DNA from: Candidatus Uhrbacteria bacterium
GTDB lineage: Bacteria; Patescibacteriota; Patescibacteriia; GWA2-47-26
Length of the DNA stretch: 64,000 nucleotides
Assembly (NCBI GenBank): GCA_016187515.1
Contig: JACPJN010000006.1
Coordinates: 856-64,855 of the forward strand
Direction: 5' to 3'
Positions 1 through 64,000 of the stretch are shown here, piece after piece; within the stretch, counting starts at the first letter, position 1; every line of letters begins with the position of its first letter. The notes beneath the pieces are model-generated. The model ran no database searches. It saw nothing but the letters and a program-made list of their open reading frames with translations, and was not told where the DNA came from. A program made the position numbers and the translations under genes.

Positions 1-533
1 GCAAGGATGTTCATCAAAAGAAGCAATGTAAACCACCCTAATGTAATAAGCCACGTTTCATATTTCACACCCTCTCCCGCATCCACCCGCAAAGCGTGGA
101 AAAAAAACGAGAGCGCCAGACCGCCGTAATAATCTATCGGCGCCGGGCCGATCCAGATTTTGTGCCAGGTTGCGCAACCCGGATGAAATTTTCGGATGCC
201 GTAGTGGGGATTGATGATGAACCACAAAAAATCCCAGACCACCACAAACAGAAAAAACGCGGAAAGGGTTTGAAGCTCGGCGCCAGTATTCCACGGCAGA
301 CCCCAGACATACGGCAGATGAAACATCAGCAGCGCAAAACTAAACACCCCGACATGATAACCGGTCATTTCTTTTCCGCCCAGCACCTTCGTGTACAACC
401 GCGCGTACCACTTGCCCGTCGGCCGCCAGCAAGGCAACTTTGCCGCCCAGCCATGCTCACCCTCAATTTGCACTTCCAAAAACGCCAGCGTAAGCGCGAG
501 GAGATAGAGATAGAAAATTTGCAAAATCTGCAT
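1..533 (-). CDS. Integral membrane protein, 3' end cut by window edge (MQILQIFYLYLLALTLAF... multi-TM, Trp-rich)
   Basis: Manual translation of the minus strand from ATG (533-531) stays open to position 1, so it is absent from the ORF track for lack of an in-window stop. It is hydrophobic with TM-like segments. The supplied ORFs 96..560(+) and 58..294(-) are in other frames and low-complexity. A GGGAGG SD-like sequence derived from the adjacent hairpin repeat lies upstream of the ATG. Confidence 0.55.
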   Translation of the reverse strand, partial: MQILQIFYLYLLALTLAFLEVQIEGEHGWAAKLPCWRPTGKWYARLYTKVLGGKEMTGYHVGVFSFALLMFHLPYVWGLPWNTGAELQTLSAFFLFVVVWDFLWFIINPHYGIRKFHPGCATWHKIWIGPAPIDYYGGLALSFFFHALRVDAGEGVKYETWLITLGWFTLLLLMNIL

Positions 534-544
534 ATCAATTTTCT

Positions 545-668
545 CCCTCCCTTAAGTTAAGGGAGGGTTGCCCGCCCGTCCCGACGCCGGGCGTGCGGGC
601 GGGGGGAGAGTTATGCAAAGTGATCATAACCCCTCCTAACCTCCCCTTATCTTAAGGGGAGGAATATT
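545..668. repeat. Two hairpin units of the GC-rich palindromic element family (intergenic copies)
   Basis: CTCCCTCCCTTAAGTTAAGGGAGGG (545-575) and TAACCCCTCCTAACCTCCCCTTATCTTAAGGGGAGG (628-668). Confidence 0.8.
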
Positions 669-737
669 TGGATTTTATCACAAAAACCCCGACACACGAA
701 TGTCCCAGGGCTTCTGTTAACCATCTACCGCGAAATC

Positions 738-1022
738 TTACAAAATCGAATCCTTGGCCGCCTTGGCCACTCGGAATTTCACGACCGTTTTGGCCGGAAT
801 CTGGATCGAAGCGCCGGTCGCGGGGTTGCGGCCCATGCGCGCGGCCCGGTGCCGCTTCAAGAGCTTGCCAAGCCCGGGAATGGTAAATTCCCCCGCGCTT
901 TTGGCCTGATCGTAGGCGAGCGCTACCAACGCCTCCAGCATTTCTCCCGCCTCTTTACGGGTCTTACCGAGCTTTTCGGCAAGCGCGTTAAGGGTCTGGG
1001 ACTTATTCATGCCTTTTGCCAT
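738..1022 (-). CDS. hup: DNA-binding protein HU (histone-like)
   Basis: 94 aa with typical HU/IHF family sequence (MNKSQLIEALAEK...GEFTIPGLGK...RNPATGASIQIPAKTVVKFRVAK). Confidence 0.9.
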   Translation of the reverse strand: MAKGMNKSQTLNALAEKLGKTRKEAGEMLEALVALAYDQAKSAGEFTIPGLGKLLKRHRAARMGRNPATGASIQIPAKTVVKFRVAKAAKDSIL

Positions 1023-1147
1023 AGCACTTTGAGTTAATGAGTTATTAAGTTATTGGTTATTAAATCCTTTAGGATGTGGATAGTATAGCAAACTCTAGGA
1101 AATCGCACAAAATCAAACTATCCACAGCCCCATACTCCTACTTCCCC

Positions 1148-1390
1148 CTAACTAATTTCAAAAGTTCGGGAAAAATTATAAGTTCCGTCAAGCGGATCAA
1201 CGTACCAAACATAGTCGCGGCCATCATTATGATTTCCGCTCGCTTCGGCCACAATGCCGTGCGCTGGAAAGCGCCTGCGTATCGCGCACATAATCAGCTT
1301 CTCGGCCGCAAGATCTGCTTCAGTAACCACGTCGGTAGGATTTAATTTAGTGCGCACGGTATGCGCTTTGCCAAAACTCTGCGCCAGCAC
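1148..1390 (-). pseudogene. Inositol monophosphatase-family fragment (N-terminal ~80 aa only, contains WYVDPLDGTYNF motif)
   Basis: IMPase/SuhB signature DPLDGT is present, but the ORF stops after ~80 aa where full-length enzymes are ~260 aa. AT-rich non-coding sequence follows and no continuation is seen in another frame. Confidence 0.5.
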
Positions 1391-1449
1391 GCGCCCAGCT
1401 CGGCGTGCCAGATTTTAGATAAAACTATCCGCGTTGATCATAGATTTTA

Positions 1450-3219
1450 TTATACCACAAGATCCGGTAGAAAACCACCCGCTTGAAGTTCCCAAAGGTG
1501 CGCGTAGAGTCCGCCGCGTTGAAGAAGCTCATCGTGTGTTCCTTCATCAATGATACGCCCACCCTCCAGTACTACAATACGATCCATCTGACGAATTGTA
1601 GAGAGCCGGTGCGCGATCACAATTACGGTCTTCCCCCTCATCAGTCGCTTGAGGGCGTCTTGAATCAATCGCTCGGAATGCGAATCCAAACTTGAAGTTG
1701 CTTCATCCAGAATAAGAATCGGCGCGTTTTTAAGAATCGCCCGCGCGATAGCCACGCGCTGTCGTTCCCCTCCGGAGAGTTTAATCCCCCGCTCCCCGAC
1801 ATAGGTCTCATATTTTTGCGGAAATTCCCGGATAAACTCATCGCAATGCGCGAGTTTCGCGGCGGCCATGACTTCCGCGTCAGAGGCCTCCCGTCGGCCA
1901 TAGCGAATGTTCTCCATCAGTGTCCGGTGAAACAGAATCGGCTCTTGCGGAACCAAGCTAACATTTAGGCGCAAACTTTCTTGAGTAACCCGATTGATCC
2001 GCTGATCGTCAATCAGAATCTTGCCGGCGTCAAGATCATGGAAACGCAGCAGCAGCTTTACGATCGTGGACTTTCCGGCTCCCGAAGGACCAATCAGGGC
2101 GACTTTTTCTCCGGCGGTAATCGTCAAATTAAGGTTACGCACCACCGCCCGGGTCTTATGATAACTGAAAGTAACCCCGCTAAATTCAATTTTTCCAGCG
2201 GTGACTTGCAGTGGTTTTGCGGCGGGAACATCGCGAATTTCATGTACGGTATTCATGATCTCGGTAATCTCCTCGGCGTCCGCGAAACTCTCATACAAAT
2301 CACGGATATGCCGCCCCACGTCCCAAAGACGATTTATCAAACCCAGCAAATAGGATTGGATAAGCACGAAATCGCCAACCGTAAGCTCACTGCGCTGCCA
2401 AAACCGGATCGCGAAATACATCAACAAAAATTCCACGATAATAAAAAGTCCGGCCTGCACTCCCTCAATAATCGAGCCGAGATTCCAGGTAAAGGTCTGC
2501 AGTTTCTGCAGCTCGCGGGTAACCTTTTTAAACCGACTCAATTCAAACTCATGGCCATTGAACAATTGGATGTTCACTTGATTGGTCAGCGCGTCCGCCA
2601 AGGTCGCGGTGGTCTCGGTATCTTTCGCGCTGCGCAGCGTATCATATTTTAACTTCCAGATCGAGAAAAGATAATTGATGATTATAAAGAGCACCGTCCA
2701 GGCCAGCAAAATATAGGCAATGGTGTGATTAAAAATATAAAGTATAATTGTGGCGCCCGTAACTCGAATCGTAAGCGGATACAAATTCCAGTAAGTCCGA
2801 TCCGCGAATACTTCAAACGCGCGCGAGAGTTTGGTAACTTTGCGCGTAAGCGCTCCGACAAAACGGTTGGTAAAAAATCCGTAAGAGTGGCGTTGAAGAT
2901 ACGCGTACGCGTTTTGCAAAAGATCCGCCATGATATGCGGCTGAAAATAATCATTGGCAAAAGTGGTAAACCGAAAAATAGTCCACATTAGCGCGTTAAG
3001 CCCTAAAATCATGAACAAGATTTGCAAAAGATCAGCCGCGACAGATACCGACGGCACGGCCCCGGTCAAAATATTAAAAAATTCCTTATAGTACAGCGGC
3101 ACTAAAAGTTCAAGCGCGGTTACGGACCCAAGCGCGATTAACATCAAAAACGCCAGCAGCTTATAGTTGCGCGCCGCGTGCCAATATATTTTCAGCGTTT
3201 CTTTGGTTCTGACTTGCAT
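1450..3219 (-). CDS. ABC transporter, fused permease/ATP-binding subunit (MsbA-like type I exporter)
   Basis: N-terminal 6-TM domain followed by Walker A GPSGAGKST, ABC signature LSGGERQRVAIARA and Walker B ILILDEATSSLD. Confidence 0.9.
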   Translation of the reverse strand: MQVRTKETLKIYWHAARNYKLLAFLMLIALGSVTALELLVPLYYKEFFNILTGAVPSVSVAADLLQILFMILGLNALMWTIFRFTTFANDYFQPHIMADLLQNAYAYLQRHSYGFFTNRFVGALTRKVTKLSRAFEVFADRTYWNLYPLTIRVTGATIILYIFNHTIAYILLAWTVLFIIINYLFSIWKLKYDTLRSAKDTETTATLADALTNQVNIQLFNGHEFELSRFKKVTRELQKLQTFTWNLGSIIEGVQAGLFIIVEFLLMYFAIRFWQRSELTVGDFVLIQSYLLGLINRLWDVGRHIRDLYESFADAEEITEIMNTVHEIRDVPAAKPLQVTAGKIEFSGVTFSYHKTRAVVRNLNLTITAGEKVALIGPSGAGKSTIVKLLLRFHDLDAGKILIDDQRINRVTQESLRLNVSLVPQEPILFHRTLMENIRYGRREASDAEVMAAAKLAHCDEFIREFPQKYETYVGERGIKLSGGERQRVAIARAILKNAPILILDEATSSLDSHSERLIQDALKRLMRGKTVIVIAHRLSTIRQMDRIVVLEGGRIIDEGTHDELLQRGGLYAHLWELQAGGFLPDLVV

Positions 3220-3247
3220 AATAAAGGCAGAGCTATTCTACCACCGA

Positions 3248-3276
3248 TTGCACGGATTGTCGAGCCATGGTACACT
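3248..3276 (+). promoter_or_regulatory. Sigma-70-like promoter for tRNA-Trp (TTGCAC-17nt-TACACT)
   Basis: -35 TTGCAC at 3248-3253, a 17-nt spacer, then -10 TACACT at 3271-3276. The predicted TSS is ~7-10 nt downstream and coincides with the tRNA 5' end at 3289. Confidence 0.5.
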
Positions 3277-3288
3277 TTCCCCTGCCGT

Positions 3289-3362
3289 GGGGGCGTAGTT
3301 CAACAGTAGAACGGCGGTCTCCAAAACCGCAGACGAGGGAGCGTCACCTTCCGCCCCTGCCA
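3289..3362 (+). tRNA. tRNA-Trp (anticodon CCA)
   Basis: Hand-folded cloverleaf: acceptor GGGGGCG/CGCCCCT (G1-U72), D-stem GTTC/GAAC, anticodon stem GCGGT/ACCGC with loop CTCCAAA (anticodon CCA), discriminator G and an encoded CCA. The T-loop AGCGTCA is non-canonical, so confidence is moderate. Confidence 0.55.
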
Positions 3363-3372
3363 AAAGTACGGT

Positions 3373-4248
3373 ATGCGTATTTTTCAAAATAAAATAAGCG
3401 CCGGACAATCCGCCGCTATTCTCGGTTTGATTATTCTTTTGCTGATTTTCCTAATTACCTTTGTGGTGATTGCGGCCGGAGATGAAAAAGAAGCGCAGCA
3501 AACCATCCCGCCGCCGGTTACAGCCGAGCCGCAAAAACAAGAAGAACAAACACCGAAACAAGATGCTCCGCCAATCCAGCCGTTTTTGCCAACCGTAGAG
3601 CAAATACCTGCCCCGGAGGTGAAAGATGAAACGGTTCTGGTCACCCGCGTAATTGACGGCGACACCATCGAAATCGAGGGTGGCCAGCGCGTGCGCTATA
3701 TTGGCATAGACACGCCGGAAACAGTTGACCCGCGAAAACCGGTGCAATGTTTCGGCGCGGAAGCCAGTAATTACAACAAAGCGCTTGTCGAAAACAAAAG
3801 AGTGCGTTTGGAAAAAGATGTGAGTGAAACCGACAAATATGGCCGCTTGCTCCGCTATGTCTATGTGGATAATCTTTTCGTGAATCTTGTTCTTATTCAA
3901 GAAGGGTTTGCCCACTCCTCCGCTTATCCGCCGGATGTGAAATACCAACCTCAATTCACAGCCGCCGAACGGCTGGCGCGAGAACAGCAAAAGGGGTTAT
4001 GGAATTCGTGCCCAGCCGCCCCAATCGCGCCGCCTCCCGCCGCCGCAGCGCCGGGGGCCCCGCCCCTGCAATCACCACTGGCCGCCTGCACAATTAAAGG
4101 CAATGTCACCACGGAAAAAATCTATCATTTGGAGGGCTGCGGCTCTTACGAAAAAACTAAAATTGACGAAGCGCGAGGTGAGCGCTGGTTTTGCACGGAA
4201 GCAGAAGCCGCGGCGGCCGGTTGGCGAAAGGCGCAAAATTGCCCATAA
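3373..4248 (+). CDS. Membrane-anchored thermonuclease (staphylococcal nuclease/SNase-like) with C-terminal Cys-containing domain
   Basis: N-terminal TM helix, Pro/Gln-rich linker, SNase motifs ([29 protein letters not shown]). The C-terminal [14 protein letters not shown]...[18 protein letters not shown] module resembles metal-binding tails of secreted nucleases. Confidence 0.8.
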
Positions 4249-4265
4249 TTTTCAGAAAAAACCGG

Positions 4266-5585
4266 ATGTCAAAATCCATAATCCGAACCTACATTTTACT
4301 GTTCATCGCCGCTATCGCGATGGCGGTGTTTGTGTCGGCCATCGGCGTAAAACTCATCCGCTCCGGGGGCGCGTCGGCTTTATTTGCGCCGGGGATCCGG
4401 CGTGAAAACCAATCTCCTTACCGCCGGGAAGCGGTGGAGATCACCCCGAAGGCCGCCTACACCCGGCTGATGGAGCAAGCCGGAATTGACCGGACTGACG
4501 CGGACGCCATTTTTTCCGCCGCGCAAAACGTGTATGACCTGACGAAAATTCGCGAAGGGCGCACGCTTGATCTTTATTTCAGCAAGGACACGGGCGAACT
4601 TGAAAAACTGGCGTATCAAATTGACAGCGAGGATGAGCTAGTGGTAACGCGTGTGAGCAATGCTGAAGATCTCCCACCCCTCCTAACCTCCCCTCGGGCA
4701 GGGGAGGAAATTTCCCCTCCTTTCCAAGGAGGGGTTAGGGGTGGTTCTCGTCTCCTCGGTTGGCACGCAACCCGCACCCCCATCAATTACGAAATTCGCG
4801 TTAAAAAAGTGGCCGGCGCTCTGGAAACCTCCCTTTACGAATGGGCGCTTACGCATAGCGTGGACGAACGCGCCATTATTGAATTTGCCAACGCGCTAGA
4901 GTGGAGCATTGATTTTGCCCATGACCCGCAAGCGGGAGACCGGTTTGCGTTTATCTATGAGGAGCGCTATCGGGATGGCGCATACATAATGCCCGGCACG
5001 GTTTTTGCGGGAAAATATGTAAATGTGGATAAAGAGCATCTCGCCTTCTACTTTGAAGAATCCGCCGATAACCAAGGATATTTTGACGCGGATGGAAATT
5101 CCCTTCAAAAACTGTTTTTGAAAGCGCCGGTGGCTTACCGCTACATTTCTTCCGGTTTTACCACCGGGCTGCGCTATGTGCGCGCGTTCAATGTCGCAAC
5201 CGGCCATCGCGCGATTGATTACGCGGCCGCGCACGGCACGCCGGTACGTACGACGGCCAACGGCACGGTAACGTACGCCGGCCGGAGCGGATCGTACGGA
5301 AACTTTATTACAGTGCGGCATAACGGGACCTACTCCACCAACTACGCTCATCTTTCGCGCCTGGCGGTGCGTTCCGGACAAAAAATCGCGCAGGGAGAAA
5401 CGATCGGGTATGTCGGTTCAACCGGATTTTCAACCGGCCCGCATTTGCACTATGAAATGGAAAAGCATGGCGTAAAAATTAATCCGCTCAAAGAAGTACT
5501 GCCGCCGGGAAAACCTATCGCGCCGGAGAATAAAGATAAATTTTTTAAGGAAATAAAACCTTACTTTAAAGAACTAAGGGAATGA
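4266..5585 (+). CDS. M23 family metallopeptidase (murein endopeptidase-like) with OapA-like N-terminal region
   Basis: C-terminal M23 motifs (HRAIDYAAAHGTPV, GNFITVRHNGTYSTNYAHL, GSTGFSTGPHLHYE). Start chosen at ATG 4266 (MSKSIIRTYILLF signal/TM), which avoids overlap with the upstream gene. Carries an in-frame hairpin repeat at 4672-4746. Confidence 0.85.
   Translation: MSKSIIRTYILLFIAAIAMAVFVSAIGVKLIRSGGASALFAPGIRRENQSPYRREAVEITPKAAYTRLMEQAGIDRTDADAIFSAAQNVYDLTKIREGRTLDLYFSKDTGELEKLAYQIDSEDELVVTRVSNAEDLPPLLTSPRAGEEISPPFQGGVRGGSRLLGWHATRTPINYEIRVKKVAGALETSLYEWALTHSVDERAIIEFANALEWSIDFAHDPQAGDRFAFIYEERYRDGAYIMPGTVFAGKYVNVDKEHLAFYFEESADNQGYFDADGNSLQKLFLKAPVAYRYISSGFTTGLRYVRAFNVATGHRAIDYAAAHGTPVRTTANGTVTYAGRSGSYGNFITVRHNGTYSTNYAHLSRLAVRSGQKIAQGETIGYVGSTGFSTGPHLHYEMEKHGVKINPLKEVLPPGKPIAPENKDKFFKEIKPYFKELRE
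4672..4746. repeat. Hairpin-element pair inserted in frame in M23 peptidase (PPLLTSPRAGEEISPPFQGGVRGG)
   Basis: CCCACCCCTCCTAACCTCCCCTCGGGCAGGGGAGG...CCTCCTTTCCAAGGAGGGGTTAGGGGTGG. The same sequence recurs at 43622-43705. Confidence 0.85.
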
Positions 5586-5726
5586 GACCGTTGAACAATC
5601 AATTGTTCGCGGTCATTCGTAAGGCCGCATGAGATAGACAGCGCAGGAAACCCAGGGTTTTGCGGCCGTCGGTTCGTGTCTATTTGTGTAAACTGCGAAG
5701 GAGTTAATTCCTCAACGCTCTAAGAA

Positions 5727-5767
5727 TAAAAAAAGCCCCCAAAGTCCTCTCCCGGCGACTTTGGGGC
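5727..5767 (-). terminator. Rho-independent terminator (GC hairpin GCCCCCAAAGTC/GACTTTGGGGC, T-run on the minus strand)
   Basis: An 11-bp GC-rich stem with a 10-nt loop is flanked by A8 on the plus strand (T8 on minus). It lies between convergent genes 4266..5585(+) and 5788..6822(-). Confidence 0.65.
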
Positions 5768-5787
5768 TTGCACCTTGTACATTATTT

Positions 5788-6822
5788 CTACGGCTCGCTG
5801 TCCTCCGGGTCGGGCTCACCGTCGGGCGGCGCGTTTACGACGGCGGATCTTTCGCGCGCACCGCCTTTTTGCGCCTGCTGCTCACGCTCGATCATCTGCA
5901 GGAATTCTTCTGCCACTTGCATCTGCAGAAATACCGCGGTCACTTGCGGATCAAACCACGTGCCGGAGTGGTTCCGGACCCGCGCCATGATTCCGGCGGG
6001 CGATCTCCTCTCGGCAATCGCTTGGCAGACAAAATCCGCAACCGAGATAATCCGCGCGAAAAGCGGGATGTCCTGGGCGCGCTTGCCCTGCGGACCAGAG
6101 CCGTCAAAATGCTCACGCCAGTCGCGGGCGGCCTCCAGCACCTTTTCCATTCCGGCCAGTCCGCTGAAAATCCGCACGGCCGCTTCCCGCGCGCGATCCG
6201 GATTATCCGGAAACGCGCGCCAGCCCAGATCGTATAAGTCCGCCGCCCACAGCAGTATGAACTTATCCGCCTGCCGCATATCCAGGTGCGACAGAAGATG
6301 TTTCACCAAAACCGCTTCCAACCGCGAAAACGCGCCCAACTCCAGATTCGTCGCGCCCTCATCAGACAGGCGCTTCTGAATCTCAAGGCCGTGTTCGTCG
6401 CGCAAACGCCGGAGATGCCTGCGCCCATGCTCCGCGGCTGCCTCGGCAACCACACTGGCCATATTTTGGCCGACGAAAAAATTCTCCTTGGAAGTGACGC
6501 GCCAGCAAAGCGGACTGTCGTGCCGCGCGCGGACGACCAGTTCATCGCTGTCCGGCAAATCCGTAACCGCGATGGCGGCGATGTCCGGGTTGATCTTGAC
6601 TACCGCGCGCAGGAACTCCAGGCCGTTTCGGTTGGAAACCGCGAGGTCCGCGATGACCACCTCCGGATGCACCGTCTTTTGAAGCTCATCAAGCGCGCTG
6701 CTTGGATCCGCAAAGGTCGTAACCTTCGCGTGGTCCAGGAGGCCGTAGCGTACGGCCTGTCCACACTCCGCATCGCCGTCCACGTACCACACGCTGGGCC
6801 TTCCGTGCAAGTTAAGGGGCAT
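5788..6822 (-). CDS. Response regulator: CheY-like receiver fused to HD-type (HD-GYP-like) phosphohydrolase domain
   Basis: Receiver-like N-terminus, then an HD domain (HLLSHLDMRQ..., later DFVCQAIAERR). A strong SD (AAGGAGG) sits 7 nt upstream of ATG 6822 (MPLNLHG...). The region is GC-rich (~62%). Confidence 0.65.
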   Translation of the reverse strand: MPLNLHGRPSVWYVDGDAECGQAVRYGLLDHAKVTTFADPSSALDELQKTVHPEVVIADLAVSNRNGLEFLRAVVKINPDIAAIAVTDLPDSDELVVRARHDSPLCWRVTSKENFFVGQNMASVVAEAAAEHGRRHLRRLRDEHGLEIQKRLSDEGATNLELGAFSRLEAVLVKHLLSHLDMRQADKFILLWAADLYDLGWRAFPDNPDRAREAAVRIFSGLAGMEKVLEAARDWREHFDGSGPQGKRAQDIPLFARIISVADFVCQAIAERRSPAGIMARVRNHSGTWFDPQVTAVFLQMQVAEEFLQMIEREQQAQKGGARERSAVVNAPPDGEPDPEDSEP

Positions 6823-6881
6823 GGTGTTCCTCCTTTCGAGGCACTTCCACCTTAGCATACTCTCGCGCGCCTGTCAAACCC

Positions 6882-7781
6882 GTGGTACAATACCGCACTA
6901 TGTTTATCGCCATAGATATCGGCGGCACCAATACGCGGATCGGCGCTTCCAAAGACGGCCGACGACTTTACGCGATTGAAAAATTCAAAACTCCGAAAAA
7001 GTTTGCGGATGGAATCAAAGCAATTTCAAGGACTGTCCTTCACGCCACAAAAGGACAGTCCTTGAAATCTATCGTGATCGCAGTTCCAGGTCCTATTGAT
7101 CATCCACGCGGCAAGGTGCTCCACCTCCCTAATCTACCGGGCTGGCGCAACAAACCAATTACCAAAGTACTGACGCGCCATCTTAATTGCAAGGTGCTAC
7201 TTATAAACGATGCGGATGCCGCCGGATTAGGCGAAGCGCGCCGTGGAGCCGGACGCGGCTACACCCGAGTGGCTTATTTCACGATAAGCACCGGTATTGG
7301 CGGCGCGCTAATCATAAACGATTTTCTCCCCCTTTTGAAGGGGGAGATTAAGAGGGGGTCAAAATGCCCTCATCCACTCACCATCTCCGCAGAGCCAGGC
7401 CACCAAATCCTTATACCCGGCGGCCGGCGCGACAACTGCGGTCAACGCGGCTGCTTTGAGGCCTACGCTTCGGGAACCGGATTTTATAAAACCTACGGTG
7501 TGCGTCCCGAAAATTGTAAAAACAAAAAAATCTGGGCTAAACATGCCCAGACGGTTGGCTGGGGACTGATAAATACTATTGTGCACTGGTCTCCGGATAT
7601 TGTAGTTATCGGCGGCGGCCTTGCGCAGGCCGGCACATTACTTTTCACGCCCCTCCGCGCCTATGTGCGCAAAAATCTCAAAATCTTCAAACCACCACTA
7701 ATTGTTCCGTCAAAACTCGGAGATGACGCCGGACTTTACGGATGTTTGGAGTTGCTCAAGGGGAGTAAAAATTTTTCATAA
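6882..7781 (+). CDS. ROK family sugar kinase (glucokinase-like)
   Basis: N-terminal IAIDIGGTNTRIG ATPase motif and ROK Cys/His region (CGQRGCFEAYASG). Contains an in-frame hairpin repeat at 7326-7358 encoding LPLLKGEIKRG. Confidence 0.75.
   Translation: MVQYRTMFIAIDIGGTNTRIGASKDGRRLYAIEKFKTPKKFADGIKAISRTVLHATKGQSLKSIVIAVPGPIDHPRGKVLHLPNLPGWRNKPITKVLTRHLNCKVLLINDADAAGLGEARRGAGRGYTRVAYFTISTGIGGALIINDFLPLLKGEIKRGSKCPHPLTISAEPGHQILIPGGRRDNCGQRGCFEAYASGTGFYKTYGVRPENCKNKKIWAKHAQTVGWGLINTIVHWSPDIVVIGGGLAQAGTLLFTPLRAYVRKNLKIFKPPLIVPSKLGDDAGLYGCLELLKGSKNFS
7326..7358. repeat. Variant hairpin element CTCCCCCTT(T/G)(T/A)(G/C)AAGGGGGAGATTAAG(A/T)GGGGG in ROK kinase (second copy at 26518-26550 in ribE)
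   Basis: Two 33-bp copies with 4 mismatches sit in unrelated genes, both in frame. Confidence 0.8.
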
Positions 7782-8451
7782 TCCGCTCCCCGGCCGGCAG
7801 GCGCTTCAATTTTTTGTATAGCGCGTCGTAGTCAACGCTGCGGTCGTCACTCGCTTCTTTTCTATAACTGATTATTTTACGCGCGCGAGTAAGATTTATT
7901 TCCGGATGAAACTGCACTCCCCAGGCCTGATCTTTATAACGAAACGCTTGAATTTTTGAATGCGCGTTTCCGGCAAGCACAGCAACATCCTCAATGCCGG
8001 AAAAATTCTTCACCTCAAAATAATGGTACGCGAACACCTGAAATTTTTTCGGCACTCCGGCAAAAAGCCGCCCGGCTTTCCCCTCGGAAGTCAGCTCCAC
8101 GGCAACTGTCCCCGCTTCAATTCCTTTTACATTTTCAACCACCGCGGCGCCCAGCGCTCGTGCCAGAAGCTGGTGGCCGAAACAAATACCCAACAGGGGT
8201 TTTTCAAGTTCAAGAATCACTTTAACCTGATCAAGCAGATAATGAATCCAAGGAAGATTCTCCCCAGCTTGAAATTTGGAGCCAGTAATCACAAAAAAAT
8301 CATATTCTTCCAAATTTATTTTCGGGGTCTCCCGAAGACAATGCACCACTTCAAAACGATCCTCTTTTCGCAAAAAGGGATGCACCAGCCACTCACACCG
8401 AAACTGCTCCAGCGGCTCGCGATCATCTGCCTGGAATACTAATACGCGCAT
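7756..8451 (-). CDS. Class I glutamine amidotransferase (GATase1 domain protein)
   Basis: GICFGHQLLARALG catalytic Cys motif and conserved His/Glu near the C-terminus (GVQFHPE). Overlaps the convergent ROK gene 3' end by 26 nt. Confidence 0.8.
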   Translation of the reverse strand: MRVLVFQADDREPLEQFRCEWLVHPFLRKEDRFEVVHCLRETPKINLEEYDFFVITGSKFQAGENLPWIHYLLDQVKVILELEKPLLGICFGHQLLARALGAAVVENVKGIEAGTVAVELTSEGKAGRLFAGVPKKFQVFAYHYFEVKNFSGIEDVAVLAGNAHSKIQAFRYKDQAWGVQFHPEINLTRARKIISYRKEASDDRSVDYDALYKKLKRLPAGERIMKNFYSP

Positions 8452-8469
8452 ATTCCGATCGGACGGTAC

Positions 8470-8530
8470 GGGGCAGGGAGTTTGGCAAGCTCCACGATTT
8501 GGCGGCCGTTGAGTTTTTGGCGGTTATATC
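8470..8530 (-). pseudogene. Remnant of the 3' end of a PPDK_N (PEP synthase/RPH N-terminal) gene
   Basis: About 50 bp (8478-8527) are near-identical (3 mismatches) to 21954-22003 inside the intact ATP-grasp gene. It encodes ...RQKLNGRQIVELAKL out of any long ORF. Confidence 0.5.
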
Positions 8531-8599
8531 CTGAAATCGTTGATATGCAATCCTCGCGGACCGGCAGCCCGAAGTAATGCCTTATCCGCTACATAGACT

Positions 8600-8854
8600 T
8601 TATCGGCCATACCGTGTATCACGCATGCGACGGATAAATTCAACAATACCGCCAGCGCGCGCACTGGCTTTTATTGCATCCTGCACTGCAATTGCCTCAT
8701 TCCAATGCCCTGTGCGATCTGCGCGATCATGTGTAAGTTGGTGGATGAGTTCGTGGAGAAATGTCTCTTGATCCTTTCCCGCTTGTTTTGCCGCACGATC
8801 CAACTCTTCCGCAAGCCGATGGGAAATAGTAATGGTTGCTTGTGTATTCTGCAT
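8600..8854 (-). CDS. Ribbon-helix-helix (CopG/ParD-like) small DNA-binding protein, possible orphan antitoxin
   Basis: 84 aa. The N-terminal TITISHRLAEELDRAAKQAGKDQETFLHELI fits a beta-strand plus helix RHH pattern. No cognate toxin ORF is adjacent. Confidence 0.35.
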   Translation of the reverse strand: MQNTQATITISHRLAEELDRAAKQAGKDQETFLHELIHQLTHDRADRTGHWNEAIAVQDAIKASARAGGIVEFIRRMRDTRYGR

Positions 8855-8889
8855 ACGATAATGATCGTATCATGCTATTACAAATTGTG

Positions 8890-10407
8890 TCAAATTTTCC
8901 GTACCATCCCCTTTACTGCATCAATCTCAACCCGATCACCGGTTTTTAACACCTTCGTTGCAATTCTGGTCCCGATGATGCAGGGAATCCCCAGTTCTCG
9001 CGAGACAATCGCGGCATGCGAGGTGAGTCCGCCTTCATCTGTGATTACCGCGCTGGCCTTATGCATGAGCGGCACAAATTCCGGCCGCGTCATGGTCGTG
9101 ACCAGAATTGCGCCGGCCTTAAAACGCGCGTTCGATACGTCGAGCACAACCTGCACGCGCCCTTGGAATGATTTGACCGGCAATGATGATGCAACCTGCC
9201 CTTGTATGGCAGCGGTCTTCTGCGCAGGAAACATTGTTTTCCACAGTTGTCGCGCGTCACGCCCCGTCAGCATGGCCTCCCGTTCCCCTTTGCCGCGCTT
9301 CCATGCTACATAGCATGAAAGCGTCCGCCGCTTACGCAATTGCGGCCGTCTTGGAATCACCCCGCGCATGAGTGCCGTTTGCACCTCCTCAATGGTCATA
9401 TATTTTACCTCCCGCACATTCATGCGCAACCGTCGTGAAATTTCGCGCGCATACTCTTCAAAGTATCGATCCGCAATAAGCGCGATGCGCTTGCGTTCAT
9501 CAACCCATCCTGACCAAAACGAAAGTAGCTCAAACGCGCGCTTTAGTTTTAAAGAGCATGGTAATGCAAGGCGCAATCGAGCTTGTTCCTTTTTCGTGCG
9601 CGCTATTTTTGCGCGGATGTCGCGCAACCCTCTGACCAGCTTCGCGCGAGTATTATTCTTAACCTCTAACCGCATCTCTTCCCAAAAATCTTGCGCGCCA
9701 AGCGCGCGGCTTTCCCGATAATTAGAACGCAGCCAGCTGTGGCCGCGCGCGAACGCCTCGAGTTGATTGCGAAAACGCTCTGGTAAACGCGGGTAGTTGT
9801 TGTACTTACGCAGCGCCGCATACCACTTCAGCATTATAGTGAGCACCCCTCCGCGCGCCTGTTGTATAAAACTTAGTTTAAGCGGCGAGGAAAGCGTAAA
9901 CGCAATATTATTTAAGCGTTCGTCAGTCAAGCCGGGAAATTCTTGCCTCATGAGCTTAGGAAGTTCGTAGGTCGTAAAAATGTCCGCGCTCTCTTGGACC
10001 CAGGTCATGCGCCAATGATCGCGCACTGCTTCATTAAAACGCAAAAAAGATAAGGCCAGCTCGCGATTACTCATTGTATTTTTTCTTCGAACCAGTCGCT
10101 TCCCCTCATTATGCAGCGTGCGAATAATTTCTCCCCATTTCTTATATTGGACGCGCTGACGTGATGGATTTTTGAGGTGTCGCATCCATACATAATTCCA
10201 AATTTTGAGTTTCTCGTCTTCGGGCGTTTCCTCAAAAACAAAATCATTTTTGAAAAAACACAAAATAATTGTCGGCAGCCGCGGATGCCAAAATTTTGAC
10301 TGCTCAATAAAGGCCCGCATCCATACGCAAAACATGGGCACGGCCGGCGCCTCTTCCGACCACCAAGTATGCTTTTTGATTTCTTCTATGACGAATGGCA
10401 ATTTCAT
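8890..10407 (-). CDS. RPH-like protein lacking ATP-grasp: variable N-terminus + central (substrate-binding-like) domain + C-terminal PEP-utilizer swivel phosphohistidine domain (paralogue 1)
   Basis: C-terminal GDILVTTMTRPEFVPLM...GGLTSHAAIVSRELGIPCIIGT matches the PEP-utilizers mobile domain with its catalytic His. The central W.DERK...Y region parallels the rifampin-binding domain of Listeria RPH. No GGKGxxL ATP-grasp motif is present. Confidence 0.7.
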   Translation of the reverse strand: MKLPFVIEEIKKHTWWSEEAPAVPMFCVWMRAFIEQSKFWHPRLPTIILCFFKNDFVFEETPEDEKLKIWNYVWMRHLKNPSRQRVQYKKWGEIIRTLHNEGKRLVRRKNTMSNRELALSFLRFNEAVRDHWRMTWVQESADIFTTYELPKLMRQEFPGLTDERLNNIAFTLSSPLKLSFIQQARGGVLTIMLKWYAALRKYNNYPRLPERFRNQLEAFARGHSWLRSNYRESRALGAQDFWEEMRLEVKNNTRAKLVRGLRDIRAKIARTKKEQARLRLALPCSLKLKRAFELLSFWSGWVDERKRIALIADRYFEEYAREISRRLRMNVREVKYMTIEEVQTALMRGVIPRRPQLRKRRTLSCYVAWKRGKGEREAMLTGRDARQLWKTMFPAQKTAAIQGQVASSLPVKSFQGRVQVVLDVSNARFKAGAILVTTMTRPEFVPLMHKASAVITDEGGLTSHAAIVSRELGIPCIIGTRIATKVLKTGDRVEIDAVKGMVRKI

Positions 10408-10452
10408 AACACATGTGGCACTCCCATGCTTTGGAGTATGGGAGTGCGCAAA

Positions 10453-11859
10453 TTAGAGTTTCCTGACCATCCCGCGCTGCGCGTCAACTTCCACGTGATC
10501 GCCGGTTTTGAAAAGATGAGTCGCATGCACCGTGCCCGTGATACACGGAATTCCGAACTCGCGCGACATAATTGCCGCATGCACGGTTACTCCTCCTTCA
10601 TTAGTCACCACCCCGCCGGCCTTTTTCATGGCTAGCACAAAATCAGGGGTCGTCATGGAGGTAATTAGAATATCACCTTTCCGAATAAGACGCATGGCCT
10701 CTTTCGGATCATCCGTAACCACCGCGCGCCCTTTTGCATATCCGCGCGAGGCAATGACCCCCTTCACTTCCTGACGCGCCGTGTTCGGCATAGCCAGCTC
10801 TTGGTCAATCGCTTTCCACGCGGCCTGGCCATATTTTTCAAAAACTATTTTGCCCTGCTCAAACTTTGCGCAATATCCTCGCCGCCGCTTGGCAACAATC
10901 GCGCGCGGAAATTTTCCGGTTCTGATAAACTGTCTGGTCTCCTCTACTGTTAGCATTTGCACATCACGCATTGGCACCCTGTATCGCTTCGCCGCCGCCG
11001 TGCGCACCTCATCTATGGCATAAAGAGTCCGCATTTGAATTTCTTTGCGCTCATCATGCAATCGCGCGCAAGCATCCAGCACGCGCAAATACGGTTGTAT
11101 AATTTGCGCCGGAATTTTCCATTTGCGGATCATGGCTTGCCGCGCGTTGGCGATCTTTACGGCATACTGCAGCAACTCCACGCGTTTTTCTTTAACCTTC
11201 CGCATCTCTTTCAGTATATCGGCATGAGACAATGGTTTGGTTCCACTCCAACCCATGGTCAACCAAAAGTATTGCTTCCAAATCTCTCGGAGATCCAATC
11301 TCCGTAAGTTAGGAGATTGGATCTCTGCTTTGTATTGCATCACCACGCTGCGATACGCCGCTTGCTGCAAAATAGCCCAGTCCTCTTTATCTTCAACTAC
11401 CTGGCCATAACCGGCGCCACGCAACTGCTTTGCACATACTTCCGAAAAATAATCATCAAATGCGTCAATGGCAATGCCGAGCGTTCGCGTATGCAATAAA
11501 AGCAGTTCGTGTATCTTATCAAAACGCGCTAAAAGACCTTTGGCATCTTTTGGCAACGGCACATCCAGCAAGGCCAGCAGATATTTTCGGCACACTGCAT
11601 AACGCTCCCGCGCCGCTTTAAAAAAACTTCCTTCAGTGCCTTGAGTAATCCAGCGCTTGTTCCATTTCAAACCATTATCTCGGTATTCCGGCTGACCATA
11701 GCACCAATACAAATGCTCGTCTTTGAAACCAAAAAACGCGCGATCCACATTGTAGTATTCGCGCCCCTGGGCACCGCGCCGCTTAAACCAATCCGTGTGC
11801 GGCTCCAGCGCACTGAATATCGCGCCCCCGCGCTCATAGACTTTCCAATCAGTCCACAT
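10453..11859 (-). CDS. RPH-like central + swivel phosphohistidine domain protein (paralogue 2)
   Basis: C-terminus GDILITSMTTPDFVLAM...GGVTVHAAIMSREFGIPCITGT. Divergent N-terminal 150 aa. No ATP-grasp. Confidence 0.7.
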   Translation of the reverse strand: MWTDWKVYERGGAIFSALEPHTDWFKRRGAQGREYYNVDRAFFGFKDEHLYWCYGQPEYRDNGLKWNKRWITQGTEGSFFKAARERYAVCRKYLLALLDVPLPKDAKGLLARFDKIHELLLLHTRTLGIAIDAFDDYFSEVCAKQLRGAGYGQVVEDKEDWAILQQAAYRSVVMQYKAEIQSPNLRRLDLREIWKQYFWLTMGWSGTKPLSHADILKEMRKVKEKRVELLQYAVKIANARQAMIRKWKIPAQIIQPYLRVLDACARLHDERKEIQMRTLYAIDEVRTAAAKRYRVPMRDVQMLTVEETRQFIRTGKFPRAIVAKRRRGYCAKFEQGKIVFEKYGQAAWKAIDQELAMPNTARQEVKGVIASRGYAKGRAVVTDDPKEAMRLIRKGDILITSMTTPDFVLAMKKAGGVVTNEGGVTVHAAIMSREFGIPCITGTVHATHLFKTGDHVEVDAQRGMVRKL

Positions 11860-11892
11860 ATCCCATAGTAGAAATTCGACTTAACTGTTACG

Positions 11893-12513
11893 TCATCTCA
11901 GTCCCGCCACTGATTCTGCTATGGCACGTTTGATGATTCGTTCAAGTAAGCGGTAATCTCCATTATCTCCGGCTTGAAGCGCCTGAATATAACGATGTCT
12001 TCCGGATTTTGTTTCCACTTTAAGTTCAACAGGCGGCAGATCAAGGTTGAGCAAAATAATATTGATGAGCAAACGGGCCATACGACCGTTGTAATCTTGA
12101 AACGGATGAATCCAAAGGAAGCGGTGGTGTGCCCACGCAAGGAGTGTTATCAGCGCGCCTAAAAAATCTGGATTCTCAATTGAAGGCAGATGTCGCAAAC
12201 GCTCCTCAATATCACGACAAAAATCGAGCATAAGTTGGGGTACGATAAAAAATTTCGGCGGCTTATGATCAGAAACTTCAACGTCAACCGTGCGAAATCG
12301 ACCGCCAAGATCAGGAAAAATCCAACCAAAACCAACCCGGTGAATCTCGCGAAGAGAGTCCAAGGTAATAGAAATTCTGCCCGCAGCATGCATTTCCAAC
12401 ACAAAATCCCACGCCCGTTTAATTCCCTCTATCTCAAGCGGAATCAATTTTGAGCGCGGGATGATGCCAAACGCAGTGTCGCGGTAACTTGTTTCCCCTG
12501 GCCTGCGCGACAT
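11893..12513 (-). CDS. Fic/Doc family protein (AMPylation-type toxin-like) with variant motif HPFQDYNGRMAR
   Basis: Fic core motif HPFx(D/E)GNGRxxR is present with Gly->Tyr at the first Gly. The N-terminal LEIEGI stretch resembles a class II inhibitory xxxEG motif but lacks the S/T. Confidence 0.75.
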   Translation of the reverse strand: MSRRPGETSYRDTAFGIIPRSKLIPLEIEGIKRAWDFVLEMHAAGRISITLDSLREIHRVGFGWIFPDLGGRFRTVDVEVSDHKPPKFFIVPQLMLDFCRDIEERLRHLPSIENPDFLGALITLLAWAHHRFLWIHPFQDYNGRMARLLINIILLNLDLPPVELKVETKSGRHRYIQALQAGDNGDYRLLERIIKRAIAESVAGLR

Positions 12514-12764
12514 AGATCTTATCGAAACTTATGTAGAATATTGGCGACCATCTGCCGCGTAGTTTCCGGATTTTCCGTTTTAGTAGTACGATAAATCATT
12601 TTAGATTCAAATGCGCGAAAATATGCCCGGCGCATTGCGCTTGCGCGCCCGGTTTTTTTATACTTTTTGAGGATAGCGACAAGATCGTGTTCAGACATAT
12701 TATGGTAAGTACTTCTTTTATTGTATATGATAAAAAATGGTCTGTCAAGATCACAAAGAATGGG

Positions 12765-14501
12765 CTATATTTTTCTCACTGTCCCATTTTCTGCATCCAC
12801 CTCAACTATATCCCCATCCTTAAATACCTGCGTTGCCACTTTGGTACCCACAATGCAGGGCACGCCAAGCTCTCGTGAAACCACTGCCGCGTGGCTAGTC
12901 ATGCCGCCGGTGTCCGTTACAATCGCGGCGGCGCGTTTCATCACCATAATGTAATCCGGCGAAGTCATGCCCGTAACCAAAATATCGCCGTGCTTCATCC
13001 GTTGCAATTCTTTGTGCGGCGAAAAAATCAAACGCACTCTCCCGCGCACTTTTGGCCCACGGCTTACCGTGAGCCCATGCACTTCCTCCACTCCTTGATG
13101 CGCGCGTTTTTCAAAAGGCGCCAAAACTTTAAGCGCGGCTTTGCCGGTATATACTCGCGAATCGCCTTTTTCCCATTCTAAATGCATCACACTCACTTGC
13201 CGCGCTTTGGCCAGATCGCGCACATTGACCCTGGCACCCGATAATACTGCCTCAATTTCATCTGGCATCAAATCTTTGCACATCGTAAACGGCACTCGCG
13301 CGCGCCGCGCCACCTCATTCAAAAATATATCAATCGCATGATTGGCTTGCCACACATATTTTTTGCGTTCGTCTTGCCAACTAATGGTTTGTCCAAGTTT
13401 GCGCGCCACAGTTGCTTCCAATTTTGAAAAACCTAGTTTTTTGATCATCTGCTCTTTTGCGCGCGCCCGCTGTCGTGGGGCTTGCTCAATGGCGCGCATA
13501 CGCTCACTAATACTTCCTTTTTTTATTTCCTCTTTGAGCCGCTTTGCAAAATCCGCCGCGGTGAGTACGCGACTGCCATAATAACTGTTATACAGCCAAA
13601 AATATTTTCGCGCGTGCGCTGCCAGAGCTTTCCTTAGTTCTTTGTCATCAATAAATTCATAACTCCCCCTCCCCCCTCTTATCTTAAGAGGGGGTTTCGA
13701 TCGGTCTCCTCCCCTTAAGGTAAGGGGAGGCTGGGAGGGGCTATGCGCAATTGCAATCCTCAACAAATCCCGTTCCTCTTCTTGAAAAAATCCCAACTCT
13801 GCCGGCGCGCTTAAAACTTCAAGCGCATGCAGATATTCTTGACCAGCCAGTCCGCGCTTTTTAAGCGCGTCCATCAAAAACTTCTCCCCGCCCCAATTAG
13901 CCAGCTCCGGCACAGTGCCATGATTCCAAAAATCAAAATACGCTTCTTTCCACTGATGATAAAGCTTCGCGTAACTCCCCCTTATCCCAAGATGGGGTTT
14001 CGCTTGATCCCCCTCCCAAAAGGCGCGGGAGGGCTGGGGAGGGTTATGAAAAATCTGGTTCACGACTTGCTGATTTAGCGCGAGTAACTTTTCTACCGCC
14101 CGATCAAACCGCCGGCGCACCAACGCCTTCTTCTTATCCGGCAATATCCACTTTTCAAAAACGCGCCACCCGTCCTTGCGTAGCGCCTCCTGGTCACAAA
14201 TATAAGTCATCTTATGACGATTGAACGCAAAAAGCGCCTCGGGCCAATGCACGCCATAGGTTTTTGGAAACCGGTCAAAATAGGTCATGACCCAGTACGC
14301 AGGATACTGCCACGCCCCCTCAATCGGCCCCCAGACAAACAGTTCACGCTTGGGATTGATCATAATCACGATTACCCCTAATTCTATAATAAAAACTGCG
14401 GCTTGACAAGGAGAGGTAAATATGCTATGATGCGAGGATTCTGGATGATGAAGATGAATAGGACAACCTGCCCTTGCGCAAAGCTGCGCAAAGCAAGACA
14501 A
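12765..14501 (-). CDS. RPH-like central + swivel phosphohistidine domain protein (paralogue 3), carries two in-frame hairpin-repeat insertions
   Basis: C-terminus GDILVTGMTSPDYIMVM...GGMTSHAAVVSRELGVPCIVGT with central KYFWLYNSYYG and W.DERKKY motifs. In-frame inserts at 13663-13745 and 13973-14050 encode SQPPLTLRGGDRSKPPLKIRGGRGSYEF. Confidence 0.7.
   Translation of the reverse strand: MSCFAQLCARAGCPIHLHHPESSHHSIFTSPCQAAVFIIELGVIVIMINPKRELFVWGPIEGAWQYPAYWVMTYFDRFPKTYGVHWPEALFAFNRHKMTYICDQEALRKDGWRVFEKWILPDKKKALVRRRFDRAVEKLLALNQQVVNQIFHNPPQPSRAFWEGDQAKPHLGIRGSYAKLYHQWKEAYFDFWNHGTVPELANWGGEKFLMDALKKRGLAGQEYLHALEVLSAPAELGFFQEEERDLLRIAIAHSPSQPPLTLRGGDRSKPPLKIRGGRGSYEFIDDKELRKALAAHARKYFWLYNSYYGSRVLTAADFAKRLKEEIKKGSISERMRAIEQAPRQRARAKEQMIKKLGFSKLEATVARKLGQTISWQDERKKYVWQANHAIDIFLNEVARRARVPFTMCKDLMPDEIEAVLSGARVNVRDLAKARQVSVMHLEWEKGDSRVYTGKAALKVLAPFEKRAHQGVEEVHGLTVSRGPKVRGRVRLIFSPHKELQRMKHGDILVTGMTSPDYIMVMKRAAAIVTDTGGMTSHAAVVSRELGVPCIVGTKVATQVFKDGDIVEVDAENGTVRKI
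13663..13745. repeat. Inverted pair of hairpin units inserted in frame in paralogue 3
   Basis: TCCCCCTCCCCCCTCTTATCTTAAGAGGGGG...CCTCCCCTTAAGGTAAGGGGAGGCTGGGAGGGGCTATG. Confidence 0.85.
13973..14050. repeat. Degenerate inverted pair of hairpin units in paralogue 3
   Basis: AACTCCCCCTTATCCCAAGATGGGG...CCCCTCCCAAAAGGCGCGGGAGGGCTGGGGAGGGTTATGA. Confidence 0.75.
14403..14431 (+). promoter_or_regulatory. Near-consensus sigma-70 promoter (TTGACA-17nt-TATGAT) upstream of the creatininase-family gene
   Basis: TTGACA at 14403-14408, a 17-nt spacer, then TATGAT at 14426-14431. The leader to ATG 14556 is ~120 nt. Confidence 0.55.
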
Positions 14502-14555
14502 ACCAAAAGGAGACGTACCTTGAGCAACCTACGTAATACAACCGTCACCGGACGC

Positions 14556-15347
14556 ATGAGCTGGGGAGAAGTCGAAGCAGTAATTCGAGGCGACAAGCAA
14601 GCATACGGTAGCTGTTTCGCGGTCTGGGGATGGGGTTCGCAAGAACAGCACGGCCCGCGCATGCCGCTGGACACCGATGCGCTCATCGCCGAACACTTCG
14701 CGCAACTAATCGCGCGAGAGCGACATGTCCTCCAGTTCCCCACGGTTCCGATCGGCATGAGCCGGCACCACGAGGCCTTCCCAGGCACGGTCTCGCTCTC
14801 GCAAGAAGCGGCCTACGGGGTCGCCGCCTCGGTCCTGCGCTCGCTTCACCGTATGGGCGTGACTCACCTGTTCGCGCTCATGGGACATGGTGGCAATGTC
14901 AACCCGTTCCACGCCGCAGTCCAGGGCCTAGGCAAGGAGATCGCTGGTCTCACGGTCTGCGAGCCGCTGGATGCACTGTTCTACACGACCGAAGGTGAAC
15001 TGGGCGAGCTCCTGAACTCCTTCGGCGAGACGGTCAGTCACGCAGGCGCGGCCGAGTGCTCCATCATCTACGCGATCATGGACGACCACGAACGAAGGGT
15101 GGACATCGCCGATCTGAACGCGGTCAAGATCACCGACGACATGGTGACCTTGGGCGGTCACGGCGTCGGAACCCAGGGCGGTAACCCCGAGGCCTTCCGC
15201 CAGATGTTTCCCTACGGCTCCAAGGGCGACCAGCGCAAGTCGGACACCACAAGAGGCCGCCGAATGCTCCACCTCATGGAGCAAGCACTACTGGCCAAGT
15301 TCGACGAGTTCGTGACACCCACCCTAGCCACGACTCGACGACAATAA
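14556..15347 (+). CDS. Creatininase-family amidohydrolase (creatinine amidohydrolase/MftE-like fold)
   Basis: Sequence WGWGSQEQHGPRMPLDTDALIAEHFA...LMGHGGNV fits the creatininase family. Start taken at ATG 14556 (MSWGEV...). It is the only plus-strand gene in this block and is markedly GC-rich. Confidence 0.6.
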   Translation: MSWGEVEAVIRGDKQAYGSCFAVWGWGSQEQHGPRMPLDTDALIAEHFAQLIARERHVLQFPTVPIGMSRHHEAFPGTVSLSQEAAYGVAASVLRSLHRMGVTHLFALMGHGGNVNPFHAAVQGLGKEIAGLTVCEPLDALFYTTEGELGELLNSFGETVSHAGAAECSIIYAIMDDHERRVDIADLNAVKITDDMVTLGGHGVGTQGGNPEAFRQMFPYGSKGDQRKSDTTRGRRMLHLMEQALLAKFDEFVTPTLATTRRQ

Positions 15348-15354
15348 CCACAAA

Positions 15355-15391
15355 GGGCGTGCGCCCGCAAGGACGCACGCCTGATTTTTTT
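15355..15391 (+). terminator. Rho-independent terminator (GGCGTGCG-loop-CGCACGCC followed by TGATTTTTTTA)
   Basis: An 8-bp GC stem with a 10-nt loop and a U-run lies immediately after the creatininase stop (15345-15347). Confidence 0.75.
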
Positions 15392-15403
15392 ATAGTCTCG
15401 TTT

Positions 15404-16249
15404 TCATATCTTATTATTCGCCATCGCCACGGCGTGCACGATGTGCCAGAAATAATCTTTTTCATTGCGGGTGCCGTCTTCGTAGACAACGCCAAGATCA
15501 AGGTAGGGACACGCCAGGCAATTCCAACCGCCCAGATACAACAGGGCTTTGAACCAAGCATTTCCCACCAGCCCCATGGAAGGGACAATAAGCGTGGCGC
15601 CGTCCCACACCGCGGTCTCATACTCAAAATAATATTCCTTCGTATCATATCCTCGCCCGCGTAAATATTCCGCCAGTTGCGTATTGATTGCCGCTATATC
15701 ATCCAGCAATGGGTATTTGCCAACTTTGCTGGTGGGCCGCAAACTGGACATCACGCCGATCTTTGGCTTTAACCCTAAATCCTCCTCCATGTAGCGAATC
15801 AGGCGATCAATTTCATATTTTTTGTCCTCCAAAGTATGCCCCTGATAAATTGAACTCGTGCTGGCCACGAAACAGTACTGATCCTTCTGCAATATTCCCG
15901 GACACACTTTGCGATTGGAAGGCAATGGCTCTTTTCCAAATTGCCTGTGAAACTCATCAAGTGTAAATGAATCTTTGACTTGCCCGCGCACAATTCCGTC
16001 CACTTTGCCCTCTTTGAGCAAGCCAATCAATTTTACGCTGGCTTGATCCTGATCTTCCTCAACCACATTTTCAAATCCTTCCACTTTTGCGCCGACCACG
16101 ACAAGATTGGCATATTGAGATGCGCGCCGCAAACTTTCTACCGTTTCGGGAATCGGCCGCATAATACCAATCGCGATTTTGCGCTTTTGCCTTTTCGCGC
16201 GGTCAAGGAAAAGCTGTTGAATAGGATGTAAGTTATTCATCATATGCAT
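15404..16249 (-). CDS. Hypothetical protein; weak resemblance to phosphate acyltransferase (PTA/PTB-like) fold
   Basis: 281 aa. KIAIGIMRP...LVVVGAKVEGFENVV...DGIVRGQV has an arrangement similar to phosphotransacetylase/phosphobutyryltransferase N-terminal regions. This rests only on motif-level similarity. Confidence 0.3.
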   Translation of the reverse strand: MHMMNNLHPIQQLFLDRAKRQKRKIAIGIMRPIPETVESLRRASQYANLVVVGAKVEGFENVVEEDQDQASVKLIGLLKEGKVDGIVRGQVKDSFTLDEFHRQFGKEPLPSNRKVCPGILQKDQYCFVASTSSIYQGHTLEDKKYEIDRLIRYMEEDLGLKPKIGVMSSLRPTSKVGKYPLLDDIAAINTQLAEYLRGRGYDTKEYYFEYETAVWDGATLIVPSMGLVGNAWFKALLYLGGWNCLACPYLDLGVVYEDGTRNEKDYFWHIVHAVAMANNKI

Positions 16250-16252
16250 ATT

Positions 16253-17011
16253 TTACACCTCCACTCCTTGGGTTTCCACCAGATTGCCATCCTTGTCAAA
16301 GGTAAACATTTCGCAAAACTTTGGCGCATCTTCCGCGATCGCTTCTCGGCCTAATTTTTCATACCGGATTTGTCCAAGCGCGCCGCTGTGTCCGGCGCCA
16401 AACAATACTACCGGTACTGTATCGCTCGTAATTTTTTCGCGTAAAGTACGCACGACTTGCCGATACCTCTGCGCTGATTCTGCCGGATGAATTGCCGGGT
16501 CAGTGCGCGGCACTATTCTATTCATTTCATTTAGCCAGCGCGCCACTGCCTCGGCTTCGCTAATCCCGTCTCTGGCCATCATCTCCGCAAACGGCGTCCA
16601 GGTTTTATCGCTGGAGTCGGCCATGAGTTTTACCAGCTCTTCTTCGTCTACCTGCAGCATATCAACTCTTTTGGCGCCCTCCCCATGTTCCTTTTTGTCC
16701 CGCGCTTCCCGCTGGGCAATGCGCGCGGTGGCCAGCGCGCGAGTAAGTTGCGCGCGATCTTTTCCGCTATCAATGCTTACAAACACGCTTTGCTTAGGCA
16801 GTGACTCAAAAAGCGCGTCGCCCAATCGCAAACTGCGTTGAATCCCGTCCAGTTTAAGCGGGGTTTCAGTAAGCCCTTTAAATTCACTTTTCAACACTGA
16901 CAAAACCAACTCCGCCTCCTCTGGCGGAAGTTCAACACGCAATTCTTGCTCATCAATTTGCCACTTCCCTTTATCCGCATGCCGGACGATAATTGATTCT
17001 CCTTCTGGCAT
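16253..17011 (-). CDS. Hypothetical protein (possible histidine-phosphatase-like motifs IIVRHADKG ... GAGHSGALG)
   Basis: 252 aa with clear protein-like composition. An N-terminal RHA motif and a C-terminal GHSG resemble the two-His arrangement of histidine phosphatases but are not conclusive. Confidence 0.3.
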   Translation of the reverse strand: MPEGESIIVRHADKGKWQIDEQELRVELPPEEAELVLSVLKSEFKGLTETPLKLDGIQRSLRLGDALFESLPKQSVFVSIDSGKDRAQLTRALATARIAQREARDKKEHGEGAKRVDMLQVDEEELVKLMADSSDKTWTPFAEMMARDGISEAEAVARWLNEMNRIVPRTDPAIHPAESAQRYRQVVRTLREKITSDTVPVVLFGAGHSGALGQIRYEKLGREAIAEDAPKFCEMFTFDKDGNLVETQGVEV

Positions 17012-17035
17012 ATAATTTTGAATTAATACTTAATG

Positions 17036-18520
17036 CTATGCCCGCTTAAGCACGGTTACCACTTCATGATTCGCATTGACCTCCACTAGATCGCCATCCT
17101 TGAGAACTTCCGTTGCGATTTTGGTGCCGATGATGCATGGAATGCCAAGTTCTCGCGAGACAATGGCGGCATGGCAGGTAATTCCGCCCTCATTGGTTAC
17201 CAGCGCCGCCGCTTTTTTAATGCCCGCGATATAATCCGGACGAGTCATCACCGCGACAAGAATGTCGCCTTTTTCTACTTTGCCAACCTCCCGCGCTGAT
17301 CCTACGATTTTTGCGCGCCCAATCACGCGCCCCACTGACGCGGCCAGACCGCGAATATCCCGCACCTGATCATTGGTTTTATCGGGAAACATGATGCGGC
17401 GGACTTTTTGAACATCATCACCTGTCAAAATGGAATACGCACCGCGGGTCGCCATGAAAAAGCAACCTTGCTCACGTTTTCGCAGATCGGAAGTCGAAGG
17501 CGTTCCTGCAGTAAACCATTTTGAGACCTCGGCAGGCACGAGATATTTCGTAAGCGCGGGGTTGATACCACGTCTGCGCGCCATTTCTCCTAAAATCTTC
17601 GTCCCCATGTGAATGTTCAGATACGTTGATTTTTTCCTTTCATCCTGCCACCAAGTAAAATCCTCGGAAACCTTGAGCAATGTGAGCAGTAATTTTGAAA
17701 ATTTATATTTTTTAAAGAGTGCAACTTTCTTTTCTCGATTCACGCGCGGAGTATTCCGCAACTGCCGATATTTCGCCTTAAGATCAACACCAGATGCAAT
17801 CCAACGCTCAATCTCCTTTTTAAAATGCGCAACCGTGAGTACATGCGCGGCAAAATAATTATTATTGATCCAAAAATACTTTTGCTGATATTTTTTAATG
17901 AGCAAGTCATTCCCGCGCAAGCGGAATTTCATGGCGATTTTCAACAACTCCATCTCTGCCTCATTAATGAACGATTGGGATATCGGCGCAGTGGCAATAC
18001 TGAAAATCTCCGTAAAATCCGATTCTTTTTTCGTGCTTCCGATTTCCTCTCGCAACATTTTCGCAATATGCTCATCCGTGCCAAGCGCAAAATGATCAAT
18101 AATCGCCGAGGATGTAAAACGATTAATAAAACACTCGTGATATTTTTTGTAAAGCGCTAGTAATTTCTCATTGGATAATTTTCTAACATTGAGTGTCTTG
18201 AAATTTTCAAAAAACTTCTGGAACGCGCCTTCATCAGCCTTCCATTTGGCTAAAAGTTTCGTACTAACATGCGGATCCTTTTTGGCAAGCCGGATCATGA
18301 TGTCAGAACCGCGCGCAATATCCGCCATATCAAGATACCAATCACCCTTTCCGTCTTTCATAAAAAAACTGACGCGCACGTTCGCCTCGGTGCCCGCCGG
18401 TTTTCGTTTTTCTTTTCTCAATTCCGCCTCGGCCACCGCAAACAAATAAAATGGCGATCCATCAAACCGCTGATGATACCACTGCCTCCCTTTGATCAGT
18501 TTTTCAACGCCCTTCCCCAT
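17036..18520 (-). CDS. RPH-like central + swivel phosphohistidine domain protein (paralogue 4)
   Basis: C-terminus GDILVAVMTRPDYIAGI...GGITCHAAIVSRELGIPCIIGT with central KYFWINNNYF and FTWWQDERKKSTY motifs. No ATP-grasp. Confidence 0.7.
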   Translation of the reverse strand: MGKGVEKLIKGRQWYHQRFDGSPFYLFAVAEAELRKEKRKPAGTEANVRVSFFMKDGKGDWYLDMADIARGSDIMIRLAKKDPHVSTKLLAKWKADEGAFQKFFENFKTLNVRKLSNEKLLALYKKYHECFINRFTSSAIIDHFALGTDEHIAKMLREEIGSTKKESDFTEIFSIATAPISQSFINEAEMELLKIAMKFRLRGNDLLIKKYQQKYFWINNNYFAAHVLTVAHFKKEIERWIASGVDLKAKYRQLRNTPRVNREKKVALFKKYKFSKLLLTLLKVSEDFTWWQDERKKSTYLNIHMGTKILGEMARRRGINPALTKYLVPAEVSKWFTAGTPSTSDLRKREQGCFFMATRGAYSILTGDDVQKVRRIMFPDKTNDQVRDIRGLAASVGRVIGRAKIVGSAREVGKVEKGDILVAVMTRPDYIAGIKKAAALVTNEGGITCHAAIVSRELGIPCIIGTKIATEVLKDGDLVEVNANHEVVTVLKRA

Positions 18521-18562
18521 ACACTAAATCCACCACTTCCATGATAGGTATCATGGAAGTGC

Positions 18563-18925
18563 CTAAAAAGGTTTCTTTTTTACAACGCGTTTCTTTTTTG
18601 ATACACCTTTTTTCATTTCTCGCGCTCCAGTTAATGCCTCAAGGTATCCCCCACGCCCAAAGCTCAACCAGCGCTCTACGCGTGAAATAGTCGCTGGTCC
18701 GCAATTCAATCGATCAATAATATCCTTGTAGGTAGCCCCCTGCAGCAGCATATCTGCAATCATAAGGCGCCGGATTAACATCAAACGTTCCTGTCTATTC
18801 AAGAGATCTTTGAGAAAGTTGTGAATCGACTGCTTGGTTTTGAGATCACAAAGGGTTTTACAAAACCAATCCATGAGCCGATCTTGGGTATTATAAGGTA
18901 TTCGCTTTTCATTATATCGCGCCAT
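18563..18925 (-). CDS. TrpR-like protein, YerC/YecD family
   Basis: 120 aa. LNRQERLMLIRRLMIADMLLQGATYKDIIDRLNCGPATISRVERWL matches the Trp-repressor-like YerC/YecD HTH. It ends in a Lys-rich basic tail. Confidence 0.7.
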   Translation of the reverse strand: MARYNEKRIPYNTQDRLMDWFCKTLCDLKTKQSIHNFLKDLLNRQERLMLIRRLMIADMLLQGATYKDIIDRLNCGPATISRVERWLSFGRGGYLEALTGAREMKKGVSKKKRVVKKKPF

Positions 18926-19174
18926 ATATTTGAGTACACTTCTATGCTACATAGCATGGAAGTGTACCATTATTTCAATTTTCTCACAATCCCCCGCTCC
19001 GCGTCAACCCCAGCACCAAAGCCCAAAGGAAAATCGTGGTGAATGGAGGTGCGAGCCACGGATTCCGCCTACGGCTACGACTATTGTATTCAAGGTTCCG
19101 GCTGCGGCTTGGTGCGGGGCAGGCCTCCACCCAATCGCCGTCTTTGAAAATTTTAGTAGCGATTTTGGTGACGA

Positions 19175-19456
19175 TCAGAATAACCGCCGCAACCTATCAT
19201 AAAAATTCTCGCGTGGACCTACAAGATGGATGATCACTAGTTTCTGCATCGCTTCAATTGTATATGCCACTCGATACTGCACATTTTGAAACTTAAAGTG
19301 GAAGGAAAACAAAAAAGAGAGCGAGCCGTGAAGCTTCTCTCCGGTATGCGGATTAGTAATCAACATCTCGGTCGCCTTGAGCAATTCCTGCTCGGCATCG
19401 CGCGAAAGTCGTTTGAGCGACTTTTTCGCCGATGGCGTAATAACCCTCCTAAACAT
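19175..19456 (-). CDS. Type II toxin, RelE/ParE family
   Basis: 93 aa with the RelE/ParE pattern (ITPSAKKSLKRL...KLHGSLSFLFSFHFKFQNVQYRVAYTIEAMQKLVIIHLVGPRENFY). The antitoxin ORF lies immediately upstream. Confidence 0.75.
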   Translation of the reverse strand: MFRRVITPSAKKSLKRLSRDAEQELLKATEMLITNPHTGEKLHGSLSFLFSFHFKFQNVQYRVAYTIEAMQKLVIIHLVGPRENFYDRLRRLF

Positions 19457-19468
19457 ACCCCGCGCTTG

Positions 19469-19696
19469 TTATCGTCCTACGGCATCTTCAAGCGGCTCAA
19501 ACATTCCGGCCTCCGCCTCCTCCAGGCTTTTTTCAACGGTCTCCATTGCATTACTATCAAGAAGCAACGCCAGCGTTTCGCGTTCAGTAGCGGAAAGCGT
19601 AGGACGCAGGGTCTTAATAGTGATCACCGCCTCCCTCGCCTTTTCAAAAGTATAAGGATGGGGATGGTTATGGATAGTAGTTGCACTTGGATTCAT
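19469..19696 (-). CDS. Type II antitoxin (RelB/ParD/Phd-like) paired with RelE/ParE toxin
   Basis: 75 aa, acidic C-terminus, 12-nt gap to the toxin gene, same strand. This is the typical antitoxin-first arrangement. Confidence 0.6.
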   Translation of the reverse strand: MNPSATTIHNHPHPYTFEKAREAVITIKTLRPTLSATERETLALLLDSNAMETVEKSLEEAEAGMFEPLEDAVGR

Positions 19697-19757
19697 ATAT
19701 CATAACCTTACATCAAAGTATGTATTCTGTCAAATTTTCCGCGCAATCCCCTCTTGT

Positions 19758-20639
19758 TTACTCCACATTTTGTACCGGATGCTGCTGCCTATACAAATCA
19801 ACAAGTTCAAGCAAGCGCTTTTGATCTATATCATACTCTTTCCCGCGAAACTTCAATTTCATATCCATCCGCCCTTTCTCATCTCGTTTAATATCAATTT
19901 CAACTGCCTCACCCGGCTTAACCATCCCGCCAATCTCCTCTAATTTTTCAAATCCGCGCGTCCCATCTTTTTTTAAAAGCACCTCTTTCAAAAACGCTAC
20001 CAGTTTTGGCCCATGGGTCAAATTTTCAAACCGCACATCCAAACCCTCATATAATTTTCCGGACATATTGACACCCACTGTCAACCGGTGCGCCATCTCC
20101 GCCGCAATATCTTCCAGGGCTGGCGCCCCAAGGTCACGAGTTTTATTCTGATTCGCGAGCCACCAATCCACAACTGCGGGCAATTCTTTTGCCACGCCTT
20201 CTTGTCTGGCCGCGCCTCTGATAATCGAAAATCCTTTCTCTGGGTCAAGATCACCTGATCGGTAAATGACCACATCCCCAGGCGGTATTTTTCCGTGTCC
20301 CATCTTTTCTTGCTGCTCCCCGCTCATTTCACGATTTACAATCGCGGCCGCGCCTGCCTCATCGCGAAAAGAGCCAAGCATATGCCCTCCGCTCTCACGA
20401 GCGCGTTTTACTCCTCTGCTTCCCGCTACCATCAAATACGCGTCCTGCGGAAGCTCGCGGCCGGTCTTTTTTGCCAACTCAACGCCCGCTTCAGTTAAAA
20501 AATCCATAGGAGTTCCGGCTTTCTCGTCTATGCCCGGCTGTTCATGCCGCCGGAATACGAATTTAACATTCACGTTTTTTCCGCGTTCGCGGCCTTCTTG
20601 CCGCGCCTCGCGGTATGCTTCCTGAAATCGCTTAAACAT
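19758..20639 (-). CDS. Hypothetical protein (293 aa)
   Basis: Long ORF with balanced composition. The FRRHEQPG and MGHGKIP motifs are suggestive but not diagnostic of a His-phosphatase-type fold. Confidence 0.35.
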   Translation of the reverse strand: MFKRFQEAYREARQEGRERGKNVNVKFVFRRHEQPGIDEKAGTPMDFLTEAGVELAKKTGRELPQDAYLMVAGSRGVKRARESGGHMLGSFRDEAGAAAIVNREMSGEQQEKMGHGKIPPGDVVIYRSGDLDPEKGFSIIRGAARQEGVAKELPAVVDWWLANQNKTRDLGAPALEDIAAEMAHRLTVGVNMSGKLYEGLDVRFENLTHGPKLVAFLKEVLLKKDGTRGFEKLEEIGGMVKPGEAVEIDIKRDEKGRMDMKLKFRGKEYDIDQKRLLELVDLYRQQHPVQNVE

Positions 20640-20751
20640 ATAATGAATAGTGTGTTAGACGTTAGGATGATATTATATCACAGGCAGACATCCTTTGTAG
20701 TTATATGCACTGTCGAACTATATCATGGATCAGTGCATGTGCAGGAGAACA

Positions 20752-21783
20752 CTATTTGATTATCCGTACAATTCCTTTAATCGCATCTACTTCTACTTGC
20801 TGGCCATCACGCAAAACTTTCGTTGCGATTTTGGTGCCGATGACGCAGGGTTTTTTAAGCTCACGAGCGACAATCGCGGCATGGCAAGTAATTCCTCCCT
20901 CGTCAGTCACAATCGCCGCGGCTTTCTTGACCGCGGCTATCAGCCGAGGTGTAGTCATTATAGAAACTAATATTTCCCCTCTCTTCATTTGATGCATCTG
21001 CGCGTCGGTATTTACAATGCGTACACGGCCCTGTACACGGCCGGGCGATGCACACATACCCTTGAGTTCACGCAATATCACGATCTTTTCCTTTGATAAT
21101 TCTTTTGCTTCAATTACACGCGCTTTTTTCCCGGTATAAAGAAACATCTTGCCATGCTTCAAAAGCAACACATAGTAGTAACGCCGCTGTTTTAGAACAT
21201 CTTTAGACAATCTTTTTCCGGACTGTAATAGCTGCAAAAATTCTTCTGGGAGATAGTACAGTACATCATTTTTTGCTACATCGTGCTTTCTGGCAATCCT
21301 CATTAATACCGGTCGCAGCCGATCCCATGCTTGACATGTTGCAACCTCTGCCTTCTCATGCCAATGTCCTACTGTTTTTAGTTCATGTGCAGTAGATTTT
21401 TCTAGCAGTTTAGCTAATCCTTCGGTATAAAAAACAATCGCGCGACCGAGTTGATAATCATGAATAAATTGAGAGAGAGTTTCATGGTTTTGCTGCCTGG
21501 AGAATTTCTTTGTTGAATTGCTAAGATGTATCAAAATTTCTTTCCAGAAAGGTAAAAATTTGTTAAGATACTGCCGTTTATATTCTGATTCAATAATAGC
21601 AAGGCGCCGGTTTGTTTCAGGAATATGAACATACAAGGCAGTCAATCCGTCACGATTCACAGTTAGCAAATTTCGCACATGTACTTGTGAATGACTACCA
21701 AACATCTCGCGATATCCCGCGACTCGTAAATATCTTTCGAATAGGGCTGTTTCTCTTGTGACAAGCAGCTGCCATTTTTTCAT
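20752..21783 (-). CDS. RPH-like central + swivel phosphohistidine domain protein (paralogue 5), directly downstream of the stand-alone ATP-grasp gene
   Basis: C-terminus GEILVSIMTTPRLIAAV...GGITCHAAIVARELKKPCVIGT. Together with 21852..22994 it recreates the RPH/PpsA domain order split at the domain boundary. Confidence 0.7.
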   Translation of the reverse strand: MKKWQLLVTRETALFERYLRVAGYREMFGSHSQVHVRNLLTVNRDGLTALYVHIPETNRRLAIIESEYKRQYLNKFLPFWKEILIHLSNSTKKFSRQQNHETLSQFIHDYQLGRAIVFYTEGLAKLLEKSTAHELKTVGHWHEKAEVATCQAWDRLRPVLMRIARKHDVAKNDVLYYLPEEFLQLLQSGKRLSKDVLKQRRYYYVLLLKHGKMFLYTGKKARVIEAKELSKEKIVILRELKGMCASPGRVQGRVRIVNTDAQMHQMKRGEILVSIMTTPRLIAAVKKAAAIVTDEGGITCHAAIVARELKKPCVIGTKIATKVLRDGQQVEVDAIKGIVRIIK

Positions 21784-21851
21784 AGTGTCGTAATCGGCCT
21801 ACTCTGCACCCCGCACCAGAACAAGTTCGATGCGGGGCAGGCAATATAAAA

Positions 21852-22994
21852 TTATAGAGTAGTTATGGGTCTACTCTGAACAATAAAAAATTTATTTCGC
21901 TCAAGACACCATTCCACATCACATGGAAAGCCATAGTGTTTTTCGATTTTGGCGCAGAGTTTGGCCAGCTCCACGATTTGGCGGCCGTCGAGTTTTTGGC
22001 GGTGGAGGAATTTTGTGGGGACAGCGATTTCGCGCGTGCCGCCCGATTCGGCTCCCCTCTTAAGGTAAGAGGGGCTGGGGGAGTTATGAGAAGTTCGTAA
22101 CCCCTCCTGACCTCCCCTTACCCTAAGGGGAGGAACGCCACGACGTACAATCATCTTTTTCTGCTCGGATACGCTCACATCAATCAAACTCCAATCCCTT
22201 TTGTCTATAACATACGCGTCCGGCGTTACTTGCCCGCCGACCAGCGCCTCGCCTAATCCCCAGCACGCCTCAATAATCATTTGGTGTTTATCTTTAGTCA
22301 CCGGATGCACCGTAAAGCATACGCCCGCAATTTCCGACTGCACCATTTTTTGCACCACCACCGCCACAGATACATGCGACTTGTGCATGCCTTTTTCATT
22401 GCGATACACCAACGCACGAGGAGTAAACAGCGATGACCAGCACTGCTTCACATTGCCCAAAAGCACCTTCTCCGTGGTGTTCAAATATGACTCAAGCTCC
22501 CCTGCCCACGAGGCCTGCGAAGAATCCTCGGCCGTGGCTGACGAACGGACAGCAACAAACAAATCCCCCTCCCTTAAGGTAAGGGAGGGCTGGGGAGGGT
22601 TATGAGCGTTCCCGTCCGAGGCGGACAGGCGTAACCCCTCCCGACCTCCCCTTACTCTAAGGGGAGGAGATTGTTTAGCAAGCGCACGATACGCACCCAA
22701 TATCTCCTCTTGCAAATCCTTGGGCATCCGCTCGTCGTGGATCAGATCACGAATCGTTTCCGAAGCATGCTCTACGCGGTGGATGTCTTTGTAGTTAAGC
22801 TCATGCACGATGGAGTCAACCTCAACTTTCAAATCCGTCTCCTGCAAAAACCGCTCAAACGCGCTGGCAGTTACCACAAACCCCGGCGGTACCGCAATCC
22901 CCGCCTTAGTCATCTCCCCCAGCGACGCCCCTTTGCCTCCCGCAATATGCACGTCCTTTTTGGAAAGCTCTTTGAAAAATTTTATGTGCTGCAT
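21852..22994 (-). CDS. Stand-alone PPDK_N-type ATP-grasp domain (PEP synthase/rifampin phosphotransferase N-terminal nucleotide-binding domain), two in-frame hairpin-repeat insertions
   Basis: Classic N-terminus MQHIKFFKELSKKDVHIAGGKGASLGEMTKAGIAVPPGFVVTASAFERFL and C-terminal ...HYGFPCDVEWCLERNKFFIVQSRPITTL. In-frame inserts at 22051-22135 and 22565-22670. Confidence 0.8.
   Translation of the reverse strand: MQHIKFFKELSKKDVHIAGGKGASLGEMTKAGIAVPPGFVVTASAFERFLQETDLKVEVDSIVHELNYKDIHRVEHASETIRDLIHDERMPKDLQEEILGAYRALAKQSPPLRVRGGREGLRLSASDGNAHNPPQPSLTLREGDLFVAVRSSATAEDSSQASWAGELESYLNTTEKVLLGNVKQCWSSLFTPRALVYRNEKGMHKSHVSVAVVVQKMVQSEIAGVCFTVHPVTKDKHQMIIEACWGLGEALVGGQVTPDAYVIDKRDWSLIDVSVSEQKKMIVRRGVPPLRVRGGQEGLRTSHNSPSPSYLKRGAESGGTREIAVPTKFLHRQKLDGRQIVELAKLCAKIEKHYGFPCDVEWCLERNKFFIVQSRPITTL
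22051..22135. repeat. Inverted pair of hairpin units in the ATP-grasp gene
   Basis: GCTCCCCTCTTAAGGTAAGAGGGGCTGGGGGAGTTATGAG-spacer-TAACCCCTCCTGACCTCCCCTTACCCTAAGGGGAGG. Confidence 0.85.
22565..22670. repeat. Inverted pair of hairpin units in the ATP-grasp gene (second insertion)
   Basis: CCCCCTCCCTTAAGGTAAGGGAGGGCTGGGGAGGGTTATGAGCG...GTAACCCCTCCCGACCTCCCCTTACTCTAAGGGGAGG. Confidence 0.85.
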
Positions 22995-23023
22995 ACAACT
23001 TTAAAAAAACGCAGCGCATCTGA

Positions 23024-23386
23024 TTACCGCTGCAGAGTCAATGTATCATGTGGAAAATCGATGTACAACGAATACCTGAATCGCTTCAATAATCCCACAC
23101 CTACAAGAGGAATTCCTCGGCCAACTAGCACGCTCACTACATGCACGGTATTTTCCATGGAAACCTCCGCGAGCGCCGCATCCCAGTGCACAATTTCCTC
23201 ATTTGCCAAAGAAACTGGTTCAGTATGACTAATCTCCAGTCCCAACTCCGCAACTTTTTTCGGCGGTATTTTCAACTCTCCGGTAAATCCCGTATCTATA
23301 AGCGCAACAATTTCTTGTACACTTTGATGCCAGCCCACGACAAGCGCAATTAATGGTTTGTTCTGATACACAACCCCTTTCAGCAT
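23024..23386 (-). CDS. Retropepsin-like (clan AA) aspartic protease, single-domain
   Basis: 120 aa with the ALIDTGFTGEL active-site DTG motif and a typical size for bacterial/archaeal retropepsin-like proteins. Confidence 0.65.
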   Translation of the reverse strand: MLKGVVYQNKPLIALVVGWHQSVQEIVALIDTGFTGELKIPPKKVAELGLEISHTEPVSLANEEIVHWDAALAEVSMENTVHVVSVLVGRGIPLVGVGLLKRFRYSLYIDFPHDTLTLQR

Positions 23387-23389
23387 ACT

Positions 23390-23662
23390 TTATGCTTGCA
23401 ATCGAGCAAGGGTCTCCGCCGCGGAATATCCAATTTTCACCACATAAAAAACTTTTTCAGGATATTTCTTTTTTGCTTCCTCAACCGCCTCCGCACTCGT
23501 ATTACCGATAAATACCTCGCTGGTATCAATATCAATCGCCAAAAACTTTCCGCGATCCTTAGGGCCGTACTCCCCTTTTATTTGCTCGTAAATCTTCCTC
23601 CCCTCGCGCGCAATCTGTTCAATATCAACCTGTTTTACGAGATTGACAGTTGACGTATTCAT
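23390..23662 (-). CDS. Small hypothetical protein (90 aa) immediately upstream of retropepsin-like gene
   Basis: Compact ORF separated from the protease gene by 3 nt, suggesting a two-gene module. Confidence 0.4.
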   Translation of the reverse strand: MNTSTVNLVKQVDIEQIAREGRKIYEQIKGEYGPKDRGKFLAIDIDTSEVFIGNTSAEAVEEAKKKYPEKVFYVVKIGYSAAETLARLQA

Positions 23663-23671
23663 AGAATGACT

Positions 23672-23917
23672 TTAGTGAATTGCGAGTTGCCCCATTAAAT
23701 TTTTTGTATTATCAAATCCCTTTGTCCTTCCAGAAAAATATTCAAGATGCGCCTCGGCAACCATCTCATCAATCGTTGCGGGCTCATTTACCTCACGCAG
23801 AGAATCAACATCAATTTCACATACTACCTTGTTACTGGACTCATTGCGATACAAACACTTAAGAGCAGTCAAAGGAATATTGACCGCGGCATGTGTGGAT
23901 TGCGTATTCATATTCAT
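23672..23917 (-). CDS. Small hypothetical protein (81 aa)
   Basis: ORF with protein-like composition 9 nt upstream of 23390..23662. No recognisable family. Confidence 0.3.
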   Translation of the reverse strand: MNMNTQSTHAAVNIPLTALKCLYRNESSNKVVCEIDVDSLREVNEPATIDEMVAEAHLEYFSGRTKGFDNTKNLMGQLAIH

Positions 23918-24084
23918 CTAGATAATAATTATCCTCTGCCTCTATACTGTCATGTTACCATGATCATATCTGCCTGTCAACCTGCGTTCCGACAAAATAT
24001 CCTTCAACTGCGTAAGTTCGGTAATCGCATAAGTCGGCATTCCATTCTTGAGCATTTAGAAGTTTAGCGCTGAATTTCCCTCTT

Positions 24085-24873
24085 TTAATCAAATCCATTG
24101 TATCCATAAATCACTGATACTTCAAGTGGTCTCGTCAAAATACCACCAATCATTTTTGTGCCATAACATTCCTCGATCTTCTGTTTGGTTCCCTCTCTGC
24201 GATGTTCTGGAACGATTCCCCATAAACTTGTTGATTGGAAATATTGTAATGCCTGTGCCATTGTAAAATATTCTTTATGATCAAAACCGCGCCTGTGCAC
24301 TTCAGTAAATCCTGCCTGCACTAAAATTTCCTGCGGATCATAGAGCGCCTTAACATGCGGCGGTATATTCTCTACAACATTGCATACAATATCTCTGTAA
24401 TCCTTCTTAAATTCTGCTCGATCATTCTTATTTACCACAAAAAATAAACCGCCATGCTTCAACACCCGACGAATTTCAGAGATTGCCTGCGCATTGTAAA
24501 ACCAATGAAAAGCACCAAATGCAGTTACCGCATCAAACACCTCATTCTCAAAAGGAATCTTCTCCGCTCGCGCTTGAATATATTCAATGTTATATCCTTG
24601 ATAGCTCTTGGCAACATTGAGCATCTCCTCGTCAGGATCACAACCTATAATTTCTCCACCTCGCGCTGCAAGTTGCCTCGTGGAGATGCCTGTACCGCAA
24701 CCAATATCAAGCACTCGTGACGGTAGATCTTTTACCAACAACCAAAACAGCTCTATCACTTCTTGGGGATATCCTTGGCGTCCTGTATTATATGCGGTAC
24801 TGAATGCTCCAAAATCTCCATAACCGTGTGGACATGTCGCGGTTGTGGTTTCCATATAGTTTCCTACGTCCAT
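24085..24873 (-). CDS. Class I SAM-dependent methyltransferase
   Basis: Motif I VLDIGCGTGISTRQLAARGGEIIGCDPDEEML and downstream motifs of the Methyltransf_11/25 type. Confidence 0.8.
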   Translation of the reverse strand: MDVGNYMETTTATCPHGYGDFGAFSTAYNTGRQGYPQEVIELFWLLVKDLPSRVLDIGCGTGISTRQLAARGGEIIGCDPDEEMLNVAKSYQGYNIEYIQARAEKIPFENEVFDAVTAFGAFHWFYNAQAISEIRRVLKHGGLFFVVNKNDRAEFKKDYRDIVCNVVENIPPHVKALYDPQEILVQAGFTEVHRRGFDHKEYFTMAQALQYFQSTSLWGIVPEHRREGTKQKIEECYGTKMIGGILTRPLEVSVIYGYNGFD

Positions 24874-24896
24874 GCTCTAGAGCATGGAAGCAAACT

Positions 24897-25886
24897 TTAC
24901 AACAACGCACTCGCCACCGCAAAATACACGAGCAAGCTCAAAATATCCTGCACCACGGTGGCAAACGGGCCGGCGCCCAGCGCTGGGTCGCGCTTAAAAC
25001 GGATGAGAAGCCAGGGGATAAAAATCGCTACCAGTCCGGCAAGCACAATCGCGATTGCCATGGCTACCGCCACGGCCAAGGCGAGGTCAGCGCGCCTCGT
25101 AAAGAATCCGGCAAACCCAAAAAGGATGATTGAAAGAAACGCCGCGAGCACGCTATCCACTATCACTTCCTTCGCCAGATATCCGGCGGTGGAAAGTTTT
25201 TTGATTGCCGAGGCGCGAATAAAAATGATCTGAGTTTGCGCGCCAACCGCGGATGCCATATAGACCGTAAGCGGCATGAAAAACGCCAGTTGCACAGTGC
25301 GCGCCAGCGCCTCTTCAAAACGGCTCACCACAAAAGTCGCCAAAAATCCGCCAAACAGTCCGAGCACCAGCCAATTTAACCGAATGCGAATAAGATGCGC
25401 GACTTTATCATGCAGCATCTCTAAAATATGTTTTTGTTCTATAATCTCAACGCCTCCGATGCGTAAAAGGTCTTCAGTGTGCTCACGGTGCAGCGTATGC
25501 AAAATGGTGTCGGTGCCGACAATGCCAAGAAATTTACCCGCATGATCTTGAACCGGCACGGCTTTGATGCCGTGCTGAATCGCCGTGATCGCCGCGCGCT
25601 CTAAAGTGGCATGGGGATGGATTGTTATAAAATCATGCTTGGTGATTTTTGAAATCGGCGTATCGGCATGCTCACGCAAAAGTTCTTTGATGGAGACCAC
25701 GCCCTTAAGTACGCCATCCTCCACAATATAGATATAATTAATGGACCCAAACTCATGCTTTTTGTCGGTCAAATGCGCCACCACCTCGCGCACCTTGGTT
25801 GTCGGCGCGAAAGTGGGGACTTTAGTTAAAAGATGCTGATCCACAAGTTTTGACGTCATAGTGCTCATTATATCATGTTTTCTCAA
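24897..25886 (-). CDS. mgtE: Magnesium transporter MgtE (CBS pair + C-terminal TM domain)
   Basis: Central CBS domains followed by a 5-TM MgtE-type membrane domain (…FFMPLTVYMASAVGAQT…). Confidence 0.75.
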   Translation of the reverse strand: MRKHDIMSTMTSKLVDQHLLTKVPTFAPTTKVREVVAHLTDKKHEFGSINYIYIVEDGVLKGVVSIKELLREHADTPISKITKHDFITIHPHATLERAAITAIQHGIKAVPVQDHAGKFLGIVGTDTILHTLHREHTEDLLRIGGVEIIEQKHILEMLHDKVAHLIRIRLNWLVLGLFGGFLATFVVSRFEEALARTVQLAFFMPLTVYMASAVGAQTQIIFIRASAIKKLSTAGYLAKEVIVDSVLAAFLSIILFGFAGFFTRRADLALAVAVAMAIAIVLAGLVAIFIPWLLIRFKRDPALGAGPFATVVQDILSLLVYFAVASALL

Positions 25887-26298
25887 AAAGCTCTGCCATA
25901 TTCAAGGCGGCTTTTGCCGCGCAGTACCCGCGATTATCGTGGTTGTTACGGCTGCGCGCCTCGGCTTGTTTCCAGGTGTTACAGGTAATAATTCCAAGCG
26001 TAACCGGAATCATATATTCTTCGGCCACTTCTTGAAGCGCGGGAAAAATCGCGTGATTAATCCAATAGTCATGGGTGGTCGCGCCTTTCACGACCGCCCC
26101 GACGGTCACGATTGCGGCGTACTTTTTGGTACGGGCCAGCAGGTGGGCCGCCAGCGGAATCTCCCACGCGCCCGGCACGCGCACGATTTTGATGCGCGAG
26201 GCCGGTACGCGCGCCTCCTTAAACGCTTTGAGCGCTCCGTGTAAAAGTCCCTCGGTAATTTCTTGGTTAAAGTTTGCGACGACGATGGCGTAGTGCAT
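25873..26298 (-). CDS. ribH: 6,7-dimethyl-8-ribityllumazine synthase
   Basis: MHYAIVVANFNQEITEGLLHGA...GAWEIPLAA...VTVGAVVKGATTHDYWINHA are hallmark RibH motifs. Start set at ATG 26298 to match the conserved N-terminus. Confidence 0.85.
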   Translation of the reverse strand: MHYAIVVANFNQEITEGLLHGALKAFKEARVPASRIKIVRVPGAWEIPLAAHLLARTKKYAAIVTVGAVVKGATTHDYWINHAIFPALQEVAEEYMIPVTLGIITCNTWKQAEARSRNNHDNRGYCAAKAALNMAELFEKT

Positions 26299-26361
26299 AG
26301 TGTGGTGATTAGATGATTCGCAATTAGATAATTCGAGTTGCCTAATTATCAAATCATCGAA

Positions 26362-27006
26362 TTATCGTTCGCGAAGCGAACTAATTATCCGCTCAACATA
26401 TTTAGCCAGTATATCAACTTCAACGTTCACCTTATCTCCTACGCGCACTTCACCCAAATTGGTGTGTTTTTGTGTGTACGAGGTCAGTGCTACGGAAAAG
26501 CTACCCACCCCCTCTTTCTCCCCCTTGACAAGGGGGAGATTAAGTGGGGGTCCCACCTCCACAATCGTAAGCGCCACGCCGTTTACCACCACCGACCCTT
26601 GCGGCACAAGATAGCGCGTGAGCGCGCGTGGTACGCCAATAACCACGTACCGCGTGTGCCAGCGTGTGCTGACTTTACGCACCACCCCTACTCCATCTAC
26701 ATGTCCGGAAATAAAATGCCCGCCAATCGGCTGGCCTGCGAGCATCGCCGGCTCCACGTTCACGCGATCACCGACTTTCCACGCGCCAAGTGTGGTTCGC
26801 TTAAGCGTGGAATCCAGGAGTTCAAAGGTCAGTGTACCACGCGCACGTCGAAGTGAAGTCAAACACACCCCATCCACACTCACGCTTCCGCCTTCTGGAG
26901 CGCGGCGCGCGATTTTTGGATTGGTTTTGATGGTGATAAATCTTGCTTTGCCGCGCGCCTGCACACGCTCCACTGTGCCAAGCGCCTGAATTATTCCTGT
27001 AAACAT
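26362..27006 (-). CDS. ribE: Riboflavin synthase (alpha subunit), carries an in-frame hairpin-repeat insertion
   Basis: MFTGIIQALGTV...VSVDGVCLT and a second lumazine-binding repeat (GHFISGHVDGVG...VNGVALTIVE). The insert at 26518-26550 encodes PLNLPLVKGEKEG. Confidence 0.85.
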   Translation of the reverse strand: MFTGIIQALGTVERVQARGKARFITIKTNPKIARRAPEGGSVSVDGVCLTSLRRARGTLTFELLDSTLKRTTLGAWKVGDRVNVEPAMLAGQPIGGHFISGHVDGVGVVRKVSTRWHTRYVVIGVPRALTRYLVPQGSVVVNGVALTIVEVGPPLNLPLVKGEKEGVGSFSVALTSYTQKHTNLGEVRVGDKVNVEVDILAKYVERIISSLRER

Positions 27007-27347
27007 AGGCGGGCTTTCCTAATGTCTTCCTCAATTTTACTTTTCAGTTTCTCATCATTGGAAAAATTCTCAATCTCCGAAATCTTATTCAGTATTTCCA
27101 CCGCCAGCTCTTTTCCCGAAAGATCATCTTCAAAATCCAGCAGATGTACCTCCAGGAGCGGCTTTGCATCTTCACTGCGCGCGCCGACCACGGCCACGGC
27201 ATCGCGCGGCGCGCCATTAATCGCAACACGCGCTGCGTACACGCCGGGTATTGGACAAAGACCCCCTCCACACTCCAAATTCGCTGTCGGATATCCCAGC
27301 TTTGTTCCAATGCCAAGACCTCTCTTAACTTTTCCAACAATCCACAT
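26991..27347 (-). CDS. Riboflavin kinase (monofunctional, RibF C-terminal-domain type)
   Basis: Has the RGLGIGTKLGYPTANL flavokinase motif. It overlaps the ribE start by 16 nt, suggesting translational coupling. Confidence 0.7.
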   Translation of the reverse strand: MWIVGKVKRGLGIGTKLGYPTANLECGGGLCPIPGVYAARVAINGAPRDAVAVVGARSEDAKPLLEVHLLDFEDDLSGKELAVEILNKISEIENFSNDEKLKSKIEEDIRKARLCLQE

Positions 27348-27351
27348 AATA

Positions 27352-27435
27352 CCCCCTCTTAAGGTAAGAGGGGGCTAGGGGGAGTTATGAATCGCTCATA
27401 ACCCCCTCCAGCTCCCCCTTATCTTAAGGGGGAGA
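27352..27435. repeat. Intergenic inverted pair of hairpin units upstream of the riboflavin kinase gene
   Basis: CCCCCTCTTAAGGTAAGAGGGGGCTAGGGGGAGTTATGAATCGCTCATAACCCCCTCCAGCTCCCCCTTATCTTAAGGGGGAG, a near-perfect 84-bp palindrome. Confidence 0.85.
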
Positions 27436-27462
27436 GTTTATTGCATCCTACCACACTTCTTG

Positions 27463-27506
27463 ACAAAAAAACAGGCCCGGGGCCGCTAAGAAGCGTGGCC
27501 CGGGCC
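27463..27506 (-). terminator. Rho-independent terminator for the small Cys-rich gene
   Basis: GC stem GGCCCGGG.../...CCCGGGCC is followed on the minus strand by T7 (plus-strand A7 at 27465-27471), just downstream of the stop at 27525. Confidence 0.55.
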
Positions 27507-27524
27507 AAGGTGCAAAGATGAGGC

Positions 27525-27737
27525 CTAGTTGGTCAAAGTACGCGCGCGCGCCTTGTTGAAACAGGCGCGATGGTCTCCCTCCTCCAGCGGCTTATTGCAG
27601 AAACCGCAGATCGGGACGGTGCAAGAGTCCGCACCCGGCGCCAGATCCAGCGCATCCTGATTCTCGTGGCCGGCGCCACAGCCGCAGATTCCGCCCTCGT
27701 CGAAGTACGCGCCTCTGGGACATCTGGTTGCCATCAA
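27525..27737 (-). CDS. Small Cys-rich protein (70 aa; CxC ... CxxC, possible zinc ribbon)
   Basis: A strong SD (AGGAGG) sits 8 nt upstream of the ATG and a terminator lies just downstream. There are 7 Cys including CGC and CGFC. No family assigned. Confidence 0.4.
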   Translation of the reverse strand: MMATRCPRGAYFDEGGICGCGAGHENQDALDLAPGADSCTVPICGFCNKPLEEGDHRACFNKARARTLTN

Positions 27738-27866
27738 CTTTCCTCCTGGTTAAAGGTCTACCTCCACCCTACACCATTTTCCGTAAAATGTCAACCCCGT
27801 ACGAAATGGGGTACGGCTGCGGAGACGCACAAATACACTTCGAAATCTCACGGCACTACCGGGCGC

Positions 27867-28358
27867 TTACTTGTTCTGTACCAAATTTCGTACGTGGTCA
27901 AGTGCTCGTTCCAAAATCGGCCGCCCGTCTTTGTAGCTTGAAAATTGAAGCGCGCTGGAAACAGGTACCCAGCGTACTGCTTTGATAAGCTCACTTTTTT
28001 GCGCGATAAGCCGCGTGTGCGAAGGCGCTTCCATTAAAAAATAATATGCAAACTTACGTATCCGCACGCCGCGGGGAGAATGCGCCGTGCCGCGCCGCTC
28101 CGTAAACCACCAATCAATCCGTCCCAAAGGCGCCACTACCCGCAAGGTCCGGATTCCCATTTCTTCTTTGACCTCCCGAACTGCCGCAGCCCTAACGGAC
28201 TCGCCGCGCTCAATATGGCCTTTTGCAAAAGTCCACTTATGGAAGGGATCCAAAAGAAACGCGATCTGGGGCCCTTGCGGCGTCCTACGAAATACCACGC
28301 CACCGGCGCTGTACTCAATGCGGGCTGTGTGCCGCCCTTTCCCTAATTCATGCTTCAT
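27867..28358 (-). CDS. NUDIX hydrolase
   Basis: Nudix box GHIERGESVRAAAVREVKEEMGI. Confidence 0.85.
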   Translation of the reverse strand: MKHELGKGRHTARIEYSAGGVVFRRTPQGPQIAFLLDPFHKWTFAKGHIERGESVRAAAVREVKEEMGIRTLRVVAPLGRIDWWFTERRGTAHSPRGVRIRKFAYYFLMEAPSHTRLIAQKSELIKAVRWVPVSSALQFSSYKDGRPILERALDHVRNLVQNK

Positions 28359-28368
28359 AATTCCTAAT

Positions 28369-29616
28369 TCACTTCAATAACTCCATCGCTTTCTTCAGTT
28401 GCGGATCTTCCCCGTTGTCAAGATTATCCCGCGTCATTTCCACCGCGATATCCGGGACAATGCCTTCACCTTCGATCTGCTGACCTTTTGGCGTCAGCCA
28501 ATGGGCAATCGTCAGTTTCAAAGCTGAACCGCCGCGCAATTGTTCAAAACTCTGCACGGATCCCTTGCCAAAAGTTGTTTCACCGATCAATTTCCCCTTG
28601 CCGTGATCGCGGAGCGCTCCGGCAACAATTTCGGAAGCCGACGCGGAGCCATTATTGATAAGTACTGCTGTCGGGATGTCACCCAGCCGCGCCGTGCCTT
28701 GGGCGCGGAAGGCCTCTTTTCGGCTGCCCTGAAATTCCTGCCAAACCACCACTTCTCCGGAAGGCACCCAAGCCGACGCCACGGAAACGGCCACTTCCAG
28801 AAAGCCGCCCGGGTTGTTGCGCAGATCCAGAATAATACCCTTCGGATTTTGACTGATAATCTGCTGTATGGCTTGCTCAAATAATCCCGGAGTGGACTCG
28901 TTAAAATAAACAATTTTAAGATACGCGAGGCCATCTTTACGTTTTTCAAATCGAACGCTCTCGATATTTATCGTATCTCGAATAATTGGGAATTTCCTTG
29001 GCTCATCCCATCCCTCGCGCAGGAGCGTAAGTTCAACCGTGCTGCCTTTCGGGCCGCGAATATTGGAAACCGCGATATCCAAGGGCATACCGCGGGTATC
29101 TTGGCCGTCAATGGCGATTATTCGGTCGCCGGAGCGAACCGCGGAGGCCTCGGCCGGAGTCCCCGGAAGCGGGGCAATAATTACGAGCTGCTCTTTTTGT
29201 ATGCCGATTTCCGCTCCAATGCCCTCAAATACTCCCGAGAGCTCCGCGGTAAATTTTTGAGTGGTCTCCGGATCCAAAAATACCGAGTAGGGATCGCCCA
29301 ACGACCCCACCACTCCCGTAAGCGCCCCATAAAAAAGCTGGGTGTCAAAAACCGGCTGTTCCACATAGCGATCCTTAACCATGTCCCACACCTCCCAGAA
29401 AAGATCAAAATTCACGTCCTGAAGAAGGTATTGGGCCGGTGAGTTCTTGCCTTGCACCAAACCGCCCTCCGCTTCCATTGCGGTTGTGGCCGGAGTGCCC
29501 GACTTCCGCCCGACAGACCAGCCAAAAATAAACGACACCGCGATGAATACCGCGACAATAGCGGAGGAGATGAATTTCCTAACCAATTTTGATTTTGGTC
29601 TCGCCGTATAAAACAT
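28369..29616 (-). CDS. ctp: Carboxyl-terminal processing protease (S41 family, Ctp/Prc-like) with PDZ domain
   Basis: PDZ region (IGIQKEQLVIIAPLPGTPAEASAVRSGDRIIAIDG) and S41 catalytic region (GGFLEVAVSVAS..., GKLIGETTFGKGSVQ). Start set at the second Met (MFYTARPK...), which excludes the upstream iteron-like repeat. Confidence 0.85.
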   Translation of the reverse strand: MFYTARPKSKLVRKFISSAIVAVFIAVSFIFGWSVGRKSGTPATTAMEAEGGLVQGKNSPAQYLLQDVNFDLFWEVWDMVKDRYVEQPVFDTQLFYGALTGVVGSLGDPYSVFLDPETTQKFTAELSGVFEGIGAEIGIQKEQLVIIAPLPGTPAEASAVRSGDRIIAIDGQDTRGMPLDIAVSNIRGPKGSTVELTLLREGWDEPRKFPIIRDTINIESVRFEKRKDGLAYLKIVYFNESTPGLFEQAIQQIISQNPKGIILDLRNNPGGFLEVAVSVASAWVPSGEVVVWQEFQGSRKEAFRAQGTARLGDIPTAVLINNGSASASEIVAGALRDHGKGKLIGETTFGKGSVQSFEQLRGGSALKLTIAHWLTPKGQQIEGEGIVPDIAVEMTRDNLDNGEDPQLKKAMELLK

Positions 29617-29617
29617 A

Positions 29618-29665
29618 ATCTGGAGGTAAATCAAGCGCTTGATTTATCGGATTTACTTAATTTAC
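29618..29665. repeat. GTAAATCAAG iteron-like palindrome (family B) at the ctp/murA junction
   Basis: GGTAAATCAAGCGCTTGATTTATCGGATTTACTTAATTTAC. Confidence 0.7.
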
Positions 29666-30916
29666 TTTTTCTATCTTGGCCCCCAATCCACGCAGTCGCT
29701 CCTCAATATTTTCATATCCCCTCTCAATCTGATAGATATTGTCAATCACGGTCTCGCCCTGCGCCGCAAGCGCGGCGATAACCATCGCGATGCCGGCTCG
29801 GATATCCGGGCTCTCAATCCGTTTGCCGCGCAAGGGTGTCGGCCCTTGGACCAGCGCGCGATGGGGATCGCAAAGAATGATATTGGCGCCCATGCGGTTT
29901 AGAAGATCAACATAGAATAGGCGTCCTTCAAAAATCGTTTCGTGCACCAGCGTGAGTCCCCGCGCCTGCGTTAAAAGCACGGTCAGCGGCGGCTGGAGGT
30001 CAGTTGGAAAACCGGGGTATTCATGGGTAATAACTTTTCCCGGACTGCGATAATCCTCCTTTGCTTGAAGAATCGCAATTGAATCAGAACCTTGCTTAAA
30101 ACGCGCACCCATTCTGCGCAAAATGGTCAGCAAACTTTCGATGTGTTCCGGATTGCACTGCGTAATCGTAATCGGACTGCGCGTGGCGGCCGCGAGAATC
30201 GCGAACATGCCGGTCTCCAGCCGATCCGGAATCATGGCATATTCACTTCCCTGAAGGGCCTCCACGCCCTCAATTTTAATGGTACTGGTACCGGCCCCGG
30301 AAATGCGCGCGCCGCAGCGATTCAGATAATCGGCCAGCGCCGCCACCTCCGGCTCGGAGGCCGCGTTCTTCAGTATCGTGACGCCCGGTACCCTTGTCGC
30401 GGTCATCATCAAGCTTTGGGTCGCCGTAACCGACACAAACGGAAAAAAATAAGACGCGCTCTTAAGCCGTTTGGCGATGAAGCGATACTCTTCGCCATTA
30501 TCTTCAATCTCCACGCCCAGCGCCTTGAATCCTTCAAGAAACTGATCAATCGGACGCCGGCCAATCGCGCATCCGCCCGGATGTCCAATACTCGCTTCCC
30601 CAAAACGCAGTAGGAGCGGACCGATGAGTAAAACTGAAGCCCGCACTTTTCCGGAGAGTTCTCGGCTCAAACTATGGGAGTTAAGCGTAGCGGGATCAAT
30701 GGAAACCTCGCTATCCCTGATTTCCACCCGCGCGCCCAGTTTCTTAATAATATCCAACATCACGCCGACATCATTGATCTTTGGAACGCGCTTGAGCGTA
30801 GTTGCCCCCCTTGCCAAAAGCGCGGCGGGGATGGCAATTAACGCCGCGTTTTTCGCGCCGGAAACCGCGATCTGTCCGGAAAGACGCTGTGGTCCTTGAA
30901 TTACGAATTTAGCCAT
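29657..30916 (-). CDS. murA: UDP-N-acetylglucosamine 1-carboxyvinyltransferase
   Basis: Full-length EPSP-synthase-fold protein with MurA motifs (MAKFVIQGPQRLSGQIAVSGAKNAAL..., catalytic Cys region IGHPGGCAIGRRPIDQ). Confidence 0.9.
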   Translation of the reverse strand: MAKFVIQGPQRLSGQIAVSGAKNAALIAIPAALLARGATTLKRVPKINDVGVMLDIIKKLGARVEIRDSEVSIDPATLNSHSLSRELSGKVRASVLLIGPLLLRFGEASIGHPGGCAIGRRPIDQFLEGFKALGVEIEDNGEEYRFIAKRLKSASYFFPFVSVTATQSLMMTATRVPGVTILKNAASEPEVAALADYLNRCGARISGAGTSTIKIEGVEALQGSEYAMIPDRLETGMFAILAAATRSPITITQCNPEHIESLLTILRRMGARFKQGSDSIAILQAKEDYRSPGKVITHEYPGFPTDLQPPLTVLLTQARGLTLVHETIFEGRLFYVDLLNRMGANIILCDPHRALVQGPTPLRGKRIESPDIRAGIAMVIAALAAQGETVIDNIYQIERGYENIEERLRGLGAKIEKVN

Positions 30917-30984
30917 AGTATCATGGATTATATACTAGTTACTTTCCGTAGGCAAGCCATCACATCCTAATGGCCGACAGCATG

Positions 30985-31110
30985 GATTACATCAAAAATC
31001 ACAAATCACAAGCACCAAATTACAAGGAAATGACAATTTACAAATTACAAATAACAAGTTTGAAGTTTGAGTATTGGAATTTGTAATTTGTTTGTGGTTT
31101 GGCATTTGGA
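30985..31110. repeat. AAATTACAA / TTGTAATTT palindromic repeat cluster (family C) in the murA-PEGA divergent intergenic region
   Basis: CCAAATTACAAGGAAATGACAATTTACAAATTACAAATAACAAG...TTGGAATTTGTAATTTGTTTGTGGTTTGGCATTTGGAATTTGGAATT. Confidence 0.7.
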
Positions 31111-31130
31111 ATTTGGAATTTTTACGCCAT

Positions 31131-31994
31131 ATGTCTCTGATTTTTCGCCGCCTCATATTTTATTTTCTCCTTTTCATCTTTATTATTCTCGCCCCGATTA
31201 TTGTCGCCTACACTGCCGGATACCGCTTCAGTCCTACCCAACGCCAGATCGTCAAGACCGGCGCGCTTTCGATTACCACCCTCCCGGCCGGCGCCGAAAT
31301 TACTCTAAATGGCCGGTCGGGTTTGGCCTATACTCCAACGCTGATTACCAATCTCCTCCCGGGAGCGTATGAAATTAAAATTACCAAAGCCGGGTATCAC
31401 CCCTGGATGAAAAATCTTACGGTTGAAGATGGAAAAACCACTTTCGCGCATAACGTTTCCCTTTTTAAGCTGGCCGACCCGGAATCCACTCCGACGGTAA
31501 ATGACTTGACTTCGGATCAGGCCGTTCCGGAAAGTTTGGGAAATTTTAAGGTCTGGTATGACGACAACTTCAGAAAGATCGTCGTAACGAACAACCTTCT
31601 CAAGCAGCGAGTCGCTGAACTCGACGCGGATCAGGCCCGCTGGCGCCGACAACCCACTCCGCTGCTTTTCGCTTATAGCGGACACGAGGTCTGGCAATAC
31701 AATCCCGAAAACCAGAGCACTGCTTTGATCACCCGGCTGACCGAAGATATCCACTCGGTCATCCCTCTTCCGCGCGAGGAAGCTATTTTGATCATTATCG
31801 CTTCCGAATCGTCTGGCGCGGAGAAATATACCATCCGCGCTTCAGAGCTGGATTCACGCGATCATCAAAACAGTTGGGATCTGGGAAAGTTTGATGCAAT
31901 TAAAAAAGCCGTCCTGGCGGAGGACGGAAAAACCCTGGAGGTATCCGGAATTTATCGCGGTAAAGCCGGGCGCTGGCAACTGCAATTAAAATAA
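31131..31994 (+). CDS. PEGA domain-containing membrane-anchored protein
   Basis: N-terminal TM helix, then a PEGA domain (PAGAEITLNGRSGLAYTPTLITNLLPGAYEIKITKAGYHPW). Start set at ATG 31131 to exclude the repeat-derived N-extension. Confidence 0.65.
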   Translation: MSLIFRRLIFYFLLFIFIILAPIIVAYTAGYRFSPTQRQIVKTGALSITTLPAGAEITLNGRSGLAYTPTLITNLLPGAYEIKITKAGYHPWMKNLTVEDGKTTFAHNVSLFKLADPESTPTVNDLTSDQAVPESLGNFKVWYDDNFRKIVVTNNLLKQRVAELDADQARWRRQPTPLLFAYSGHEVWQYNPENQSTALITRLTEDIHSVIPLPREEAILIIIASESSGAEKYTIRASELDSRDHQNSWDLGKFDAIKKAVLAEDGKTLEVSGIYRGKAGRWQLQLK

Positions 31995-32007
31995 ACCCCC
32001 TTTATAA

Positions 32008-33231
32008 TCACCAAAACATCACTCGTCTGTTTATCTGCCAATACGCATTCATGGCTGGATTCGCAATATACTTAAGCACGGGGTTCATTACTTCTTGAAA
32101 TAAAATTTGTCCGGTAAAATCGCGCATCATACTCCTATCGGACATGGTGCGCATGGCTTGAATCGCGCGCCTCTCACGCGCTATTTTTCGCCACGAACTG
32201 GGTTTGAAAAAATAACCCCAGCTGCGTAATTTTGGCTTGGCGTATCCGCCAAGTATCGCGCCGGAGAGCACCCCAAGCTCCATTGCGAAAAACGCCGGCG
32301 CGATTAAAATCAGCGTCGGCACTTTATAAAACTGCAGCATCGTGAGCAACCGATTGCGCTCCATATAATAGACCTGTAAAATGGAACGCTTGAATTCATA
32401 CTTGTGCCACATGATTGATTTTGGAGCGAACACCACGCGATAGCCGGCCAACTTGGCTTTCAGGCAAAGCTCCATATCGTCGTGATACATAAAAAAGTCC
32501 GGATTGCAAAGTCCAATTTTTTCAAATACTGCGCGCCTCACATACATGGACGCGCCAGAAGCGTAAGGAATGTCCTCAATTTCTCCTCCCCTTAAGGTAA
32601 GGGGAGGCTGGGAGGGGTTATGAGTGCTTTCTATATCGCCATATCCCTTGCAATACCCAAACCCAAGAAAATGAATTTGATTGCCAACTGAATTGATCCG
32701 CTGCACGCCATCTTTTCCCACGGGCCAAAGCAACAGTTTTGACTGCACAATGCCGATCGGGCGATTGTCGTAACTCCCCCTACCCCCTCTTACCCTAAGA
32801 GGGGGTTCCGATCGATCTCCCTCCCTTAAGATAAGGGAGGGTTGGGGAGGGTTATGCTCCTCACTATACGCTGCCGCCACGAGTTCGCGTAACCACTGCG
32901 GCTGCACAATCACATCCATGTTGGAAAGCACAATATCCTCACAGCCGTCTTTAAACGCCTGCGCAATCCCCACATTATTCCCCCCGCCCCAACCGGAATT
33001 TTCTTTATTGGGCAATATCACCGCCTCCGGATACATTTCGCGCAAATATGCTTCCGTCTCCGGACTTGTCGCGTTGTCCACGATGTACACCACATATTTA
33101 TCACGCGGATAATTAATCTTCCGCATGCTATCCCGACAATCCTCAAGAAACCTTTTGGCGTAGGTTTTGTAGTTGATTAAAACTATGCCTACCTTCGGTG
33201 TCATAGTTTGATTATTAATCAGATTTAACAC
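32008..33231 (-). CDS. Family 2 glycosyltransferase with two in-frame hairpin-repeat insertions
   Basis: GT-A motifs (VVYIVDNATSPET..., DxD-type region, NSGWGGGNNVGIA). Inserts at 32584-32622 and 32773-32857 encode HNPSQPPLTLRGGEIED and HNPPQPSLILREGDRSEPPLRVRGGRGSY. Confidence 0.8.
   Translation of the reverse strand: MLNLINNQTMTPKVGIVLINYKTYAKRFLEDCRDSMRKINYPRDKYVVYIVDNATSPETEAYLREMYPEAVILPNKENSGWGGGNNVGIAQAFKDGCEDIVLSNMDVIVQPQWLRELVAAAYSEEHNPPQPSLILREGDRSEPPLRVRGGRGSYDNRPIGIVQSKLLLWPVGKDGVQRINSVGNQIHFLGFGYCKGYGDIESTHNPSQPPLTLRGGEIEDIPYASGASMYVRRAVFEKIGLCNPDFFMYHDDMELCLKAKLAGYRVVFAPKSIMWHKYEFKRSILQVYYMERNRLLTMLQFYKVPTLILIAPAFFAMELGVLSGAILGGYAKPKLRSWGYFFKPSSWRKIARERRAIQAMRTMSDRSMMRDFTGQILFQEVMNPVLKYIANPAMNAYWQINRRVMFW
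32584..32622. repeat. Solo hairpin unit in GT2 (encodes PSQPPLTLRGG)
   Basis: CTCCTCCCCTTAAGGTAAGGGGAGGCTGGGAGGGGTTATGAG. Confidence 0.85.
32773..32857. repeat. Inverted pair of hairpin units in GT2
   Basis: ACTCCCCCTACCCCCTCTTACCCTAAGAGGGGG...CTCCCTCCCTTAAGATAAGGGAGGGTTGGGGAGGGTTATG. Confidence 0.85.
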
Positions 33232-33236
33232 AGATA

Positions 33237-33635
33237 TTAAACAAATGGTTTCTTGCTTCTATCCGGGTAGACTATGCGACGAATGCGTACACCATTAGGT
33301 GTAAAGAAAATAAGCAGCGCAATCTGCATATTAGTTACCCGTAGATATTCTAAAACCTGACGCAAGTGAACATTTTTTAACTCCGGGACCACTTTAATCT
33401 CTACCACGACCTTACCATCAACTATAAAATCCAATCGATCCTCTCCTATCTTTTTTCCAGCATAGCACAAATCCACTGTAAATTCACGAGCATATGCTAT
33501 GCCCAATTGATCAAATTCGGCCGCTATTGCTCTCTGCACATAAGTTTCCCGAATATGCGGCCCTAAACTGTTCCCCACTTTATATGCCGCCCCAATAATT
33601 TTATGAGTTAGCTCTTTATGCGGGTACTCTGCCAT
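33237..33635 (-). CDS. GxxExxY-family (PD-(D/E)xK-like) protein embedded in the glycosyltransferase cluster
   Basis: KELTHKIIGAAYKVGNSLGPHIRETYVQRAIAAEF...LDFIVDGKVVVEIKVV matches the family pattern. Start set at ATG 33635. Confidence 0.5.
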   Translation of the reverse strand: MAEYPHKELTHKIIGAAYKVGNSLGPHIRETYVQRAIAAEFDQLGIAYAREFTVDLCYAGKKIGEDRLDFIVDGKVVVEIKVVPELKNVHLRQVLEYLRVTNMQIALLIFFTPNGVRIRRIVYPDRSKKPFV

Positions 33636-33679
33636 ATAATATCTGATTATATCTGATCCGAATCTGTTTAGTGATCGCG

Positions 33680-34501
33680 TCAGTAACTCTGACGCCACCA
33701 TTTCCACGCATACTTCATCAAACTTTTAATATGGATACGCGTCAGGGGGTTTAGTAACACTGACTTGAGACCAGGCACTTTGGCCGAAGCGCGCTCGTGA
33801 CCGTGTTGAATTATCACATCGCCCTTGTAATACACTGGCCAGCCGCGGGACCAAAAGGTGCGGCAAAGATCCGTGTCTTCAAGATACATAAAATACCGCT
33901 CATCAAAAAATCCTACGTCCTTGAACACTGAGCCGCGGCAAAACAGTGCCGCACCCGTTGCCCAATCAATCGGCTGTGTTTTTGTGTGGTCAAAATCCTT
34001 CATGTGCAGATGTTCAACGCGCCTGCGCGCCCAGTCATATTTTTTATGCAAGCCCAGGCGATAAATTGGTTGGTCCAAAAAACGCGGAAATCGCATGCAG
34101 GAGGGCTGCATCTCACCGTTTGGGAGCATAAGCCGCGGCGCTACGATTCCCACTTTGGGATGCGCTTCCATAAATTGATAAAGCCGCAGAGTTGTGCGCG
34201 GCTGGTTTTCTAAAAATACCAGATCGGGATTGGCAATAAAATAATACTTGGCCTCAAATTGTTTAAGCCCGAGATTATTTCCACGACCAAATCCGACATT
34301 TCTGCCGGCATCGATGAAAACCACGCGATCACCAAACTCCTGTGTGAGCGCCTCCTTTAACCCATCCCTTGACGCATTATCCACAACAACCGGCTGCACC
34401 TTCAAATTTGTGCCTTGAACATCTCGAAATAGCAACCGAAGCATCGCCAAAATTTTATCGCGCATTTTGTAGTTGACTGTCACGGTAATAATATCAAACA
34501 T
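33680..34501 (-). CDS. Family 2 glycosyltransferase
   Basis: GT-A N-terminus (ITVTVNYKMRDK...VVVDNASRDG...) and DxD/ED region. Start set at ATG 34501 (MFDIITV...), which excludes the upstream iteron repeat translated in the longer ORF. Confidence 0.75.
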   Translation of the reverse strand: MFDIITVTVNYKMRDKILAMLRLLFRDVQGTNLKVQPVVVDNASRDGLKEALTQEFGDRVVFIDAGRNVGFGRGNNLGLKQFEAKYYFIANPDLVFLENQPRTTLRLYQFMEAHPKVGIVAPRLMLPNGEMQPSCMRFPRFLDQPIYRLGLHKKYDWARRRVEHLHMKDFDHTKTQPIDWATGAALFCRGSVFKDVGFFDERYFMYLEDTDLCRTFWSRGWPVYYKGDVIIQHGHERASAKVPGLKSVLLNPLTRIHIKSLMKYAWKWWRQSY

Positions 34502-34506
34502 ATTTG

Positions 34507-34575
34507 ATTGAAGTAAATCAAGCGAGACAGGTAAATCAGGCGCTTGACTTGCTTGATTCACTTGATTTACTTGCT
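34507..34575. repeat. Family B iteron array (TAAATCAAG / CTTGATTTA copies) between two GT2 genes
   Basis: AAGTAAATCAAGCGAGACAGGTAAATCAGGCGCTTGACTTGCTTGATTCACTTGATTTACTTGCTTTAC. Confidence 0.75.
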
Positions 34576-35754
34576 TTACTTTTCTAAAAACCACCGCCTC
34601 ATCTCTTCCGGCTTTACTTTATAATTCGCCATAATCGCGCACCGCTTGGCCATGGTGCGCGGCCACAGTTTTTTCACTTCACGCAAGCCTTTCAGTGTTC
34701 CCCAATCGGTGAAAATCAGATATACAAACTTCTTCAGCTCATACCCGAGAATCCACGGCCAGTCTTTTCCAAAGTTAGCACGATGCTCATTCTTTAGCAA
34801 GACCGTGAGATGATTCCGATAGGAATAGTAATTTACATACGCCGCCCGCCCTTTTCGATTTTTCATGGCTGCCGAGTCAGACATTTCTTGCGGTCCTGTC
34901 GCAGTGCGATCATGCCACGCGCGCGCCTCTGCCGTCACATACGCTTTCCATCCCGCGCTCCGCAGGCGGAATGCTAAATCAACATCCTCTTTATAACTTC
35001 CAAATTCATCATCAAACATACTTCCTTCAAATGCCACATCATCAACTGCCTTGCGGCGATAAATGGGGAGTGCACCAGAGACACCGAAAACTTCAACGCC
35101 TCCCCCTCTTAAGGTAAGAGGGGGTTGGGGGGCGTTATGAGTTGTCATTTGTTCTCCTGTTCTCCAATCCACCACTCTCCGATTTCGCAACACCTTCAAT
35201 CCCATTGTATCAATGATATTGGTGAGCGATTCGCTAATTGGAAATTGGAAATTATCCTCCCGATGCGGATCCGCCCTGGGCGGAGAAATTAGAAATTTAC
35301 TAAAATCCCATTTTAGCAGTGTCCCCTGTCCTGCCCCGGCCTCCGGATTGCCGTCCATCATCGCGACTACTTTTTCCAAATAATCCGGGGCCAAATACAT
35401 GTCTTGATTGAGGAGTTGGATGTACTCGGATGGCGTAGGGCGTAGGGCGTAGGGCGTAGAGTTCGAATCAATTTCATTACCATTTGCCCTATGCCCTATG
35501 CTCTTAGCCACCAAACGCACGGCTTGATTATGCCCCCCTGCAAATCCGAGATTTTTTTCATTGCGCACTAGTCGCGCAGGCACTGGCAGATTCTTTATTT
35601 CACGCTCAATTAAATCCGCTGTCCCATCCGTGGAATTATTATCAATCGCCAGTAACTCCCAATCTCTATACGTCTGCCTTCGGAGCGACTCAAAAAGATA
35701 GGGAATATACTTTGCGCCGTTCCAAGCCACTAAATGCACCGAGAGTTTTGCCAT
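34576..35754 (-). CDS. Family 2 glycosyltransferase carrying a heptanucleotide tandem repeat and a hairpin-repeat insertion in frame
   Basis: LSVHLVAWNGAKYIPYLFESLRRQTYRDWELLAIDNNSTDGT GT2 motifs. In-frame inserts (GCGTAGG)x4 at 35433-35460 and the hairpin unit at 35099-35141. Confidence 0.75.
   Translation of the reverse strand: MAKLSVHLVAWNGAKYIPYLFESLRRQTYRDWELLAIDNNSTDGTADLIEREIKNLPVPARLVRNEKNLGFAGGHNQAVRLVAKSIGHRANGNEIDSNSTPYALRPTPSEYIQLLNQDMYLAPDYLEKVVAMMDGNPEAGAGQGTLLKWDFSKFLISPPRADPHREDNFQFPISESLTNIIDTMGLKVLRNRRVVDWRTGEQMTTHNAPQPPLTLRGGGVEVFGVSGALPIYRRKAVDDVAFEGSMFDDEFGSYKEDVDLAFRLRSAGWKAYVTAEARAWHDRTATGPQEMSDSAAMKNRKGRAAYVNYYSYRNHLTVLLKNEHRANFGKDWPWILGYELKKFVYLIFTDWGTLKGLREVKKLWPRTMAKRCAIMANYKVKPEEMRRWFLEK
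35099..35141. repeat. Solo hairpin unit in GT2 34576..35754
   Basis: GCCTCCCCCTCTTAAGGTAAGAGGGGGTTGGGGGGCGTTATGAG. Confidence 0.85.
35433..35460. repeat. Heptanucleotide tandem repeat (GCGTAGG)x4 inside GT2 CDS, paired with inverted (GCCCTAT)x2 at 35487-35503
   Basis: Direct reading of GGCGTAGGGCGTAGGGCGTAGGGCGTAGA. The unit length is not a multiple of three. Confidence 0.8.
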
Positions 35755-35756
35755 AT

Positions 35757-36803
35757 CTATGTTACTCTCTTTCCCTGCATATTCAATTTATCCCCCACCC
35801 ACACAGCCGCAAGCGCCAACGGACGCACCCAATCAAGTAATTCCCCCTCCCACCATGGACGATGTTTTCTAAAATATTGCACCATTGAGCGCGTCATCAT
35901 TTTTTGCTTCGGATACAAGCGCACTTGCTTAAAACTCTGTCCCACATAATCCACGGCCTTGACTGTCGGCGTGTAAGCCACTTCATAACCGGCCTCAATT
36001 GCGCGTTTGCAAAAATCCACTTCTTCAAACCAAATAAAAAATCCTTCATCCAGCATGCCGATTTTATCCAAAAGTTCCCGCCGAATCATAAAGAAAGACC
36101 CGCGAATGGAATCCACCCGCGCTTCTTTACTATAATCAAAATCTTGCATCATATAATGGTCAAGTACTTTTGGAAAAAAATGTGGTACTTTGAGCATAAT
36201 AGCAAGCTGATCTTTGATTGTGGGGAACCTGCGCACGTGGGGGACAGTGACGTAGTCATCTATTTCGTAACTCCCCCTACCCCCTCTTACCCTAAGCGGG
36301 GGTACCGCTCGATCTCCCTCCCTTAAGGTAAGGGAGGGAGGGGGTGGGTTATGAATCGGCGACACCAACCAACACCCTGCTACTCCGACCTTCGCATTTA
36401 CAGGATCATCCATAAACCGTACCATCCCCTCCAATGTCCCCTGAAATACCCGCATATCCGGATTCAGAAGAAGCACATAGCGACCTTGCGAAAGCCGAAT
36501 CGCTTGATTGTTGGCTTTTGCAAAACCAGCATTAAAATCATTGGCAATCACATGTACGGACGGAAATTCCTGCTCCACCATTTGTACTGTCCCATCTTTT
36601 GAAGCATTATCAACCACAAAAACTTCGTAGGTTAAAGAGCCCCCTCCCCTAGCCCCTCCCACCGAGGGAGGGGAATTTCCAATGATTTCCTCCCCCTTGA
36701 TGGGGGAGGATGAAGGAGGGGGTGTGGTTTCCTCCACCGACCTCAAACACTCCCTTAACTTTTCCTTGACGTTCCAACTGACGATAACAATTGATAAATC
36801 CAT
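35757..36803 (-). CDS. Family 2 glycosyltransferase with three in-frame repeat insertions
   Basis: MDLSIVIVSWNVKEKL...FVVDNASKDGT GT2 motifs. Inserts at 36269-36354 and 36639-36730. Confidence 0.8.
   Translation of the reverse strand: MDLSIVIVSWNVKEKLRECLRSVEETTPPPSSSPIKGEEIIGNSPPSVGGARGGGSLTYEVFVVDNASKDGTVQMVEQEFPSVHVIANDFNAGFAKANNQAIRLSQGRYVLLLNPDMRVFQGTLEGMVRFMDDPVNAKVGVAGCWLVSPIHNPPPPSLTLREGDRAVPPLRVRGGRGSYEIDDYVTVPHVRRFPTIKDQLAIMLKVPHFFPKVLDHYMMQDFDYSKEARVDSIRGSFFMIRRELLDKIGMLDEGFFIWFEEVDFCKRAIEAGYEVAYTPTVKAVDYVGQSFKQVRLYPKQKMMTRSMVQYFRKHRPWWEGELLDWVRPLALAAVWVGDKLNMQGKRVT
36269..36354. repeat. Inverted pair of hairpin units in GT2 35757..36803
   Basis: Nearly identical to the pair at 32773-32857 (ACTCCCCCTACCCCCTCTTACCCTAAGCGGGGG...CTCCCTCCCTTAAGGTAAGGGAGGGAGGGGGTGGGTTATGA). 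Confidence 0.85.
36639..36730. repeat. Variant hairpin element (TCCTCCCCCTTGATGGGGGAGGA type) in GT2; second copy at 43037-43133 in GT4
   Basis: GCCCCCTCCCCTAGCCCCTCCCACCGAGGGAGGGGAATTTCC...TCCTCCCCCTTGATGGGGGAGGATGAAGGAGGGGGTG. Both copies encode ...SSPIKGEE.... Confidence 0.85.
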
Positions 36804-36867
36804 AAATGTTTACCTACTATATCCGAAATCTGTTTTTTGGTCAACCCGCCTTAACTCTCCTAAATCT

Positions 36868-36925
36868 GCCATAAACAAATTATGTCAACTATGAGCGATC
36901 GTTTATAATTGACATAATTTAAAAT
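36868..36925. promoter_or_regulatory. AT-rich palindrome AAATTATGTCAA(N26)TTGACATAATTT upstream of the GT2 gene, plus a TTGACC-17-TATAGT promoter closer to the start
   Basis: Inverted 12-bp arms centred near 36895. On the minus strand a sigma-70-like TTGACC(17)TATAGT lies ~13-40 nt upstream of ATG 36803. Confidence 0.4.
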
Positions 36926-37021
36926 ACCAAAATTAATTAAAATAGCCGGCGCCTTGAGCATGTCGCGTGACATGCTTTGGGCACCGGCCGCCTCCTGAAG
37001 AACAACCTTTGTGAGCCTTCG

Positions 37022-37633
37022 CTAGAGTACCGCGAGCAGCAGCACTAGTGCGAGATGCTCGTTGACCTCGCCTTCGCGCAGAGCCTCATCCAGCTCGTCT
37101 CGCTTGAGCCACATCTCGTTGTCGGCGAGCTCAAACGTGTGCGGGCTAACCCGCACTACCGCGTAGCGGTTCTCCTTGCCGATGAACCGTCCGCCATCCA
37201 TGGTGAGCCTCACCCACTCGATCTCCTTCCCGTCGAGAAGCTCTGCCCGCGGCGGACGCTTGCCTCCATGGGCTTGCTGCAGGTTCGACCACGAGGCCTG
37301 CAAAGGCGGCCCGAGAAGAACATGCCCGGGTTTGGTAGTATTGCCGGGCTCCTGGCGCGCCGCGACAAGGAAATACCCCAGATCAAACAAGGATTGAAAC
37401 AGAACTACCGCGCCCTCTCCGACTTCTTGGAGAAGCGGCTGATTCCATTCCCTTACCTCACGCTGCGCCACCACATGCACCCCTACGAGGTTGAAGAATC
37501 CGCCATCCGGACGACCGAATCGCGCTCCCCCATCCTGCAGACCCCAGGGCTGCGCTTCGGAGAGGGGAACCACCGTTGCGGACATCTGCGATTTTGCTCG
37601 CTGCTCGGCAAGCCAATCCTGCCAATTGGACAT
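37022..37633 (-). CDS. NDP-hexose 2,3-dehydratase-like protein (single ~200-aa domain)
   Basis: Motifs FGRPDGGFF...VREWNQPLL...AARQEPGNTTKPGHVLLGPPLQASWSNLQQAHGG parallel the conserved QAKAEPGN...PTVQAT.SNY core of EvaA/EryBVI-type dehydratases. GC-rich relative to neighbours. Confidence 0.55.
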   Translation of the reverse strand: MSNWQDWLAEQRAKSQMSATVVPLSEAQPWGLQDGGARFGRPDGGFFNLVGVHVVAQREVREWNQPLLQEVGEGAVVLFQSLFDLGYFLVAARQEPGNTTKPGHVLLGPPLQASWSNLQQAHGGKRPPRAELLDGKEIEWVRLTMDGGRFIGKENRYAVVRVSPHTFELADNEMWLKRDELDEALREGEVNEHLALVLLLAVL

Positions 37634-37677
37634 TGTCTACTCCTTTTCTAGGCGTTTTTGCCTATGGCTACCATATA

Positions 37678-38607
37678 CTACGCCATGTTTTTTGTCAAGA
37701 ATTCTTTTAGCGCCTCTTGCCACGGTCGCAGAGGCGGCAGTTTGGTATTGAAGAGTACGACACGCGCTGGTCGGCGGGCTTTGCGGGGAAAGTGGTCTGG
37801 ACCGACTGGCACGACTTCCACATTGGAAAGGCCGGCGTATTCCAGCGCGGCTTTGGCATACTCATACCAAGTGCAGGAACCGGAATTGGTGAGGTGATAG
37901 ATGCCTGAGGGGTGTGGTTGTCGTAACCCCTCCTTCGCCCCGCCATCTGGCGGTGGCTCACCTCCCCTTACCCTAAGGGGAGAAAGACCGAGGAGAGTAA
38001 GTGTGGCTTGCGCTAAATCCTTCACATACGTCGGGCTTCCGGCTTCGGCATCAACCGCTTCCACTTTCCCCTTTTCACGCGCGATTTTAATCATCATTTC
38101 CGGAAAACTTTTTTTGCTCGTCTCCCCAGTACCGGGGGGGCCGAAAAGTTTGGAGGTACGGATGAGGTACCAGGGGGTAAGTGAGTAAGTTAGTAAGTGA
38201 GTAAGTAATTTTTGCTCTCCCAACGCCTTAGATTGGCCGTATACGGAAATGGGGCCAGGAAGATCTTCCTCATGGTACCCGTCAGTACGCGTACCACTAA
38301 ACACGTAATCCGTGGAAAAATGCACAAACGTCGCGCCGCACTCTGCTGCCGCGCGCGCTAAGTATCCTACGGCTTCGCCGTTGATCGCCATCGCCACCTG
38401 CGGTTCGTCTTCCGCTTTGTCCACGTTATTGTACGCCGCACAATTCAAAATTACGCTCGGCTGGAGCGCGTTTATTTTATTCATAACTGCTTGTTCGCTG
38501 GTAATATCAATATCTTCGCGCGTCCAACCCACCACGTCTTGGCCGCGCAGTTGCCTCATGAATTCTTGGCCCAGCATTCCATGACCTCCTATAATGAGGA
38601 TCTTCAT
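37678..38607 (-). CDS. rmlD: dTDP-4-dehydrorhamnose reductase
   Basis: MKILIIGGHGMLGQE Rossmann N-terminus and RmlD-type catalytic YxxxK region. Start at ATG 38607. In-frame hairpin insert at 37908-37984. Confidence 0.75.
   Translation of the reverse strand: MKILIIGGHGMLGQEFMRQLRGQDVVGWTREDIDITSEQAVMNKINALQPSVILNCAAYNNVDKAEDEPQVAMAINGEAVGYLARAAAECGATFVHFSTDYVFSGTRTDGYHEEDLPGPISVYGQSKALGEQKLLTHLLTYSLTPWYLIRTSKLFGPPGTGETSKKSFPEMMIKIAREKGKVEAVDAEAGSPTYVKDLAQATLTLLGLSPLRVRGGEPPPDGGAKEGLRQPHPSGIYHLTNSGSCTWYEYAKAALEYAGLSNVEVVPVGPDHFPRKARRPARVVLFNTKLPPLRPWQEALKEFLTKNMA
37908..37984. repeat. Hairpin unit pair in rmlD
   Basis: GGGGTGTGGTTGTCGTAACCCCTCCTTCGCCCCGCCATCTGGCGGTGGCTCACCTCCCCTTACCCTAAGGGGAG. 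Confidence 0.8.
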
Positions 38608-38694
38608 AACGTAAACTTGATGGCCACTGATGGTGACGGATGGCCACGGGATCACGGATCTGTGATCTGTGGCTATCCTGTCTTCTATCCGTGG

Positions 38695-39714
38695 CTATCC
38701 GGTCTTAATATGCGGGTTCATGTCTTGCTTTCGAGTGCGTAGTGCCTCCACCCACTCGGTATTTTCCTGATACCACTCTACGGTTTTGCGCAAACCAGCT
38801 TCAAATTTTTCTCGCGGATACTCTGGAATCCATCCCATGCGCATGATTTTGGCAGAATCAATGGCGTAGCGGCGATCATGACCGGGACGATCTTGTACAT
38901 GGCTCATCAGCGACTCGGACTTGCCCAGCATCGTAAGCAGCATTCTCACCACCTCCAAATTTGATCGCTCATTATCCGCGCCAATGTTGTACACCTCACC
39001 CGGCACGCCTTTTTGCAAAAGCAACTCAATCGCGCTCGCATGATCTATGGCATGAATCCAATCGCGCACATATAAACCGTCGCCGTAAATCGGAATCGCC
39101 TCATCTGCCATGGCTTTGAAAATTGTTTGCGGAATAAATTTTTCCGGAAACTGATACGGGCCGTAGTTATTTGAACAATGCGTCACAATCACCGGTGTTT
39201 TGAAGGTTTGAAAGTAAGAACGGCACACGAGATCGCCGCCGGCCTTGCATGCCGCGTAAGGCATATTGGGCGCAAACGGGGTTTCTTCATGAAACAAACG
39301 CTTTTCATCAAGACGCAATGCTCCAAAAACTTCATCGGTTGACACTTGAATAAAAAGCGGCACCTTATATTTTTTAGTGGCTTCGCATAAAACCTGCGGC
39401 CCCATTACATTGGCAGAAATAAAATCCTTGAGTGAACCATGGATCGAACGATCCACATGGGTCTCGGCCGCGAAAGAAATGAGCGCCTCCGGTTTGCTCT
39501 GCTCCACCGCGCGATCCACGGCGTCTTGATCCGCGATATCGCCGCGCACAAGCTTATACCGCGCATCACTGCCAAAATCTTTGAGGTTCAAAGAATTGCC
39601 GGCATAAGTCAGCTTATCAAAATTCACCACGTCCCAATCGTGGTGTTTATTCAAAATATAGCGGATGAAATTGGAACCGATAAATCCGGCTCCGCCGCAG
39701 ACCAGGAGTTTCAT
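38695..39714 (-). CDS. rmlB: dTDP-glucose 4,6-dehydratase
   Basis: MKLLVCGGAGFIGSNF...SDARYKLVRGDI...catalytic YAACKAGGD, with full-length extended SDR architecture. Confidence 0.9.
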   Translation of the reverse strand: MKLLVCGGAGFIGSNFIRYILNKHHDWDVVNFDKLTYAGNSLNLKDFGSDARYKLVRGDIADQDAVDRAVEQSKPEALISFAAETHVDRSIHGSLKDFISANVMGPQVLCEATKKYKVPLFIQVSTDEVFGALRLDEKRLFHEETPFAPNMPYAACKAGGDLVCRSYFQTFKTPVIVTHCSNNYGPYQFPEKFIPQTIFKAMADEAIPIYGDGLYVRDWIHAIDHASAIELLLQKGVPGEVYNIGADNERSNLEVVRMLLTMLGKSESLMSHVQDRPGHDRRYAIDSAKIMRMGWIPEYPREKFEAGLRKTVEWYQENTEWVEALRTRKQDMNPHIKTG

Positions 39715-40127
39715 AGTGATGTCTTAATTTTTTCTGCCAGCGCAACCATCTCCCCTTCTTTATATTCCGTCTGCCCCCAAAGCGCCAGTCCGTCGCCGCG
39801 GCTTCGGGGAATAATATGCAAATGCAGGTGAAAGATCACTTGTCCGGCCGCGGCGCCATTGTTGACTCCCAGATTAAAACCCTCGGCCCCGGTCCCGGAG
39901 ACAACCGCGCGGGCAACCTTTTGAGCGGCCTCCATCATGGCCGAAAGCGCCTCGGGATTGCAATCCATCAGATTCTCACAGTGAATTTTAGGAACCACCA
40001 AGGTGTGTCCCGGACGCACCGGATGAATATCCAAAAATGCTACCACGGCATCATTCTCGTACACTTTCGCGGACGGCAATTCGCCGCTGATAATTTTGCA
40101 AAAAATACAATCTCTCATATCGCGCAA
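39711..40127 (-). CDS. HIT family protein (histidine triad nucleotide hydrolase/transferase)
   Basis: HLHLHIIPR histidine triad. Its start overlaps the rmlB stop by 4 nt. Confidence 0.85.
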   Translation of the reverse strand: MRDMRDCIFCKIISGELPSAKVYENDAVVAFLDIHPVRPGHTLVVPKIHCENLMDCNPEALSAMMEAAQKVARAVVSGTGAEGFNLGVNNGAAAGQVIFHLHLHIIPRSRGDGLALWGQTEYKEGEMVALAEKIKTSL

Positions 40128-40230
40128 GGCAAGTAAATCAAGCGAGACAAGCCCTGTAGTGAAGCTTCGCTCTACTACGGGGCAAGCAAGTCAAGCTGCT
40201 TGATTTACTTGATTTACTTGATTTACCTGA
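40125..40230. repeat. Family B iteron array between HIT and PMT-like genes
   Basis: AAGTAAATCAAGCGAGACA (identical 19-mer to 34509-34527), then an imperfect hairpin, then (CTTGATTTA)x3 CCTGATTCAC. Confidence 0.75.
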
Positions 40231-40231
40231 T

Positions 40232-41899
40232 TCACTCGCCGAGCTTAACTAACTTATACAACCGGTGTCGTCCGGGCAATAGTATCATATCGGCCGCGTA
40301 AAGTCCAGCCCGCCTCCAGAATTGCTCATTTTCTTTGGCCACGTCCATTTCGTTTAGAATCGTCTCGTAATAAAGCGGATAGGGCCGGAGCTCGCGAAAC
40401 TGCTCGGCGGTAAGATCGCGAAATCGCGCGACCACTTCACGGCTGGGAAAAATAATCTTATCCGCGCGGTCAGTAAGAATTATGGAATCGGCCGGCGTAA
40501 GCGAAAGGATATGCTCGCGCACCTTGATATTTTCCCGCAGTACCGCGTTGAGCTCCACTAAATTTTCATCCGAACTCCACAACAGCGTCCGCGCTGAAAA
40601 AAACAAAAAGAAAATGCCAGCGCATACCGCCAGTATTTTTCCAAAACGTCGAAACTGAATTACCCGCAGTCCATAAGCGGCCAGCGGAGTCGTCAATAGA
40701 TAAAGCGGCAAAAAATAACGGGTAAAAGAAGTGCCCAGGGAGGGCAGTAGATCCAAGCGGTCGCGCAAGAGCCATGATCCGTAAAATTGGAGAAAAAATA
40801 GCGTGAGCAAAAGTACTCCCAAACCCCACCAGCGCATCCGCCGCGCGGTGGTACTCTTTCTTAAAAACAGCGCCGCTACACCGATGACGATAAGCAGCGC
40901 GTACCACCAAAACAACCGCGCCAAATATTCCCAGCCCACCTGCGCGGTGCGCGCCAGATCAAATCCAAACGGGGTTACCAGAATGCTTACGGTATCCGCG
41001 AGATTTTTTGGCTGAAACAATTCCGGGTACCCAGTCTTAAACGGACTGCCGTAAAGCCGGTTTTGGAGCGCGAGAATCGCAAAAATTGGAAATAATCCCC
41101 CGAGTGCCAAGGGGATAAGCGCTACGCGCCTGCGCAGCGCGCGCAGCGCAAACACCGCGAAAAATACCGGCGCGAGCCACAACCCTTCCGTAGGCCGCAG
41201 GGTCACGGCGACTCCGGCCATCAGTCCGGCCAAAAATGACGCGGCGCGTTTTTTCACTAGCGGCTGACTCGCGGTGGGATTTTCCTTAAGGATCTCTTGA
41301 TCAGCCGCCCCTCGCTCATGACGCAATCGAACCGTCCGCCCTAAAAAATACAAAGCCAAAATCGTCGTGCTGATAAACAGCGCGTGCGGATAAAAAGGTC
41401 TGGCTCCCCAATAAAGCACGGCGGGATGTAACCCATATAAAATTGCGGAAAACAATCCAATCGTCGCCCCAAAGATCCTTCGGATAAATCCGTACCAAGC
41501 GCCTACCGTAAGACCGGAAAGTATCGCGGTCAGGGCGAGCGTACCGGTCGTCCCCAGCGCTTTGGCCAGGATTCCAAAAAGAGTCGGAAAACTTATAAAG
41601 CCCACCGGAATAAAAGTATTCCCAGCCCTTTTTATGCTGCGCGGCGCTACAAAGGCGGGCGCGTCTTTAATTAAGGTCGGTACGCGCACGCTTGTGGCCT
41701 GCTGCATCTGCCGCGCGAAAAGCGCGTTGGCGGCCTCATCCGGTGAATTATAAATTCCTCTGGGAAATGACAGGGAAACAAAAAAAATAAAAGCGCTGTG
41801 GGCAAGCGCGACCAAGATAACCGCCGCCTTGGAAATTCTTCCGCTTCCCGCGCTGACAAGCGGCGGCTCAAGAGTGCTCAAGCGTTCGGGCATGGACAA
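40232..41899 (-). CDS. Polytopic membrane glycosyltransferase, PMT/ArnT-like (GT39/GT83-type)
   Basis: 555 aa, >10 predicted TM segments. The overall topology and Arg/Asp-containing first loop are typical of dolichyl/undecaprenyl-phosphate-sugar dependent transferases. Confidence 0.5.
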   Translation of the reverse strand: MSMPERLSTLEPPLVSAGSGRISKAAVILVALAHSAFIFFVSLSFPRGIYNSPDEAANALFARQMQQATSVRVPTLIKDAPAFVAPRSIKRAGNTFIPVGFISFPTLFGILAKALGTTGTLALTAILSGLTVGAWYGFIRRIFGATIGLFSAILYGLHPAVLYWGARPFYPHALFISTTILALYFLGRTVRLRHERGAADQEILKENPTASQPLVKKRAASFLAGLMAGVAVTLRPTEGLWLAPVFFAVFALRALRRRVALIPLALGGLFPIFAILALQNRLYGSPFKTGYPELFQPKNLADTVSILVTPFGFDLARTAQVGWEYLARLFWWYALLIVIGVAALFLRKSTTARRMRWWGLGVLLLTLFFLQFYGSWLLRDRLDLLPSLGTSFTRYFLPLYLLTTPLAAYGLRVIQFRRFGKILAVCAGIFFLFFSARTLLWSSDENLVELNAVLRENIKVREHILSLTPADSIILTDRADKIIFPSREVVARFRDLTAEQFRELRPYPLYYETILNEMDVAKENEQFWRRAGLYAADMILLPGRHRLYKLVKLGE

Positions 41900-42485
41900 T
41901 TAAGCTAATAACACCAACGCCAATCGCGCTGATAAAAATCCAAAAGGACGCGTCTCGAAAGATACGCGCGCCGTCAATAATATGGATGAGCAAGAGCGCG
42001 ACTCCAATAACTTGCAGATTCATCTTAATCTTGCCCCATAAATTCGCGGCGCGCACGATCCCTTTATTCTTAAAATATAATCCGGCCAATATTCCAAAAA
42101 ATTCCAGTCCCAGCACAAAACCCGCCAAAACCATACCAAACTCCTGAAACACCAGCATCAATACCGCTCCGCCAATCAAAAATTTATCCGCCACTCCGTC
42201 ATAGATAATTCCCCACAGCGTAATCTGCCGCCGGGTGCGGGCCATCGCGCCGTCAATCGCGTCGGTCAGCGCTACTAAAAGGAAGGCCGCAAGTCCCGCG
42301 GCATAATATTCCTTAAGCAGCAGCCAAAACACTAGCGGGGCAGTTACAAACCGCACCATGGTAACGTGATTGGGTTTGACCGAATACGGAATAATCCGCA
42401 AAATCGTCAGAGCAAAGAGCTTATCGTAAAAAGTGAGTTTAATATTGGAATTAAGCGCTTCGGTCGAAGTTTCACTGCTGGGCAT
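41868..42485 (-). CDS. CDP-alcohol phosphatidyltransferase family protein
   Basis: DAIDGAMARTRRQITLWGIIYDGVADK matches the D-G-x2-A-R...G-x3-D-x3-D signature. Multi-TM. Confidence 0.8.
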   Translation of the reverse strand: MPSSETSTEALNSNIKLTFYDKLFALTILRIIPYSVKPNHVTMVRFVTAPLVFWLLLKEYYAAGLAAFLLVALTDAIDGAMARTRRQITLWGIIYDGVADKFLIGGAVLMLVFQEFGMVLAGFVLGLEFFGILAGLYFKNKGIVRAANLWGKIKMNLQVIGVALLLIHIIDGARIFRDASFWIFISAIGVGVISLIVHARTLEHS

Positions 42486-42497
42486 ATTCCTTATATT

Positions 42498-43886
42498 CTA
42501 ACGCGTTTGTATAGAATTGTAAACCCCGAGGAGTCGATCATAGTAGGCCTCCGGAGCAGACATCTTCGCGCTTTTGGCCGCGCCCTCCGCAAGCGCCTCC
42601 TGCTCTTTACCCATCATCCGCGTTAGTGCGGAAGTCAACGCTTGCGGATCACCCGGAACAACCAGAATTCCATTGACCCCATCCTCCACAATTTCCGGAA
42701 TTGCGCCGATCCGCGAGGCAATTACCGGAACTCCGGAGGAGAAACTCTCCACGATCGCAAGTCCAAACGTCTCGTAGGCGAGTGACGGTACGACCATGGC
42801 CCGTGCGCCTTTCATTAATTCGAAAAGTTCATGATGGGCGACAAATCCTCGGCAGATTATTCCGCGAATCATCTTGGCGGCCCGTTGCGCTTCTTGCTTC
42901 ATACTGCCCCGACCAATAATCTCCAGGCCTGCTCGGGGATTACCCGCGACAAATTGCCGCCAAGCGGAAATAAGCACGCGCAGACCTTTATAGGGTTCGA
43001 GTTGGCCAATAAAAAGGAATCGAACTCCCTCAACATTTCCCCCTCCCCTAACCCCTCCCGCCAAGGGAGGGGGATTTCGTTTGTCTTCCTCCCCCTTGAT
43101 GGGGGAGGATTGAGGAGGGGGTGAGGGGTTATGAACCACGGGATTCGGAATCACCGCTTTTTTCGCCTTTGGAAAAAATCCCGCGCGATTATATTCCTCC
43201 AGCACAAATTGCGAAGGCGCGACCACCGCGTCCGGGCCGCTTAAAAGTTTCCGACATATCGCGCGGTACAAACGCACAACCGGTATCGGATTGCGAATCG
43301 CGTTTTCTTTGCCCCACTCCATATATCCGCGCGGATGCAAAGCGCCAAGATCGTGTAAACCATGGAACCACTTGGGCGTGTAACGTGTAACGTGTAACGT
43401 GTAACGTCGGATTGCTAGCGGAACGGTGTAACCCAGGCCCTTGAGATTGCGGGTAACAATAAGGTCGGGCTGCTCCTCATACAAAATGCGACGTACGACC
43501 AAAAATGTATGCGGATTAAACATATCCACGAGATGCCAGATCAGGCGCAGCAGCGGCGGATATTTTGCAATACTAAAATAAGTAAAAAGATTCAGCGGAG
43601 TGAAACGAAAAATACGGATCGCGCTCCCACCCCTCCTAACCTCCCCTCGGGCAGGGGAGGAAATTGGATCGTTTCTCCCCCTCTCCGAGGGGGAGTTAGA
43701 GGGGGTCCGCATGGATTGCGCTTGCCACGCGCCGGCCAAACTTTTTCCCCCTTCAAACGGCGCGCCGGTAATCACGAACACGGCGTGGCCCGCCTCCGCA
43801 AACGCGCGTGCCGTGGCCTCCGCCACCATCTCTGCCCCGCCGCGCGCATAAGGCGGAAAAATACTGCTAATAATACAAACCTTCAT
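42498..43886 (-). CDS. Family 4 glycosyltransferase with two large in-frame repeat insertions
   Basis: GT-B/GT4 EX7E-region motif ETFGLAIVESFSSGVPVIAS. Inserts at 43037-43133 and 43622-43705. Confidence 0.8.
   Translation of the reverse strand: MKVCIISSIFPPYARGGAEMVAEATARAFAEAGHAVFVITGAPFEGGKSLAGAWQAQSMRTPSNSPSERGRNDPISSPARGEVRRGGSAIRIFRFTPLNLFTYFSIAKYPPLLRLIWHLVDMFNPHTFLVVRRILYEEQPDLIVTRNLKGLGYTVPLAIRRYTLHVTRYTPKWFHGLHDLGALHPRGYMEWGKENAIRNPIPVVRLYRAICRKLLSGPDAVVAPSQFVLEEYNRAGFFPKAKKAVIPNPVVHNPSPPPQSSPIKGEEDKRNPPPLAGGVRGGGNVEGVRFLFIGQLEPYKGLRVLISAWRQFVAGNPRAGLEIIGRGSMKQEAQRAAKMIRGIICRGFVAHHELFELMKGARAMVVPSLAYETFGLAIVESFSSGVPVIASRIGAIPEIVEDGVNGILVVPGDPQALTSALTRMMGKEQEALAEGAAKSAKMSAPEAYYDRLLGVYNSIQTR
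43037..43133. repeat. Variant hairpin element in GT4 (copy of 36639-36730 type)
   Basis: CCCCTCCCCTAACCCCTCCCGCCAAGGGAGGGGGATTTCG...TCCTCCCCCTTGATGGGGGAGGATTGAGGAGGGGGTGAGGGGTTATGA. Confidence 0.85.
43622..43705. repeat. Hairpin-element pair in GT4 (copy of the 4672-4746 M23 insertion, opposite coding orientation)
   Basis: GCTCCCACCCCTCCTAACCTCCCCTCGGGCAGGGGAGGAAATTGG...CTCCCCCTCTCCGAGGGGGAGTTAGAGGGGG. Confidence 0.85.
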
Positions 43887-43904
43887 AAGCGGCGCACGAC
43901 CATT

Positions 43905-45209
43905 TTAAATGGACTTATAGATCTTCTCCAGCTTGTCTCCGATTATTTTCCAATCGTAAAGCTCCACCGCGCGTTTGCGCGCCGCTATTCCCATGGCGTG
44001 AGATTTTTCCGGATTTTTAATAACCTCGCCAATTCGGTCGGCCAGCGCTTCCGGATCCCCCGGGCGCACCACATAGCCCGTCTTCCCGTCTTCCACGGTT
44101 ACGCGCACTCCGGGAAAATCCGAAACAATCGCCGGAACCCCGCACGCCTGGGCCTCGGCCGCCACAATGCTGAAACATTCCACGCGCGCGGTCGAAGGCA
44201 CGACCGCGACCGCGGCCTGGCGATAATAGTCCGGCATATCTTGATGATGCGCTAATCCCAGAAATTCCAAATGCGCTTCCGGAAACTGACATGCTCCCCT
44301 CTTAATTCCGCATTCCGCATTCAATACTCCTGCCACTCTCGCATGCGCTTCGTATTCTTTTTGCATCTTCCCGGATCCGATAATCCATCCGCGACAGGGC
44401 ACTTTGCGCTGTTTCAAAATCCGGACTGCCTCAATCAAGACATGCACCCCTTTAAAATAATGCGCCCGATCCAGGCCGCTGGCAAAAAGGATAATGGGTA
44501 CACTTTTGTCATTCCGAGCGAAGCGAGGAATCTCTACACCATTATCAGGCGTGGCGTGAGAGATTTCTCCACGCGCTCTCATGGGTCGCTTGGTCGAAAT
44601 GACGGATTGGGAGGTCGGGCGAAAGAGCTTCGTATCCACCCCGTTGGGTATGAATTCAATGGGCGGGGAGGCCGGCATTGCCGCGTATACTGAAGTCAAA
44701 TCGCACTCCCGAAAATAATCCTCGGATAAAGTAATAATCAAATGCGCCTGCTTAAAAATACGCGGCATGAGCGTTTGATTGTACAAACGAAAGATCATGC
44801 CGAGTACGCCTTCAGCCATCGCGTCCATCGTGTGGTGCACCACGATCTTGGATTTGGTGCGCGCCCGTAAATACGGAATGATCTCGGCGACTCCAAAAAA
44901 CGGGTAGAGCAGATGCACTGTGTCAAATCTGCTCAACTGCCGCGCCAAATTAGGCGCCCAACCGGCGTGGCCATAGCGCAGCACGGTATTGATAAAATTC
45001 ACTTTGACCTTCGCCGGAGTATGTGCCGGCCCCTCCGCGCTGCGCAGACCGGCCTCCTGCGCAATGGCCTGCTCCAGTCCTTTTGATCGCAGGGTAAAGA
45101 CCTCCGCAGTATAGCCCCGTTCCGCGATTTCATGAGCCATCCCGTGGGCCAACACTCCAATACCGCCGGGATAAGGAGGGTAGACACAAGACAAATACGC
45201 TATTCTCAT
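43905..45209 (-). CDS. Family 4 glycosyltransferase
   Basis: MRIAYLSCVYPPYPGGIGVLAHGMA N-terminus and ECFSIVAAEAQACGVPAIVSDFPGV C-terminal motif. Contains an in-frame insert of a different repeat (GTCATTCCGAGCGAAGCGAGGAATC; VIPSEARNLY). Confidence 0.8.
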   Translation of the reverse strand: MRIAYLSCVYPPYPGGIGVLAHGMAHEIAERGYTAEVFTLRSKGLEQAIAQEAGLRSAEGPAHTPAKVKVNFINTVLRYGHAGWAPNLARQLSRFDTVHLLYPFFGVAEIIPYLRARTKSKIVVHHTMDAMAEGVLGMIFRLYNQTLMPRIFKQAHLIITLSEDYFRECDLTSVYAAMPASPPIEFIPNGVDTKLFRPTSQSVISTKRPMRARGEISHATPDNGVEIPRFARNDKSVPIILFASGLDRAHYFKGVHVLIEAVRILKQRKVPCRGWIIGSGKMQKEYEAHARVAGVLNAECGIKRGACQFPEAHLEFLGLAHHQDMPDYYRQAAVAVVPSTARVECFSIVAAEAQACGVPAIVSDFPGVRVTVEDGKTGYVVRPGDPEALADRIGEVIKNPEKSHAMGIAARKRAVELYDWKIIGDKLEKIYKSI

Positions 45210-45249
45210 ATATCGGATGTCCCTATCTTAACATAAAAAATCAGGGCCT

Positions 45250-45355
45250 GACTAGCCCCTAAAAAATTCCAAATTACAAGCACCAAAACACAAAGAAATT
45301 ACAAGCTCCAAATTACAAATCACAAAGTTTGTGATTTGTGATTTGTAATTTGTTA
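45250..45355. repeat. Family C palindrome CAAATTACAAATCACAAAGTTTGTGATTTGTGATTTGTAATTTG between GT4 and UXS-like genes
   Basis: Near-perfect 18-bp arms. Preceded by AAATTACAAGCACCAAAACACAAAGAAATTACAAGCTCCAAATTACAAATCACAAA. Confidence 0.75.
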
Positions 45356-46372
45356 TTTTACTCCCAATAGATGCTTGGTGGCGCGAGTATATTCAATCAT
45401 CCGACTTAATCCTTCTTCCAGGCGCACCACCGGAAACCAACCCAGCGCGTCTTTGGCCTGCCGAATATCCGGCAAGGGCTGCGGACGCATAAATAAAAGC
45501 GGCGGCTTAAACACTATCTTGGAGGTGGATTTGGTCAGCTCGATAATCTTGCCGGCCACCTGCGCGAGATTCTGTTCTTCATCACTGCCCAGATTTACCG
45601 GGCCGAAATTTTGCTCGGCGTCCATGAGCTTGAGAATCCCATCCACCATATCAGTGATATAACAAAGCGAAGTAGTAAAATTTTTGTCGCCATAGATGAT
45701 CAGGGGTTTCCCCTCGAGCGCGTTCAAAATTAAATCCGGAATCATCTCGCCAGCCGCGATCTGGAGGCGCGGGCCATAGGTCCGAAACACTCGGGCAATC
45801 CGGGCATCCAATCCATATACTTGCGAAAAAGTATGATAGGCCGTCTCGGCAAAACGCTTGCCTTCGTCGTAGCAGGCGTGCGGTGAAAGCTGGTCGGCAA
45901 TCCCCAGCTCTTCCTCCGCAATGTAGCGATTGCCGCCGGCTTGCTTTCCGTACACCACCGAAGAGGAAGAAAAGAATACTTTGGACTTCCAGAGCACGGC
46001 GAGGTCGAGTACGTTGAGCGTCGCTTGGGCGTTCGCTTTGAGAATCTTAATTTTATTTTGTTCAAACGTAAGCGGCGCGGTCGGACACGCCAGATGATAA
46101 ATTTCCTGCACTCCTTGAAATTGCGTCTTGAATTTTTTAAGTTCCGGCCAGCTATTGAGATCAAAGGGTACGGCCACGTCATGCTTGATAAACTCAAAAT
46201 CCGGGTATTTTAAAAGATGTTCGATATTGCTCAACTGCCCGCCGCTTAGCAAATCGTCAATGCAAATCACTTTGGCGACCTTGAGCAGATTCTCGCACAG
46301 ATGCGACCCGATAAACCCCGCTCCGCCGGTAACCAGCACATTCTTTTTTTCGAAAATTGGAATCTTGGCCAT
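45353..46372 (-). CDS. NAD-dependent epimerase/dehydratase, UDP-glucuronate decarboxylase (UXS)-like
   Basis: VLVTGGAGFIGSHLCENLL Rossmann motif, catalytic YDEGKRFAE (YxxxK) and typical UXS length. Confidence 0.7.
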   Translation of the reverse strand: MAKIPIFEKKNVLVTGGAGFIGSHLCENLLKVAKVICIDDLLSGGQLSNIEHLLKYPDFEFIKHDVAVPFDLNSWPELKKFKTQFQGVQEIYHLACPTAPLTFEQNKIKILKANAQATLNVLDLAVLWKSKVFFSSSSVVYGKQAGGNRYIAEEELGIADQLSPHACYDEGKRFAETAYHTFSQVYGLDARIARVFRTYGPRLQIAAGEMIPDLILNALEGKPLIIYGDKNFTTSLCYITDMVDGILKLMDAEQNFGPVNLGSDEEQNLAQVAGKIIELTKSTSKIVFKPPLLFMRPQPLPDIRQAKDALGWFPVVRLEEGLSRMIEYTRATKHLLGVK

Positions 46373-46374
46373 AA

Positions 46375-46452
46375 TTGTTGAGGTAAATCAAGTGAATCAA
46401 GTAAATCAAGTGCTGGATTTACTTGCCTCGCCTGATTTACCTGATTTACTCT
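46375..46452. repeat. Family B iteron array between UXS-like and S8 peptidase genes
   Basis: GGTAAATCAAGTGAATCAAGTAAATCAAGTGCTGGATTTACTTGCCTCGCCTGATTTACCTGATTTAC. Confidence 0.75.
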
Positions 46453-46455
46453 CAA

Positions 46456-48501
46456 TTACAACTTTATTATCCCCACGCTCACTCCCCCCCTAAAGCCATC
46501 CTCGTAGGGGAAGAACTGCTGTTTTACCCGTCCAAATCCGTCAAAAACCACCACATGCGCTCCCCCGCCTTGGCCCGGCCCGGTAATTATATCATCAATT
46601 CCGTCCCGATCAAAATCCTCCGCGGCCAGATTAACCCCGCCTAAGAAGGCCTCATTATACGCCAGAAACGCCCTTTGCCACTGTCCCGCGCTATTATATA
46701 CGCGAACTTCCGGCAAGACCCCCCCGAAGGGAGCCGTGATAATTTCGGCTTTCCCATCGCCATCAAGATCACCCGCGGCGACATTGACGCCGCCTTCAAA
46801 AGCGCGCGGGTAAGCGGAAAACCGCGCCTTCACGCGGCCCCGCGCGTCAAAGATCCGCACTTCTCCCTCATAGCCCTGACCTTTTCCGGGCGTAGTAATG
46901 ATTTCCTCTAAACCATCGCCATCAATATCTCTAACCGCCAGATTCACTCCGCCGCGCAGCCGTGAATTGTAGGCAAAAAATCCGCCGACGGCCGCGCCGT
47001 TTTCGTTAAAAATCCGGATATGCGGGCCGCCGCCCGGCCCCGGAGCAGTAACAATTTCTTCCTTGCCGTCGCCGTTCAAATCGCCCACCCCCACGTTCAC
47101 GCCGCCGCGAAACTTCGGATGATAGGCAAACCAACTTCTTACCACGCTGCCGTCCGGACGAAAAACCCGCACGTGCGGGCCGCCGCCCACTCCGGCTCCG
47201 GTAATAATCTCGGCGGTCCGATCGCCGTCAATATCCCCGGAAACCAGGCGCACTCCTCCTTTAAAATTCAAGCCGTAAGCCGCAAAATCCCGCAGGGGGC
47301 TGCCGGAGGGAAGCAGCATCTGGACTTTAGGCAACCCGCCTGAAAATGGAGCCGTCAGCAGGTAAGGAATTCCCCGCGAAGGCCCAAACACGGCGGAGCC
47401 GCCGGAAGCCGCCAGCTCCAGGGCGCGGCGGACATTCAACCGCCCTTTGCCCAGTTTTCCGTTAAAAGCGGGGTTGGCCGCCTCGATCGAATCCGTGGTT
47501 TGCACTAGGATATTGCGAAGCTCTTGCGCGGCATAGGACGGATTAAGCGCCTTGATTAGCGCGGCCGTGCCGGAAACCAGCGGCGCGGCCATGGAGGAGC
47601 CGGCAAATCCTCCGCCAAACCGCTCTGGATAACCATGCTCGAGATCATGAAATTGCGGACCGTAGATATTCACCCCGGGCGCGGAAAGATCCACGCAATT
47701 TACTCCGTAGTTGGAAAAGGTTGACTTTTGATCTTGCTCATCAACCGCCGCGACGCCCACCACCACGTCTTCTCCTTCCAACCCCGAGTAACACACCGGA
47801 TAGAGCGGCGAGGCGTCCAAATCCAAACCGGTCCCGGTTTCCGTATTGCCCACGGCCCCGACGGTTAAGACCCCGCGCCGCGAGGCATCTTGAAGCGCCA
47901 CAAATAAATCACGGTCAAAACCGGGCCCGACAAACGAAAGGTTGATAATATCCGCGCCATTTTTCACGGCATACTCAATGGCGGAAATCACGGTCCCGAC
48001 ATTTCCTCGGCCGCGGCTGTCAAGCGCGCGCAGCGCCATCACTTTGACTTGCCAATTCAACCCAACTCCGCCAATGCCGTTATTGCCAACGGCGCCAATA
48101 ATTCCGGCGATCATGGTGCCATGATGCACGGCTTGGGCCCGCACTCCGGATCCGTTTAGATTGGGCGAGGGGTCGTTATCGCCATCCATAAAATCCCACC
48201 CGTACACGTCATCCACATAACCATTGCCATCATTGTCCACGCCGTCCAAAACTTCGCCGCGGTTTTTCCAAAGATTGGGCGCCAGGTCCAAATGATCTAA
48301 ATCCACGCCGGTATCAATCACCGCCACCACCACCTCGCGCGAACCAGTCGTTTTTCCCCAGGCCTCATACGCCTCCACTTTTTGCAAGTACCACTGCCTG
48401 GAAGCGGCATCCGGATCAGCCGGATAAACCGGCGATGCAAAAACCGGCTGGCTGATAAGTCCAATGAGTCCAATGAGTCCAATGAGTCCGATCTTGCGCA
48501 T
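46456..48501 (-). CDS. Secreted S8 (subtilisin-like) serine peptidase fused to FG-GAP/VCBS beta-propeller repeats
   Basis: Asp/His/Ser triad motifs (VAVIDTGVDLDH, HGTMIAGIIGA, GSSMAAPLVSGTAALI) followed by seven GD(I/L)(N/D)GDG...EI(I/V)T FG-GAP repeats. The signal peptide contains a 9-bp tandem repeat. Confidence 0.85.
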   Translation of the reverse strand: MRKIGLIGLIGLIGLISQPVFASPVYPADPDAASRQWYLQKVEAYEAWGKTTGSREVVVAVIDTGVDLDHLDLAPNLWKNRGEVLDGVDNDGNGYVDDVYGWDFMDGDNDPSPNLNGSGVRAQAVHHGTMIAGIIGAVGNNGIGGVGLNWQVKVMALRALDSRGRGNVGTVISAIEYAVKNGADIINLSFVGPGFDRDLFVALQDASRRGVLTVGAVGNTETGTGLDLDASPLYPVCYSGLEGEDVVVGVAAVDEQDQKSTFSNYGVNCVDLSAPGVNIYGPQFHDLEHGYPERFGGGFAGSSMAAPLVSGTAALIKALNPSYAAQELRNILVQTTDSIEAANPAFNGKLGKGRLNVRRALELAASGGSAVFGPSRGIPYLLTAPFSGGLPKVQMLLPSGSPLRDFAAYGLNFKGGVRLVSGDIDGDRTAEIITGAGVGGGPHVRVFRPDGSVVRSWFAYHPKFRGGVNVGVGDLNGDGKEEIVTAPGPGGGPHIRIFNENGAAVGGFFAYNSRLRGGVNLAVRDIDGDGLEEIITTPGKGQGYEGEVRIFDARGRVKARFSAYPRAFEGGVNVAAGDLDGDGKAEIITAPFGGVLPEVRVYNSAGQWQRAFLAYNEAFLGGVNLAAEDFDRDGIDDIITGPGQGGGAHVVVFDGFGRVKQQFFPYEDGFRGGVSVGIIKL
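48459..48487. repeat. 9-bp tandem repeat (TCCAATGAG)x3+ inside the S8 peptidase signal peptide (encodes IGLIGLIGLI)
   Basis: Direct reading of AAGTCCAATGAGTCCAATGAGTCCAATGAGTCCGAT. Confidence 0.8.
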
Positions 48502-48526
48502 ATTTTTCTAGTATACCCTATCATTT

Positions 48527-48559
48527 ACCCAAAAACAAGAACCCCGCGGCCGCGGGGTT
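48527..48559 (-). terminator. Rho-independent terminator for the 1233-aa surface protein gene
   Basis: Perfect palindrome AACCCCGCGGCCGCGGGGTT (48540-48559) followed on the minus strand by a T-run (CTTGTTTTTGGG). Confidence 0.7.
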
Positions 48560-48600
48560 CGTTGTGTTCGATTTTTGCGAATCGAGAACGTGAGTTGCCG

Positions 48601-51600
48601 CTAGTACACCATGGTTCCTCCAATGACGGGCAGGTTTTTGACGAGCGTGCCGGCAATGTTGGTCGCCGCGCCAGAACCAACTTCATCCCACTGGAGTTCA
48701 TTAAGAGCAGCCAAGGTCGTGTTGGTGGACCCGGCTTCCTCAAGAACGTCGAAACGCACAGTATCGTCACTGGCGGAGGAGGCGCCGGTCGTGTCTACTT
48801 TCAAGACATAGGTCTTGGAAGTGCCGGCGGCAATGGTTCGCGAGGTCGTAAAGACCAGACGAGCATAGCCAACTTCCTCGGTTCCAGAGAGTGTACCATC
48901 AGTGGCGGCTGAACCGTAGAGCGTCCAGTCCGCATCCACATCCAACTGGGTAGTCAGGTCGCTGGAATCATACAATGACCAGGAAGTAACCGTATCAATG
49001 GGGCCGGTGGCATCACCATTGACATTCCAGTCCGAATTACCGTTGTCGGTAAGCGTGGCTTTGAAGGTAATCGCCTCAAGCACCACATCGCCGGAAGCAT
49101 CTGCCGCGACTGTGAAGCGCAACGCTTCATTCAATCCGGGCACGGAAGCGCCGGAGGGTGAGGCCGCGTGCAAGGTGATGACTGGCTTGGTCTTGCGGAC
49201 CGTCATGGCATTGCCGGTAATGGTGGAGGTATCCGTGTAACAAGTGGAGAGTCCACCGCCATCGGAACAAGCCGTGGTCTGGCCAGCGCCGTGGACATCG
49301 CTGCCTTCATCCAAAGATGATCCGGAGGCAGCGCCAACGGCTTCAAACGTGCCGGCAAAGTCCAGACGGAAAGTCGGGGTGTCGCCGGATACGCCCGATT
49401 CGGAAATCGTGGCGAAATCCGCGGCCACCGTCATCACCGTGGTCTTGTCGCGCGGCACATAGAAGTTCAGGTCGCTAAAGTCCGCGTTGGCGGAAGCCAG
49501 GACGCCGGTCTTGGTCTCCGTCGTGCCATCCTGTTTTGGATAGGTCAGCTTGATCTGGACTACGCCAGTGTCATCCGCGGTCGCGTCATTGGAGATGCGC
49601 AGCCGCTTGACCCGGAAGTCCTCGTTGGCCGCCAAGAATTTAATCTTGGTCATGTTCACGCCGGAGGCGCCGCCCAAGATGATGGCGGAAAGCGGGGTAT
49701 CGCCGTCCGGATCAACCGTGAGCGTGCCGGAAGTGGCGGAAGTCAGGACCACGGTTGGCGTGTTGTTCCTCGGATTTGACCAAGTCGCGTCGCCGTCAGT
49801 CGGGGTTACGGAATTGCTGTCTTTGTCTTGCGCGGTAATACCGGCAGCAGTGTCAATACCGAGCCAAGCCGTATCCGCGGCGGAAGACATCTGGGTGGTG
49901 GCCAAGCTAACTCGCGCCGTGAGTTTCTTGGTTGCGCCAGCCGGAATTGTCCAGTTCATGTTATCGAAGGTCAGTACTCCGGCCGTAGTTGGAGATTTTG
50001 CTTCAGACACGGCGGTATCGCCATCATATAGTCGGGCCGTCAGCACCACATCGTCAAACTCTGCCGCAGTGTAGGTGCCGCCGGTGTCATCGCCTTGTCC
50101 GGTCATCACAATCTGGGTTACTTTGATGTCCGATTGCGCGCCGGCCGCGAAAGACAGACCAACCATTTGTACGCCGGTTGCGCCCTTAACGGAAGTTCCA
50201 GAGACCGGCGTAGAAGCCAATTGCACGGTAAGCGAGCTCGAACGAATCGTCATGGTATTGCCGGTTACATCGGATTGACCGCCGATAATGTCAGTAACCG
50301 CCACGTTCTGCGCAGTGGACACCTCGCGGATCGATCCGGCTTCAAAGTCATTCAAGGCGAAGGTGAATCCACGAGTCGTAACATCGTTGGCCGTTACTTC
50401 ACTGGCGGCAATGTCCGCGGTGACGACCAGTTTGCGGGTCTGACCAGCCGCGAGCGTCCAGGACTGGGTCAGGTCGTTATTCCAGACCGCGCTGGAGGCC
50501 GCGGTAGTGGAAGTACCGGCGGTAACCGTGGCGCCCGAAAGCTCCACCGGTCCCATCAGCACGGCTCCGGTATCCGCGTCTTTGATCTTGATATCAGTGA
50601 AGTAGTTGGTCGTGCCGTTGGAAAGCACGCCCAAAACTTGCGCGCCGGCTTCCGCCAGGGTCAGTTCTATCTCGCGGATTTCCAGCGCTTGATCGCCAGC
50701 CGAGAGCGAGAACTTGTAGAACTGAACATCTTGGCTGCCCAGCGCGATATCCGAGGCGGACGGACCATTAAAGGCCACAGTTACGCGGCCGCCCTGGGTG
50801 GTGACGAATGAACCGCCAGTCGCGGGAGTTGACGCGGCCGTTGCGGCTGCGGCAAAACTCGTGAAGGTGGTGGTAGAGCCATAGCCATACACTTTGTCAA
50901 CCACCAAAAGATCCGACGGGTAAGTTGAATCAATGTAAGTGGTTACCGTGCGGCCTCCGCGGCCGCCTACGTTGGCTTTTACCGTAAACAACCGATTGGA
51001 ACCCTGACCCAAAGCAAACGGAGCGCTGGCCAGGTCAAAGGTTACGCGATCGGATGATACAGTGCCGTCGGCCAGTTTGGTAGAACCCTGATACAGAGCA
51101 AAAGCGCTCAAATCAGACACGGTTACCGTACCGCCGACAGTTACCACGGCGCGGCGAACTTCAACATCATTTACGCCGGCGGTAATGCGGAACTCACCAA
51201 TCGCGACGTTCGTTTGTCCAATCGTGGGGTTAGCCGGATCAGAACCGCGAGTCAAGGTTACGGTGGAGACGCCTTGTGATCCGATGGAATTGGTCGCGCC
51301 AGTCAAAGGCAAGCCCGACACTGATGCGCTCGTACCAATCGCAATCAACTGGAAAGCATGGGTGTCTCCGGCCGTAGCAACTGTACCGGCGGTTAAGGAG
51401 TTTACATCCACCACTACGGAAAGCGTCTTTGAGCCATTGGCCGGTACCGCGATCGAAAGCGCGGCAAACTCGGTCTGCCGGGTCTGGGAAGTAAGCGTGC
51501 GTCCGGAAGTCAAACGCAGCGCGCCATCATACAGATAAACCGCGCTAATGTCGTTGGAAGAACCGACGCCCACGCTTTTAACCGTTGCTCCGGTAACCGT

Positions 51601-52302
51601 TTGCGCGGCTGCTCCGGCGGTGAGTGTAAACTTCAGGACTACTACCGAAGAAGCTCCTCCCGGAATTACTCCGGCAGCCGGATTATCCGAAGCCAGGGCC
51701 GCGGAAAGCGGACCGGTGGCGACTGCCGCCGCTGGAGTGGACTGTAAGCCCTTGTCTGCGCCAATGTCCGCGGCCAGTGCGGCTGCTACCGGCGCGACAG
51801 TGGCTTCTGCTCCGGCGCTGTAATTAGCTTGGAAGGCCTCGGGAATGCTGTAGGTGGCGGCGGTGGCTCCGCAGACCGCGGCCTTGTTGGCCGCTGAAAC
51901 CATGCGGCGTACTCCGCCTTTTTCCACCACATAGGTATTGGTATCCGGTCCCGCGAACATTACGCAGGATCCGGGCTTGGCAGTAACGTTACCGCCAAAG
52001 GCAATGGCCTGGAGTTCTGCTTCAGTTACATCTTTAACCGCGGCAAAACTCGTGCCATTCCAGGTCTCGTAGGTCTTTGAACTGGAGAAAAGATAGCGTT
52101 TCGCGTCCGAACCATAGTAATACACCGGACGTCCTGGACCAGAAGTTGACTTGGCAGTGCCCACAATAAGGTCACCGGCAGTCAAAGTTGCCGCGCTAGC
52201 CAAAGGAATGGCAATGAACGCCGCAGACATGGCCCAGGCGATCGTCGCGACCACTACTGCCCAGGTAAACGCTTTCTTTCCAAATACTAAAGTGTTACTC
52301 AT
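48601..52302 (-). CDS. Large Thr/Ala/Gly/Ser-rich cell-surface protein (1233 aa, signal/TM anchor, beta-rich repeats)
   Basis: N-terminal hydrophobic anchor, then very low-complexity T/A/G/S/V-rich sequence typical of S-layer/adhesin-like proteins. GC-rich because of its composition. Confidence 0.7.
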   Translation of the reverse strand: MSNTLVFGKKAFTWAVVVATIAWAMSAAFIAIPLASAATLTAGDLIVGTAKSTSGPGRPVYYYGSDAKRYLFSSSKTYETWNGTSFAAVKDVTEAELQAIAFGGNVTAKPGSCVMFAGPDTNTYVVEKGGVRRMVSAANKAAVCGATAATYSIPEAFQANYSAGAEATVAPVAAALAADIGADKGLQSTPAAAVATGPLSAALASDNPAAGVIPGGASSVVVLKFTLTAGAAAQTVTGATVKSVGVGSSNDISAVYLYDGALRLTSGRTLTSQTRQTEFAALSIAVPANGSKTLSVVVDVNSLTAGTVATAGDTHAFQLIAIGTSASVSGLPLTGATNSIGSQGVSTVTLTRGSDPANPTIGQTNVAIGEFRITAGVNDVEVRRAVVTVGGTVTVSDLSAFALYQGSTKLADGTVSSDRVTFDLASAPFALGQGSNRLFTVKANVGGRGGRTVTTYIDSTYPSDLLVVDKVYGYGSTTTFTSFAAAATAASTPATGGSFVTTQGGRVTVAFNGPSASDIALGSQDVQFYKFSLSAGDQALEIREIELTLAEAGAQVLGVLSNGTTNYFTDIKIKDADTGAVLMGPVELSGATVTAGTSTTAASSAVWNNDLTQSWTLAAGQTRKLVVTADIAASEVTANDVTTRGFTFALNDFEAGSIREVSTAQNVAVTDIIGGQSDVTGNTMTIRSSSLTVQLASTPVSGTSVKGATGVQMVGLSFAAGAQSDIKVTQIVMTGQGDDTGGTYTAAEFDDVVLTARLYDGDTAVSEAKSPTTAGVLTFDNMNWTIPAGATKKLTARVSLATTQMSSAADTAWLGIDTAAGITAQDKDSNSVTPTDGDATWSNPRNNTPTVVLTSATSGTLTVDPDGDTPLSAIILGGASGVNMTKIKFLAANEDFRVKRLRISNDATADDTGVVQIKLTYPKQDGTTETKTGVLASANADFSDLNFYVPRDKTTVMTVAADFATISESGVSGDTPTFRLDFAGTFEAVGAASGSSLDEGSDVHGAGQTTACSDGGGLSTCYTDTSTITGNAMTVRKTKPVITLHAASPSGASVPGLNEALRFTVAADASGDVVLEAITFKATLTDNGNSDWNVNGDATGPIDTVTSWSLYDSSDLTTQLDVDADWTLYGSAATDGTLSGTEEVGYARLVFTTSRTIAAGTSKTYVLKVDTTGASSASDDTVRFDVLEEAGSTNTTLAALNELQWDEVGSGAATNIAGTLVKNLPVIGGTMVY

Positions 52303-52654
52303 ATTTTGATTTGGAGAAGATTGTATATTTCTCTTAATACTTACTTGATTTTACTGACCAAGAATCCTGTCCGACGGTTGTCGGGCTCGACCTTTAGAAC
52401 TCTTAAATAATTTGCCCACAAAGGGGTGCGACAATAACAGTCAGGGTAACTGACTTTTGCTGTGGTACCCATTCGTGTGGCTCATTTCCCGCATGGAATT
52501 TGAACCAGTATACACTATCTCTATATCAATGAACAATTAGGTGTGGATAACTGACGCATTTCCCTCACCCTCCCCTCTCCCTTAGGGAGAGGGTGGCCGC
52601 AGGCCGGGTGAGGGGCACACCAAGCGTTTGTGGCCTAGCCACATAATGCTTACT

Positions 52655-53434
52655 CTAAATCCCCACCTCCCCGTTTTCTAATTCACCAGCCGAATCAGAG
52701 TCCTGTTGCACTCCCTTTAATGCCTCTTCCGCCTCGGCCAAAACCGCGATTCCCACTTCACGGCCGGGTTTCACCTTTACATCAATGAGCTTTTTCTCAT
52801 ATTCACGGGCTTTTTTAGCCAACTCCGCTTTGGCTTGTTTAACCTGCAGCGGATCTCCGGCCTGTTTTAAGCTTTCCTGGGCCCGTTTGATATCCTTGGA
52901 AAAATGCCTTAAAACCTCTTCGGTGCGCTGTGATTCCTGGTTTCCGGTAATATCTCCGGCGATCGGCAAGACCTTTTCCAGCTCGCGCAAGCGATTACCG
53001 GCAATCTCCATTTGCACCCGCGCGCGACTGGCCGGATTAGAGGTAAAACGGACTTTTGCTTCATCAACGGCCAATTTTGTCCCATACAAGGTCTCGCCGG
53101 GAAGGGCATTGCGGGATCCTACCGCGGCAGAGGCAACCCCGACAAACAGCGCGAAAATCCCCGCCGCGTAGACGAAACGGGCGGAAAACAAGTACTGGGC
53201 CATTCTCAATATCGCAAAAAATCCTAAGTAATACACCGGACGCGGGAACGCGCCGCCCTGAACCCCAACATACTCCATAACCCGCTTTTTCATTCTTTCT
53301 GACGTATCAAAATCAGGCCACCCCGCTTCCGGGATATTTTTCAGCGCTTTAAGCGCTTTTATGATGGCTTTTTCTTCTTTGTGGGTCATACTCAACCAGC
53401 TTTTTTGCGGCTTATTTTTGCGGCCTAGGCGCAT
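52655..53434 (-). CDS. Putative membrane-anchored anti-sigma factor partner of the ECF sigma
   Basis: Overlaps the sigma gene end. It has one TM helix and a coiled/charged extracytoplasmic region, the arrangement typical of ECF anti-sigma factors. No specific family recognised. Confidence 0.4.
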   Translation of the reverse strand: MRLGRKNKPQKSWLSMTHKEEKAIIKALKALKNIPEAGWPDFDTSERMKKRVMEYVGVQGGAFPRPVYYLGFFAILRMAQYLFSARFVYAAGIFALFVGVASAAVGSRNALPGETLYGTKLAVDEAKVRFTSNPASRARVQMEIAGNRLRELEKVLPIAGDITGNQESQRTEEVLRHFSKDIKRAQESLKQAGDPLQVKQAKAELAKKAREYEKKLIDVKVKPGREVGIAVLAEAEEALKGVQQDSDSAGELENGEVGI

Positions 53435-53999
53435 GATCAGCCAACATCGCAGATCTTAGGGCATTCAATCCTCGGTGGATCAGTACACGCACATTACCTG
53501 AAGTTTTACCAATAATTTCAGCGATTTCCTCCATGGTGGCTTCTTCCAAGTAGCGGAGCATTATTGCCTCCCGGTACTCATCTTTAATATCTTTGAGATA
53601 TTTACTTAAGTACGCGCGATCTTCCGCGTATAGAAACTGATTTAATAGCGCTGCGGATCGCGGATCTTCAATTGTTAATTCCTCCTCGACGGTTTCCAAG
53701 TCCACCTTTTGCGGGGATCTTCCCTGTCGGCGATAAAAATCTATTACTAAATTGCGGCTAAGCTGATAAATAAACGCTCGGAAATTTTGCACTCGTTTGG
53801 CGTTTTCATCAGTCAAGTATTCCCAGGCCTTTAAAAATACCTGCGCAGCCAAATCTTCGGCTTCATCTTGACTTGAAACTTTAAAGTACACAAACTGATA
53901 AATTTTCTGCCGGTATGAATTGTAGAGCGTTTCAAAGGCCCGATGGTCTTTTCCCTCGGAAACCCTGAAAACCAGCAGTTTTTCGCGGAGCTTTTGCAT
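53412..53999 (-). CDS. RNA polymerase sigma-70 factor, ECF subfamily
   Basis: Region 2 (AQVFLKAWEYL...FRAFIYQLSRNLVIDFYRR) and region 4 HTH (ATMEEIAEIIGKTSGNVRVLIHRGLNALRS). Confidence 0.8.
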   Translation of the reverse strand: MQKLREKLLVFRVSEGKDHRAFETLYNSYRQKIYQFVYFKVSSQDEAEDLAAQVFLKAWEYLTDENAKRVQNFRAFIYQLSRNLVIDFYRRQGRSPQKVDLETVEEELTIEDPRSAALLNQFLYAEDRAYLSKYLKDIKDEYREAIMLRYLEEATMEEIAEIIGKTSGNVRVLIHRGLNALRSAMLADHAPRPQK

Positions 54000-54075
54000 G
54001 GTAGGAGACGCTTCATTATTGATAACGTTACAGGATTATAACCTATTTATCCACAGAAAAGCAAATAAATCGGGC

Positions 54076-54104
54076 TTGACACGAGTATTTGTCTACGCTA
54101 TAGT
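54076..54104 (+). promoter_or_regulatory. Consensus sigma-70 promoter TTGACA-17nt-TATAGT
   Basis: TTGACA at 54076-54081, TATAGT at 54099-54104, facing the HTH gene at 54215. The leader contains the GAGTTATTG / CAATAACTC inverted tandem motifs. Confidence 0.6.
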
Positions 54105-54214
54105 GGACATTAAGCGAGTTATTGAGTTATTGAGTTATTGGTTATGAGTTATTATTTGTATTGATCTAACGTACTTAATAACCCAGTAACTAATAACCTA
54201 ATAACTATCACTCT

Positions 54215-54484
54215 ATGATCCGTTTATCCGTTTCCGAAGCCGCTAAATTCTTCGGCCTGGAACAAAAAACCGTGCGCCGCGCCTTAAAGAGCGGCGAGTT
54301 GCGCTATGTGGTAGTTCGCGGCCGCTATCGCATCGCTTTTGAGAGCTTACTGGAATGGTCGCAAAAGCGCCCCCAAGTGCGCAATAAGTTATCCACACAA
54401 GGAGTAGGCCAATTTGTTGGCCAATGGAAAATCCGGAATAAATTATACAGCCCCAACCCAGAAAAGCTTTCTACCAAAGAGTAA
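54215..54484 (+). CDS. Excisionase-family helix-turn-helix DNA-binding protein
   Basis: LSVSEAAKFFGLEQKTVRRALKSGELRYVVVRGRYRI matches excisionase/MerR-superfamily HTH_17-type domains. Confidence 0.6.
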   Translation: MIRLSVSEAAKFFGLEQKTVRRALKSGELRYVVVRGRYRIAFESLLEWSQKRPQVRNKLSTQGVGQFVGQWKIRNKLYSPNPEKLSTKE

Positions 54485-54543
54485 CCAAACTCCTTTACCC
54501 CGCTAAGCAGGGCCTAACCCGGCCATGCTGGACAAAGCCGATA

Positions 54544-55836
54544 TTACTCAATCCGCTGCACTGCCGATAAAGAAGCCAGTTTAATATCTTGATGCACGAT
54601 TTCGGTCGTCTCCACGCTGGTAAAATCCAGGGTGCGGGAGCGGTACTCCGCGTAACCCGGTTTTTCCGCCGTAATATAAAACGCGCCGCGGCCAACCAGA
54701 AACGCGTAACGTCCATGACGATCCGTAATTTGCGTATCTAAAAGTTTGTTGAATTGCCCGTCGAAAATACGGATCACGGCCAAAGCGAGCGGCCGGCCGC
54801 TTAACGCGTCAACCACGGATCCCCAGGGCCGCGGGCGTTTACCCTCGGCGATTCTTCTAAATAAACCCAGGAAACCAAGCTGTACCGCCAAGAGAACCGC
54901 AGTAGTCAGCGTTGGACGAATCGCTAATGCGGCGGCGGCAAAGACCGGCCCGCTCCAAGCCAGACCTTTTTGAACAGCGCGTAAACGCCGGCGCGCGAAA
55001 ATATTCCGAGGAGTCGTCTCGTCTTTTTGAAGCGGATCAATCGGGATGGGCCGGGCGATGGTTGTTGATTTTAGGGTCGCCTCCAAGAGCTCACCGTGAT
55101 AAAGCTCGGTAAAATCCAGGTCGGATTTTTTGTCTTGCAAAAAACCGGAGGGGAAGCTAAATCCCGGCTTCGACACTTCCATCCGATAATTGCCCGGATC
55201 AACCAGAAATAAATACCGCCCCTGCTTGTCACTCACGCGCGTCTGGGTCAGCCGCCCGGTCTGGCCGTTAAATAGCCGCACGACCGCCAAATCCACCGGC
55301 AGCTTAGTCAGGGAGGAATAGATAATCCCCCACTCTTTTCTTCGCCGCCTGGTAAACAAAAGCAGCGGTTGGGTAAAAAACCCTTGCAGATAGATAAGCA
55401 GGGTTCCGAAACCAACCGCGCCAGTGGCCACCGCGGAGGCGGCATTGGCCGCGCCAGATACCGCGATTATCGGGGAAACCAATTCTACGGCGGCTTGCTC
55501 CACCTTCGGATTATCCAGGACTCTTACAATTGCCCGGGTCGTCTGCTCCGGCACTGCCTGGGGAATAACCGGAGCAATAAAACCAGAAACCGGTTCGGAC
55601 TCATCCTCATCCAGACGCGAGGAACAATCCGGATCGTCGGGGTAATCAATCAATTGATCCCCGTCGTTATCCAGTCCATCAAAACAGTCCGGAACAGTTA
55701 CCGTAAACCGCACCGGCGCGTTAAACTGGCCAGCCGGACCGGCCTGGTCCGCCTCCTGTCCTTCTGCCGGATAAGACCACCCCGCCAAAAGCAGAAAAAC
55801 AATTACCCCCAAAAATGAGTAAACAATCTTGCGCAT
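54544..55836 (-). CDS. Membrane protein with two carboxypeptidase-regulatory-like (CarbopepD_reg) beta-sandwich domains
   Basis: Signal/TM N-terminus and two repeats (VRLFNGQTGRL...DKQGRYLF...PGNY and IRIFDGQFNKL...DRHGRYAF...) with central TM helices. Confidence 0.5.
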   Translation of the reverse strand: MRKIVYSFLGVIVFLLLAGWSYPAEGQEADQAGPAGQFNAPVRFTVTVPDCFDGLDNDGDQLIDYPDDPDCSSRLDEDESEPVSGFIAPVIPQAVPEQTTRAIVRVLDNPKVEQAAVELVSPIIAVSGAANAASAVATGAVGFGTLLIYLQGFFTQPLLLFTRRRRKEWGIIYSSLTKLPVDLAVVRLFNGQTGRLTQTRVSDKQGRYLFLVDPGNYRMEVSKPGFSFPSGFLQDKKSDLDFTELYHGELLEATLKSTTIARPIPIDPLQKDETTPRNIFARRRLRAVQKGLAWSGPVFAAAALAIRPTLTTAVLLAVQLGFLGLFRRIAEGKRPRPWGSVVDALSGRPLALAVIRIFDGQFNKLLDTQITDRHGRYAFLVGRGAFYITAEKPGYAEYRSRTLDFTSVETTEIVHQDIKLASLSAVQRIE

Positions 55837-55963
55837 ATGCGATGGTTACCCTCACCCCCGCCCTCTCCCATAAAGGGAGAGGGAGTAATGGTGTTTCGTA
55901 TATCTACATTATAGCATGGCTATCTTTTTTTCCCCAAACTTTGGAATTACGAAACCCAACTTT

Positions 55964-56050
55964 TCCTCCCCTTAAGGTAAGGGGAGGCCAGGAGGGGTTA
56001 TGAGTTTCGTTCGTAACCCCCTCTCGCTCCCCCTTACCCTAAGGGGGAGA
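55964..56050. repeat. Intergenic inverted pair of hairpin units downstream of the giant surface protein gene
   Basis: CCTCCCCTTAAGGTAAGGGGAGGCCAGGAGGGGTTATGAGTTTCGTTCGTAACCCCCTCTCGCTCCCCCTTACCCTAAGGGGGAG. Confidence 0.85.
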
Positions 56051-56157
56051 ACTAAAAACGAGTGAGGCCGAGCACAAACAGCGGGGTGCCCGCTGGGGCA
56101 CCCCGACTGTAGTTTTTGCGCGAGTGGTCTGGGCGCTAGCGGCCCAACCCCTCACCC

Positions 56158-59100
56158 CTACTTATTGATGTACGCCTTGTAGTCCGCGGCGCCTCTCCAG
56201 GCCGAGGCCGGAATGGTCGGGTGCACGGTCTTGCCGCCAAACCGCACGGACTGTTTGATTTCATCCATATTGTATCCGCCGTAAGTATAGGCGTTTACAT
56301 AAGTGTACCACCAACTCTTGGACTGGGCCGTTTTTTGATGGAACAGCCGGTTAAACACTCCGGGCAAAACAATGTTTAGATCCTTGGATAACCCGCGGGC
56401 CAGTCCCTGCTCGGTTGAAAGCGCGCGCACGCGTGCGGCGCCATAAGCATGCGTTCCGGAACGCAGTACTTCCACAGATACGCCTTCAATTGGCGGGGTC
56501 TGGGATACGCTCGGCGCCGGCGCAGCCGCGGTAGCAGCAGCCGGGGTTGCGGCAGTAGTTCCGGTCGTAGCGGCTGGCGTTGCTGTGGTAGCCGGGGTTG
56601 CGGCGGCAGGCGCTGGAGCAGTAACCGTACTGCTCGCGGCGGCCGCAACCGCGATACTCACTTCCTCACTCAAGCGCTGGTTGTTCGAAGTATCGCGCGA
56701 CTTCAAGATATATTTGTAGGTCTTGCCGGCCGCGACTGTGCTATCCACATACTGTCTAACTCCTTTTAGGACCGGGGCGCGCATCTCGCCGGTAACCGCG
56801 GTACCATTACCGTCATTGCGCAAAATCTCAATGCGGGATAGGTCGGTATCGGTTGGATCAGTCCAGGTCAAGGTTACCGAGGTACCGTTGGAGGTCGCGC
56901 GCACATTGGTTGGCGCCCCGGGCGGAGTCAGATCGCTGGAAGAACCGGCCGTGGTGACTACTCCGCCGATAATGCCAAAGGACGAGAAGTGGCTGACCGA
57001 GGCAATCAAGAGATTGTTGGTAGTATCCACAGTGGTCGCCACGGTTTCCCAGGTCTGCGAGGAAGTATTGTAGGAAGCCAGCTGCAACTTTGCCTCGGCC
57101 ACGCCGGCGGAGGACACATCCGCGTCAGTGTAGGGCATGGTAATGGTTACCGGACTGTTGGTGTCGGATACTTTTTTGCCGTTGGCGTCTTGGGGCGTAA
57201 TGTCATAGCCATGGCCGCCGACAAAGTTCTGATCCAGGCCGGGATCAATATCTTTGAGCGTTGGATCGCTCTTCATCTCCACTTTCCCGGTTGAAGAATC
57301 CGTGGTGGAGAAAGCGTTGGTTGGCACATTGATCTCCGGAGCAGTGCCGCTAACCGCCAAATCATTAAACTTCATTAGTCCGCCGGAGGAAAGTCCAAAG
57401 GTGCCGGATCCGCTCTTCTGGGTGTACCCCGAGATTGAATTATCCAGCGCAAGCGTCGGCGCTGATCCGGAAAGCGCGCCGCCAGACACGGTTACCGTGG
57501 AAGCGGTGGATTGTTTGCCATTGTCTCCGACGGCTTTAACGGACCAGACGCCATTGGTCAGATCCAGCGAAGCATTGCCGGTGGTAGAATCAATTTTTCC
57601 GACCACGACCGAATTGCCCTTCGTGGCAATCACCGTGGCTACACCAGTATAAGCCGCGCTTGACTCTTGAACCGGAATAGTAATAATTTCACCAGCGGTC
57701 GCGGAGGTTGGCGTTAACGCCACCGCGCTCGACATCGTCAAGTTGCCGCCGGAAACGCTGGCGGTGGTGGCGGCGGACTCATATCCTTTTTTGGAGACCA
57801 TAACATTATAGACGCCTTCCGGAACGTTCGAACCGGACAAGTTGTTGTTGGTTCCGCTTTGGTTTCCGGTTACCACTTTGAATGACGACTTAGTGGTGGT
57901 ATCGGTAAAGGTTGCCGTAACGCCTTCCAGGTTGCTCGTGCCATCGGTAATCCGTCCGGCCACAGTTCGCAGAGTTGGCACGGTGGCGGTAATTGCCGTG
58001 GTACTGCCGGCCGTAAGCGTAGCGGAGGAGGAGCCCAGCGTAAGCGGGCCGGTCCGGGGACTGCCGCAACGCACCGTATAAGTTCCGGCCGGCGCCTTAA
58101 TTGTGGCCGTACCGCTTTGAATCGGAGCGCCGGAACCTAGACCGGCGGAGTCGCGCGCGTCGCAGAATCCTTCAGTCAAACCGGTCGCGGTTACCGTAAT
58201 CGTGCCCGGGTTGCCGGCAACGGTAAAGTTCTGGGTCTTGGACGTATCGCCGGACGCGAAGGTGACGGTGGCGCGTCCCAGCGGACCCACTCCGGGCGCG
58301 AAGCCATCGCAAGTCATGCTGGTTGAACCGCTCCCAGCCAGTTTTACTTTTATGGAATAGACGCCGTTGGAACCGGTCTGCCCGCCATTGCCGCCGTTTG
58401 AACCATAGCAGTTCACAAACGCGCCGGAAACATTGGATCCGGCTTTGGTGACCGTGCCGGTTACCGTGCCAAAGCCAGTCGAGGTGGCCGCGATGTTCTG
58501 ACCGGTCAGCGAAGTTCCGGCCATGGTGACGGTCTTGGTGCCGACTTCGCCGTAGGACGGCGCAAAGGCGCGAATGCACCACGTGCCGTTGGACACATAC
58601 AGCGTAAAGTTGCCGGAGGAGTCAGTGGGACTGTCCGCAAATCCGCCGGATGGCCGGGAATTGCTAAAGTCGCAAGCATCCGAGCCGGTGGTAATCGTGC
58701 GCTTCTCCGCGCTGACATGCGCGTACTGAATGCCGTTTCCGGATTCATCTTGAATCGCGCCGGAAATCGTGGTGGAGGACTTCACCATCTTTAAGGTAAC
58801 GCCGGTTACATTCACGCCTTTCACATTGGCAATCTGACGCGTGGAAGGCGGAAGTCCTGGCCCGTCCGCGCCAACTTCGTAAGTACCGTCCACGACTGCC
58901 AAGCTAAAGGTTCCGTCGGATTTGGTCTGGGCAAACGCGCCATGGCAGTCCTTAAACTCGCCGGAGGTGGCGTCAAAGCAGCCCACCGGTTCCGCATGCA
59001 CGAACACATTGGCAATGCCGTTGGAGGAGCCGTCCACCACTGTTCCGGTAATGGTGCGATTGGTGGATTGCAAGGCAAAGGTAATGGCTTTGTCCGCGTC

Positions 59101-61944
59101 CATGTTTACGATTTGCGGCTTGGGCGGCATAAAGGTAAAGGTCGGCATTGGCGGCGGACCACCGCTTCCGAACTGTTCAAAGGCCATGTGCGGACCCATC
59201 CCGCAATCATAGTTCTTATCCTGCTGAAGCTTAAGCGTGGTGGTTCCGGAGCCGTCGGCGCCCAAAGTTACGGATTTCATGGACGGCGCGGAAAATTGAA
59301 AGTCAAATCCGCCCGCGGAACAGAACACATCCACCTCGGTACTGGCTGGCCCGCCGGAGATATTAACGGTCAAGGTTTTGGCGTCGGACGCCGTCGCCAT
59401 ATTCTTATACTTGGTATCCACGTCCGTCCGGTTCGCGTTGGATAAGGTAATTGGCTGGAAAGGAGGCGAGCCGCCAACATCCGCCAGTCGGGTGGGATCC
59501 GGCGGGATATTGCAAGAGTACTCGCCCGCGGTTAAACCGGTAATGCTCCAGTCGCCGCTGGCATCCGTGGTGGCTTCTTGAAAACCCATAAAGGCGCTGC
59601 TCGCCGCACCCACCACGAAACCGCCCATTTGATTGCAGAACACCTTAACACTGGCAATTCCGGTGTCGCCTACGCCGCAGGTTCCGCCCGAGGTGGTACC
59701 CTTGCACACGGTTCCGGAAATGGAAAGCGATCCGCCTTGCTGAATGCTAAACGGCGCCGGATTAATGGTTTGACCGATTTTTACTCCGCTATTATCTTTA
59801 ACCACAATGCTTACCCGCAGATTTTCCCCTGGCGTAGTCGGGGTGGTTAGGCGATCCAGTTCAAAATGCACCATGGCGCCGTTTCCAATGGCCGCTCCCA
59901 CGGTCGTGAGCGTTATGGTTTTTGCGCCGGTATCGGTTACGGCCGTGGCGGTAACTGTTCCGCTCTCCGGCCCATTCAAGTCCGTATTCCACTGTGACAG
60001 GGTCGTTGGAACTATCCGCGCGTTGCCGTCCCCGGTGGACAAGGTAAATCCGGACGGGAAAGTCAAAAGTACGGTAGAGCTAACCGGCATGGCGCCCGGC
60101 GCCGGGAATTCACACTCCAGAGAAGTGCCTTTGTTTACCGCGACATTGCGCGGCTGACAGCGCATCGGCTTTTCCCAAAAGGTGGCCGCGGTTTGTCCGC
60201 CCATGCCGCCGAAAAAGTCGTTGCTCGCGGTCGCGCCTCCGCCCAGGAATCCGCCGGTGGTTGCCGCGTTCAAAACCTTGAAGTCCCCCCGATTATTGTT
60301 GCTGGCGGTATCCATGGCATTGCCGGCCAGATCGCGCGCGGTGGTAACGGTAATTCGGCAGGTTTGATCCTGCGGCAAACCCAAGCCGCTAATTTCCAGC
60401 TCTTTAAACTCGGAACGATAGGTAGCCGCTTTGCCGGTCAGCGCGATCGCCACCCCGGTTGGACATTCCAAGGACACATTGGAGGTATTGACATTGCCGC
60501 TCGTGATCAAATCCGCGGACCGCATGGCCTCGTTAAAGTGCACCACCGCTTTATAGTTATCCGCGTCAATATAGGACACTTTGGGACCGCCGGAGACCGG
60601 ATCAGTGGACAAGCCCGTGGTAAAGCAATTCGCGGAAGAAGTTGCCGTAACCGCATTGCCGGAAAGATCTTTTACCCCGCTTGCGCCGCCCACAATTTCA
60701 ATGCAGTACTTCGTACTCGCGGCCAGCGCGTCGCCGGTAATGGGATCCAACCCTACTTCCTTGGCAATATCATCATAGCTAATGGTGAATTTCGTCACAT
60801 CAGTCAGACGCGTGTCCCCGGCTTCGCATCCGGCAGTTCCGGCAGTGGAGTCCTGACACAGACGCACCGTGGACAAAGAAACGGTTGACGGATCCAGCGT
60901 TTCGCCAAAACGCACATCCAGCAGAAGTCCCAACGGCGAAACATTCGTGGCGCCGTCAACCGGAGTGGTCGGAGCCGAAGCGGCCAGCGCGGGCGCGGTG
61001 GAGTCCGCCGCCGCGGTTCGGAAGCGCATGCAATAATCACCCATTAAATTCTGGTTAGCGCTATTTTTAACGGCAAAGGTGTTACCGCTGCCGCGCACGC
61101 ACAAATCATATTCAATCGGCGCCGCTGTCCCGGAAGCCACTTCCAAGTTGGAAGCCGGATTAACCGTTAGCTCGCGCGTTACGGCATTCCAGCTTAACGC
61201 GCAGGTGGTGGAGTTAGTGCATACTTCGGTAGTCGGCACAAAATTTTCAATCTTTTTGATACTGATCGCGCCTTGATTATTCTGAAAGAAATTCAAGTCG
61301 CCGGCAACAGGAGTGACCGCGCCAAAATTCATATTGCCATCCGGACCAGTTGGGAACATCACGATGAGATTGCCACCGGCCGGAAAAGCTATGCCTGGAC
61401 CCGGAGTGGTGCCCATTACCCGCGGCGGAGTAGTATTGGTCCCAGCCATGACGGTTCCGGTGCGGAAAATTCGGGTTACGGCGGAAGCAAGCGCATCATT
61501 GGTGGAACTTTGCACCCCGGTTCCAATCTGAAATCGAAACGTGGTGCTGGCCGCCAGCGCCGCGTGATCACACACGATGCGGGTATTGTTATCCAAAGTT
61601 ACGGCCGTGCAAAGATTGGCCGCGGTATTGGGAGTAGCGCACGCAGTCGCGTCAGTTGCGCCGGTACAGGAATAAAGCGTGACATTGGTGGTATTGACCG
61701 TAGCGGAACTTAGATTTTCCGATCCAGTTATATCAACCAGCGCCAGGTCCGGCACAAACTCCTGACCGTTCTGCGGACCGCCGCCGGAAAGCGTTGGCAC
61801 GCCGGCGCGGCTTACTCCCGCCACGATAAACATACTGACCAACACGAGTGAGGCAATCAAAAAAAGCGTACTAAACGCACGCTTCCCACGACCTTCGGGA
61901 ATTAACGACTTAAACGACGGGACAGAAAGGATTGAATAAGACAT
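56158..61944 (-). CDS. Giant cell-surface protein (1928 aa) with Ig-like/fibronectin-III-like repeats and Thr/Ala-rich linker
   Basis: N-terminal signal-anchor, many beta-rich repeats, an FN3-like segment (PGAPTNVRATSNGTSVTLTWTDPTD) and a TTAT/PA-rich low-complexity linker before a small C-terminal domain. Confidence 0.7.
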   Translation of the reverse strand: MSYSILSVPSFKSLIPEGRGKRAFSTLFLIASLVLVSMFIVAGVSRAGVPTLSGGGPQNGQEFVPDLALVDITGSENLSSATVNTTNVTLYSCTGATDATACATPNTAANLCTAVTLDNNTRIVCDHAALAASTTFRFQIGTGVQSSTNDALASAVTRIFRTGTVMAGTNTTPPRVMGTTPGPGIAFPAGGNLIVMFPTGPDGNMNFGAVTPVAGDLNFFQNNQGAISIKKIENFVPTTEVCTNSTTCALSWNAVTRELTVNPASNLEVASGTAAPIEYDLCVRGSGNTFAVKNSANQNLMGDYCMRFRTAAADSTAPALAASAPTTPVDGATNVSPLGLLLDVRFGETLDPSTVSLSTVRLCQDSTAGTAGCEAGDTRLTDVTKFTISYDDIAKEVGLDPITGDALAASTKYCIEIVGGASGVKDLSGNAVTATSSANCFTTGLSTDPVSGGPKVSYIDADNYKAVVHFNEAMRSADLITSGNVNTSNVSLECPTGVAIALTGKAATYRSEFKELEISGLGLPQDQTCRITVTTARDLAGNAMDTASNNNRGDFKVLNAATTGGFLGGGATASNDFFGGMGGQTAATFWEKPMRCQPRNVAVNKGTSLECEFPAPGAMPVSSTVLLTFPSGFTLSTGDGNARIVPTTLSQWNTDLNGPESGTVTATAVTDTGAKTITLTTVGAAIGNGAMVHFELDRLTTPTTPGENLRVSIVVKDNSGVKIGQTINPAPFSIQQGGSLSISGTVCKGTTSGGTCGVGDTGIASVKVFCNQMGGFVVGAASSAFMGFQEATTDASGDWSITGLTAGEYSCNIPPDPTRLADVGGSPPFQPITLSNANRTDVDTKYKNMATASDAKTLTVNISGGPASTEVDVFCSAGGFDFQFSAPSMKSVTLGADGSGTTTLKLQQDKNYDCGMGPHMAFEQFGSGGPPPMPTFTFMPPKPQIVNMDADKAITFALQSTNRTITGTVVDGSSNGIANVFVHAEPVGCFDATSGEFKDCHGAFAQTKSDGTFSLAVVDGTYEVGADGPGLPPSTRQIANVKGVNVTGVTLKMVKSSTTISGAIQDESGNGIQYAHVSAEKRTITTGSDACDFSNSRPSGGFADSPTDSSGNFTLYVSNGTWCIRAFAPSYGEVGTKTVTMAGTSLTGQNIAATSTGFGTVTGTVTKAGSNVSGAFVNCYGSNGGNGGQTGSNGVYSIKVKLAGSGSTSMTCDGFAPGVGPLGRATVTFASGDTSKTQNFTVAGNPGTITVTATGLTEGFCDARDSAGLGSGAPIQSGTATIKAPAGTYTVRCGSPRTGPLTLGSSSATLTAGSTTAITATVPTLRTVAGRITDGTSNLEGVTATFTDTTTKSSFKVVTGNQSGTNNNLSGSNVPEGVYNVMVSKKGYESAATTASVSGGNLTMSSAVALTPTSATAGEIITIPVQESSAAYTGVATVIATKGNSVVVGKIDSTTGNASLDLTNGVWSVKAVGDNGKQSTASTVTVSGGALSGSAPTLALDNSISGYTQKSGSGTFGLSSGGLMKFNDLAVSGTAPEINVPTNAFSTTDSSTGKVEMKSDPTLKDIDPGLDQNFVGGHGYDITPQDANGKKVSDTNSPVTITMPYTDADVSSAGVAEAKLQLASYNTSSQTWETVATTVDTTNNLLIASVSHFSSFGIIGGVVTTAGSSSDLTPPGAPTNVRATSNGTSVTLTWTDPTDTDLSRIEILRNDGNGTAVTGEMRAPVLKGVRQYVDSTVAAGKTYKYILKSRDTSNNQRLSEEVSIAVAAAASSTVTAPAPAAATPATTATPAATTGTTAATPAAATAAAPAPSVSQTPPIEGVSVEVLRSGTHAYGAARVRALSTEQGLARGLSKDLNIVLPGVFNRLFHQKTAQSKSWWYTYVNAYTYGGYNMDEIKQSVRFGGKTVHPTIPASAWRGAADYKAYINK

Positions 61945-62128
61945 ATAACCTTAAAAAGATTAAATATTCGATTAAAACGTTATCCACAGCGTGGAAACGC
62001 CTAAATTTATATTATTCTATCACATTTTTGCACACCCTATCCAGTGCAAGATGTGGATAACCTTGGTTATTTTGGTTATTCGGCGGTCAAAAAAATAAGA
62101 CGGCGGCCTCCTTAAAAACCTTACTTAC

Positions 62129-62827
62129 TCACCAACTGATCAAAATACTGGGATTCAAAATTTCCCGATTAGTAATGACCATTTTGAGGTTATCCACCAC
62201 AATAAGCTGTTTTCCCGCTAATTGCTGGGCGGTTGGGGTAATGGCCACCTCAAATACCGCGGAATCATCACATTTCACCTCTGACATTTGACATCTGACA
62301 TTCCACCGCACCATCCGCGTTGCCGGTTCATAACTTAAACCTTGCGCTTGCGGCGCAAATCCGGTCCATTCGGCATGGGAGCCCAATTTACCCCCTACCA
62401 CAACACCGGCGCCCGCTCCCGCAACCCTCCAAAACACTTTTAGTCGGGTTTCTTCCCCAACCTTGGGCGGCCATGGTCCGCGGCCTAGTTGCTCGCCCTC
62501 CTTGGAAAAATATAAGGCCTCGGTCTCTAGATATGGTAGAGATGGCTTAATTTGTCCAGAATATAGTGGACTCTTCGTTTCACCCTCTATCTGCACCAAC
62601 TCAATCTCCCTTTCCCCTTGTGGGAAAGGGCTGGGGTAAGGGGTAATCAAATAATCTTCGGGTTTATCCACAGGCGGTGTCTTGACAAATAAAACTATGC
62701 TTATCCCCAAAAGCGCCGCCATCAACACCCCTAACCCAATTTCAAACACGCGATGCCGCCACGGCAGCTTGGTTTCGCAAATCAGATGATTAGGATCAAG
62801 CGGATCATGTTGACAAACAAATTGCAT
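62129..62827 (-). CDS. Hypothetical membrane-anchored protein (232 aa)
   Basis: One TM helix (LGVLMAALLGISIVLFV) and an in-frame hairpin-unit insert (PYPSPFPQGEREIELV at 62600-62640). Confidence 0.4.
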   Translation of the reverse strand: MQFVCQHDPLDPNHLICETKLPWRHRVFEIGLGVLMAALLGISIVLFVKTPPVDKPEDYLITPYPSPFPQGEREIELVQIEGETKSPLYSGQIKPSLPYLETEALYFSKEGEQLGRGPWPPKVGEETRLKVFWRVAGAGAGVVVGGKLGSHAEWTGFAPQAQGLSYEPATRMVRWNVRCQMSEVKCDDSAVFEVAITPTAQQLAGKQLIVVDNLKMVITNREILNPSILISW

Positions 62828-62915
62828 ATTGTTATTGAGTAAATCAGGTAAAGCAAGTAAATCAGGCCCGTCAAGTTTTTGATTTACTTGTCTTGCTTGC
62901 CTCGCTTGATTTACT
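62828..62915. repeat. Family B iteron array between the hypothetical membrane protein and FG-GAP genes
   Basis: GAGTAAATCAGGTAAAGCAAGTAAATCAGG...GATTTACTTGTCTTGCTTGCCTCGCTTGATTTAC. Confidence 0.75.
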
Positions 62916-63900
62916 ATAATATTTCTCTCGTTACCGCCAAGATCTCCGGCCTTCCGTCCCCGTCAATATCCGTCACAATCGGAATCGCTCCGACGCGGCT
63001 GGCGCGGTCAAACGCGAAAAACCCGGGTGACAGCGCGCGTCCTTTGCCATCGAACAGTCGCACCTGCGGTCCGCCGCCGGGACCAGGGCCGGTGATGATT
63101 TCCGCGCTTCCGTCTCCGTCAGTATCTCCCGCTGCCACGCGCACTCCGCCGCGAAACCGCGGATCATACGCGAAAAATCCGCCGGAAAGCAATTTGCCTT
63201 CACCATTAAAAATGCGCACTTGCGGACCGCCGCCCGGACCGGCTCCTACGACTATCTCGGAAAACCCGTCCTTGTTCAAATCGCCGACCGCCACGTTGGC
63301 TCCGCCGCGATAATTCGGTCCAAACGGAAAAAATGACAGGGTCAGCAGGGTGCCATCAGGGCGGAACACGCGGACTTGGGTCGATACGTCAATTCTCCCC
63401 CTCTCCCCTTGCGGGAGAGGGCCGGGGTGAGGGGTGGTCCCCATTGCCGCCACAATCTCGAGAACCCCATCTCGATTCACATCCCCGATATCAAACTGCA
63501 CCTCCCCTTCCCATCTAGGGAACGGTTCAAAACGCGAGATTCGGCCATCGCCAAAAAAAATCTCCACCTGTGATTTGTGATTTGTGATTTGTGATTTTCG
63601 CACCCGCTCTTCCTTCCCATCCCCATCCACATCCACCACCGCGATCGTGGCCCCGCTGCGTTCACGTTTATCAAACGCGAAAAAACCCGCGCGTACCGGC
63701 TCCCCGCGCGCGTCAAATACTCGGGCAAACACGCCGTTTTCAAATGGCGCGCCGACAATGACCTGCAGCGGCCGCAGCACGATCAGTCCATCCTGTCCCG
63801 CTAAAGTAACGCTCCGGACAATCGCGCCATCATTTATCTTTGGATCTTGCGGGCCGCGCAGCTTCTCCACTTCGACCGGCAAGCTGACCGTCCGGCTCAC
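62914..63900 (-). CDS. FG-GAP/VCBS repeat protein (paralogous to the propeller part of the S8 peptidase)
   Basis: Repeats DVDGDGKEE, GDVNRDGVLEIV, GDLNKDGFSEIVVGAG, GDTDGDGSAEIITGPG, TDIDGDGRPEIL. GTG start per the ORF track. Contains (GTGATTT)x4 and an A8/T8 tract in frame. Confidence 0.7.
   Translation of the reverse strand: MSRTVSLPVEVEKLRGPQDPKINDGAIVRSVTLAGQDGLIVLRPLQVIVGAPFENGVFARVFDARGEPVRAGFFAFDKRERSGATIAVVDVDGDGKEERVRKSQITNHKSQVEIFFGDGRISRFEPFPRWEGEVQFDIGDVNRDGVLEIVAAMGTTPHPGPLPQGERGRIDVSTQVRVFRPDGTLLTLSFFPFGPNYRGGANVAVGDLNKDGFSEIVVGAGPGGGPQVRIFNGEGKLLSGGFFAYDPRFRGGVRVAAGDTDGDGSAEIITGPGPGGGPQVRLFDGKGRALSPGFFAFDRASRVGAIPIVTDIDGDGRPEILAVTREIL
63570..63597. repeat. Heptanucleotide tandem repeat (GTGATTT)x4 inside FG-GAP CDS, 8 nt from an A8 tract (63554-63561)
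   Basis: Direct reading of CCAAAAAAAATCTCCACCTGTGATTTGTGATTTGTGATTTGTGATTTT. Confidence 0.8.
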
Positions 63901-64000
63901 TTTACCGCTATTTAACAGGACCAGGCCTTTTTCAAAATCCCGCCGCCATAATCCTTCGGCAAACGGACGCTGTTTATCATAAGAGCGCGGAGGCGCCAGC

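Follow-up and report, generated by a model that had tools for sequence, protein, structure and literature searches.

The window analysed here, a 64-kb stretch of DNA (64,000 nucleotides), comes from a contig of Candidatus Uhrbacteria, a member of the CPR/Patescibacteria with a tiny, compact genome, and carries ~34 units of a 35-42 nt repeat, identified by an nhmmer census and a structure-based scan, that span positions 545 to 63433. Each unit consists, in this order, of a pyrimidine (C-rich) arm, a 3-nt loop, a purine arm, a 3-nt spacer and a third strand, a G/A/T segment that mirrors the purine arm; inverted pairs of units measure 84-108 nt. Of the ~34 units, 27 reside in frame inside 12 intact genes and 7 are intergenic. 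The host ORFs, all with clear Pfam domains, and the copies are listed below, with a strand wherever one is assigned.

545-611, plus strand: unit at the 3' end of ORF 96-560 with the hairpin CCCTCCCTTA-AGT-TAAGGGAGGG, in whose spacer a nested GC-rich hairpin of 34 nt sets the third strand GGGAGAGTTA apart
623-664, minus strand: solo canonical unit, intergenic, spacer TAA, closed in all six frames
4191-5585: host ORF, M23 peptidase
4676-4745: inverted pair, third strands outside, in frame in the M23 peptidase, peptide PPLLTSPRAGEEISPPFQGGVRGG; units 4676-4707 (minus) and 4714-4745 (plus)
6882-7781: host ORF, ROK kinase
7325-7358, plus strand: solo diverged unit, in frame in the ROK kinase, FLPLLKGEIKRG
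12765-14501: host ORF, PEP-utilizer paralogue
13656-13747: ~90-nt composite, third strands outside, in frame in the PEP-utilizer paralogue, peptide HSPSQPPLTLRGGDRSKPPLKIRGGRGSYE; units 13662-13694 (minus) and 13708-13741 (plus)
13978-14049: decayed second copy of the preceding composite in the same gene, HNPPQPSRAFWEGDQAKPHLGIRGSY
21852-22994: host ORF, PPDK_N/ATP-grasp
22052-22135: inverted pair, third strands inside, in frame in PPDK_N (site 2); units 22054-22085 (plus) and 22100-22133 (minus)
22564-22669: inverted pair, third strands inside, with a small central hairpin, in frame in PPDK_N (site 1); units 22567-22600 (plus) and 22634-22667 (minus)
26362-27006: host ORF, RibE
26508-26550: unit that has a flank on either side, in frame in RibE, PPLNLPLVKGEKEGVG
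27352-27434: inverted pair in intergenic DNA, immediately 5' of the riboflavin kinase gene
32008-33231: host ORF, GT2a
32583-32624, plus strand: canonical unit, solo, stem perfect, in frame in GT2a, HNPSQPPLTLRGGE
32768-32858: ~90-nt composite, in frame in GT2a, peptide HNPPQPSLILREGDRSEPPLRVRGGRGSYD; units 32773-32805 (minus) and 32819-32852 (plus)
34576-35754: host ORF, GT2b
35100-35141, plus strand: CCCCCTC-subfamily unit, solo, in frame in GT2b, HNAPQPPLTLRGGG
35757-36803: host ORF, GT2c
36265-36355: ~90-nt composite, in frame in GT2c, peptide HNPPPPSLTLREGDRAVPPLRVRGGRGSYE; units 36270-36302 (minus) and 36316-36349 (plus)
36642-36721: pair from a subfamily that lacks the TTA stem base, in frame near the GT2c N-terminus, peptide PPPSSSPIKGEEIIGNSPPSVGGARGG; units 36642-36673 (minus) and 36688-36721 (plus)
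37678-38655: host ORF, RmlD
37921-37984, minus strand: solo canonical unit, in frame in RmlD, peptide SPLRVRGGEPPPDGGAKEGLR; the spacer that separates the purine arm from the third strand harbours a unique nested 26-nt hairpin
42498-43886: host ORF, GT4
43041-43120: pair, in frame in GT4, peptide PPPQSSPIKGEEDKRNPPPLAGGVRGG; units 43041-43072 (minus) and 43087-43120 (plus)
43629-43706: pair, in frame in GT4, peptide PSNSPSERGRNDPISSPARGEVRRGG; units 43629-43660 (minus) and 43675-43706 (plus)
52563-52613: intergenic unit of BoxC type, CCCTCTCCC / GGGAGAGGG / GGGTGAGG
55849-55883, minus strand: unit in the 5' leader of gene 54544-55836 that matches the TM_ECO consensus exactly
55963-56051: intergenic inverted pair, third strands inside, between the gene for a 1928-aa protein and gene 54544-55836; units 55965-55998 (plus) and 56016-56049 (minus)
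62129-62827: host ORF, hypothetical gene
62608-62641, plus strand: diverged unit, in frame in the hypothetical gene, TPYPSPFPQGERE
62914-63900: host ORF, FG-GAP protein
63399-63433, plus strand: exact match to the TM_ECO consensus, in frame in the FG-GAP gene, PHPGPLPQGERGR

The repeat is far more abundant in the window than expected: TCATAACCCCTCC occurs 19 times with at most 2 mismatches, compared with 1.1 expected occurrences, and the hairpin TCCCCTTA-NNN-TAAGGGGAGG is present at 9 loci (18 strand hits, 0.08 expected). An earlier note on this DNA, which counted at least 20 copies in the window and gave 4672-43705 as their extent, was right that the repeat is real but drew its range too narrowly, and it recognized the hairpin but took the third, mirror-repeat segment merely for a flank. 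Translation agrees with its report of palindromes in frame in at least 12 genes (27 units in 12 ORFs) and of recurrent peptides (HNPPQPSLTLREGD, PPLRVRGGRGSY, SSPIKGEE and others), as well as with the absence of any added stop, and frameshifts are likewise absent from the 27 intragenic units. That the host frame always reads CAT-AAC-CC is uninformative: in either orientation only one frame of the canonical unit is open, and a single frame survives in genes because all the others contain stops. Intergenic units have on average 1.85 open frames of the possible 6, with none at all in 12% of them, compared with 2.76 for the intragenic units, and the same unit read in both orientations yields unrelated peptides. 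The suggested concentration in the glycosylation locus has the right direction but is weak, with ~0.9 units per kb versus 0.4-0.55 elsewhere. As for the proposal that GGAGGGGTTATGA is a ready-made SD+ATG cassette, nowhere in the window does it serve as a start; two start codons instead have the purine arm or the third strand a short distance upstream, with the purine arm TAAGAGGGGG located 4 nt before the ATG at 27347 (riboflavin kinase gene) and the unit 55849-55883 ending 12 nt before the ATG of gene 54544-55836. Separately, one pair is located between a terminator-like hairpin and a promoter-like TATAAT.

The dominant family has the sequence CCTCCCCTTA / TAAGGGGAGG / GGAGGGGTTA, with variants, and the mirror rule is obeyed by at least 10 subfamilies. 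Among 646 strand views of Y/R hairpins from the window and 115 loci, the mirror-rule score is 9/9 in 254 and 8/9 in 68, against a background mode of 3-5. In unfiltered counts, the canonical arm is combined with the canonical third strand 152 times and a variant arm with its own third-strand type 53 times, whereas neither is ever found with the other type. The third-strand base opposite an internal A is A in 68 distinct types, T in 29, and C and G in 3 each. In units that were not selected by the search pattern, the three strands are at least 90% conserved, compared with 40-60% for the loop and the spacer. The hairpins of the units fold as ssDNA with energies of -9.5 to -34 kcal/mol and z-scores of -2.4 to -5, leaving the third strand of solo units unpaired; a single strand could in addition form a triple helix of the purine-motif type, made of G.GC, A.AT and T.AT triads, an inference that rests on sequence only. 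All inverted pairs (77/77) join two different subfamilies, and the Watson-Crick identity from flank to flank is 6.7/9 in pairs, compared with 8.8/9 for each flank's own mirror. Unrelated genes contain the ~90-nt composite, and its central spacer, GAyCGAkCG, is similar among them.

The repeat is by no means limited to this genome. An exact 30-base pattern is found in at least 115 stretches, several per MAG, from Desulfobacterota, Nitrospirota and CPR genomes, including a 2.75-Mb complete chromosome of Deltaproteobacteria; at least one source assembly labelled Gammaproteobacteria (CAYHPG01) looks like CPR, and the remaining labels of this kind were used unchecked. Outside the window, the copies are mostly intergenic, without a fixed position relative to genes, and only 18-25% of them reside in long ORFs, compared with 69-83% for random positions. 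In the window, the respective values are 81% and 77-84%, an in-gene fraction that rests on a single 64-kb stretch chosen because of the repeat. In-frame copies elsewhere were found in His_biosynth (in a Nitrospirae MAG), TsaD, Fmt, MurB and RsmA-like genes.

The intragenic segments would not be insertions if they were ancestral conserved protein sequence, and comparison with orthologues, which the earlier note had proposed, shows that they are not. Orthologues of PPDK_N and RmlD with 66-73% identity over the aligned columns lack them: PPDK_N homologues are mostly 311-317 aa long, compared with 380 aa in the window, and RmlD homologues 277-286 aa, compared with 309 aa; at PPDK_N site 1, 6 of the 18 aligned sequences have no insert. 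Comparison with solved structures also shows the segments to be additional, for RmlD, PEP synthase, RibE (~14 aa compared with riboflavin synthases) and ROK kinases (~12 aa compared with glucokinases). Mapping onto AlphaFold models places residues 112-142 and 292-316 of PPDK_N and ~208-229 of RmlD in coil with pLDDT of at most ~50, between well-predicted secondary-structure elements. A syntenic Uhrbacteria locus (L119; 61-84% aa identity to the window) shares the RibE insert, to which a second element nested in the hairpin loop is added, and the PPDK_N site 2 insert, the second half of which has decayed, as has the copy at 13978-14049; at PPDK_N site 1, it contains a different, BoxC-type pair. 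The same protein loop holds different repeat types in different lineages, and a CPR relative with an empty RmlD site has 0 elements in 17 kb. Copies were therefore added over time to this genome and its relatives, also on top of earlier copies, and the surviving ones in this compact genome are mostly inside genes. No empty allele of any window site was found in metagenome contigs, so that recent mobility is not demonstrated.

Among the known systems, the closest in architecture are the BoxC/PIT/TM_ECO intrastrand triplex motifs of E. coli and other Proteobacteria (Hoyne et al. 2000 in PMC4666352). These motifs share the layout of a 9-10 nt pyrimidine stem, a loop of 3-6 nt, a purine stem, a 3-nt loop and a mirror third strand, which is likewise composed of G/A/T in a class II purine motif (Holder et al. 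2015, PMC4666352). Both groups have many copies in a genome, solo or paired as palindromes, and for neither is a mobilising enzyme known. Two window units, 55849-55883 and 63399-63433, exactly match the published consensus, CCCTCNCCC N3-6 GGGNGAGGG N3 GGGNGAGGG (PMC4666352). The dominant family of the window, however, differs in sequence and is hosted by Desulfobacterota, Nitrospirota and CPR; its window copies are mostly in genes, in frame, whereas the E. coli elements were analysed by neighbouring ORFs and intergenic regions only. Always-heterogeneous pairs and nesting go unmentioned in the sections of that study consulted. Isolated single strands of TM_ECO do form the triplex, but it could be detected neither in double-stranded DNA nor in vivo (PMC4666352). 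In Geobacter, which belongs to the same phylum as many of the matches, multicopy palindromic sequences have been catalogued (Aklujkar et al. 2010, PMC2996986, Table S6). The G. bemidjiensis consensus, ...CCCCCTCCCCTTGACGGGAGGGGG-YYR-GGGGGTGGG... with an inverted partner, is laid out in the same way: a hairpin is followed by a 3-nt spacer and a mirror third strand in which T stands opposite A, and the copies form inverted pairs. These repeats are described only as palindromic and mostly intergenic, without a triplex reading (PMC2996986). Going by entries of the table, the in-gene repeat family reported from Geobacter seems to be another one.

In behaviour, the closest counterparts are the Rickettsia palindromic elements (RPEs), likewise palindromic selfish repeats that lie in frame in unrelated housekeeping genes of a reduced-genome bacterium (PMC10969869). 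In both cases the host proteins tolerate the inserted peptides, which lie in predicted surface loops in the window and, for RPEs, leave the predicted 3-D conformation compatible with function (PMC10969869). RPEs, however, are ~150 bp long and form Rickettsia-specific families encoding a conserved peptide (Ogata et al. 2000 in PMC10969869). The window units, in contrast, measure 35-42 nt, are read in either orientation, possess a mirror third strand and cross phyla. Small dispersed repeats (SDRs) of filamentous cyanobacteria, reportedly described by Elhai and colleagues in 2008, are hairpin repeats of 21-27 nt that nest in one another and are mobilised by an unknown mechanism; the likeness lies in the very small size and the nesting, and sequences and hosts differ. 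A mirror third strand is not known to be part of the definition of REPs. REPs and REPINs are short palindromes of 20-40 nt that are also found solo or as inverted doublets in many copies, but REPs are extragenic and tied to a RAYT transposase gene (PMC3116915), whereas no transposase-like gene was seen among the 45 window ORFs scanned.

We consider it probable that the copies belong to a family of selfish dispersed repeats that is defined by structure, has very small members (35-42 nt) and shares the BoxC/PIT/TM_ECO architecture. On the best reading, they behave like RPEs without being RPEs, and selection sieves those that land in genes. The earlier note's RPE-like interpretation accordingly stands for the behaviour but not for family membership, and it missed both the triplex-motif architecture and the cross-phylum spread. 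In-frame palindromes inside enzymes are indeed the RPE hallmark (PMC10969869), but with 35-42 nt units (84-108 nt in pairs) rather than ~150 bp, a CPR host and a triplex-motif architecture, we give almost no credence to genuine RPE families, nor to an assembly or binning artefact, considering that independent assemblies contain the same inserts (a 100% identical RmlD in Logan contigs; RibE and PPDK_N site 2 in MGDU01).

A less easily dismissed, if unlikely, alternative is that the units are host-selected modules, kept by a benefit at the DNA or RNA level rather than merely tolerated within genes, be it as ribosome-binding sites, in transcription or translation pausing, in transcription termination, by binding a conserved protein, or through local instability as a source of diversity in surface-glycan genes. 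That the three strands are strongly conserved across phyla, with free loops and spacers, could equally mean a host-beneficial function, and the purine-rich strand 4-12 nt before start codons in two intergenic copies, the pair between the terminator-like hairpin and TATAAT, and a window in-gene fraction as high as for random positions are all compatible with it. Against this, one unit is read in both orientations into unrelated peptides, the hosts are enzymes unrelated in function, close orthologues manage without the inserts, copies decay, and those in most genomes are just intergenic with no fixed position relative to genes. In E. coli, the motifs are tied to genomic instability, but PIT/TM_ECO had no promoter or terminator activity in earlier tests (PMC4666352).

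Hairpins as strong as these might also be skipped by ribosomes or cut from the mRNA, leaving the mature proteins without inserts. Mitochondrial 'byp' elements and T4 gene 60 are precedents for ribosome skipping. CPR rRNA and tRNA genes are known for unusual insertions (PMC13011429). Yet all 27 intragenic units are stop-free in the host frame, against a family average of 1.85 open frames of 6; neither the frame nor the stop constraint would apply if the inserts were removed before or during translation, and no self-splicing RNA family was detected in the window, where Rfam gives one tRNA only. We regard such removal as very improbable. An origin of the hairpins separately at each site, by slippage or template switching in low-complexity Pro/Gly-coding DNA, would fit the different repeat types in one protein loop and the lack of a visible target-site duplication, but it is contradicted by cross-genome identity: 30 specified bases are identical in at least 115 places in unrelated genomes, with ~1e-6 such identities expected by chance in the 596-Gb library by our own calculation. 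The ~90-nt composites in unrelated genes and the units in intergenic DNA also speak against it, and we find this origin scarcely tenable.

Under the interpretation as selfish dispersed repeats, the copying process would recognize the three-strand fold, or a protein would read all three segments on ssDNA, and existing copies may serve as landing pads for new ones. Neither a mobilising gene nor a target-site duplication or a defined target was detected. Persisting copies would be those that came to lie in the single stop-free frame, on landing or through mutation, within a tolerant surface loop, followed by neutral decay that is partly seen. To judge from the intact frames, the inserts would be transcribed and translated, adding loops of 11-36 residues rich in Pro, Gly, Arg and Leu, the disorder of which is predicted, not measured. 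In-frame insertion of these repeats is thus predicted to add floppy surface loops to working enzymes.

The window contains 19 matches to the 13-mer TCATAACCCCTCC at up to 2 mismatches, where 1.1 are expected, and nine loci with the hairpin TCCCCTTA-NNN-TAAGGGGAGG, where 0.08 are expected. A census with nhmmer combined with a structure-based scan yields ~34 units between 545 and 63433; thus, the repeat family described in the earlier note is real but spans more than the range of 4672-43705 assigned to it there. Seven units are intergenic, and the other 27 reside in 12 ORFs, namely those for an M23 peptidase, a ROK kinase, a PEP-utilizer paralogue, PPDK_N (ATP-grasp), RibE, RmlD, three GT2 and one GT4 glycosyltransferases, a hypothetical protein and an FG-GAP protein, all of which retain intact Pfam domains. 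None of these 27 units introduces a stop or a frameshift, in agreement with the claim of in-frame insertion into at least 12 genes, and the recurrent peptides reported along with it reappear when the intragenic units are translated.

Comparison with orthologues demonstrates that the intragenic segments are insertions. PPDK_N consists of 380 aa in the window vs mostly 311-317 aa in homologues, and lacks an insert at the first of its two sites in 6 of 18 aligned sequences, including some that are 78-84% identical over the aligned columns (64-70% by BLAST); in the same 18-sequence alignment, the element peptide of the second site is missing from those six sequences and from others. Likewise, RmlD has 309 aa in the window vs typically 277-286 aa in homologues, and the segment is absent from 10 of 16 aligned sequences. 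Solved structures give the same picture: RmlD is ~22 residues longer than 1vl0 in the stretch that corresponds to 1vl0 residues 208-214, PPDK_N has two extra segments compared with PEP synthase, and the excess is ~14 residues in RibE and ~12 in the ROK kinase. In AlphaFold models of PPDK_N and RmlD built from the orthologue alignments, the inserts are predicted as coil with pLDDT of at most ~50, flanked by confidently predicted elements: residues 112-142 of PPDK_N between H92-108 and E147-152, residues 292-316 between E280-284 and E320-324, and the RmlD insert between H195-205 and E235-238. The proposed mapping onto predicted structures thus places the inserts, as far as these models go, in loops. 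Evidence that the segments are ancestral, conserved protein sequence would have refuted the original proposal; given the orthologues and solved structures without the segments, and the coil in the models, this is not the case. Paralogues within the window, at 27-31% identity, are too diverged to delimit the inserts. The PPDK_N gene and these paralogues together look like a split, amplified PEP-synthase-like system:

8890-10407, paralogue ending in a PEP-utilizer mobile domain
10453-11859, paralogue ending in a PEP-utilizer mobile domain
12765-14501, paralogue ending in a PEP-utilizer mobile domain
17036-18520, paralogue ending in a PEP-utilizer mobile domain
20752-21783, paralogue ending in a PEP-utilizer mobile domain
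21852-22994, separate PPDK_N gene

The paralogue at 17036-18520 contains FRLRGND, possibly the decayed remnant of an old insertion, at the place where that at 12765-14501 has the insert LTLRGGD.

A canonical unit that ends in TCA has stops in 5 of the 6 frames, and one that ends in TCG, with a spacer other than TAA or TGA, has one open frame per orientation. Accordingly, the constancy of the frame emphasized in the earlier note holds as the required outcome of selection against stops but was rejected as a signal in itself, the canonical unit having only one stop-free frame per orientation. Out of six frames, a mean of 1.85 are open in intergenic units, 12% of which are closed in all six, and a mean of 2.76 in intragenic ones. 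We infer that the inserts are likely translated because frame integrity is kept; neither the frame nor stop codons would matter for segments that are bypassed or spliced out. At Rfam gathering thresholds, the only hit in the window is one tRNA, and no known RNA family is detected at the elements.

On the G-rich strand, the unit reads [yT]CCTCCCCTTA-NNN-TAAGGGGAGG-NNN-GGAGGGGTTA[TGA]. The last segment of a solo unit is complementary to nothing; instead, it mirrors the purine arm, which makes it a third strand that the initial description of the unit missed. When every pyrimidine/purine hairpin in the window and in the 115 listed loci from other genomes is scored by a mirror rule (G facing G, A or T facing A), the distribution is bimodal, with 254 views at 9/9 and 68 at 8/9, whereas the mode of non-elements lies at 3-5 of 9. 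Subfamilies differ in the position of the A, and all three strands shift together (AAGGGGAGG/GGAGGGGTT, AAGAGGGGG/GGGGGAGTT, AAGGGGGAG/GAGGGGGTT, AAGGGAGGG/GGGAGGGTT, GGGAGAGGG/GGGTGAGGG and others). Without any filtering, the canonical arm is found with its own type of third strand 152 times and never with the other type; for the variant arm, the counts are 53 and 0. Where the purine arm has an internal A, the base facing it in the third strand is A in 68 distinct types and T in 29, with C and G accounting for 3 types each. As read from sequence, this preference is the triad rule of the purine motif; it is not what is expected from simple mirror duplication followed by drift. Among variant units that fall outside the search pattern (35 units, 30 loci), conservation reaches 90% or more at every position of the three strands, falls to 40-60% in the loop and spacer and is lost in the random flanks, a pattern from which we infer that the copying process may recognise the three-segment fold. 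Nearest-neighbour folding of single-stranded DNA predicts, for a solo unit, a 10-bp hairpin with the third strand unpaired and, for pairs, that the two third strands can pair together. The units meet the definition of intrastrand triplex motif repeats with respect to segment order and triads (G.GC, A/T.AT; third strand in antiparallel mirror orientation).

Many units form inverted pairs, which raises the alternative that each flanking segment is the Watson-Crick partner of the other unit. The flanks match their own hairpins better (8.8/9) than each other (6.7/9), so that the mirror relation, rather than flank pairing, is the primary constraint; moreover, roughly one unit in two has no partner. 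Among 77 inverted pairs, the third strands are inside in 23 and outside in 54, and all 77 join different subfamilies, usually AAGGGGAGG and AAGAGGGGG, vs ~24 homogeneous pairs expected by an estimate from subfamily frequencies. The window holds four copies of the ~90-nt composite, an inverted pair of this kind, and their central spacers resemble one another. Whether the absence of homogeneous pairs reflects the loss of perfect long palindromes or the hetero-pair is itself the unit of propagation remains open.

The segment order of the window units is identical to that of the Escherichia coli repeats BoxC, PIT and TM_ECO, class II intrastrand triplex motifs whose isolated single strands fold into a stable triplex, which can also be arranged as palindromic pairs and whose function is unknown (PMC4666352). 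The consensus of TM_ECO given there is CCCTCNCCC N3-6 GGGNGAGGG N3 GGGNGAGGG, and the E. coli repeats are analysed only with respect to neighbouring ORFs and intergenic regions (PMC4666352). Exact matches to the TM_ECO consensus are found at 55849-55883 and 63399-63433 in the window, the latter in frame in the FG-GAP gene, and in two loci elsewhere; the TTA-type units, which predominate, deviate from it. The "palindromic multicopy sequences" of Geobacter genome papers possess the identical hidden architecture (PMC2996986). The Rickettsia palindromic elements (RPEs) parallel the window units in their in-gene behaviour (PMC10969869), and the window units do satisfy the RPE hallmark of stop-free, in-frame insertion at protein-tolerated positions, which supports the initial reading of RPE-like behaviour. 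However, RPEs are ~150 bp long and belong to Rickettsia sequence families, whereas the units here are 35-42 nt, with pairs of 84-108 nt, in an Uhrbacteria host; membership is excluded by size, sequence, host and architecture, albeit without a direct alignment to an RPE consensus. Nor do these elements fit the MITE criterion of terminal inverted repeats together with a target-site duplication: the composite ends are CATAAC...GTTAYG, flank composition is random from 1-4 nt beyond the unit, and no target-site duplication, target motif or direct repeat is detectable in 301 oriented units or at codon-resolved junctions.

The mover is not apparent: no transposase domain was found among the 45 window ORFs scanned against Pfam, there is no RAYT (Y1 HUH) gene, the associate of the extragenic REP/REPIN elements, in the window, and a search of metagenome contigs for an empty allele of the solo site in GT2a returned no match. 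A PD-(D/E)XK nuclease gene (PF13366; 33237-33707) is wedged between glycosyltransferase genes, and an element-bearing MurB (P0241) has a related domain fused to it on the upstream side. As a mobiliser, the PF13366 gene was rejected, with a homologue in only 1 of the 115 listed element-bearing loci. Because the elements occur in unrelated hosts and in both orientations, are dispensable in orthologues, and decay, we infer that they are selfish rather than host-selected. They are best filed as a cross-phylum family of BoxC/PIT-type triplex-motif repeats that colonises coding sequence in frame in Uhrbacteria; the literature searched contained no description of this family or of in-frame palindromes in Patescibacteria.

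The pattern TAACCCCTCC-N3-CCTCCCCTTA-N3-TAAGGGGAGG (30 specified bases) matches at least 115 stretches, a single MAG often contributing several of those listed. The listed matches come from Desulfobacterota (Geobacter, Desulfuromonadaceae, Desulfobulbaceae and one complete 2.75-Mb chromosome), Nitrospirota and many CPR lineages. A long ORF spans 18-25% of the units in other genomes, compared with 69-83% of positions drawn at random; the respective values for the window are 81% and 77-84%, and in an Uhrbacteria relative, 7 of 9 units lie in long ORFs. Hence the extragenic location typical of BoxC, PIT and TM_ECO does not hold in the window (27 of ~34 in ORFs), but elsewhere 75-82% of the units are outside long ORFs. 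In-frame copies in other genomes reside in His_biosynth (a Nitrospirae MAG), TsaD, Fmt, MurB, an RsmA-like methyltransferase and GT4. Exhaustive search with the 31-aa composite peptide retrieves only 6 representative clusters at E <=0.001, too weak for a census, and a peptide word-index search with a 45-aa concatenate gave no match. At least one Gammaproteobacteria label among the sources is doubtful: in CAYHPG01, labelled as an uncultured Gammaproteobacteria bacterium (L019, L084, L121), both the PPDK_N/PEP-utilizer locus and a GT2 gene closely resemble those of Uhrbacteria; because that locus is typical of CPR, the label is probably wrong. A Desulfuromonadaceae MAG (L008, 2618-3454) contains a 220-nt segment, comprising a gene 3' end and an element pair, repeated 3.8 times in tandem at 96% identity, and a CPR relative (L116, 1181-3916) has a UDP-glucose dehydrogenase gene with an intein (Pfam Intein_splicing, faint LAGLIDADG match).

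Relatives provide snapshots of gain, sharing, nesting and decay. In L119 (MGDU01000025, another Uhrbacteria), eight genes are arranged in the order seen in the window at 21.8-31 kb; seven are orthologues with 61-84% amino acid identity, and the eighth is only 25% identical and belongs to a different Pfam family. The RibE element is common to both, but within its hairpin loop L119 carries a second, nested element of the BoxC type, CCCTCTCCC TCA GGGAGAGGG CAG GGTGAGGG, translated as TPTPLPQGEGRVR. At site 2 of PPDK_N, the insert is shared, with its second half decayed in L119; at site 1, there is a TTA-type pair in the window vs a BoxC-type pair in L119. Small GC-rich hairpins are also nested in two window units, in the 3-nt spacer that separates purine arm and third strand, at 568-601 (unit 545-611) and 37936-37961 (RmlD unit). 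As a repeat family, the RmlD nested piece was rejected, its 21-nt core being unique across the window and all loci. A CPR contig with an empty RmlD site has no elements in 17 kb. Across orthologues, a single loop holds at least four unrelated repeat types. In other CPR lineages, the same PPDK_N loop harbours another in-frame palindrome, GAGGTCGGACCTC-N16-GAGGTCCGACCTC, with a 13-bp stem, translated as RGRTSAAGATRGPTS and, in the orthologue loop comparison, also as RTSAAGATRGPTS:

L121 6001-7029, 13-bp-stem palindrome family
P0004, P0012, P0014, P0025 and P0052 in the PPDK_N orthologue alignment (A1), same family

From the nesting and the repeated occupancy of one loop, we infer that earlier copies act as landing pads for new insertions. 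The NUDIX and riboflavin kinase genes abut in L119 and are separated by ~430 additional nt in the window (27435-27866), which are overlapped by an ORF on the + strand (27570-27941).

Two intergenic units are located next to start codons. At 27352-27385, the purine-rich TAAGAGGGGG lies 4 nt upstream of the riboflavin kinase ATG, and at 55849-55883, the purine-rich GGGGGTGAGGG lies 12 nt upstream of the ATG of the gene at 54544-55836; these strands probably serve as, or mask, a ribosome-binding site. The window also contains other repeats. Tandem nonamers CAAGTAAAT followed by the inverse CTTGATTTA form AT-rich, intergenic inverted arrays that could be terminators or multi-frame stop signals (CTTGATTTACTTG with up to 2 mismatches: 23 in the window vs 1.4 expected):

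29623-29668, nonamer array
34510-34582, nonamer array
40130-40229, nonamer array, starting directly after a stop codon
46380-46443, nonamer array
62845-62917, nonamer array

Heptamer inverted arrays of the ACAAATY type (e.g., ACAAATTACAAATCACAAATCACAAAC / TTTGTGATTTGTAATTTGG) are intergenic as well (45263-45359, 31003-31121). The heptamer and nonamer arrays first suggested a cyanobacterial source, a guess overturned by the PPDK_N protein, which is 100% identical to one that NCBI assigns to Candidatus Uhrbacteria bacterium (locus tag HYW17_01295, on a 355,817-nt contig). Five further sites are occupied by tandem repeats of 7-9 nt that are perfect or nearly so; three or more of these lie within coding sequence, and they could be slipped-strand or phase-variation sites or a further kind of in-frame repeat:

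35432-35459, GGCGTAG x4, GT2b
43377-43407, CGTGTAA x4.4, GT4
38177-38206, GTAAGTGA x3.8, RmlD, coinciding with ~5 extra residues compared with PDB homologues
48458-48489, AGTCCAATG x3.6
63569-63597, TGTGATT x4

The three-way covariation, in at least 10 subfamilies from several phyla, admits a broader and quite speculative reading, under which an intrastrand DNA triplex would be a biologically recognised form of pan-bacterial mini mobile elements; a version with the same meaning is that a protein reads all three segments on single-stranded DNA, and even jointly we consider the two improbable. Should this reading be true, the elements would be defined by fold rather than by sequence, travel as obligate hetero-pairs, insert preferentially into the loops or spacers of earlier copies, and cross phylum boundaries within groundwater communities, perhaps by exchange of CPR episymbionts with their hosts. 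The landing pads would explain the presence of different elements in one protein loop across lineages, and the elements would rank among the main sources of new protein loops in CPR genomes and would still be supplying them.

To our knowledge, the function and origin of the BoxC, PIT and TM motifs have been unexplained for 30 years. These motifs now gain a large cross-phylum set of subfamilies with covariation of all three strands, which makes the in vivo relevance of the triplex and the identity of the mover testable. In practical terms, the recurrent low-complexity insert peptides interfere with annotation, with the delimitation of domains and with homology searches across CPR proteomes, and identical cross-phylum 40-mers can mislead binning and assembly. 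As far as we know, in-frame selfish palindromes have so far been treated as a Rickettsia speciality. CPR genomes are as reduced as those of Rickettsia, and RPE-like behaviour is now found in a CPR bacterium with a different, much smaller element and with several repeat families, suggesting that genome compaction may generally push selfish repeats into genes.

What the first reader, a model, noticed from the sequence alone, without database searches (positions are those of the whole stretch)
8455..22994. Array of five diversified 'substrate-domain + swivel phosphohistidine' paralogues sharing a single stand-alone PPDK_N ATP-grasp: a split, multiplexed rifampin-phosphotransferase-like system
Seen in sequence: five minus-strand genes (8890-10407, 10453-11859, 12765-14501, 17036-18520, 20752-21783) all end in a PEP-utilizer mobile domain with the catalytic His (T[SC]HAA[IV]VSRELG[IV]PC[IV][IV]GT). 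All share a central helical region with KYFW..N.Y and W.DERK..Y motifs, and their N-terminal ~150 aa are unrelated to each other. None has the GGKGxxLGEM ATP-grasp signature. Exactly one gene (21852-22994) encodes a complete PPDK_N ATP-grasp ending in ...FIVQSRPITTL, and it sits immediately upstream of paralogue 5, split precisely at the domain boundary. A ~50-bp remnant of a second ATP-grasp gene 3' end lies at 8478-8527. Established knowledge: the order ATP-grasp, then substrate-binding domain, then C-terminal swivel His domain is the architecture of rifampin phosphotransferase (RPH), not of PEP synthase or PPDK, which carry a C-terminal PEP/pyruvate TIM barrel. Motif-level alignment to Listeria RPH is visible (GYREYPKY ~ WQDERKKY; GDILVTAYTDPSW ~ GDILVAVMTRPDY). 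Inference: one ATP-grasp module may charge, in trans, several swivel-domain proteins whose divergent substrate domains target different small molecules or proteins. This would be an expanded antibiotic/xenobiotic phosphotransferase battery. The island also carries Fic, RelE/ParE and TrpR-like genes, consistent with an accessory region.
Basis: partly seen in the sequence, partly recalled or inferred. Interest (0 to 1): 0.85.

Follow-up and report, generated by a model that had tools for sequence, protein, structure and literature searches.

The report
One ATP module, many phosphate-carrier kinases
This stretch of a Candidatus Uhrbacteria (CPR) genome encodes one stand-alone ATP-binding module and five diverged partner proteins that resemble rifampin phosphotransferase cut in two, and the same "one-to-many" gene arrays, apparently undescribed, recur across ultra-small CPR bacteria and DPANN archaea.

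Summary
Five minus-strand genes end in a PEP-utilizers swivel domain with the catalytic His. Exactly one gene is a stand-alone PPDK_N ATP-grasp ("G"), ending at ...QSRPITTL.

The arrangement is not a local oddity or an accessory island. Related loci from many CPR bacteria and DPANN archaea carry co-directional arrays of up to 12 or more S genes. They hold zero or one stand-alone G, never two, plus recurrent HAD and histidine phosphatases and PTA-like genes.

Fused G+S proteins exist elsewhere, which links the two parts functionally. One-to-one split relatives are already characterised (HpeHI, CreHI, PpsAB). The one-to-many layout was not found in the literature searched.

Charging of all S proteins by G in trans is inferred, and the substrates are unknown. 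Conserved orthologues and the gene context argue against an antibiotic-resistance battery. Fusions of S to DNA-binding and nucleotidyltransferase domains suggest metabolite salvage and/or sensing.

- The N-termini are homologous.
- par5 is a conserved short form that lacks both quoted motifs.
- Extra gene remnants exist.

The parts
21852..22994 (-). G: stand-alone ATP-grasp (PPDK_N) subunit, 380 aa, ending ...QSRPITTL. It carries two in-frame palindromic-repeat insertions.
   Evidence: Pfam PF01326 E 2.8e-95. Best PDB matches are PEP synthase 8a8e (E 1e-69) and the RPH ATP-grasp 5hv6 (E 8e-54). Alignment with stand-alone homologues shows the common C-terminus and two insertions, shared only with L005.
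20752..21783 (-). S5 (par5): short-form substrate domain plus swivel His domain, 343 aa
17036..18520 (-). S4 (par4): substrate domain plus swivel, 494 aa. This is the most widely conserved subfamily.
12765..14363 (-). S3 (par3): substrate domain plus swivel, about 532 aa from the ATG at 14363 (the ORF is open back to the TTG at 14501). Contains palindromic-repeat insertions.
   Evidence: PF00391 E 4e-27. Start position inferred. 73% identical orthologue in L005. Repeats at 13667-13730 and 14007-14049.
10453..11859 (-). S2 (par2): substrate domain plus swivel, 468 aa
   Evidence: PF00391 E 2.4e-24. The nearest relative among the fetched loci is 37% identical, in L013.
8890..10407 (-). S1 (par1): substrate domain plus swivel, 505 aa
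   Evidence: PF00391 E 5.1e-26. Orthologues at 41-45% identity in L013, L005 and L006.
19758..20639 (-). Histidine-phosphatase (PGAM-like) superfamily protein; a recurrent companion of the arrays
   Evidence: Matches an HMM of the array-associated family c5 at E 8.7e-13. The family profile hits PGAM-type phosphatases in the PDB at E 8e-8, with invariant R31, H32 and R79.
15404..16249 (-). Phosphotransacylase (PTA)/MtxX-like protein; a recurrent companion in CPR arrays. A canonical PTA takes its place in DPANN arrays.
   Evidence: The family profile hits MtxX 9nzy at E 4e-19 and PTA/PTB structures at E 4e-4 to 9e-3. Present in 6 loci; PTA is present in 12.
16253..17011 (-). Conserved protein of unknown function lying between S4 and the PTA-like gene
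   Evidence: Homologues sit in the same position in L005 (87% identity) and L025 (46% identity). No Pfam match.
18563..18925 (-). TrpR-like HTH gene 43 nt upstream of S4; a possible regulator of the cluster
   Evidence: PF01371 E 2.4e-14. A homologue lies in the L005 array. In other genomes, HTH domains of four kinds are fused directly to S proteins.
18973..19178 (-). Remnant of a sixth S gene (3' end of the swivel domain, interrupted), abutting the ParE toxin gene
   Evidence: Repeat family D3. The translation reads LIVTKIATKIFKDGDWVE. tblastn matches to the C-termini of par1-5.
21780..21809 (-). Second copy of the last 9 codons plus stop of a G gene (VQSRPITTL*). Its TGA overlaps the S5 ATG (ATGA).
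   Evidence: It differs from the live G 3' end only at synonymous positions and in the stop codon (read from the sequence printed).
8478..8524 (-). 47-nt remnant of a G gene (codons about 331-346) at the far end of the array
   Evidence: 45/47 nt identical to 21957-22003. tblastn gives 83% identity over 18 aa.
11893..12513 (-). Fic-domain gene; a secondary insertion, not part of the conserved cluster
   Evidence: PF02661 E 1.2e-15. No homologue in L005.
19175..19696 (-). ParE-like toxin plus an upstream small gene (putative antitoxin); a secondary insertion
   Evidence: PF15781 E 2.5e-21. No homologue in any related locus.

Best explanation
The region encodes a split, multiplexed member of the rifampin-phosphotransferase-like branch of the PEP-synthase/PPDK dikinase superfamily.

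**Components**
- One subunit (G, 21852-22994) is only the ATP-grasp.
- Five other proteins (S1-S5) each consist of an RPH-like helical substrate-binding domain followed by the mobile phosphohistidine "swivel" domain.

**Proposed mechanism**
1. G binds ATP and, in trans, pyrophosphorylates the conserved His of an S swivel domain. The gamma-phosphate is lost as Pi and AMP is released.
2. The swivel domain returns to its own substrate domain and hands the beta-phosphate to a bound small molecule.
3. Each S subunit, with its diverged substrate domain, serves a different substrate, and all draw on the same G.

**Wider setting**
[quoted passage not shown] It carries toxin-antitoxin and Fic insertions and remnants of S and G genes.
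- That cluster also holds HAD and histidine phosphatases and phosphotransacylase-like proteins.

**What is shown and what is inferred**
- Shown: domain content, fold, the conserved split, the one-to-many gene ratio, and the existence of fusions.
- Inferred: trans-charging of all S by G, and small-molecule substrates.
- Guess: the substrates are endogenous or scavenged metabolites such as cofactor precursors, rather than antibiotics.
For: **Domains and fold**
- Domain assignments.
- RPH is the only full-length structural match for both models.
- Sequence homology to RPH extends about 70 residues upstream of the swivel.
- The His motif is present in 305 of 310 long and 27 of 31 short family members.

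**The split is ancient and constant**
- All stand-alone G proteins end at QSRPITT(L).

**One-to-many ratio**
- Of 80 related loci, 56 hold at least 2 S genes and 40 hold at least 5, with a maximum of 12 in my census. Gene calls show 15 PEP-utilizers genes in the 21-kb locus L003.
- 26 loci show a stand-alone G. None shows two. The median is 6 S genes beside it.
- 360 of 362 S/G genes are co-directional.
- G lies within 80 nt of an S gene in 14 of 26 loci, sometimes overlapping it.

**Control**
- 27 loci anchored on canonical fused PEP synthases had no S-only gene in 26 cases and one in the other. Seven anchored on a stand-alone G had 0-6.

**Functional link between G and S**
- Rosetta-stone fusions of PPDK_N + this substrate domain + swivel exist (P0252, 803 aa; also L052 and L061).

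**Shared constraint on the swivel**
- Swivel domains are 45-57% identical among the window paralogues, against 18-29% in the substrate domains.

**Biochemical precedent**
- HpeHI, CreHI and PpsAB need both components. The H subunit alone transfers phosphate between substrates, and mutating its His abolishes activity (PMC12167813).
Against: - No biochemical or co-folding evidence that G charges any of S1-S5, let alone all five.
- Only a 64-kb window of this genome was seen, so other G genes could exist elsewhere in it.
- Some stand-alone G genes have no S gene within 10 kb, and many arrays show no G within 10 kb.
- The only G here carries two repeat-derived insertions of uncertain effect.
- Two G remnants and one S remnant show the locus is in flux.
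- No test for genome-specific co-adaptation was positive. Swivel identity is 54.1% within loci and 53.2% between loci.
- The substrate class is unsupported beyond context.
Confidence: 0.65

Rival explanations
1. A PTS-like signalling fan. G acts like an ATP-driven "enzyme I" that keeps many S proteins phosphorylated. Each S is mainly a ligand sensor whose phosphorylation state (discharged when its ligand is present) controls gene expression or partner proteins, rather than a metabolic kinase. This overlaps with the best explanation and is not exclusive of it.
For: - Four different kinds of DNA-binding domain are fused to the N-terminus of S proteins in different genomes: HTH_3/XRE, HTH_26/Cro, MerR/HTH_17 and ArsR-like wHTH.
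- A receiver (response-regulator) domain lies between two S modules in P0183.
- A TrpR-like HTH gene sits 43 nt upstream of S4 here, and a homologue lies in L005.
- Histidine-phosphatase-superfamily genes recur in the arrays. That superfamily includes the phosphohistidine phosphatase SixA, which the family profile matches weakly.
Against: - Most S proteins, including all five here, have no DNA-binding domain.
- Bifunctional enzyme-repressors would explain the fusions equally well.
- All characterised relatives are enzymes.
Confidence: 0.15
2. One reading: an expanded antibiotic/xenobiotic-inactivating phosphotransferase battery on an accessory island.
For: - RPH is the closest solved structure.
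- The substrate domains are highly diverged.
- Fic and toxin-antitoxin genes lie in the region.
- A resistome survey counted rph-like hits in CPR genomes (PMC8651080).
Against: - The cluster is syntenic with a related Uhrbacteria genome and conserved across two domains of life.
- par4 and par5 belong to well-conserved orthologous subfamilies.
- RPH model scores are far below their cut-offs: 63-71 bits against 999 for NF041857.
- The companions are phosphatases, PTA-like proteins and nucleotidyltransferases, not resistance genes.
- Fic and ParE were not found in the closest relative's locus.
Confidence: 0.1
3. S proteins work without G, or only the adjacent S5 pairs with it. The other S proteins would take phosphate from a different donor, or act as non-catalytic phosphocarrier or regulatory proteins like the C-terminal swivel domain of Geobacillus pyruvate kinase.
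For: - Some S genes lie far from any G. For example, in L083 two S genes lie among PGK, enolase, iPGM, ACS and POR genes with no G in view.
Against: - No PEP-binding domain accompanies the arrays.
- G+S fusions exist.
- G and S genes are co-directional and often overlap.
- Characterised split relatives need both components.
Confidence: 0.08
4. Artefact or decay: fragments of ordinary pps/ppdk genes produced by frameshifts or mis-assembly.
For: Remnants of G and S genes do exist in the window.
Against: - The five S ORFs and G are intact, and the two S models folded with pLDDT 94-95.
- The same split, at the same residue, is found in dozens of independent assemblies from bacteria and archaea.
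- No S protein contains a PEP/pyruvate TIM barrel.
Confidence: 0.02

Closest known systems
Two-component small-molecule dikinases: HpeHI (Rhodococcus), CreHI (Corynebacterium), PpsAB phenylphosphate synthase (Thauera/Aromatoleum) and AcvAB (Sphingobium)
   Same: - A separate ATP-grasp subunit, plus a subunit that combines an RPH-like substrate-binding domain with the C-terminal swivel His domain.
- Dikinase chemistry: ATP gives AMP + Pi + phospho-substrate.
- The swivel subunit alone can exchange phosphate between substrates (PMC12167813).
   Different: - Those systems are one-to-one gene pairs in aromatic-catabolic operons of free-living Proteobacteria and Actinobacteria, and they act on phenolics.
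- Here one G sits with five S genes (up to 12 or more elsewhere), in CPR/DPANN genomes.
- No aromatic-catabolism genes were identified among the neighbours. The companions are phosphatases and PTA-like proteins.
- NCBIfam models of 600-aa proteins with a C-terminal swivel (PRK08296) match only the swivel part, well below their cut-offs.
Rifampin phosphotransferase (RPH; PDB 5hv1, 5fbs)
   Same: - Same domain order once G and S are joined.
- The same fold for the substrate domain and swivel, and for the ATP-grasp.
- Fused G+S relatives of this family exist.
   Different: - RPH is a single polypeptide of about 865 aa.
- Identity is 17-19% in the structural alignments.
- NCBIfam RPH scores are far below their cut-offs.
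- The rifampin-binding residues were not assessed.
PEP synthase / pyruvate phosphate dikinase
   Same: By sequence, PEP synthase is the best match for both G and the swivel domains. The phosphohistidine mechanism is the same.
   Different: There is no PEP/pyruvate-binding TIM barrel in any S protein or elsewhere in the arrays. The swivel is C-terminal, not central.
Fatty-acid kinase FakA with several FakB binding proteins, and PTS enzyme I feeding many carriers (analogies recalled from general knowledge, not tested here)
   Same: The logic of one nucleotide- or energy-coupled module serving several exchangeable substrate-binding partners.
   Different: The folds and chemistry are unrelated (Fak). 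The PTS uses PEP as donor and separate HPr/EII carriers. No homology is implied.

Membership tests
Rifampin phosphotransferase (RPH) | Single polypeptide with ATP-grasp, then substrate (RIF-binding) domain, then C-terminal swivel domain | tested here: not met
   The ATP-grasp is a separate 380-aa protein. The S proteins have no PPDK_N domain.
Rifampin phosphotransferase (RPH) | Substrate-binding domain with the RIF-BD fold, docked to a swivel domain carrying the catalytic His | tested here: met
Rifampin phosphotransferase (RPH) | Score above the curated NCBIfam cut-offs (NF041857 999 bits; NF000283 1700 bits) | tested here: not met
   S proteins score 63-71 bits (NF041857) and 46-60 bits (NF000283). 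G scores 262 and 177 bits.
Rifampin phosphotransferase (RPH) | Second-site phosphate network Arg666/Glu667/Lys670 (PMC4844700) | tested here: inconclusive
   A D-E-R-K motif sits in a long helix of par1-4 but not par5, and in 103 of 310 long family members. No residue-level superposition was available.
Rifampin phosphotransferase (RPH) | Phosphorylates rifamycins | not testable with these tools
   Needs biochemistry.
Two-component RPH-like dikinases (HpeHI/CreHI/PpsAB) | Separate ATP-grasp subunit of about 300-390 aa | tested here: met
   G is 380 aa (about 310 aa without its two insertions). Homologues are 280-390 aa.
Two-component RPH-like dikinases (HpeHI/CreHI/PpsAB) | Partner subunit is a substrate-binding domain plus a swivel with an essential His | tested here: met
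   Whether the His is essential was not tested.
Two-component RPH-like dikinases (HpeHI/CreHI/PpsAB) | One ATP-grasp gene paired with one partner gene | tested here: not met
   One G with five S genes here. The median is 6 S genes beside a single G in 26 related loci.
Two-component RPH-like dikinases (HpeHI/CreHI/PpsAB) | Close sequence kinship of the partner subunits (about 45% identity among HpeH, CreH and PpsA) and an aromatic-catabolic context | tested here: inconclusive
   No HpeH, CreH or PpsA sequence was at hand. The PRK08296-type models align only to the swivel. No carboxylase or aromatic-catabolism gene was identified among the neighbours examined.
PEP synthase / PPDK | C-terminal PEP/pyruvate-binding TIM-barrel domain | tested here: not met
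   No such domain in the S proteins. An HMM of the PEPS C-terminal domain finds it only in the fused proteins of L037 (E 1e-114) and, weakly, L027. It finds none in the window or the other arrays.
PEP synthase / PPDK | Score above the NCBIfam PEP synthase cut-offs (598 and 740 bits) | tested here: not met
   G scores 326 and 319 bits. S proteins score 105-123 bits.

The most novel reading that the evidence does not exclude
CPR bacteria and DPANN archaea share a hallmark ATP-driven phosphohistidine distribution system. A single ATP-grasp "charger" feeds a fan of up to a dozen or more substrate-specific S modules. Together these replace many conventional small-molecule kinases for trapping and activating metabolites scavenged from hosts, for example cofactor precursors that are then passed to nucleotidyltransferases. 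Some S modules would double as phosphorylation-gated transcription factors. This would be a new organising principle for metabolism and sensing in ultra-small symbionts, with cross-domain gene sharing.
Probability: 0.3. Interest if true: 0.88.

Novelty: new variant of a known kind. Interest (0 to 1): 0.72.

Why it matters
**Biological significance**
- CPR and DPANN organisms make up a large share of microbial diversity, have minimal metabolism, and are mostly uncultured.
- A conserved multi-gene cluster that is expanded to 5-12 or more paralogues in genomes this small must be important to them. Yet it is annotated only as "PEP-utilizing enzyme", "hypothetical protein" or "phosphoenolpyruvate synthase/pyruvate phosphate dikinase".

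**Annotation consequences**
- Those names can create false gluconeogenesis (pps) calls in metabolic reconstructions.
- They can also create false rph resistance calls in resistome surveys.

**Why it is tractable**
- Recognising the cluster as a one-to-many split dikinase gives a directly testable biochemical system: mix G with each S and ATP, then screen metabolites.
- It offers a natural example of a modular kinase platform with one shared ATP module.
- It is another gene family shared between the two ultra-small radiations.

Tried and rejected
- **Exact-sequence look-up of G** in the contig index found nothing. Context was obtained through par4 and par5 homologues instead.
- **Foldseek against AFDB50** was not available, so no comparison with predicted structures of PpsA, HpeH or PigC.
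- **Concerted evolution or co-adaptation of swivel domains with the resident G:** no signal. Identity is 54.1% within loci and 53.2% between loci.
- **Profile test for N-terminal homology** among the window paralogues was too weak to decide. The structure models and the library-wide search settled it instead.
- **Promoter and terminator scan:** uninformative.
- **Metagenome scan anchored on G** mostly returned canonical fused PEP synthases. These were used as a negative control rather than as new arrays.
- **Split PEP synthase with a separate TIM-barrel subunit:** rejected, because no such gene is in the arrays.
- **Assembly or frameshift artefact:** rejected.
- **Horizontally acquired island:** composition is unremarkable and synteny with L005 is conserved.
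- **Literature searches** for a prior description of the arrays found none. They returned only the one-to-one two-component dikinases and a resistome survey counting rph-like hits.
- **Substrate clues, kept only as leads:**
  - RibH/RibE lie near the array here and in two other loci.
  - RibL-like nucleotidyltransferase genes sit next to, or are fused to, S genes.
  - Glycolysis genes lie next to a par5-like pair.

Full report
**Source and gene content.**
The window comes from a Candidatus Uhrbacteria (CPR/Patescibacteria) genome. The par4 protein is 100% identical to NCBI [quoted passage not shown], on a 355,817-bp contig.

Pfam finds only PF00391 (PEP-utilizers, the mobile phosphohistidine domain) in the five paralogues, always at the C-terminus, with E 5e-26 to 2e-24. 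It finds a complete PF01326 PPDK_N domain (E 2.8e-95) in 21852-22994. A six-frame motif scan finds five GGxTxHAA sites and one GGKGASLGEM site in the whole 64 kb. An HMM/phmmer census of all ORFs of at least 90 aa gives five swivel-only genes, one grasp-only gene and no fused gene. I call the ATP-grasp protein G and the others S1-S5 (par1-par5).

**Remnants.**
- A sixth S gene survives only as a broken 3' end at 18973-19178, abutting a ParE toxin gene.
- A second copy of the last nine codons of a G gene (VQSRPITTL, then TGA) lies at 21780-21809, and its stop overlaps the S5 start codon (ATGA).
  - It differs from the live G terminus only at synonymous sites and in the stop codon (read from the sequence printed).
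  - This suggests that a G gene once translationally coupled to S5 was replaced by recombination.
  - L005, the closest relative, also has an extra G 3' fragment.

**What the S proteins are.**
- By sequence, PDB matches of par4 cover only the swivel domain, and the best are PEP synthases.
- A profile of the par4 family extends the match to Listeria rifampin phosphotransferase (RPH) over residues 319-489 against RPH 700-866. That is about 70 residues into the substrate domain. NCBIfam models of the RPH/PigC/RedH type behave likewise, all far below their cut-offs.
- No S protein contains a PEP/pyruvate TIM barrel.
- An HMM of that domain, built from canonical PEP synthases, finds it nowhere in the window or in related arrays. 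The only hits are one genuine PEP synthase in L037 and a weak match in L027.
- So S is an RPH-like substrate-binding domain plus swivel. G resembles the ATP-grasp of PEP synthase (E 1e-69) and of RPH (E 8e-54).

**Corrections to the sequence-level claims.**
- Among the window paralogues, the swivel domains are 45-57% identical. The central region is 18-29% identical and the N-terminal region about 20%.
- The N-termini are nevertheless homologous.
  - A search with par4 residues 1-385 (no swivel) against 1.84 billion representatives finds 1,245 clusters at E <= 1e-3 and 472 at E <= 1e-10.
  - Many of these align over query residues about 5-380 at 23-28% identity.
- The two models share the same N-terminal strand-helix-strand-strand element. 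par5 lacks an internal block of helices instead.
- par5 is not a local truncation. It belongs to a conserved subfamily of 343-347 aa at 41-78% identity.
- The KYFW..N.Y motif is clear only in par2-4. DERK is in par1-4 but not par5, and in only a third of long family members.
- par3 most likely starts at the ATG at 14363.

**The arrangement is widespread.**
Looking up two par4 homologues showed arrays at once. L001 has eight PEP-utilizers-only genes plus one PPDK_N gene. L003 has 15 PEP-utilizers genes in 21 kb.

The best 78 loci come from two groups:
- many CPR lineages: Uhr-, Kerfeld-, Magasanik-, Taylor-, Moranii-, Falkow-, Nealson-, Doudna-, Berkel- and Parcubacteria;
- DPANN archaea: Woese-, Nano-, Micr- and Iainarchaeota.

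Some TPA bin labels, such as "Gammaproteobacteria" or "Methanosarcinales", are probably unreliable.

My census of these loci gave:
- 56 of 80 loci hold at least 2 S genes, 40 hold at least 5, and the maximum is 12.
- 26 loci show a stand-alone G. None shows two. The median is 6 S genes beside a G.
- 360 of 362 S/G genes are on the majority strand of their locus.
- In 14 of 26 loci, G lies within 80 nt of an S gene, sometimes overlapping it by 3-7 nt.
- Every stand-alone G ends at QSRPITT(L). In fused PEP synthase, this is where the linker to the swivel starts.

As a control, a metagenome scan was anchored on G. The 27 loci of at least 12 kb that hold a canonical fused PEP synthase had no S-only gene in 26 cases and one in the other. 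Seven loci with a stand-alone G had 0-6.

Fused proteins with PPDK_N + this family's substrate domain + swivel also occur (P0252, 803 aa; L052 and L061). This is Rosetta-stone evidence that G and S act together.

**Diversity of the S family.**
The 341 S proteins of the loci fall into 192 clusters at 35% identity in the substrate domain. par4 sits in the one large group, which is the family used as the query. par1, par2 and par3 have orthologues only in near relatives, and 30%-identical relatives in DPANN loci. There is no genome-specific homogenisation of swivel domains: identity is 54.1% within loci and 53.2% between.

**Companions.**
Clustering the neighbouring ORFs shows recurrent partners:
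- a HAD hydrolase (16 loci), often paired with a protein family that proves to be a histidine phosphatase of the PGAM superfamily (profile against PDB E 8e-8; invariant R, H, R). The window's 19758-20639 belongs to this family (E 8.7e-13);
- canonical phosphotransacetylase (PF01515, 12 loci, mostly DPANN-labelled);
- a PTA/MtxX-like family (6 CPR loci) that includes the window's 15404-16249 (MtxX 9nzy, E 4e-19);
- a hexapeptide acyltransferase with two unknown families, in DPANN loci;
- a RibL-like cytidylyltransferase-family protein (4 loci), which is fused to an S protein in L015.

The window's gene order is G, S5, phosphatase..., S4, unknown, PTA-like, creatininase, S3..., S1. This matches the Uhrbacteria relative L005. 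Fic and ParE were not found in L005. Base composition shows no island. The cluster is therefore core and conserved, and the toxin-antitoxin and Fic genes are later insertions.

**Clues to function.**
- In other genomes, S proteins carry N-terminal DNA-binding domains of at least four kinds: XRE HTH_3, Cro-type HTH_26, MerR/HTH_17 and ArsR-like winged helix.
  - About 10 of the 120 best par4 homologues are around 590-600 aa, and the members examined carry such an N-terminal extension.
  - In the window, a TrpR-like HTH gene lies 43 nt upstream of S4.
  - This points to S proteins that couple ligand or phosphorylation state to transcription, or to bifunctional enzyme-repressors.
- The nucleotidyltransferase fusion and neighbours suggest that at least one S makes a phosphorylated small molecule that is then nucleotidylated. 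The RibH and RibE genes at 25873-27006 also lie near arrays in L009 and L040. Together these make riboflavin to FMN to FAD one concrete but unproven candidate.
- A par5-like pair in L083 lies in a run of PGK, enolase, iPGM, PfkB, ACS and POR genes. In L084, another par5-like gene is followed by a HAD phosphatase.

None of this fixes a substrate.

**Comparison with what is known.**
RPH works by a swivel mechanism. His825 takes the beta-phosphate of ATP at the ATP-grasp and delivers it to rifampin in the RIF-binding domain (PMC4844700).

Split one-to-one versions are characterised: HpeHI, CreHI and PpsAB. In these:
- both components are needed;
- the H subunit alone exchanges phosphate between substrates;
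- its His is essential;
- an AlphaFold model places the swivel at the ATP site of the separate grasp subunit (PMC12167813).

So the split is not new. What I could not find described is the one-to-many organisation and its conservation across CPR and DPANN. One resistome survey merely counts rph-like hits in CPR genomes.

I therefore rate it a new variant of a known kind. It works like a two-component RPH-type dikinase, but it fails the one-to-one pairing, context and score criteria for membership of the characterised groups.

**Mechanism and confidence.**
- Shown: domain composition, fold, conserved split point, gene ratio, co-directionality and overlaps, and fusions.
- Inferred: G charges each S in trans, and each S phosphorylates its own small-molecule substrate.
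- Guess: the substrates are endogenous or scavenged metabolites rather than antibiotics.
- Caveats:
  - Only 64 kb of this genome was seen.
  - G carries two repeat-derived insertions, at sites shared only with L005.
  - Some G and S genes elsewhere are not adjacent.

Noticed in passing
window 540-664, 13667-13730, 14007-14049, 22052-22135, 22564-22670, 27352-27436, 32580-32841, 35099-35124, 36313-36343, 37961-37987, 55960-56051: A GC-rich palindromic hairpin repeat (CCTCCCCTTA-NNN-TAAGGGGAGG and variants) occurs 18 times in the window, against about 0.1 in shuffles, and usually in pairs. 13 of the 18 copies lie in frame inside long ORFs, including G and par3, where they encode PPL(R/K)(V/I)RGG-like peptides. 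L005 has insertions at the same two sites of G but with different sequence. This is reminiscent of Rickettsia palindromic elements (my recollection, not tested).
   Followed up: partly
window 21780-21851: Between the G stop and the S5 start lie a possible hairpin (CCCCGCA, a 15-nt loop, TGCGGGG) and a second copy of the G 3' end. That copy differs from the live one only at synonymous sites, and its stop overlaps the S5 ATG. It looks like the scar of a G gene replacement.
   Followed up: partly
window 18973-19178 and 19175-19696: A sixth S gene is reduced to a broken swivel 3' end directly beside a ParE-like toxin and a small upstream gene. An RHH-like 84-aa gene (8600-8854) lies next to the 47-nt G remnant, and its L005 homologue also lies next to a G 3' fragment. 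Small toxin-antitoxin-type genes therefore seem to accompany breakpoints in the array.
   Followed up: partly
P0130, P0063, P0093; L016:9707-11482, L079:3139-4812, L082:4727-6400, L046:2014-3789; P0183: In other genomes, S proteins are fused N-terminally to DNA-binding domains (XRE HTH_3, Cro HTH_26, MerR/HTH_17, ArsR-like wHTH). One protein, P0183, has a response-regulator receiver domain between two S modules.
   Followed up: partly
L015:8013-9944; c15 genes in L003, L022, L024 and L071; window 25873-27006: A RibL-like cytidylyltransferase/FAD-synthetase-family domain is fused to an S protein in L015 and is encoded next to S genes in four other loci. Lumazine synthase and riboflavin synthase genes lie about 3 kb from G in the window, and near arrays in L009 and L040. 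This is a possible lead to a riboflavin-to-FMN-to-FAD role for one S.
   Followed up: no
L083:10001-12115: A par5-type S gene and a second short S gene sit in a run of PGK, enolase, two iPGM, PfkB and acetyl-CoA synthetase genes upstream, with pyruvate:ferredoxin oxidoreductase genes downstream. No G is within 10 kb.
   Followed up: no
L045:13301-14731; c13 genes in L011, L014, L020 and L045: In DPANN loci, an unknown family of about 320 aa (c13) is encoded immediately after G. In L045, G itself (476 aa) contains an inserted segment matching that family (E 7e-41), suggesting a physical partner of G.
   Followed up: no
names attached to homologues; PMC8651080: Public sources name these S proteins "phosphoenolpyruvate synthase/pyruvate phosphate dikinase", "Pyruvate, water dikinase" or "PEP-utilizing enzyme", and a CPR resistome survey counts rph-like hits. 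Such labels could mislead metabolic and resistome inferences for CPR/DPANN.
   Followed up: no
window 14403-15347 (+): A creatininase-family gene (PF02633, E 3e-44) lies on the opposite strand inside the array. It is conserved at the same place in L005 (82% identity).
   Followed up: no
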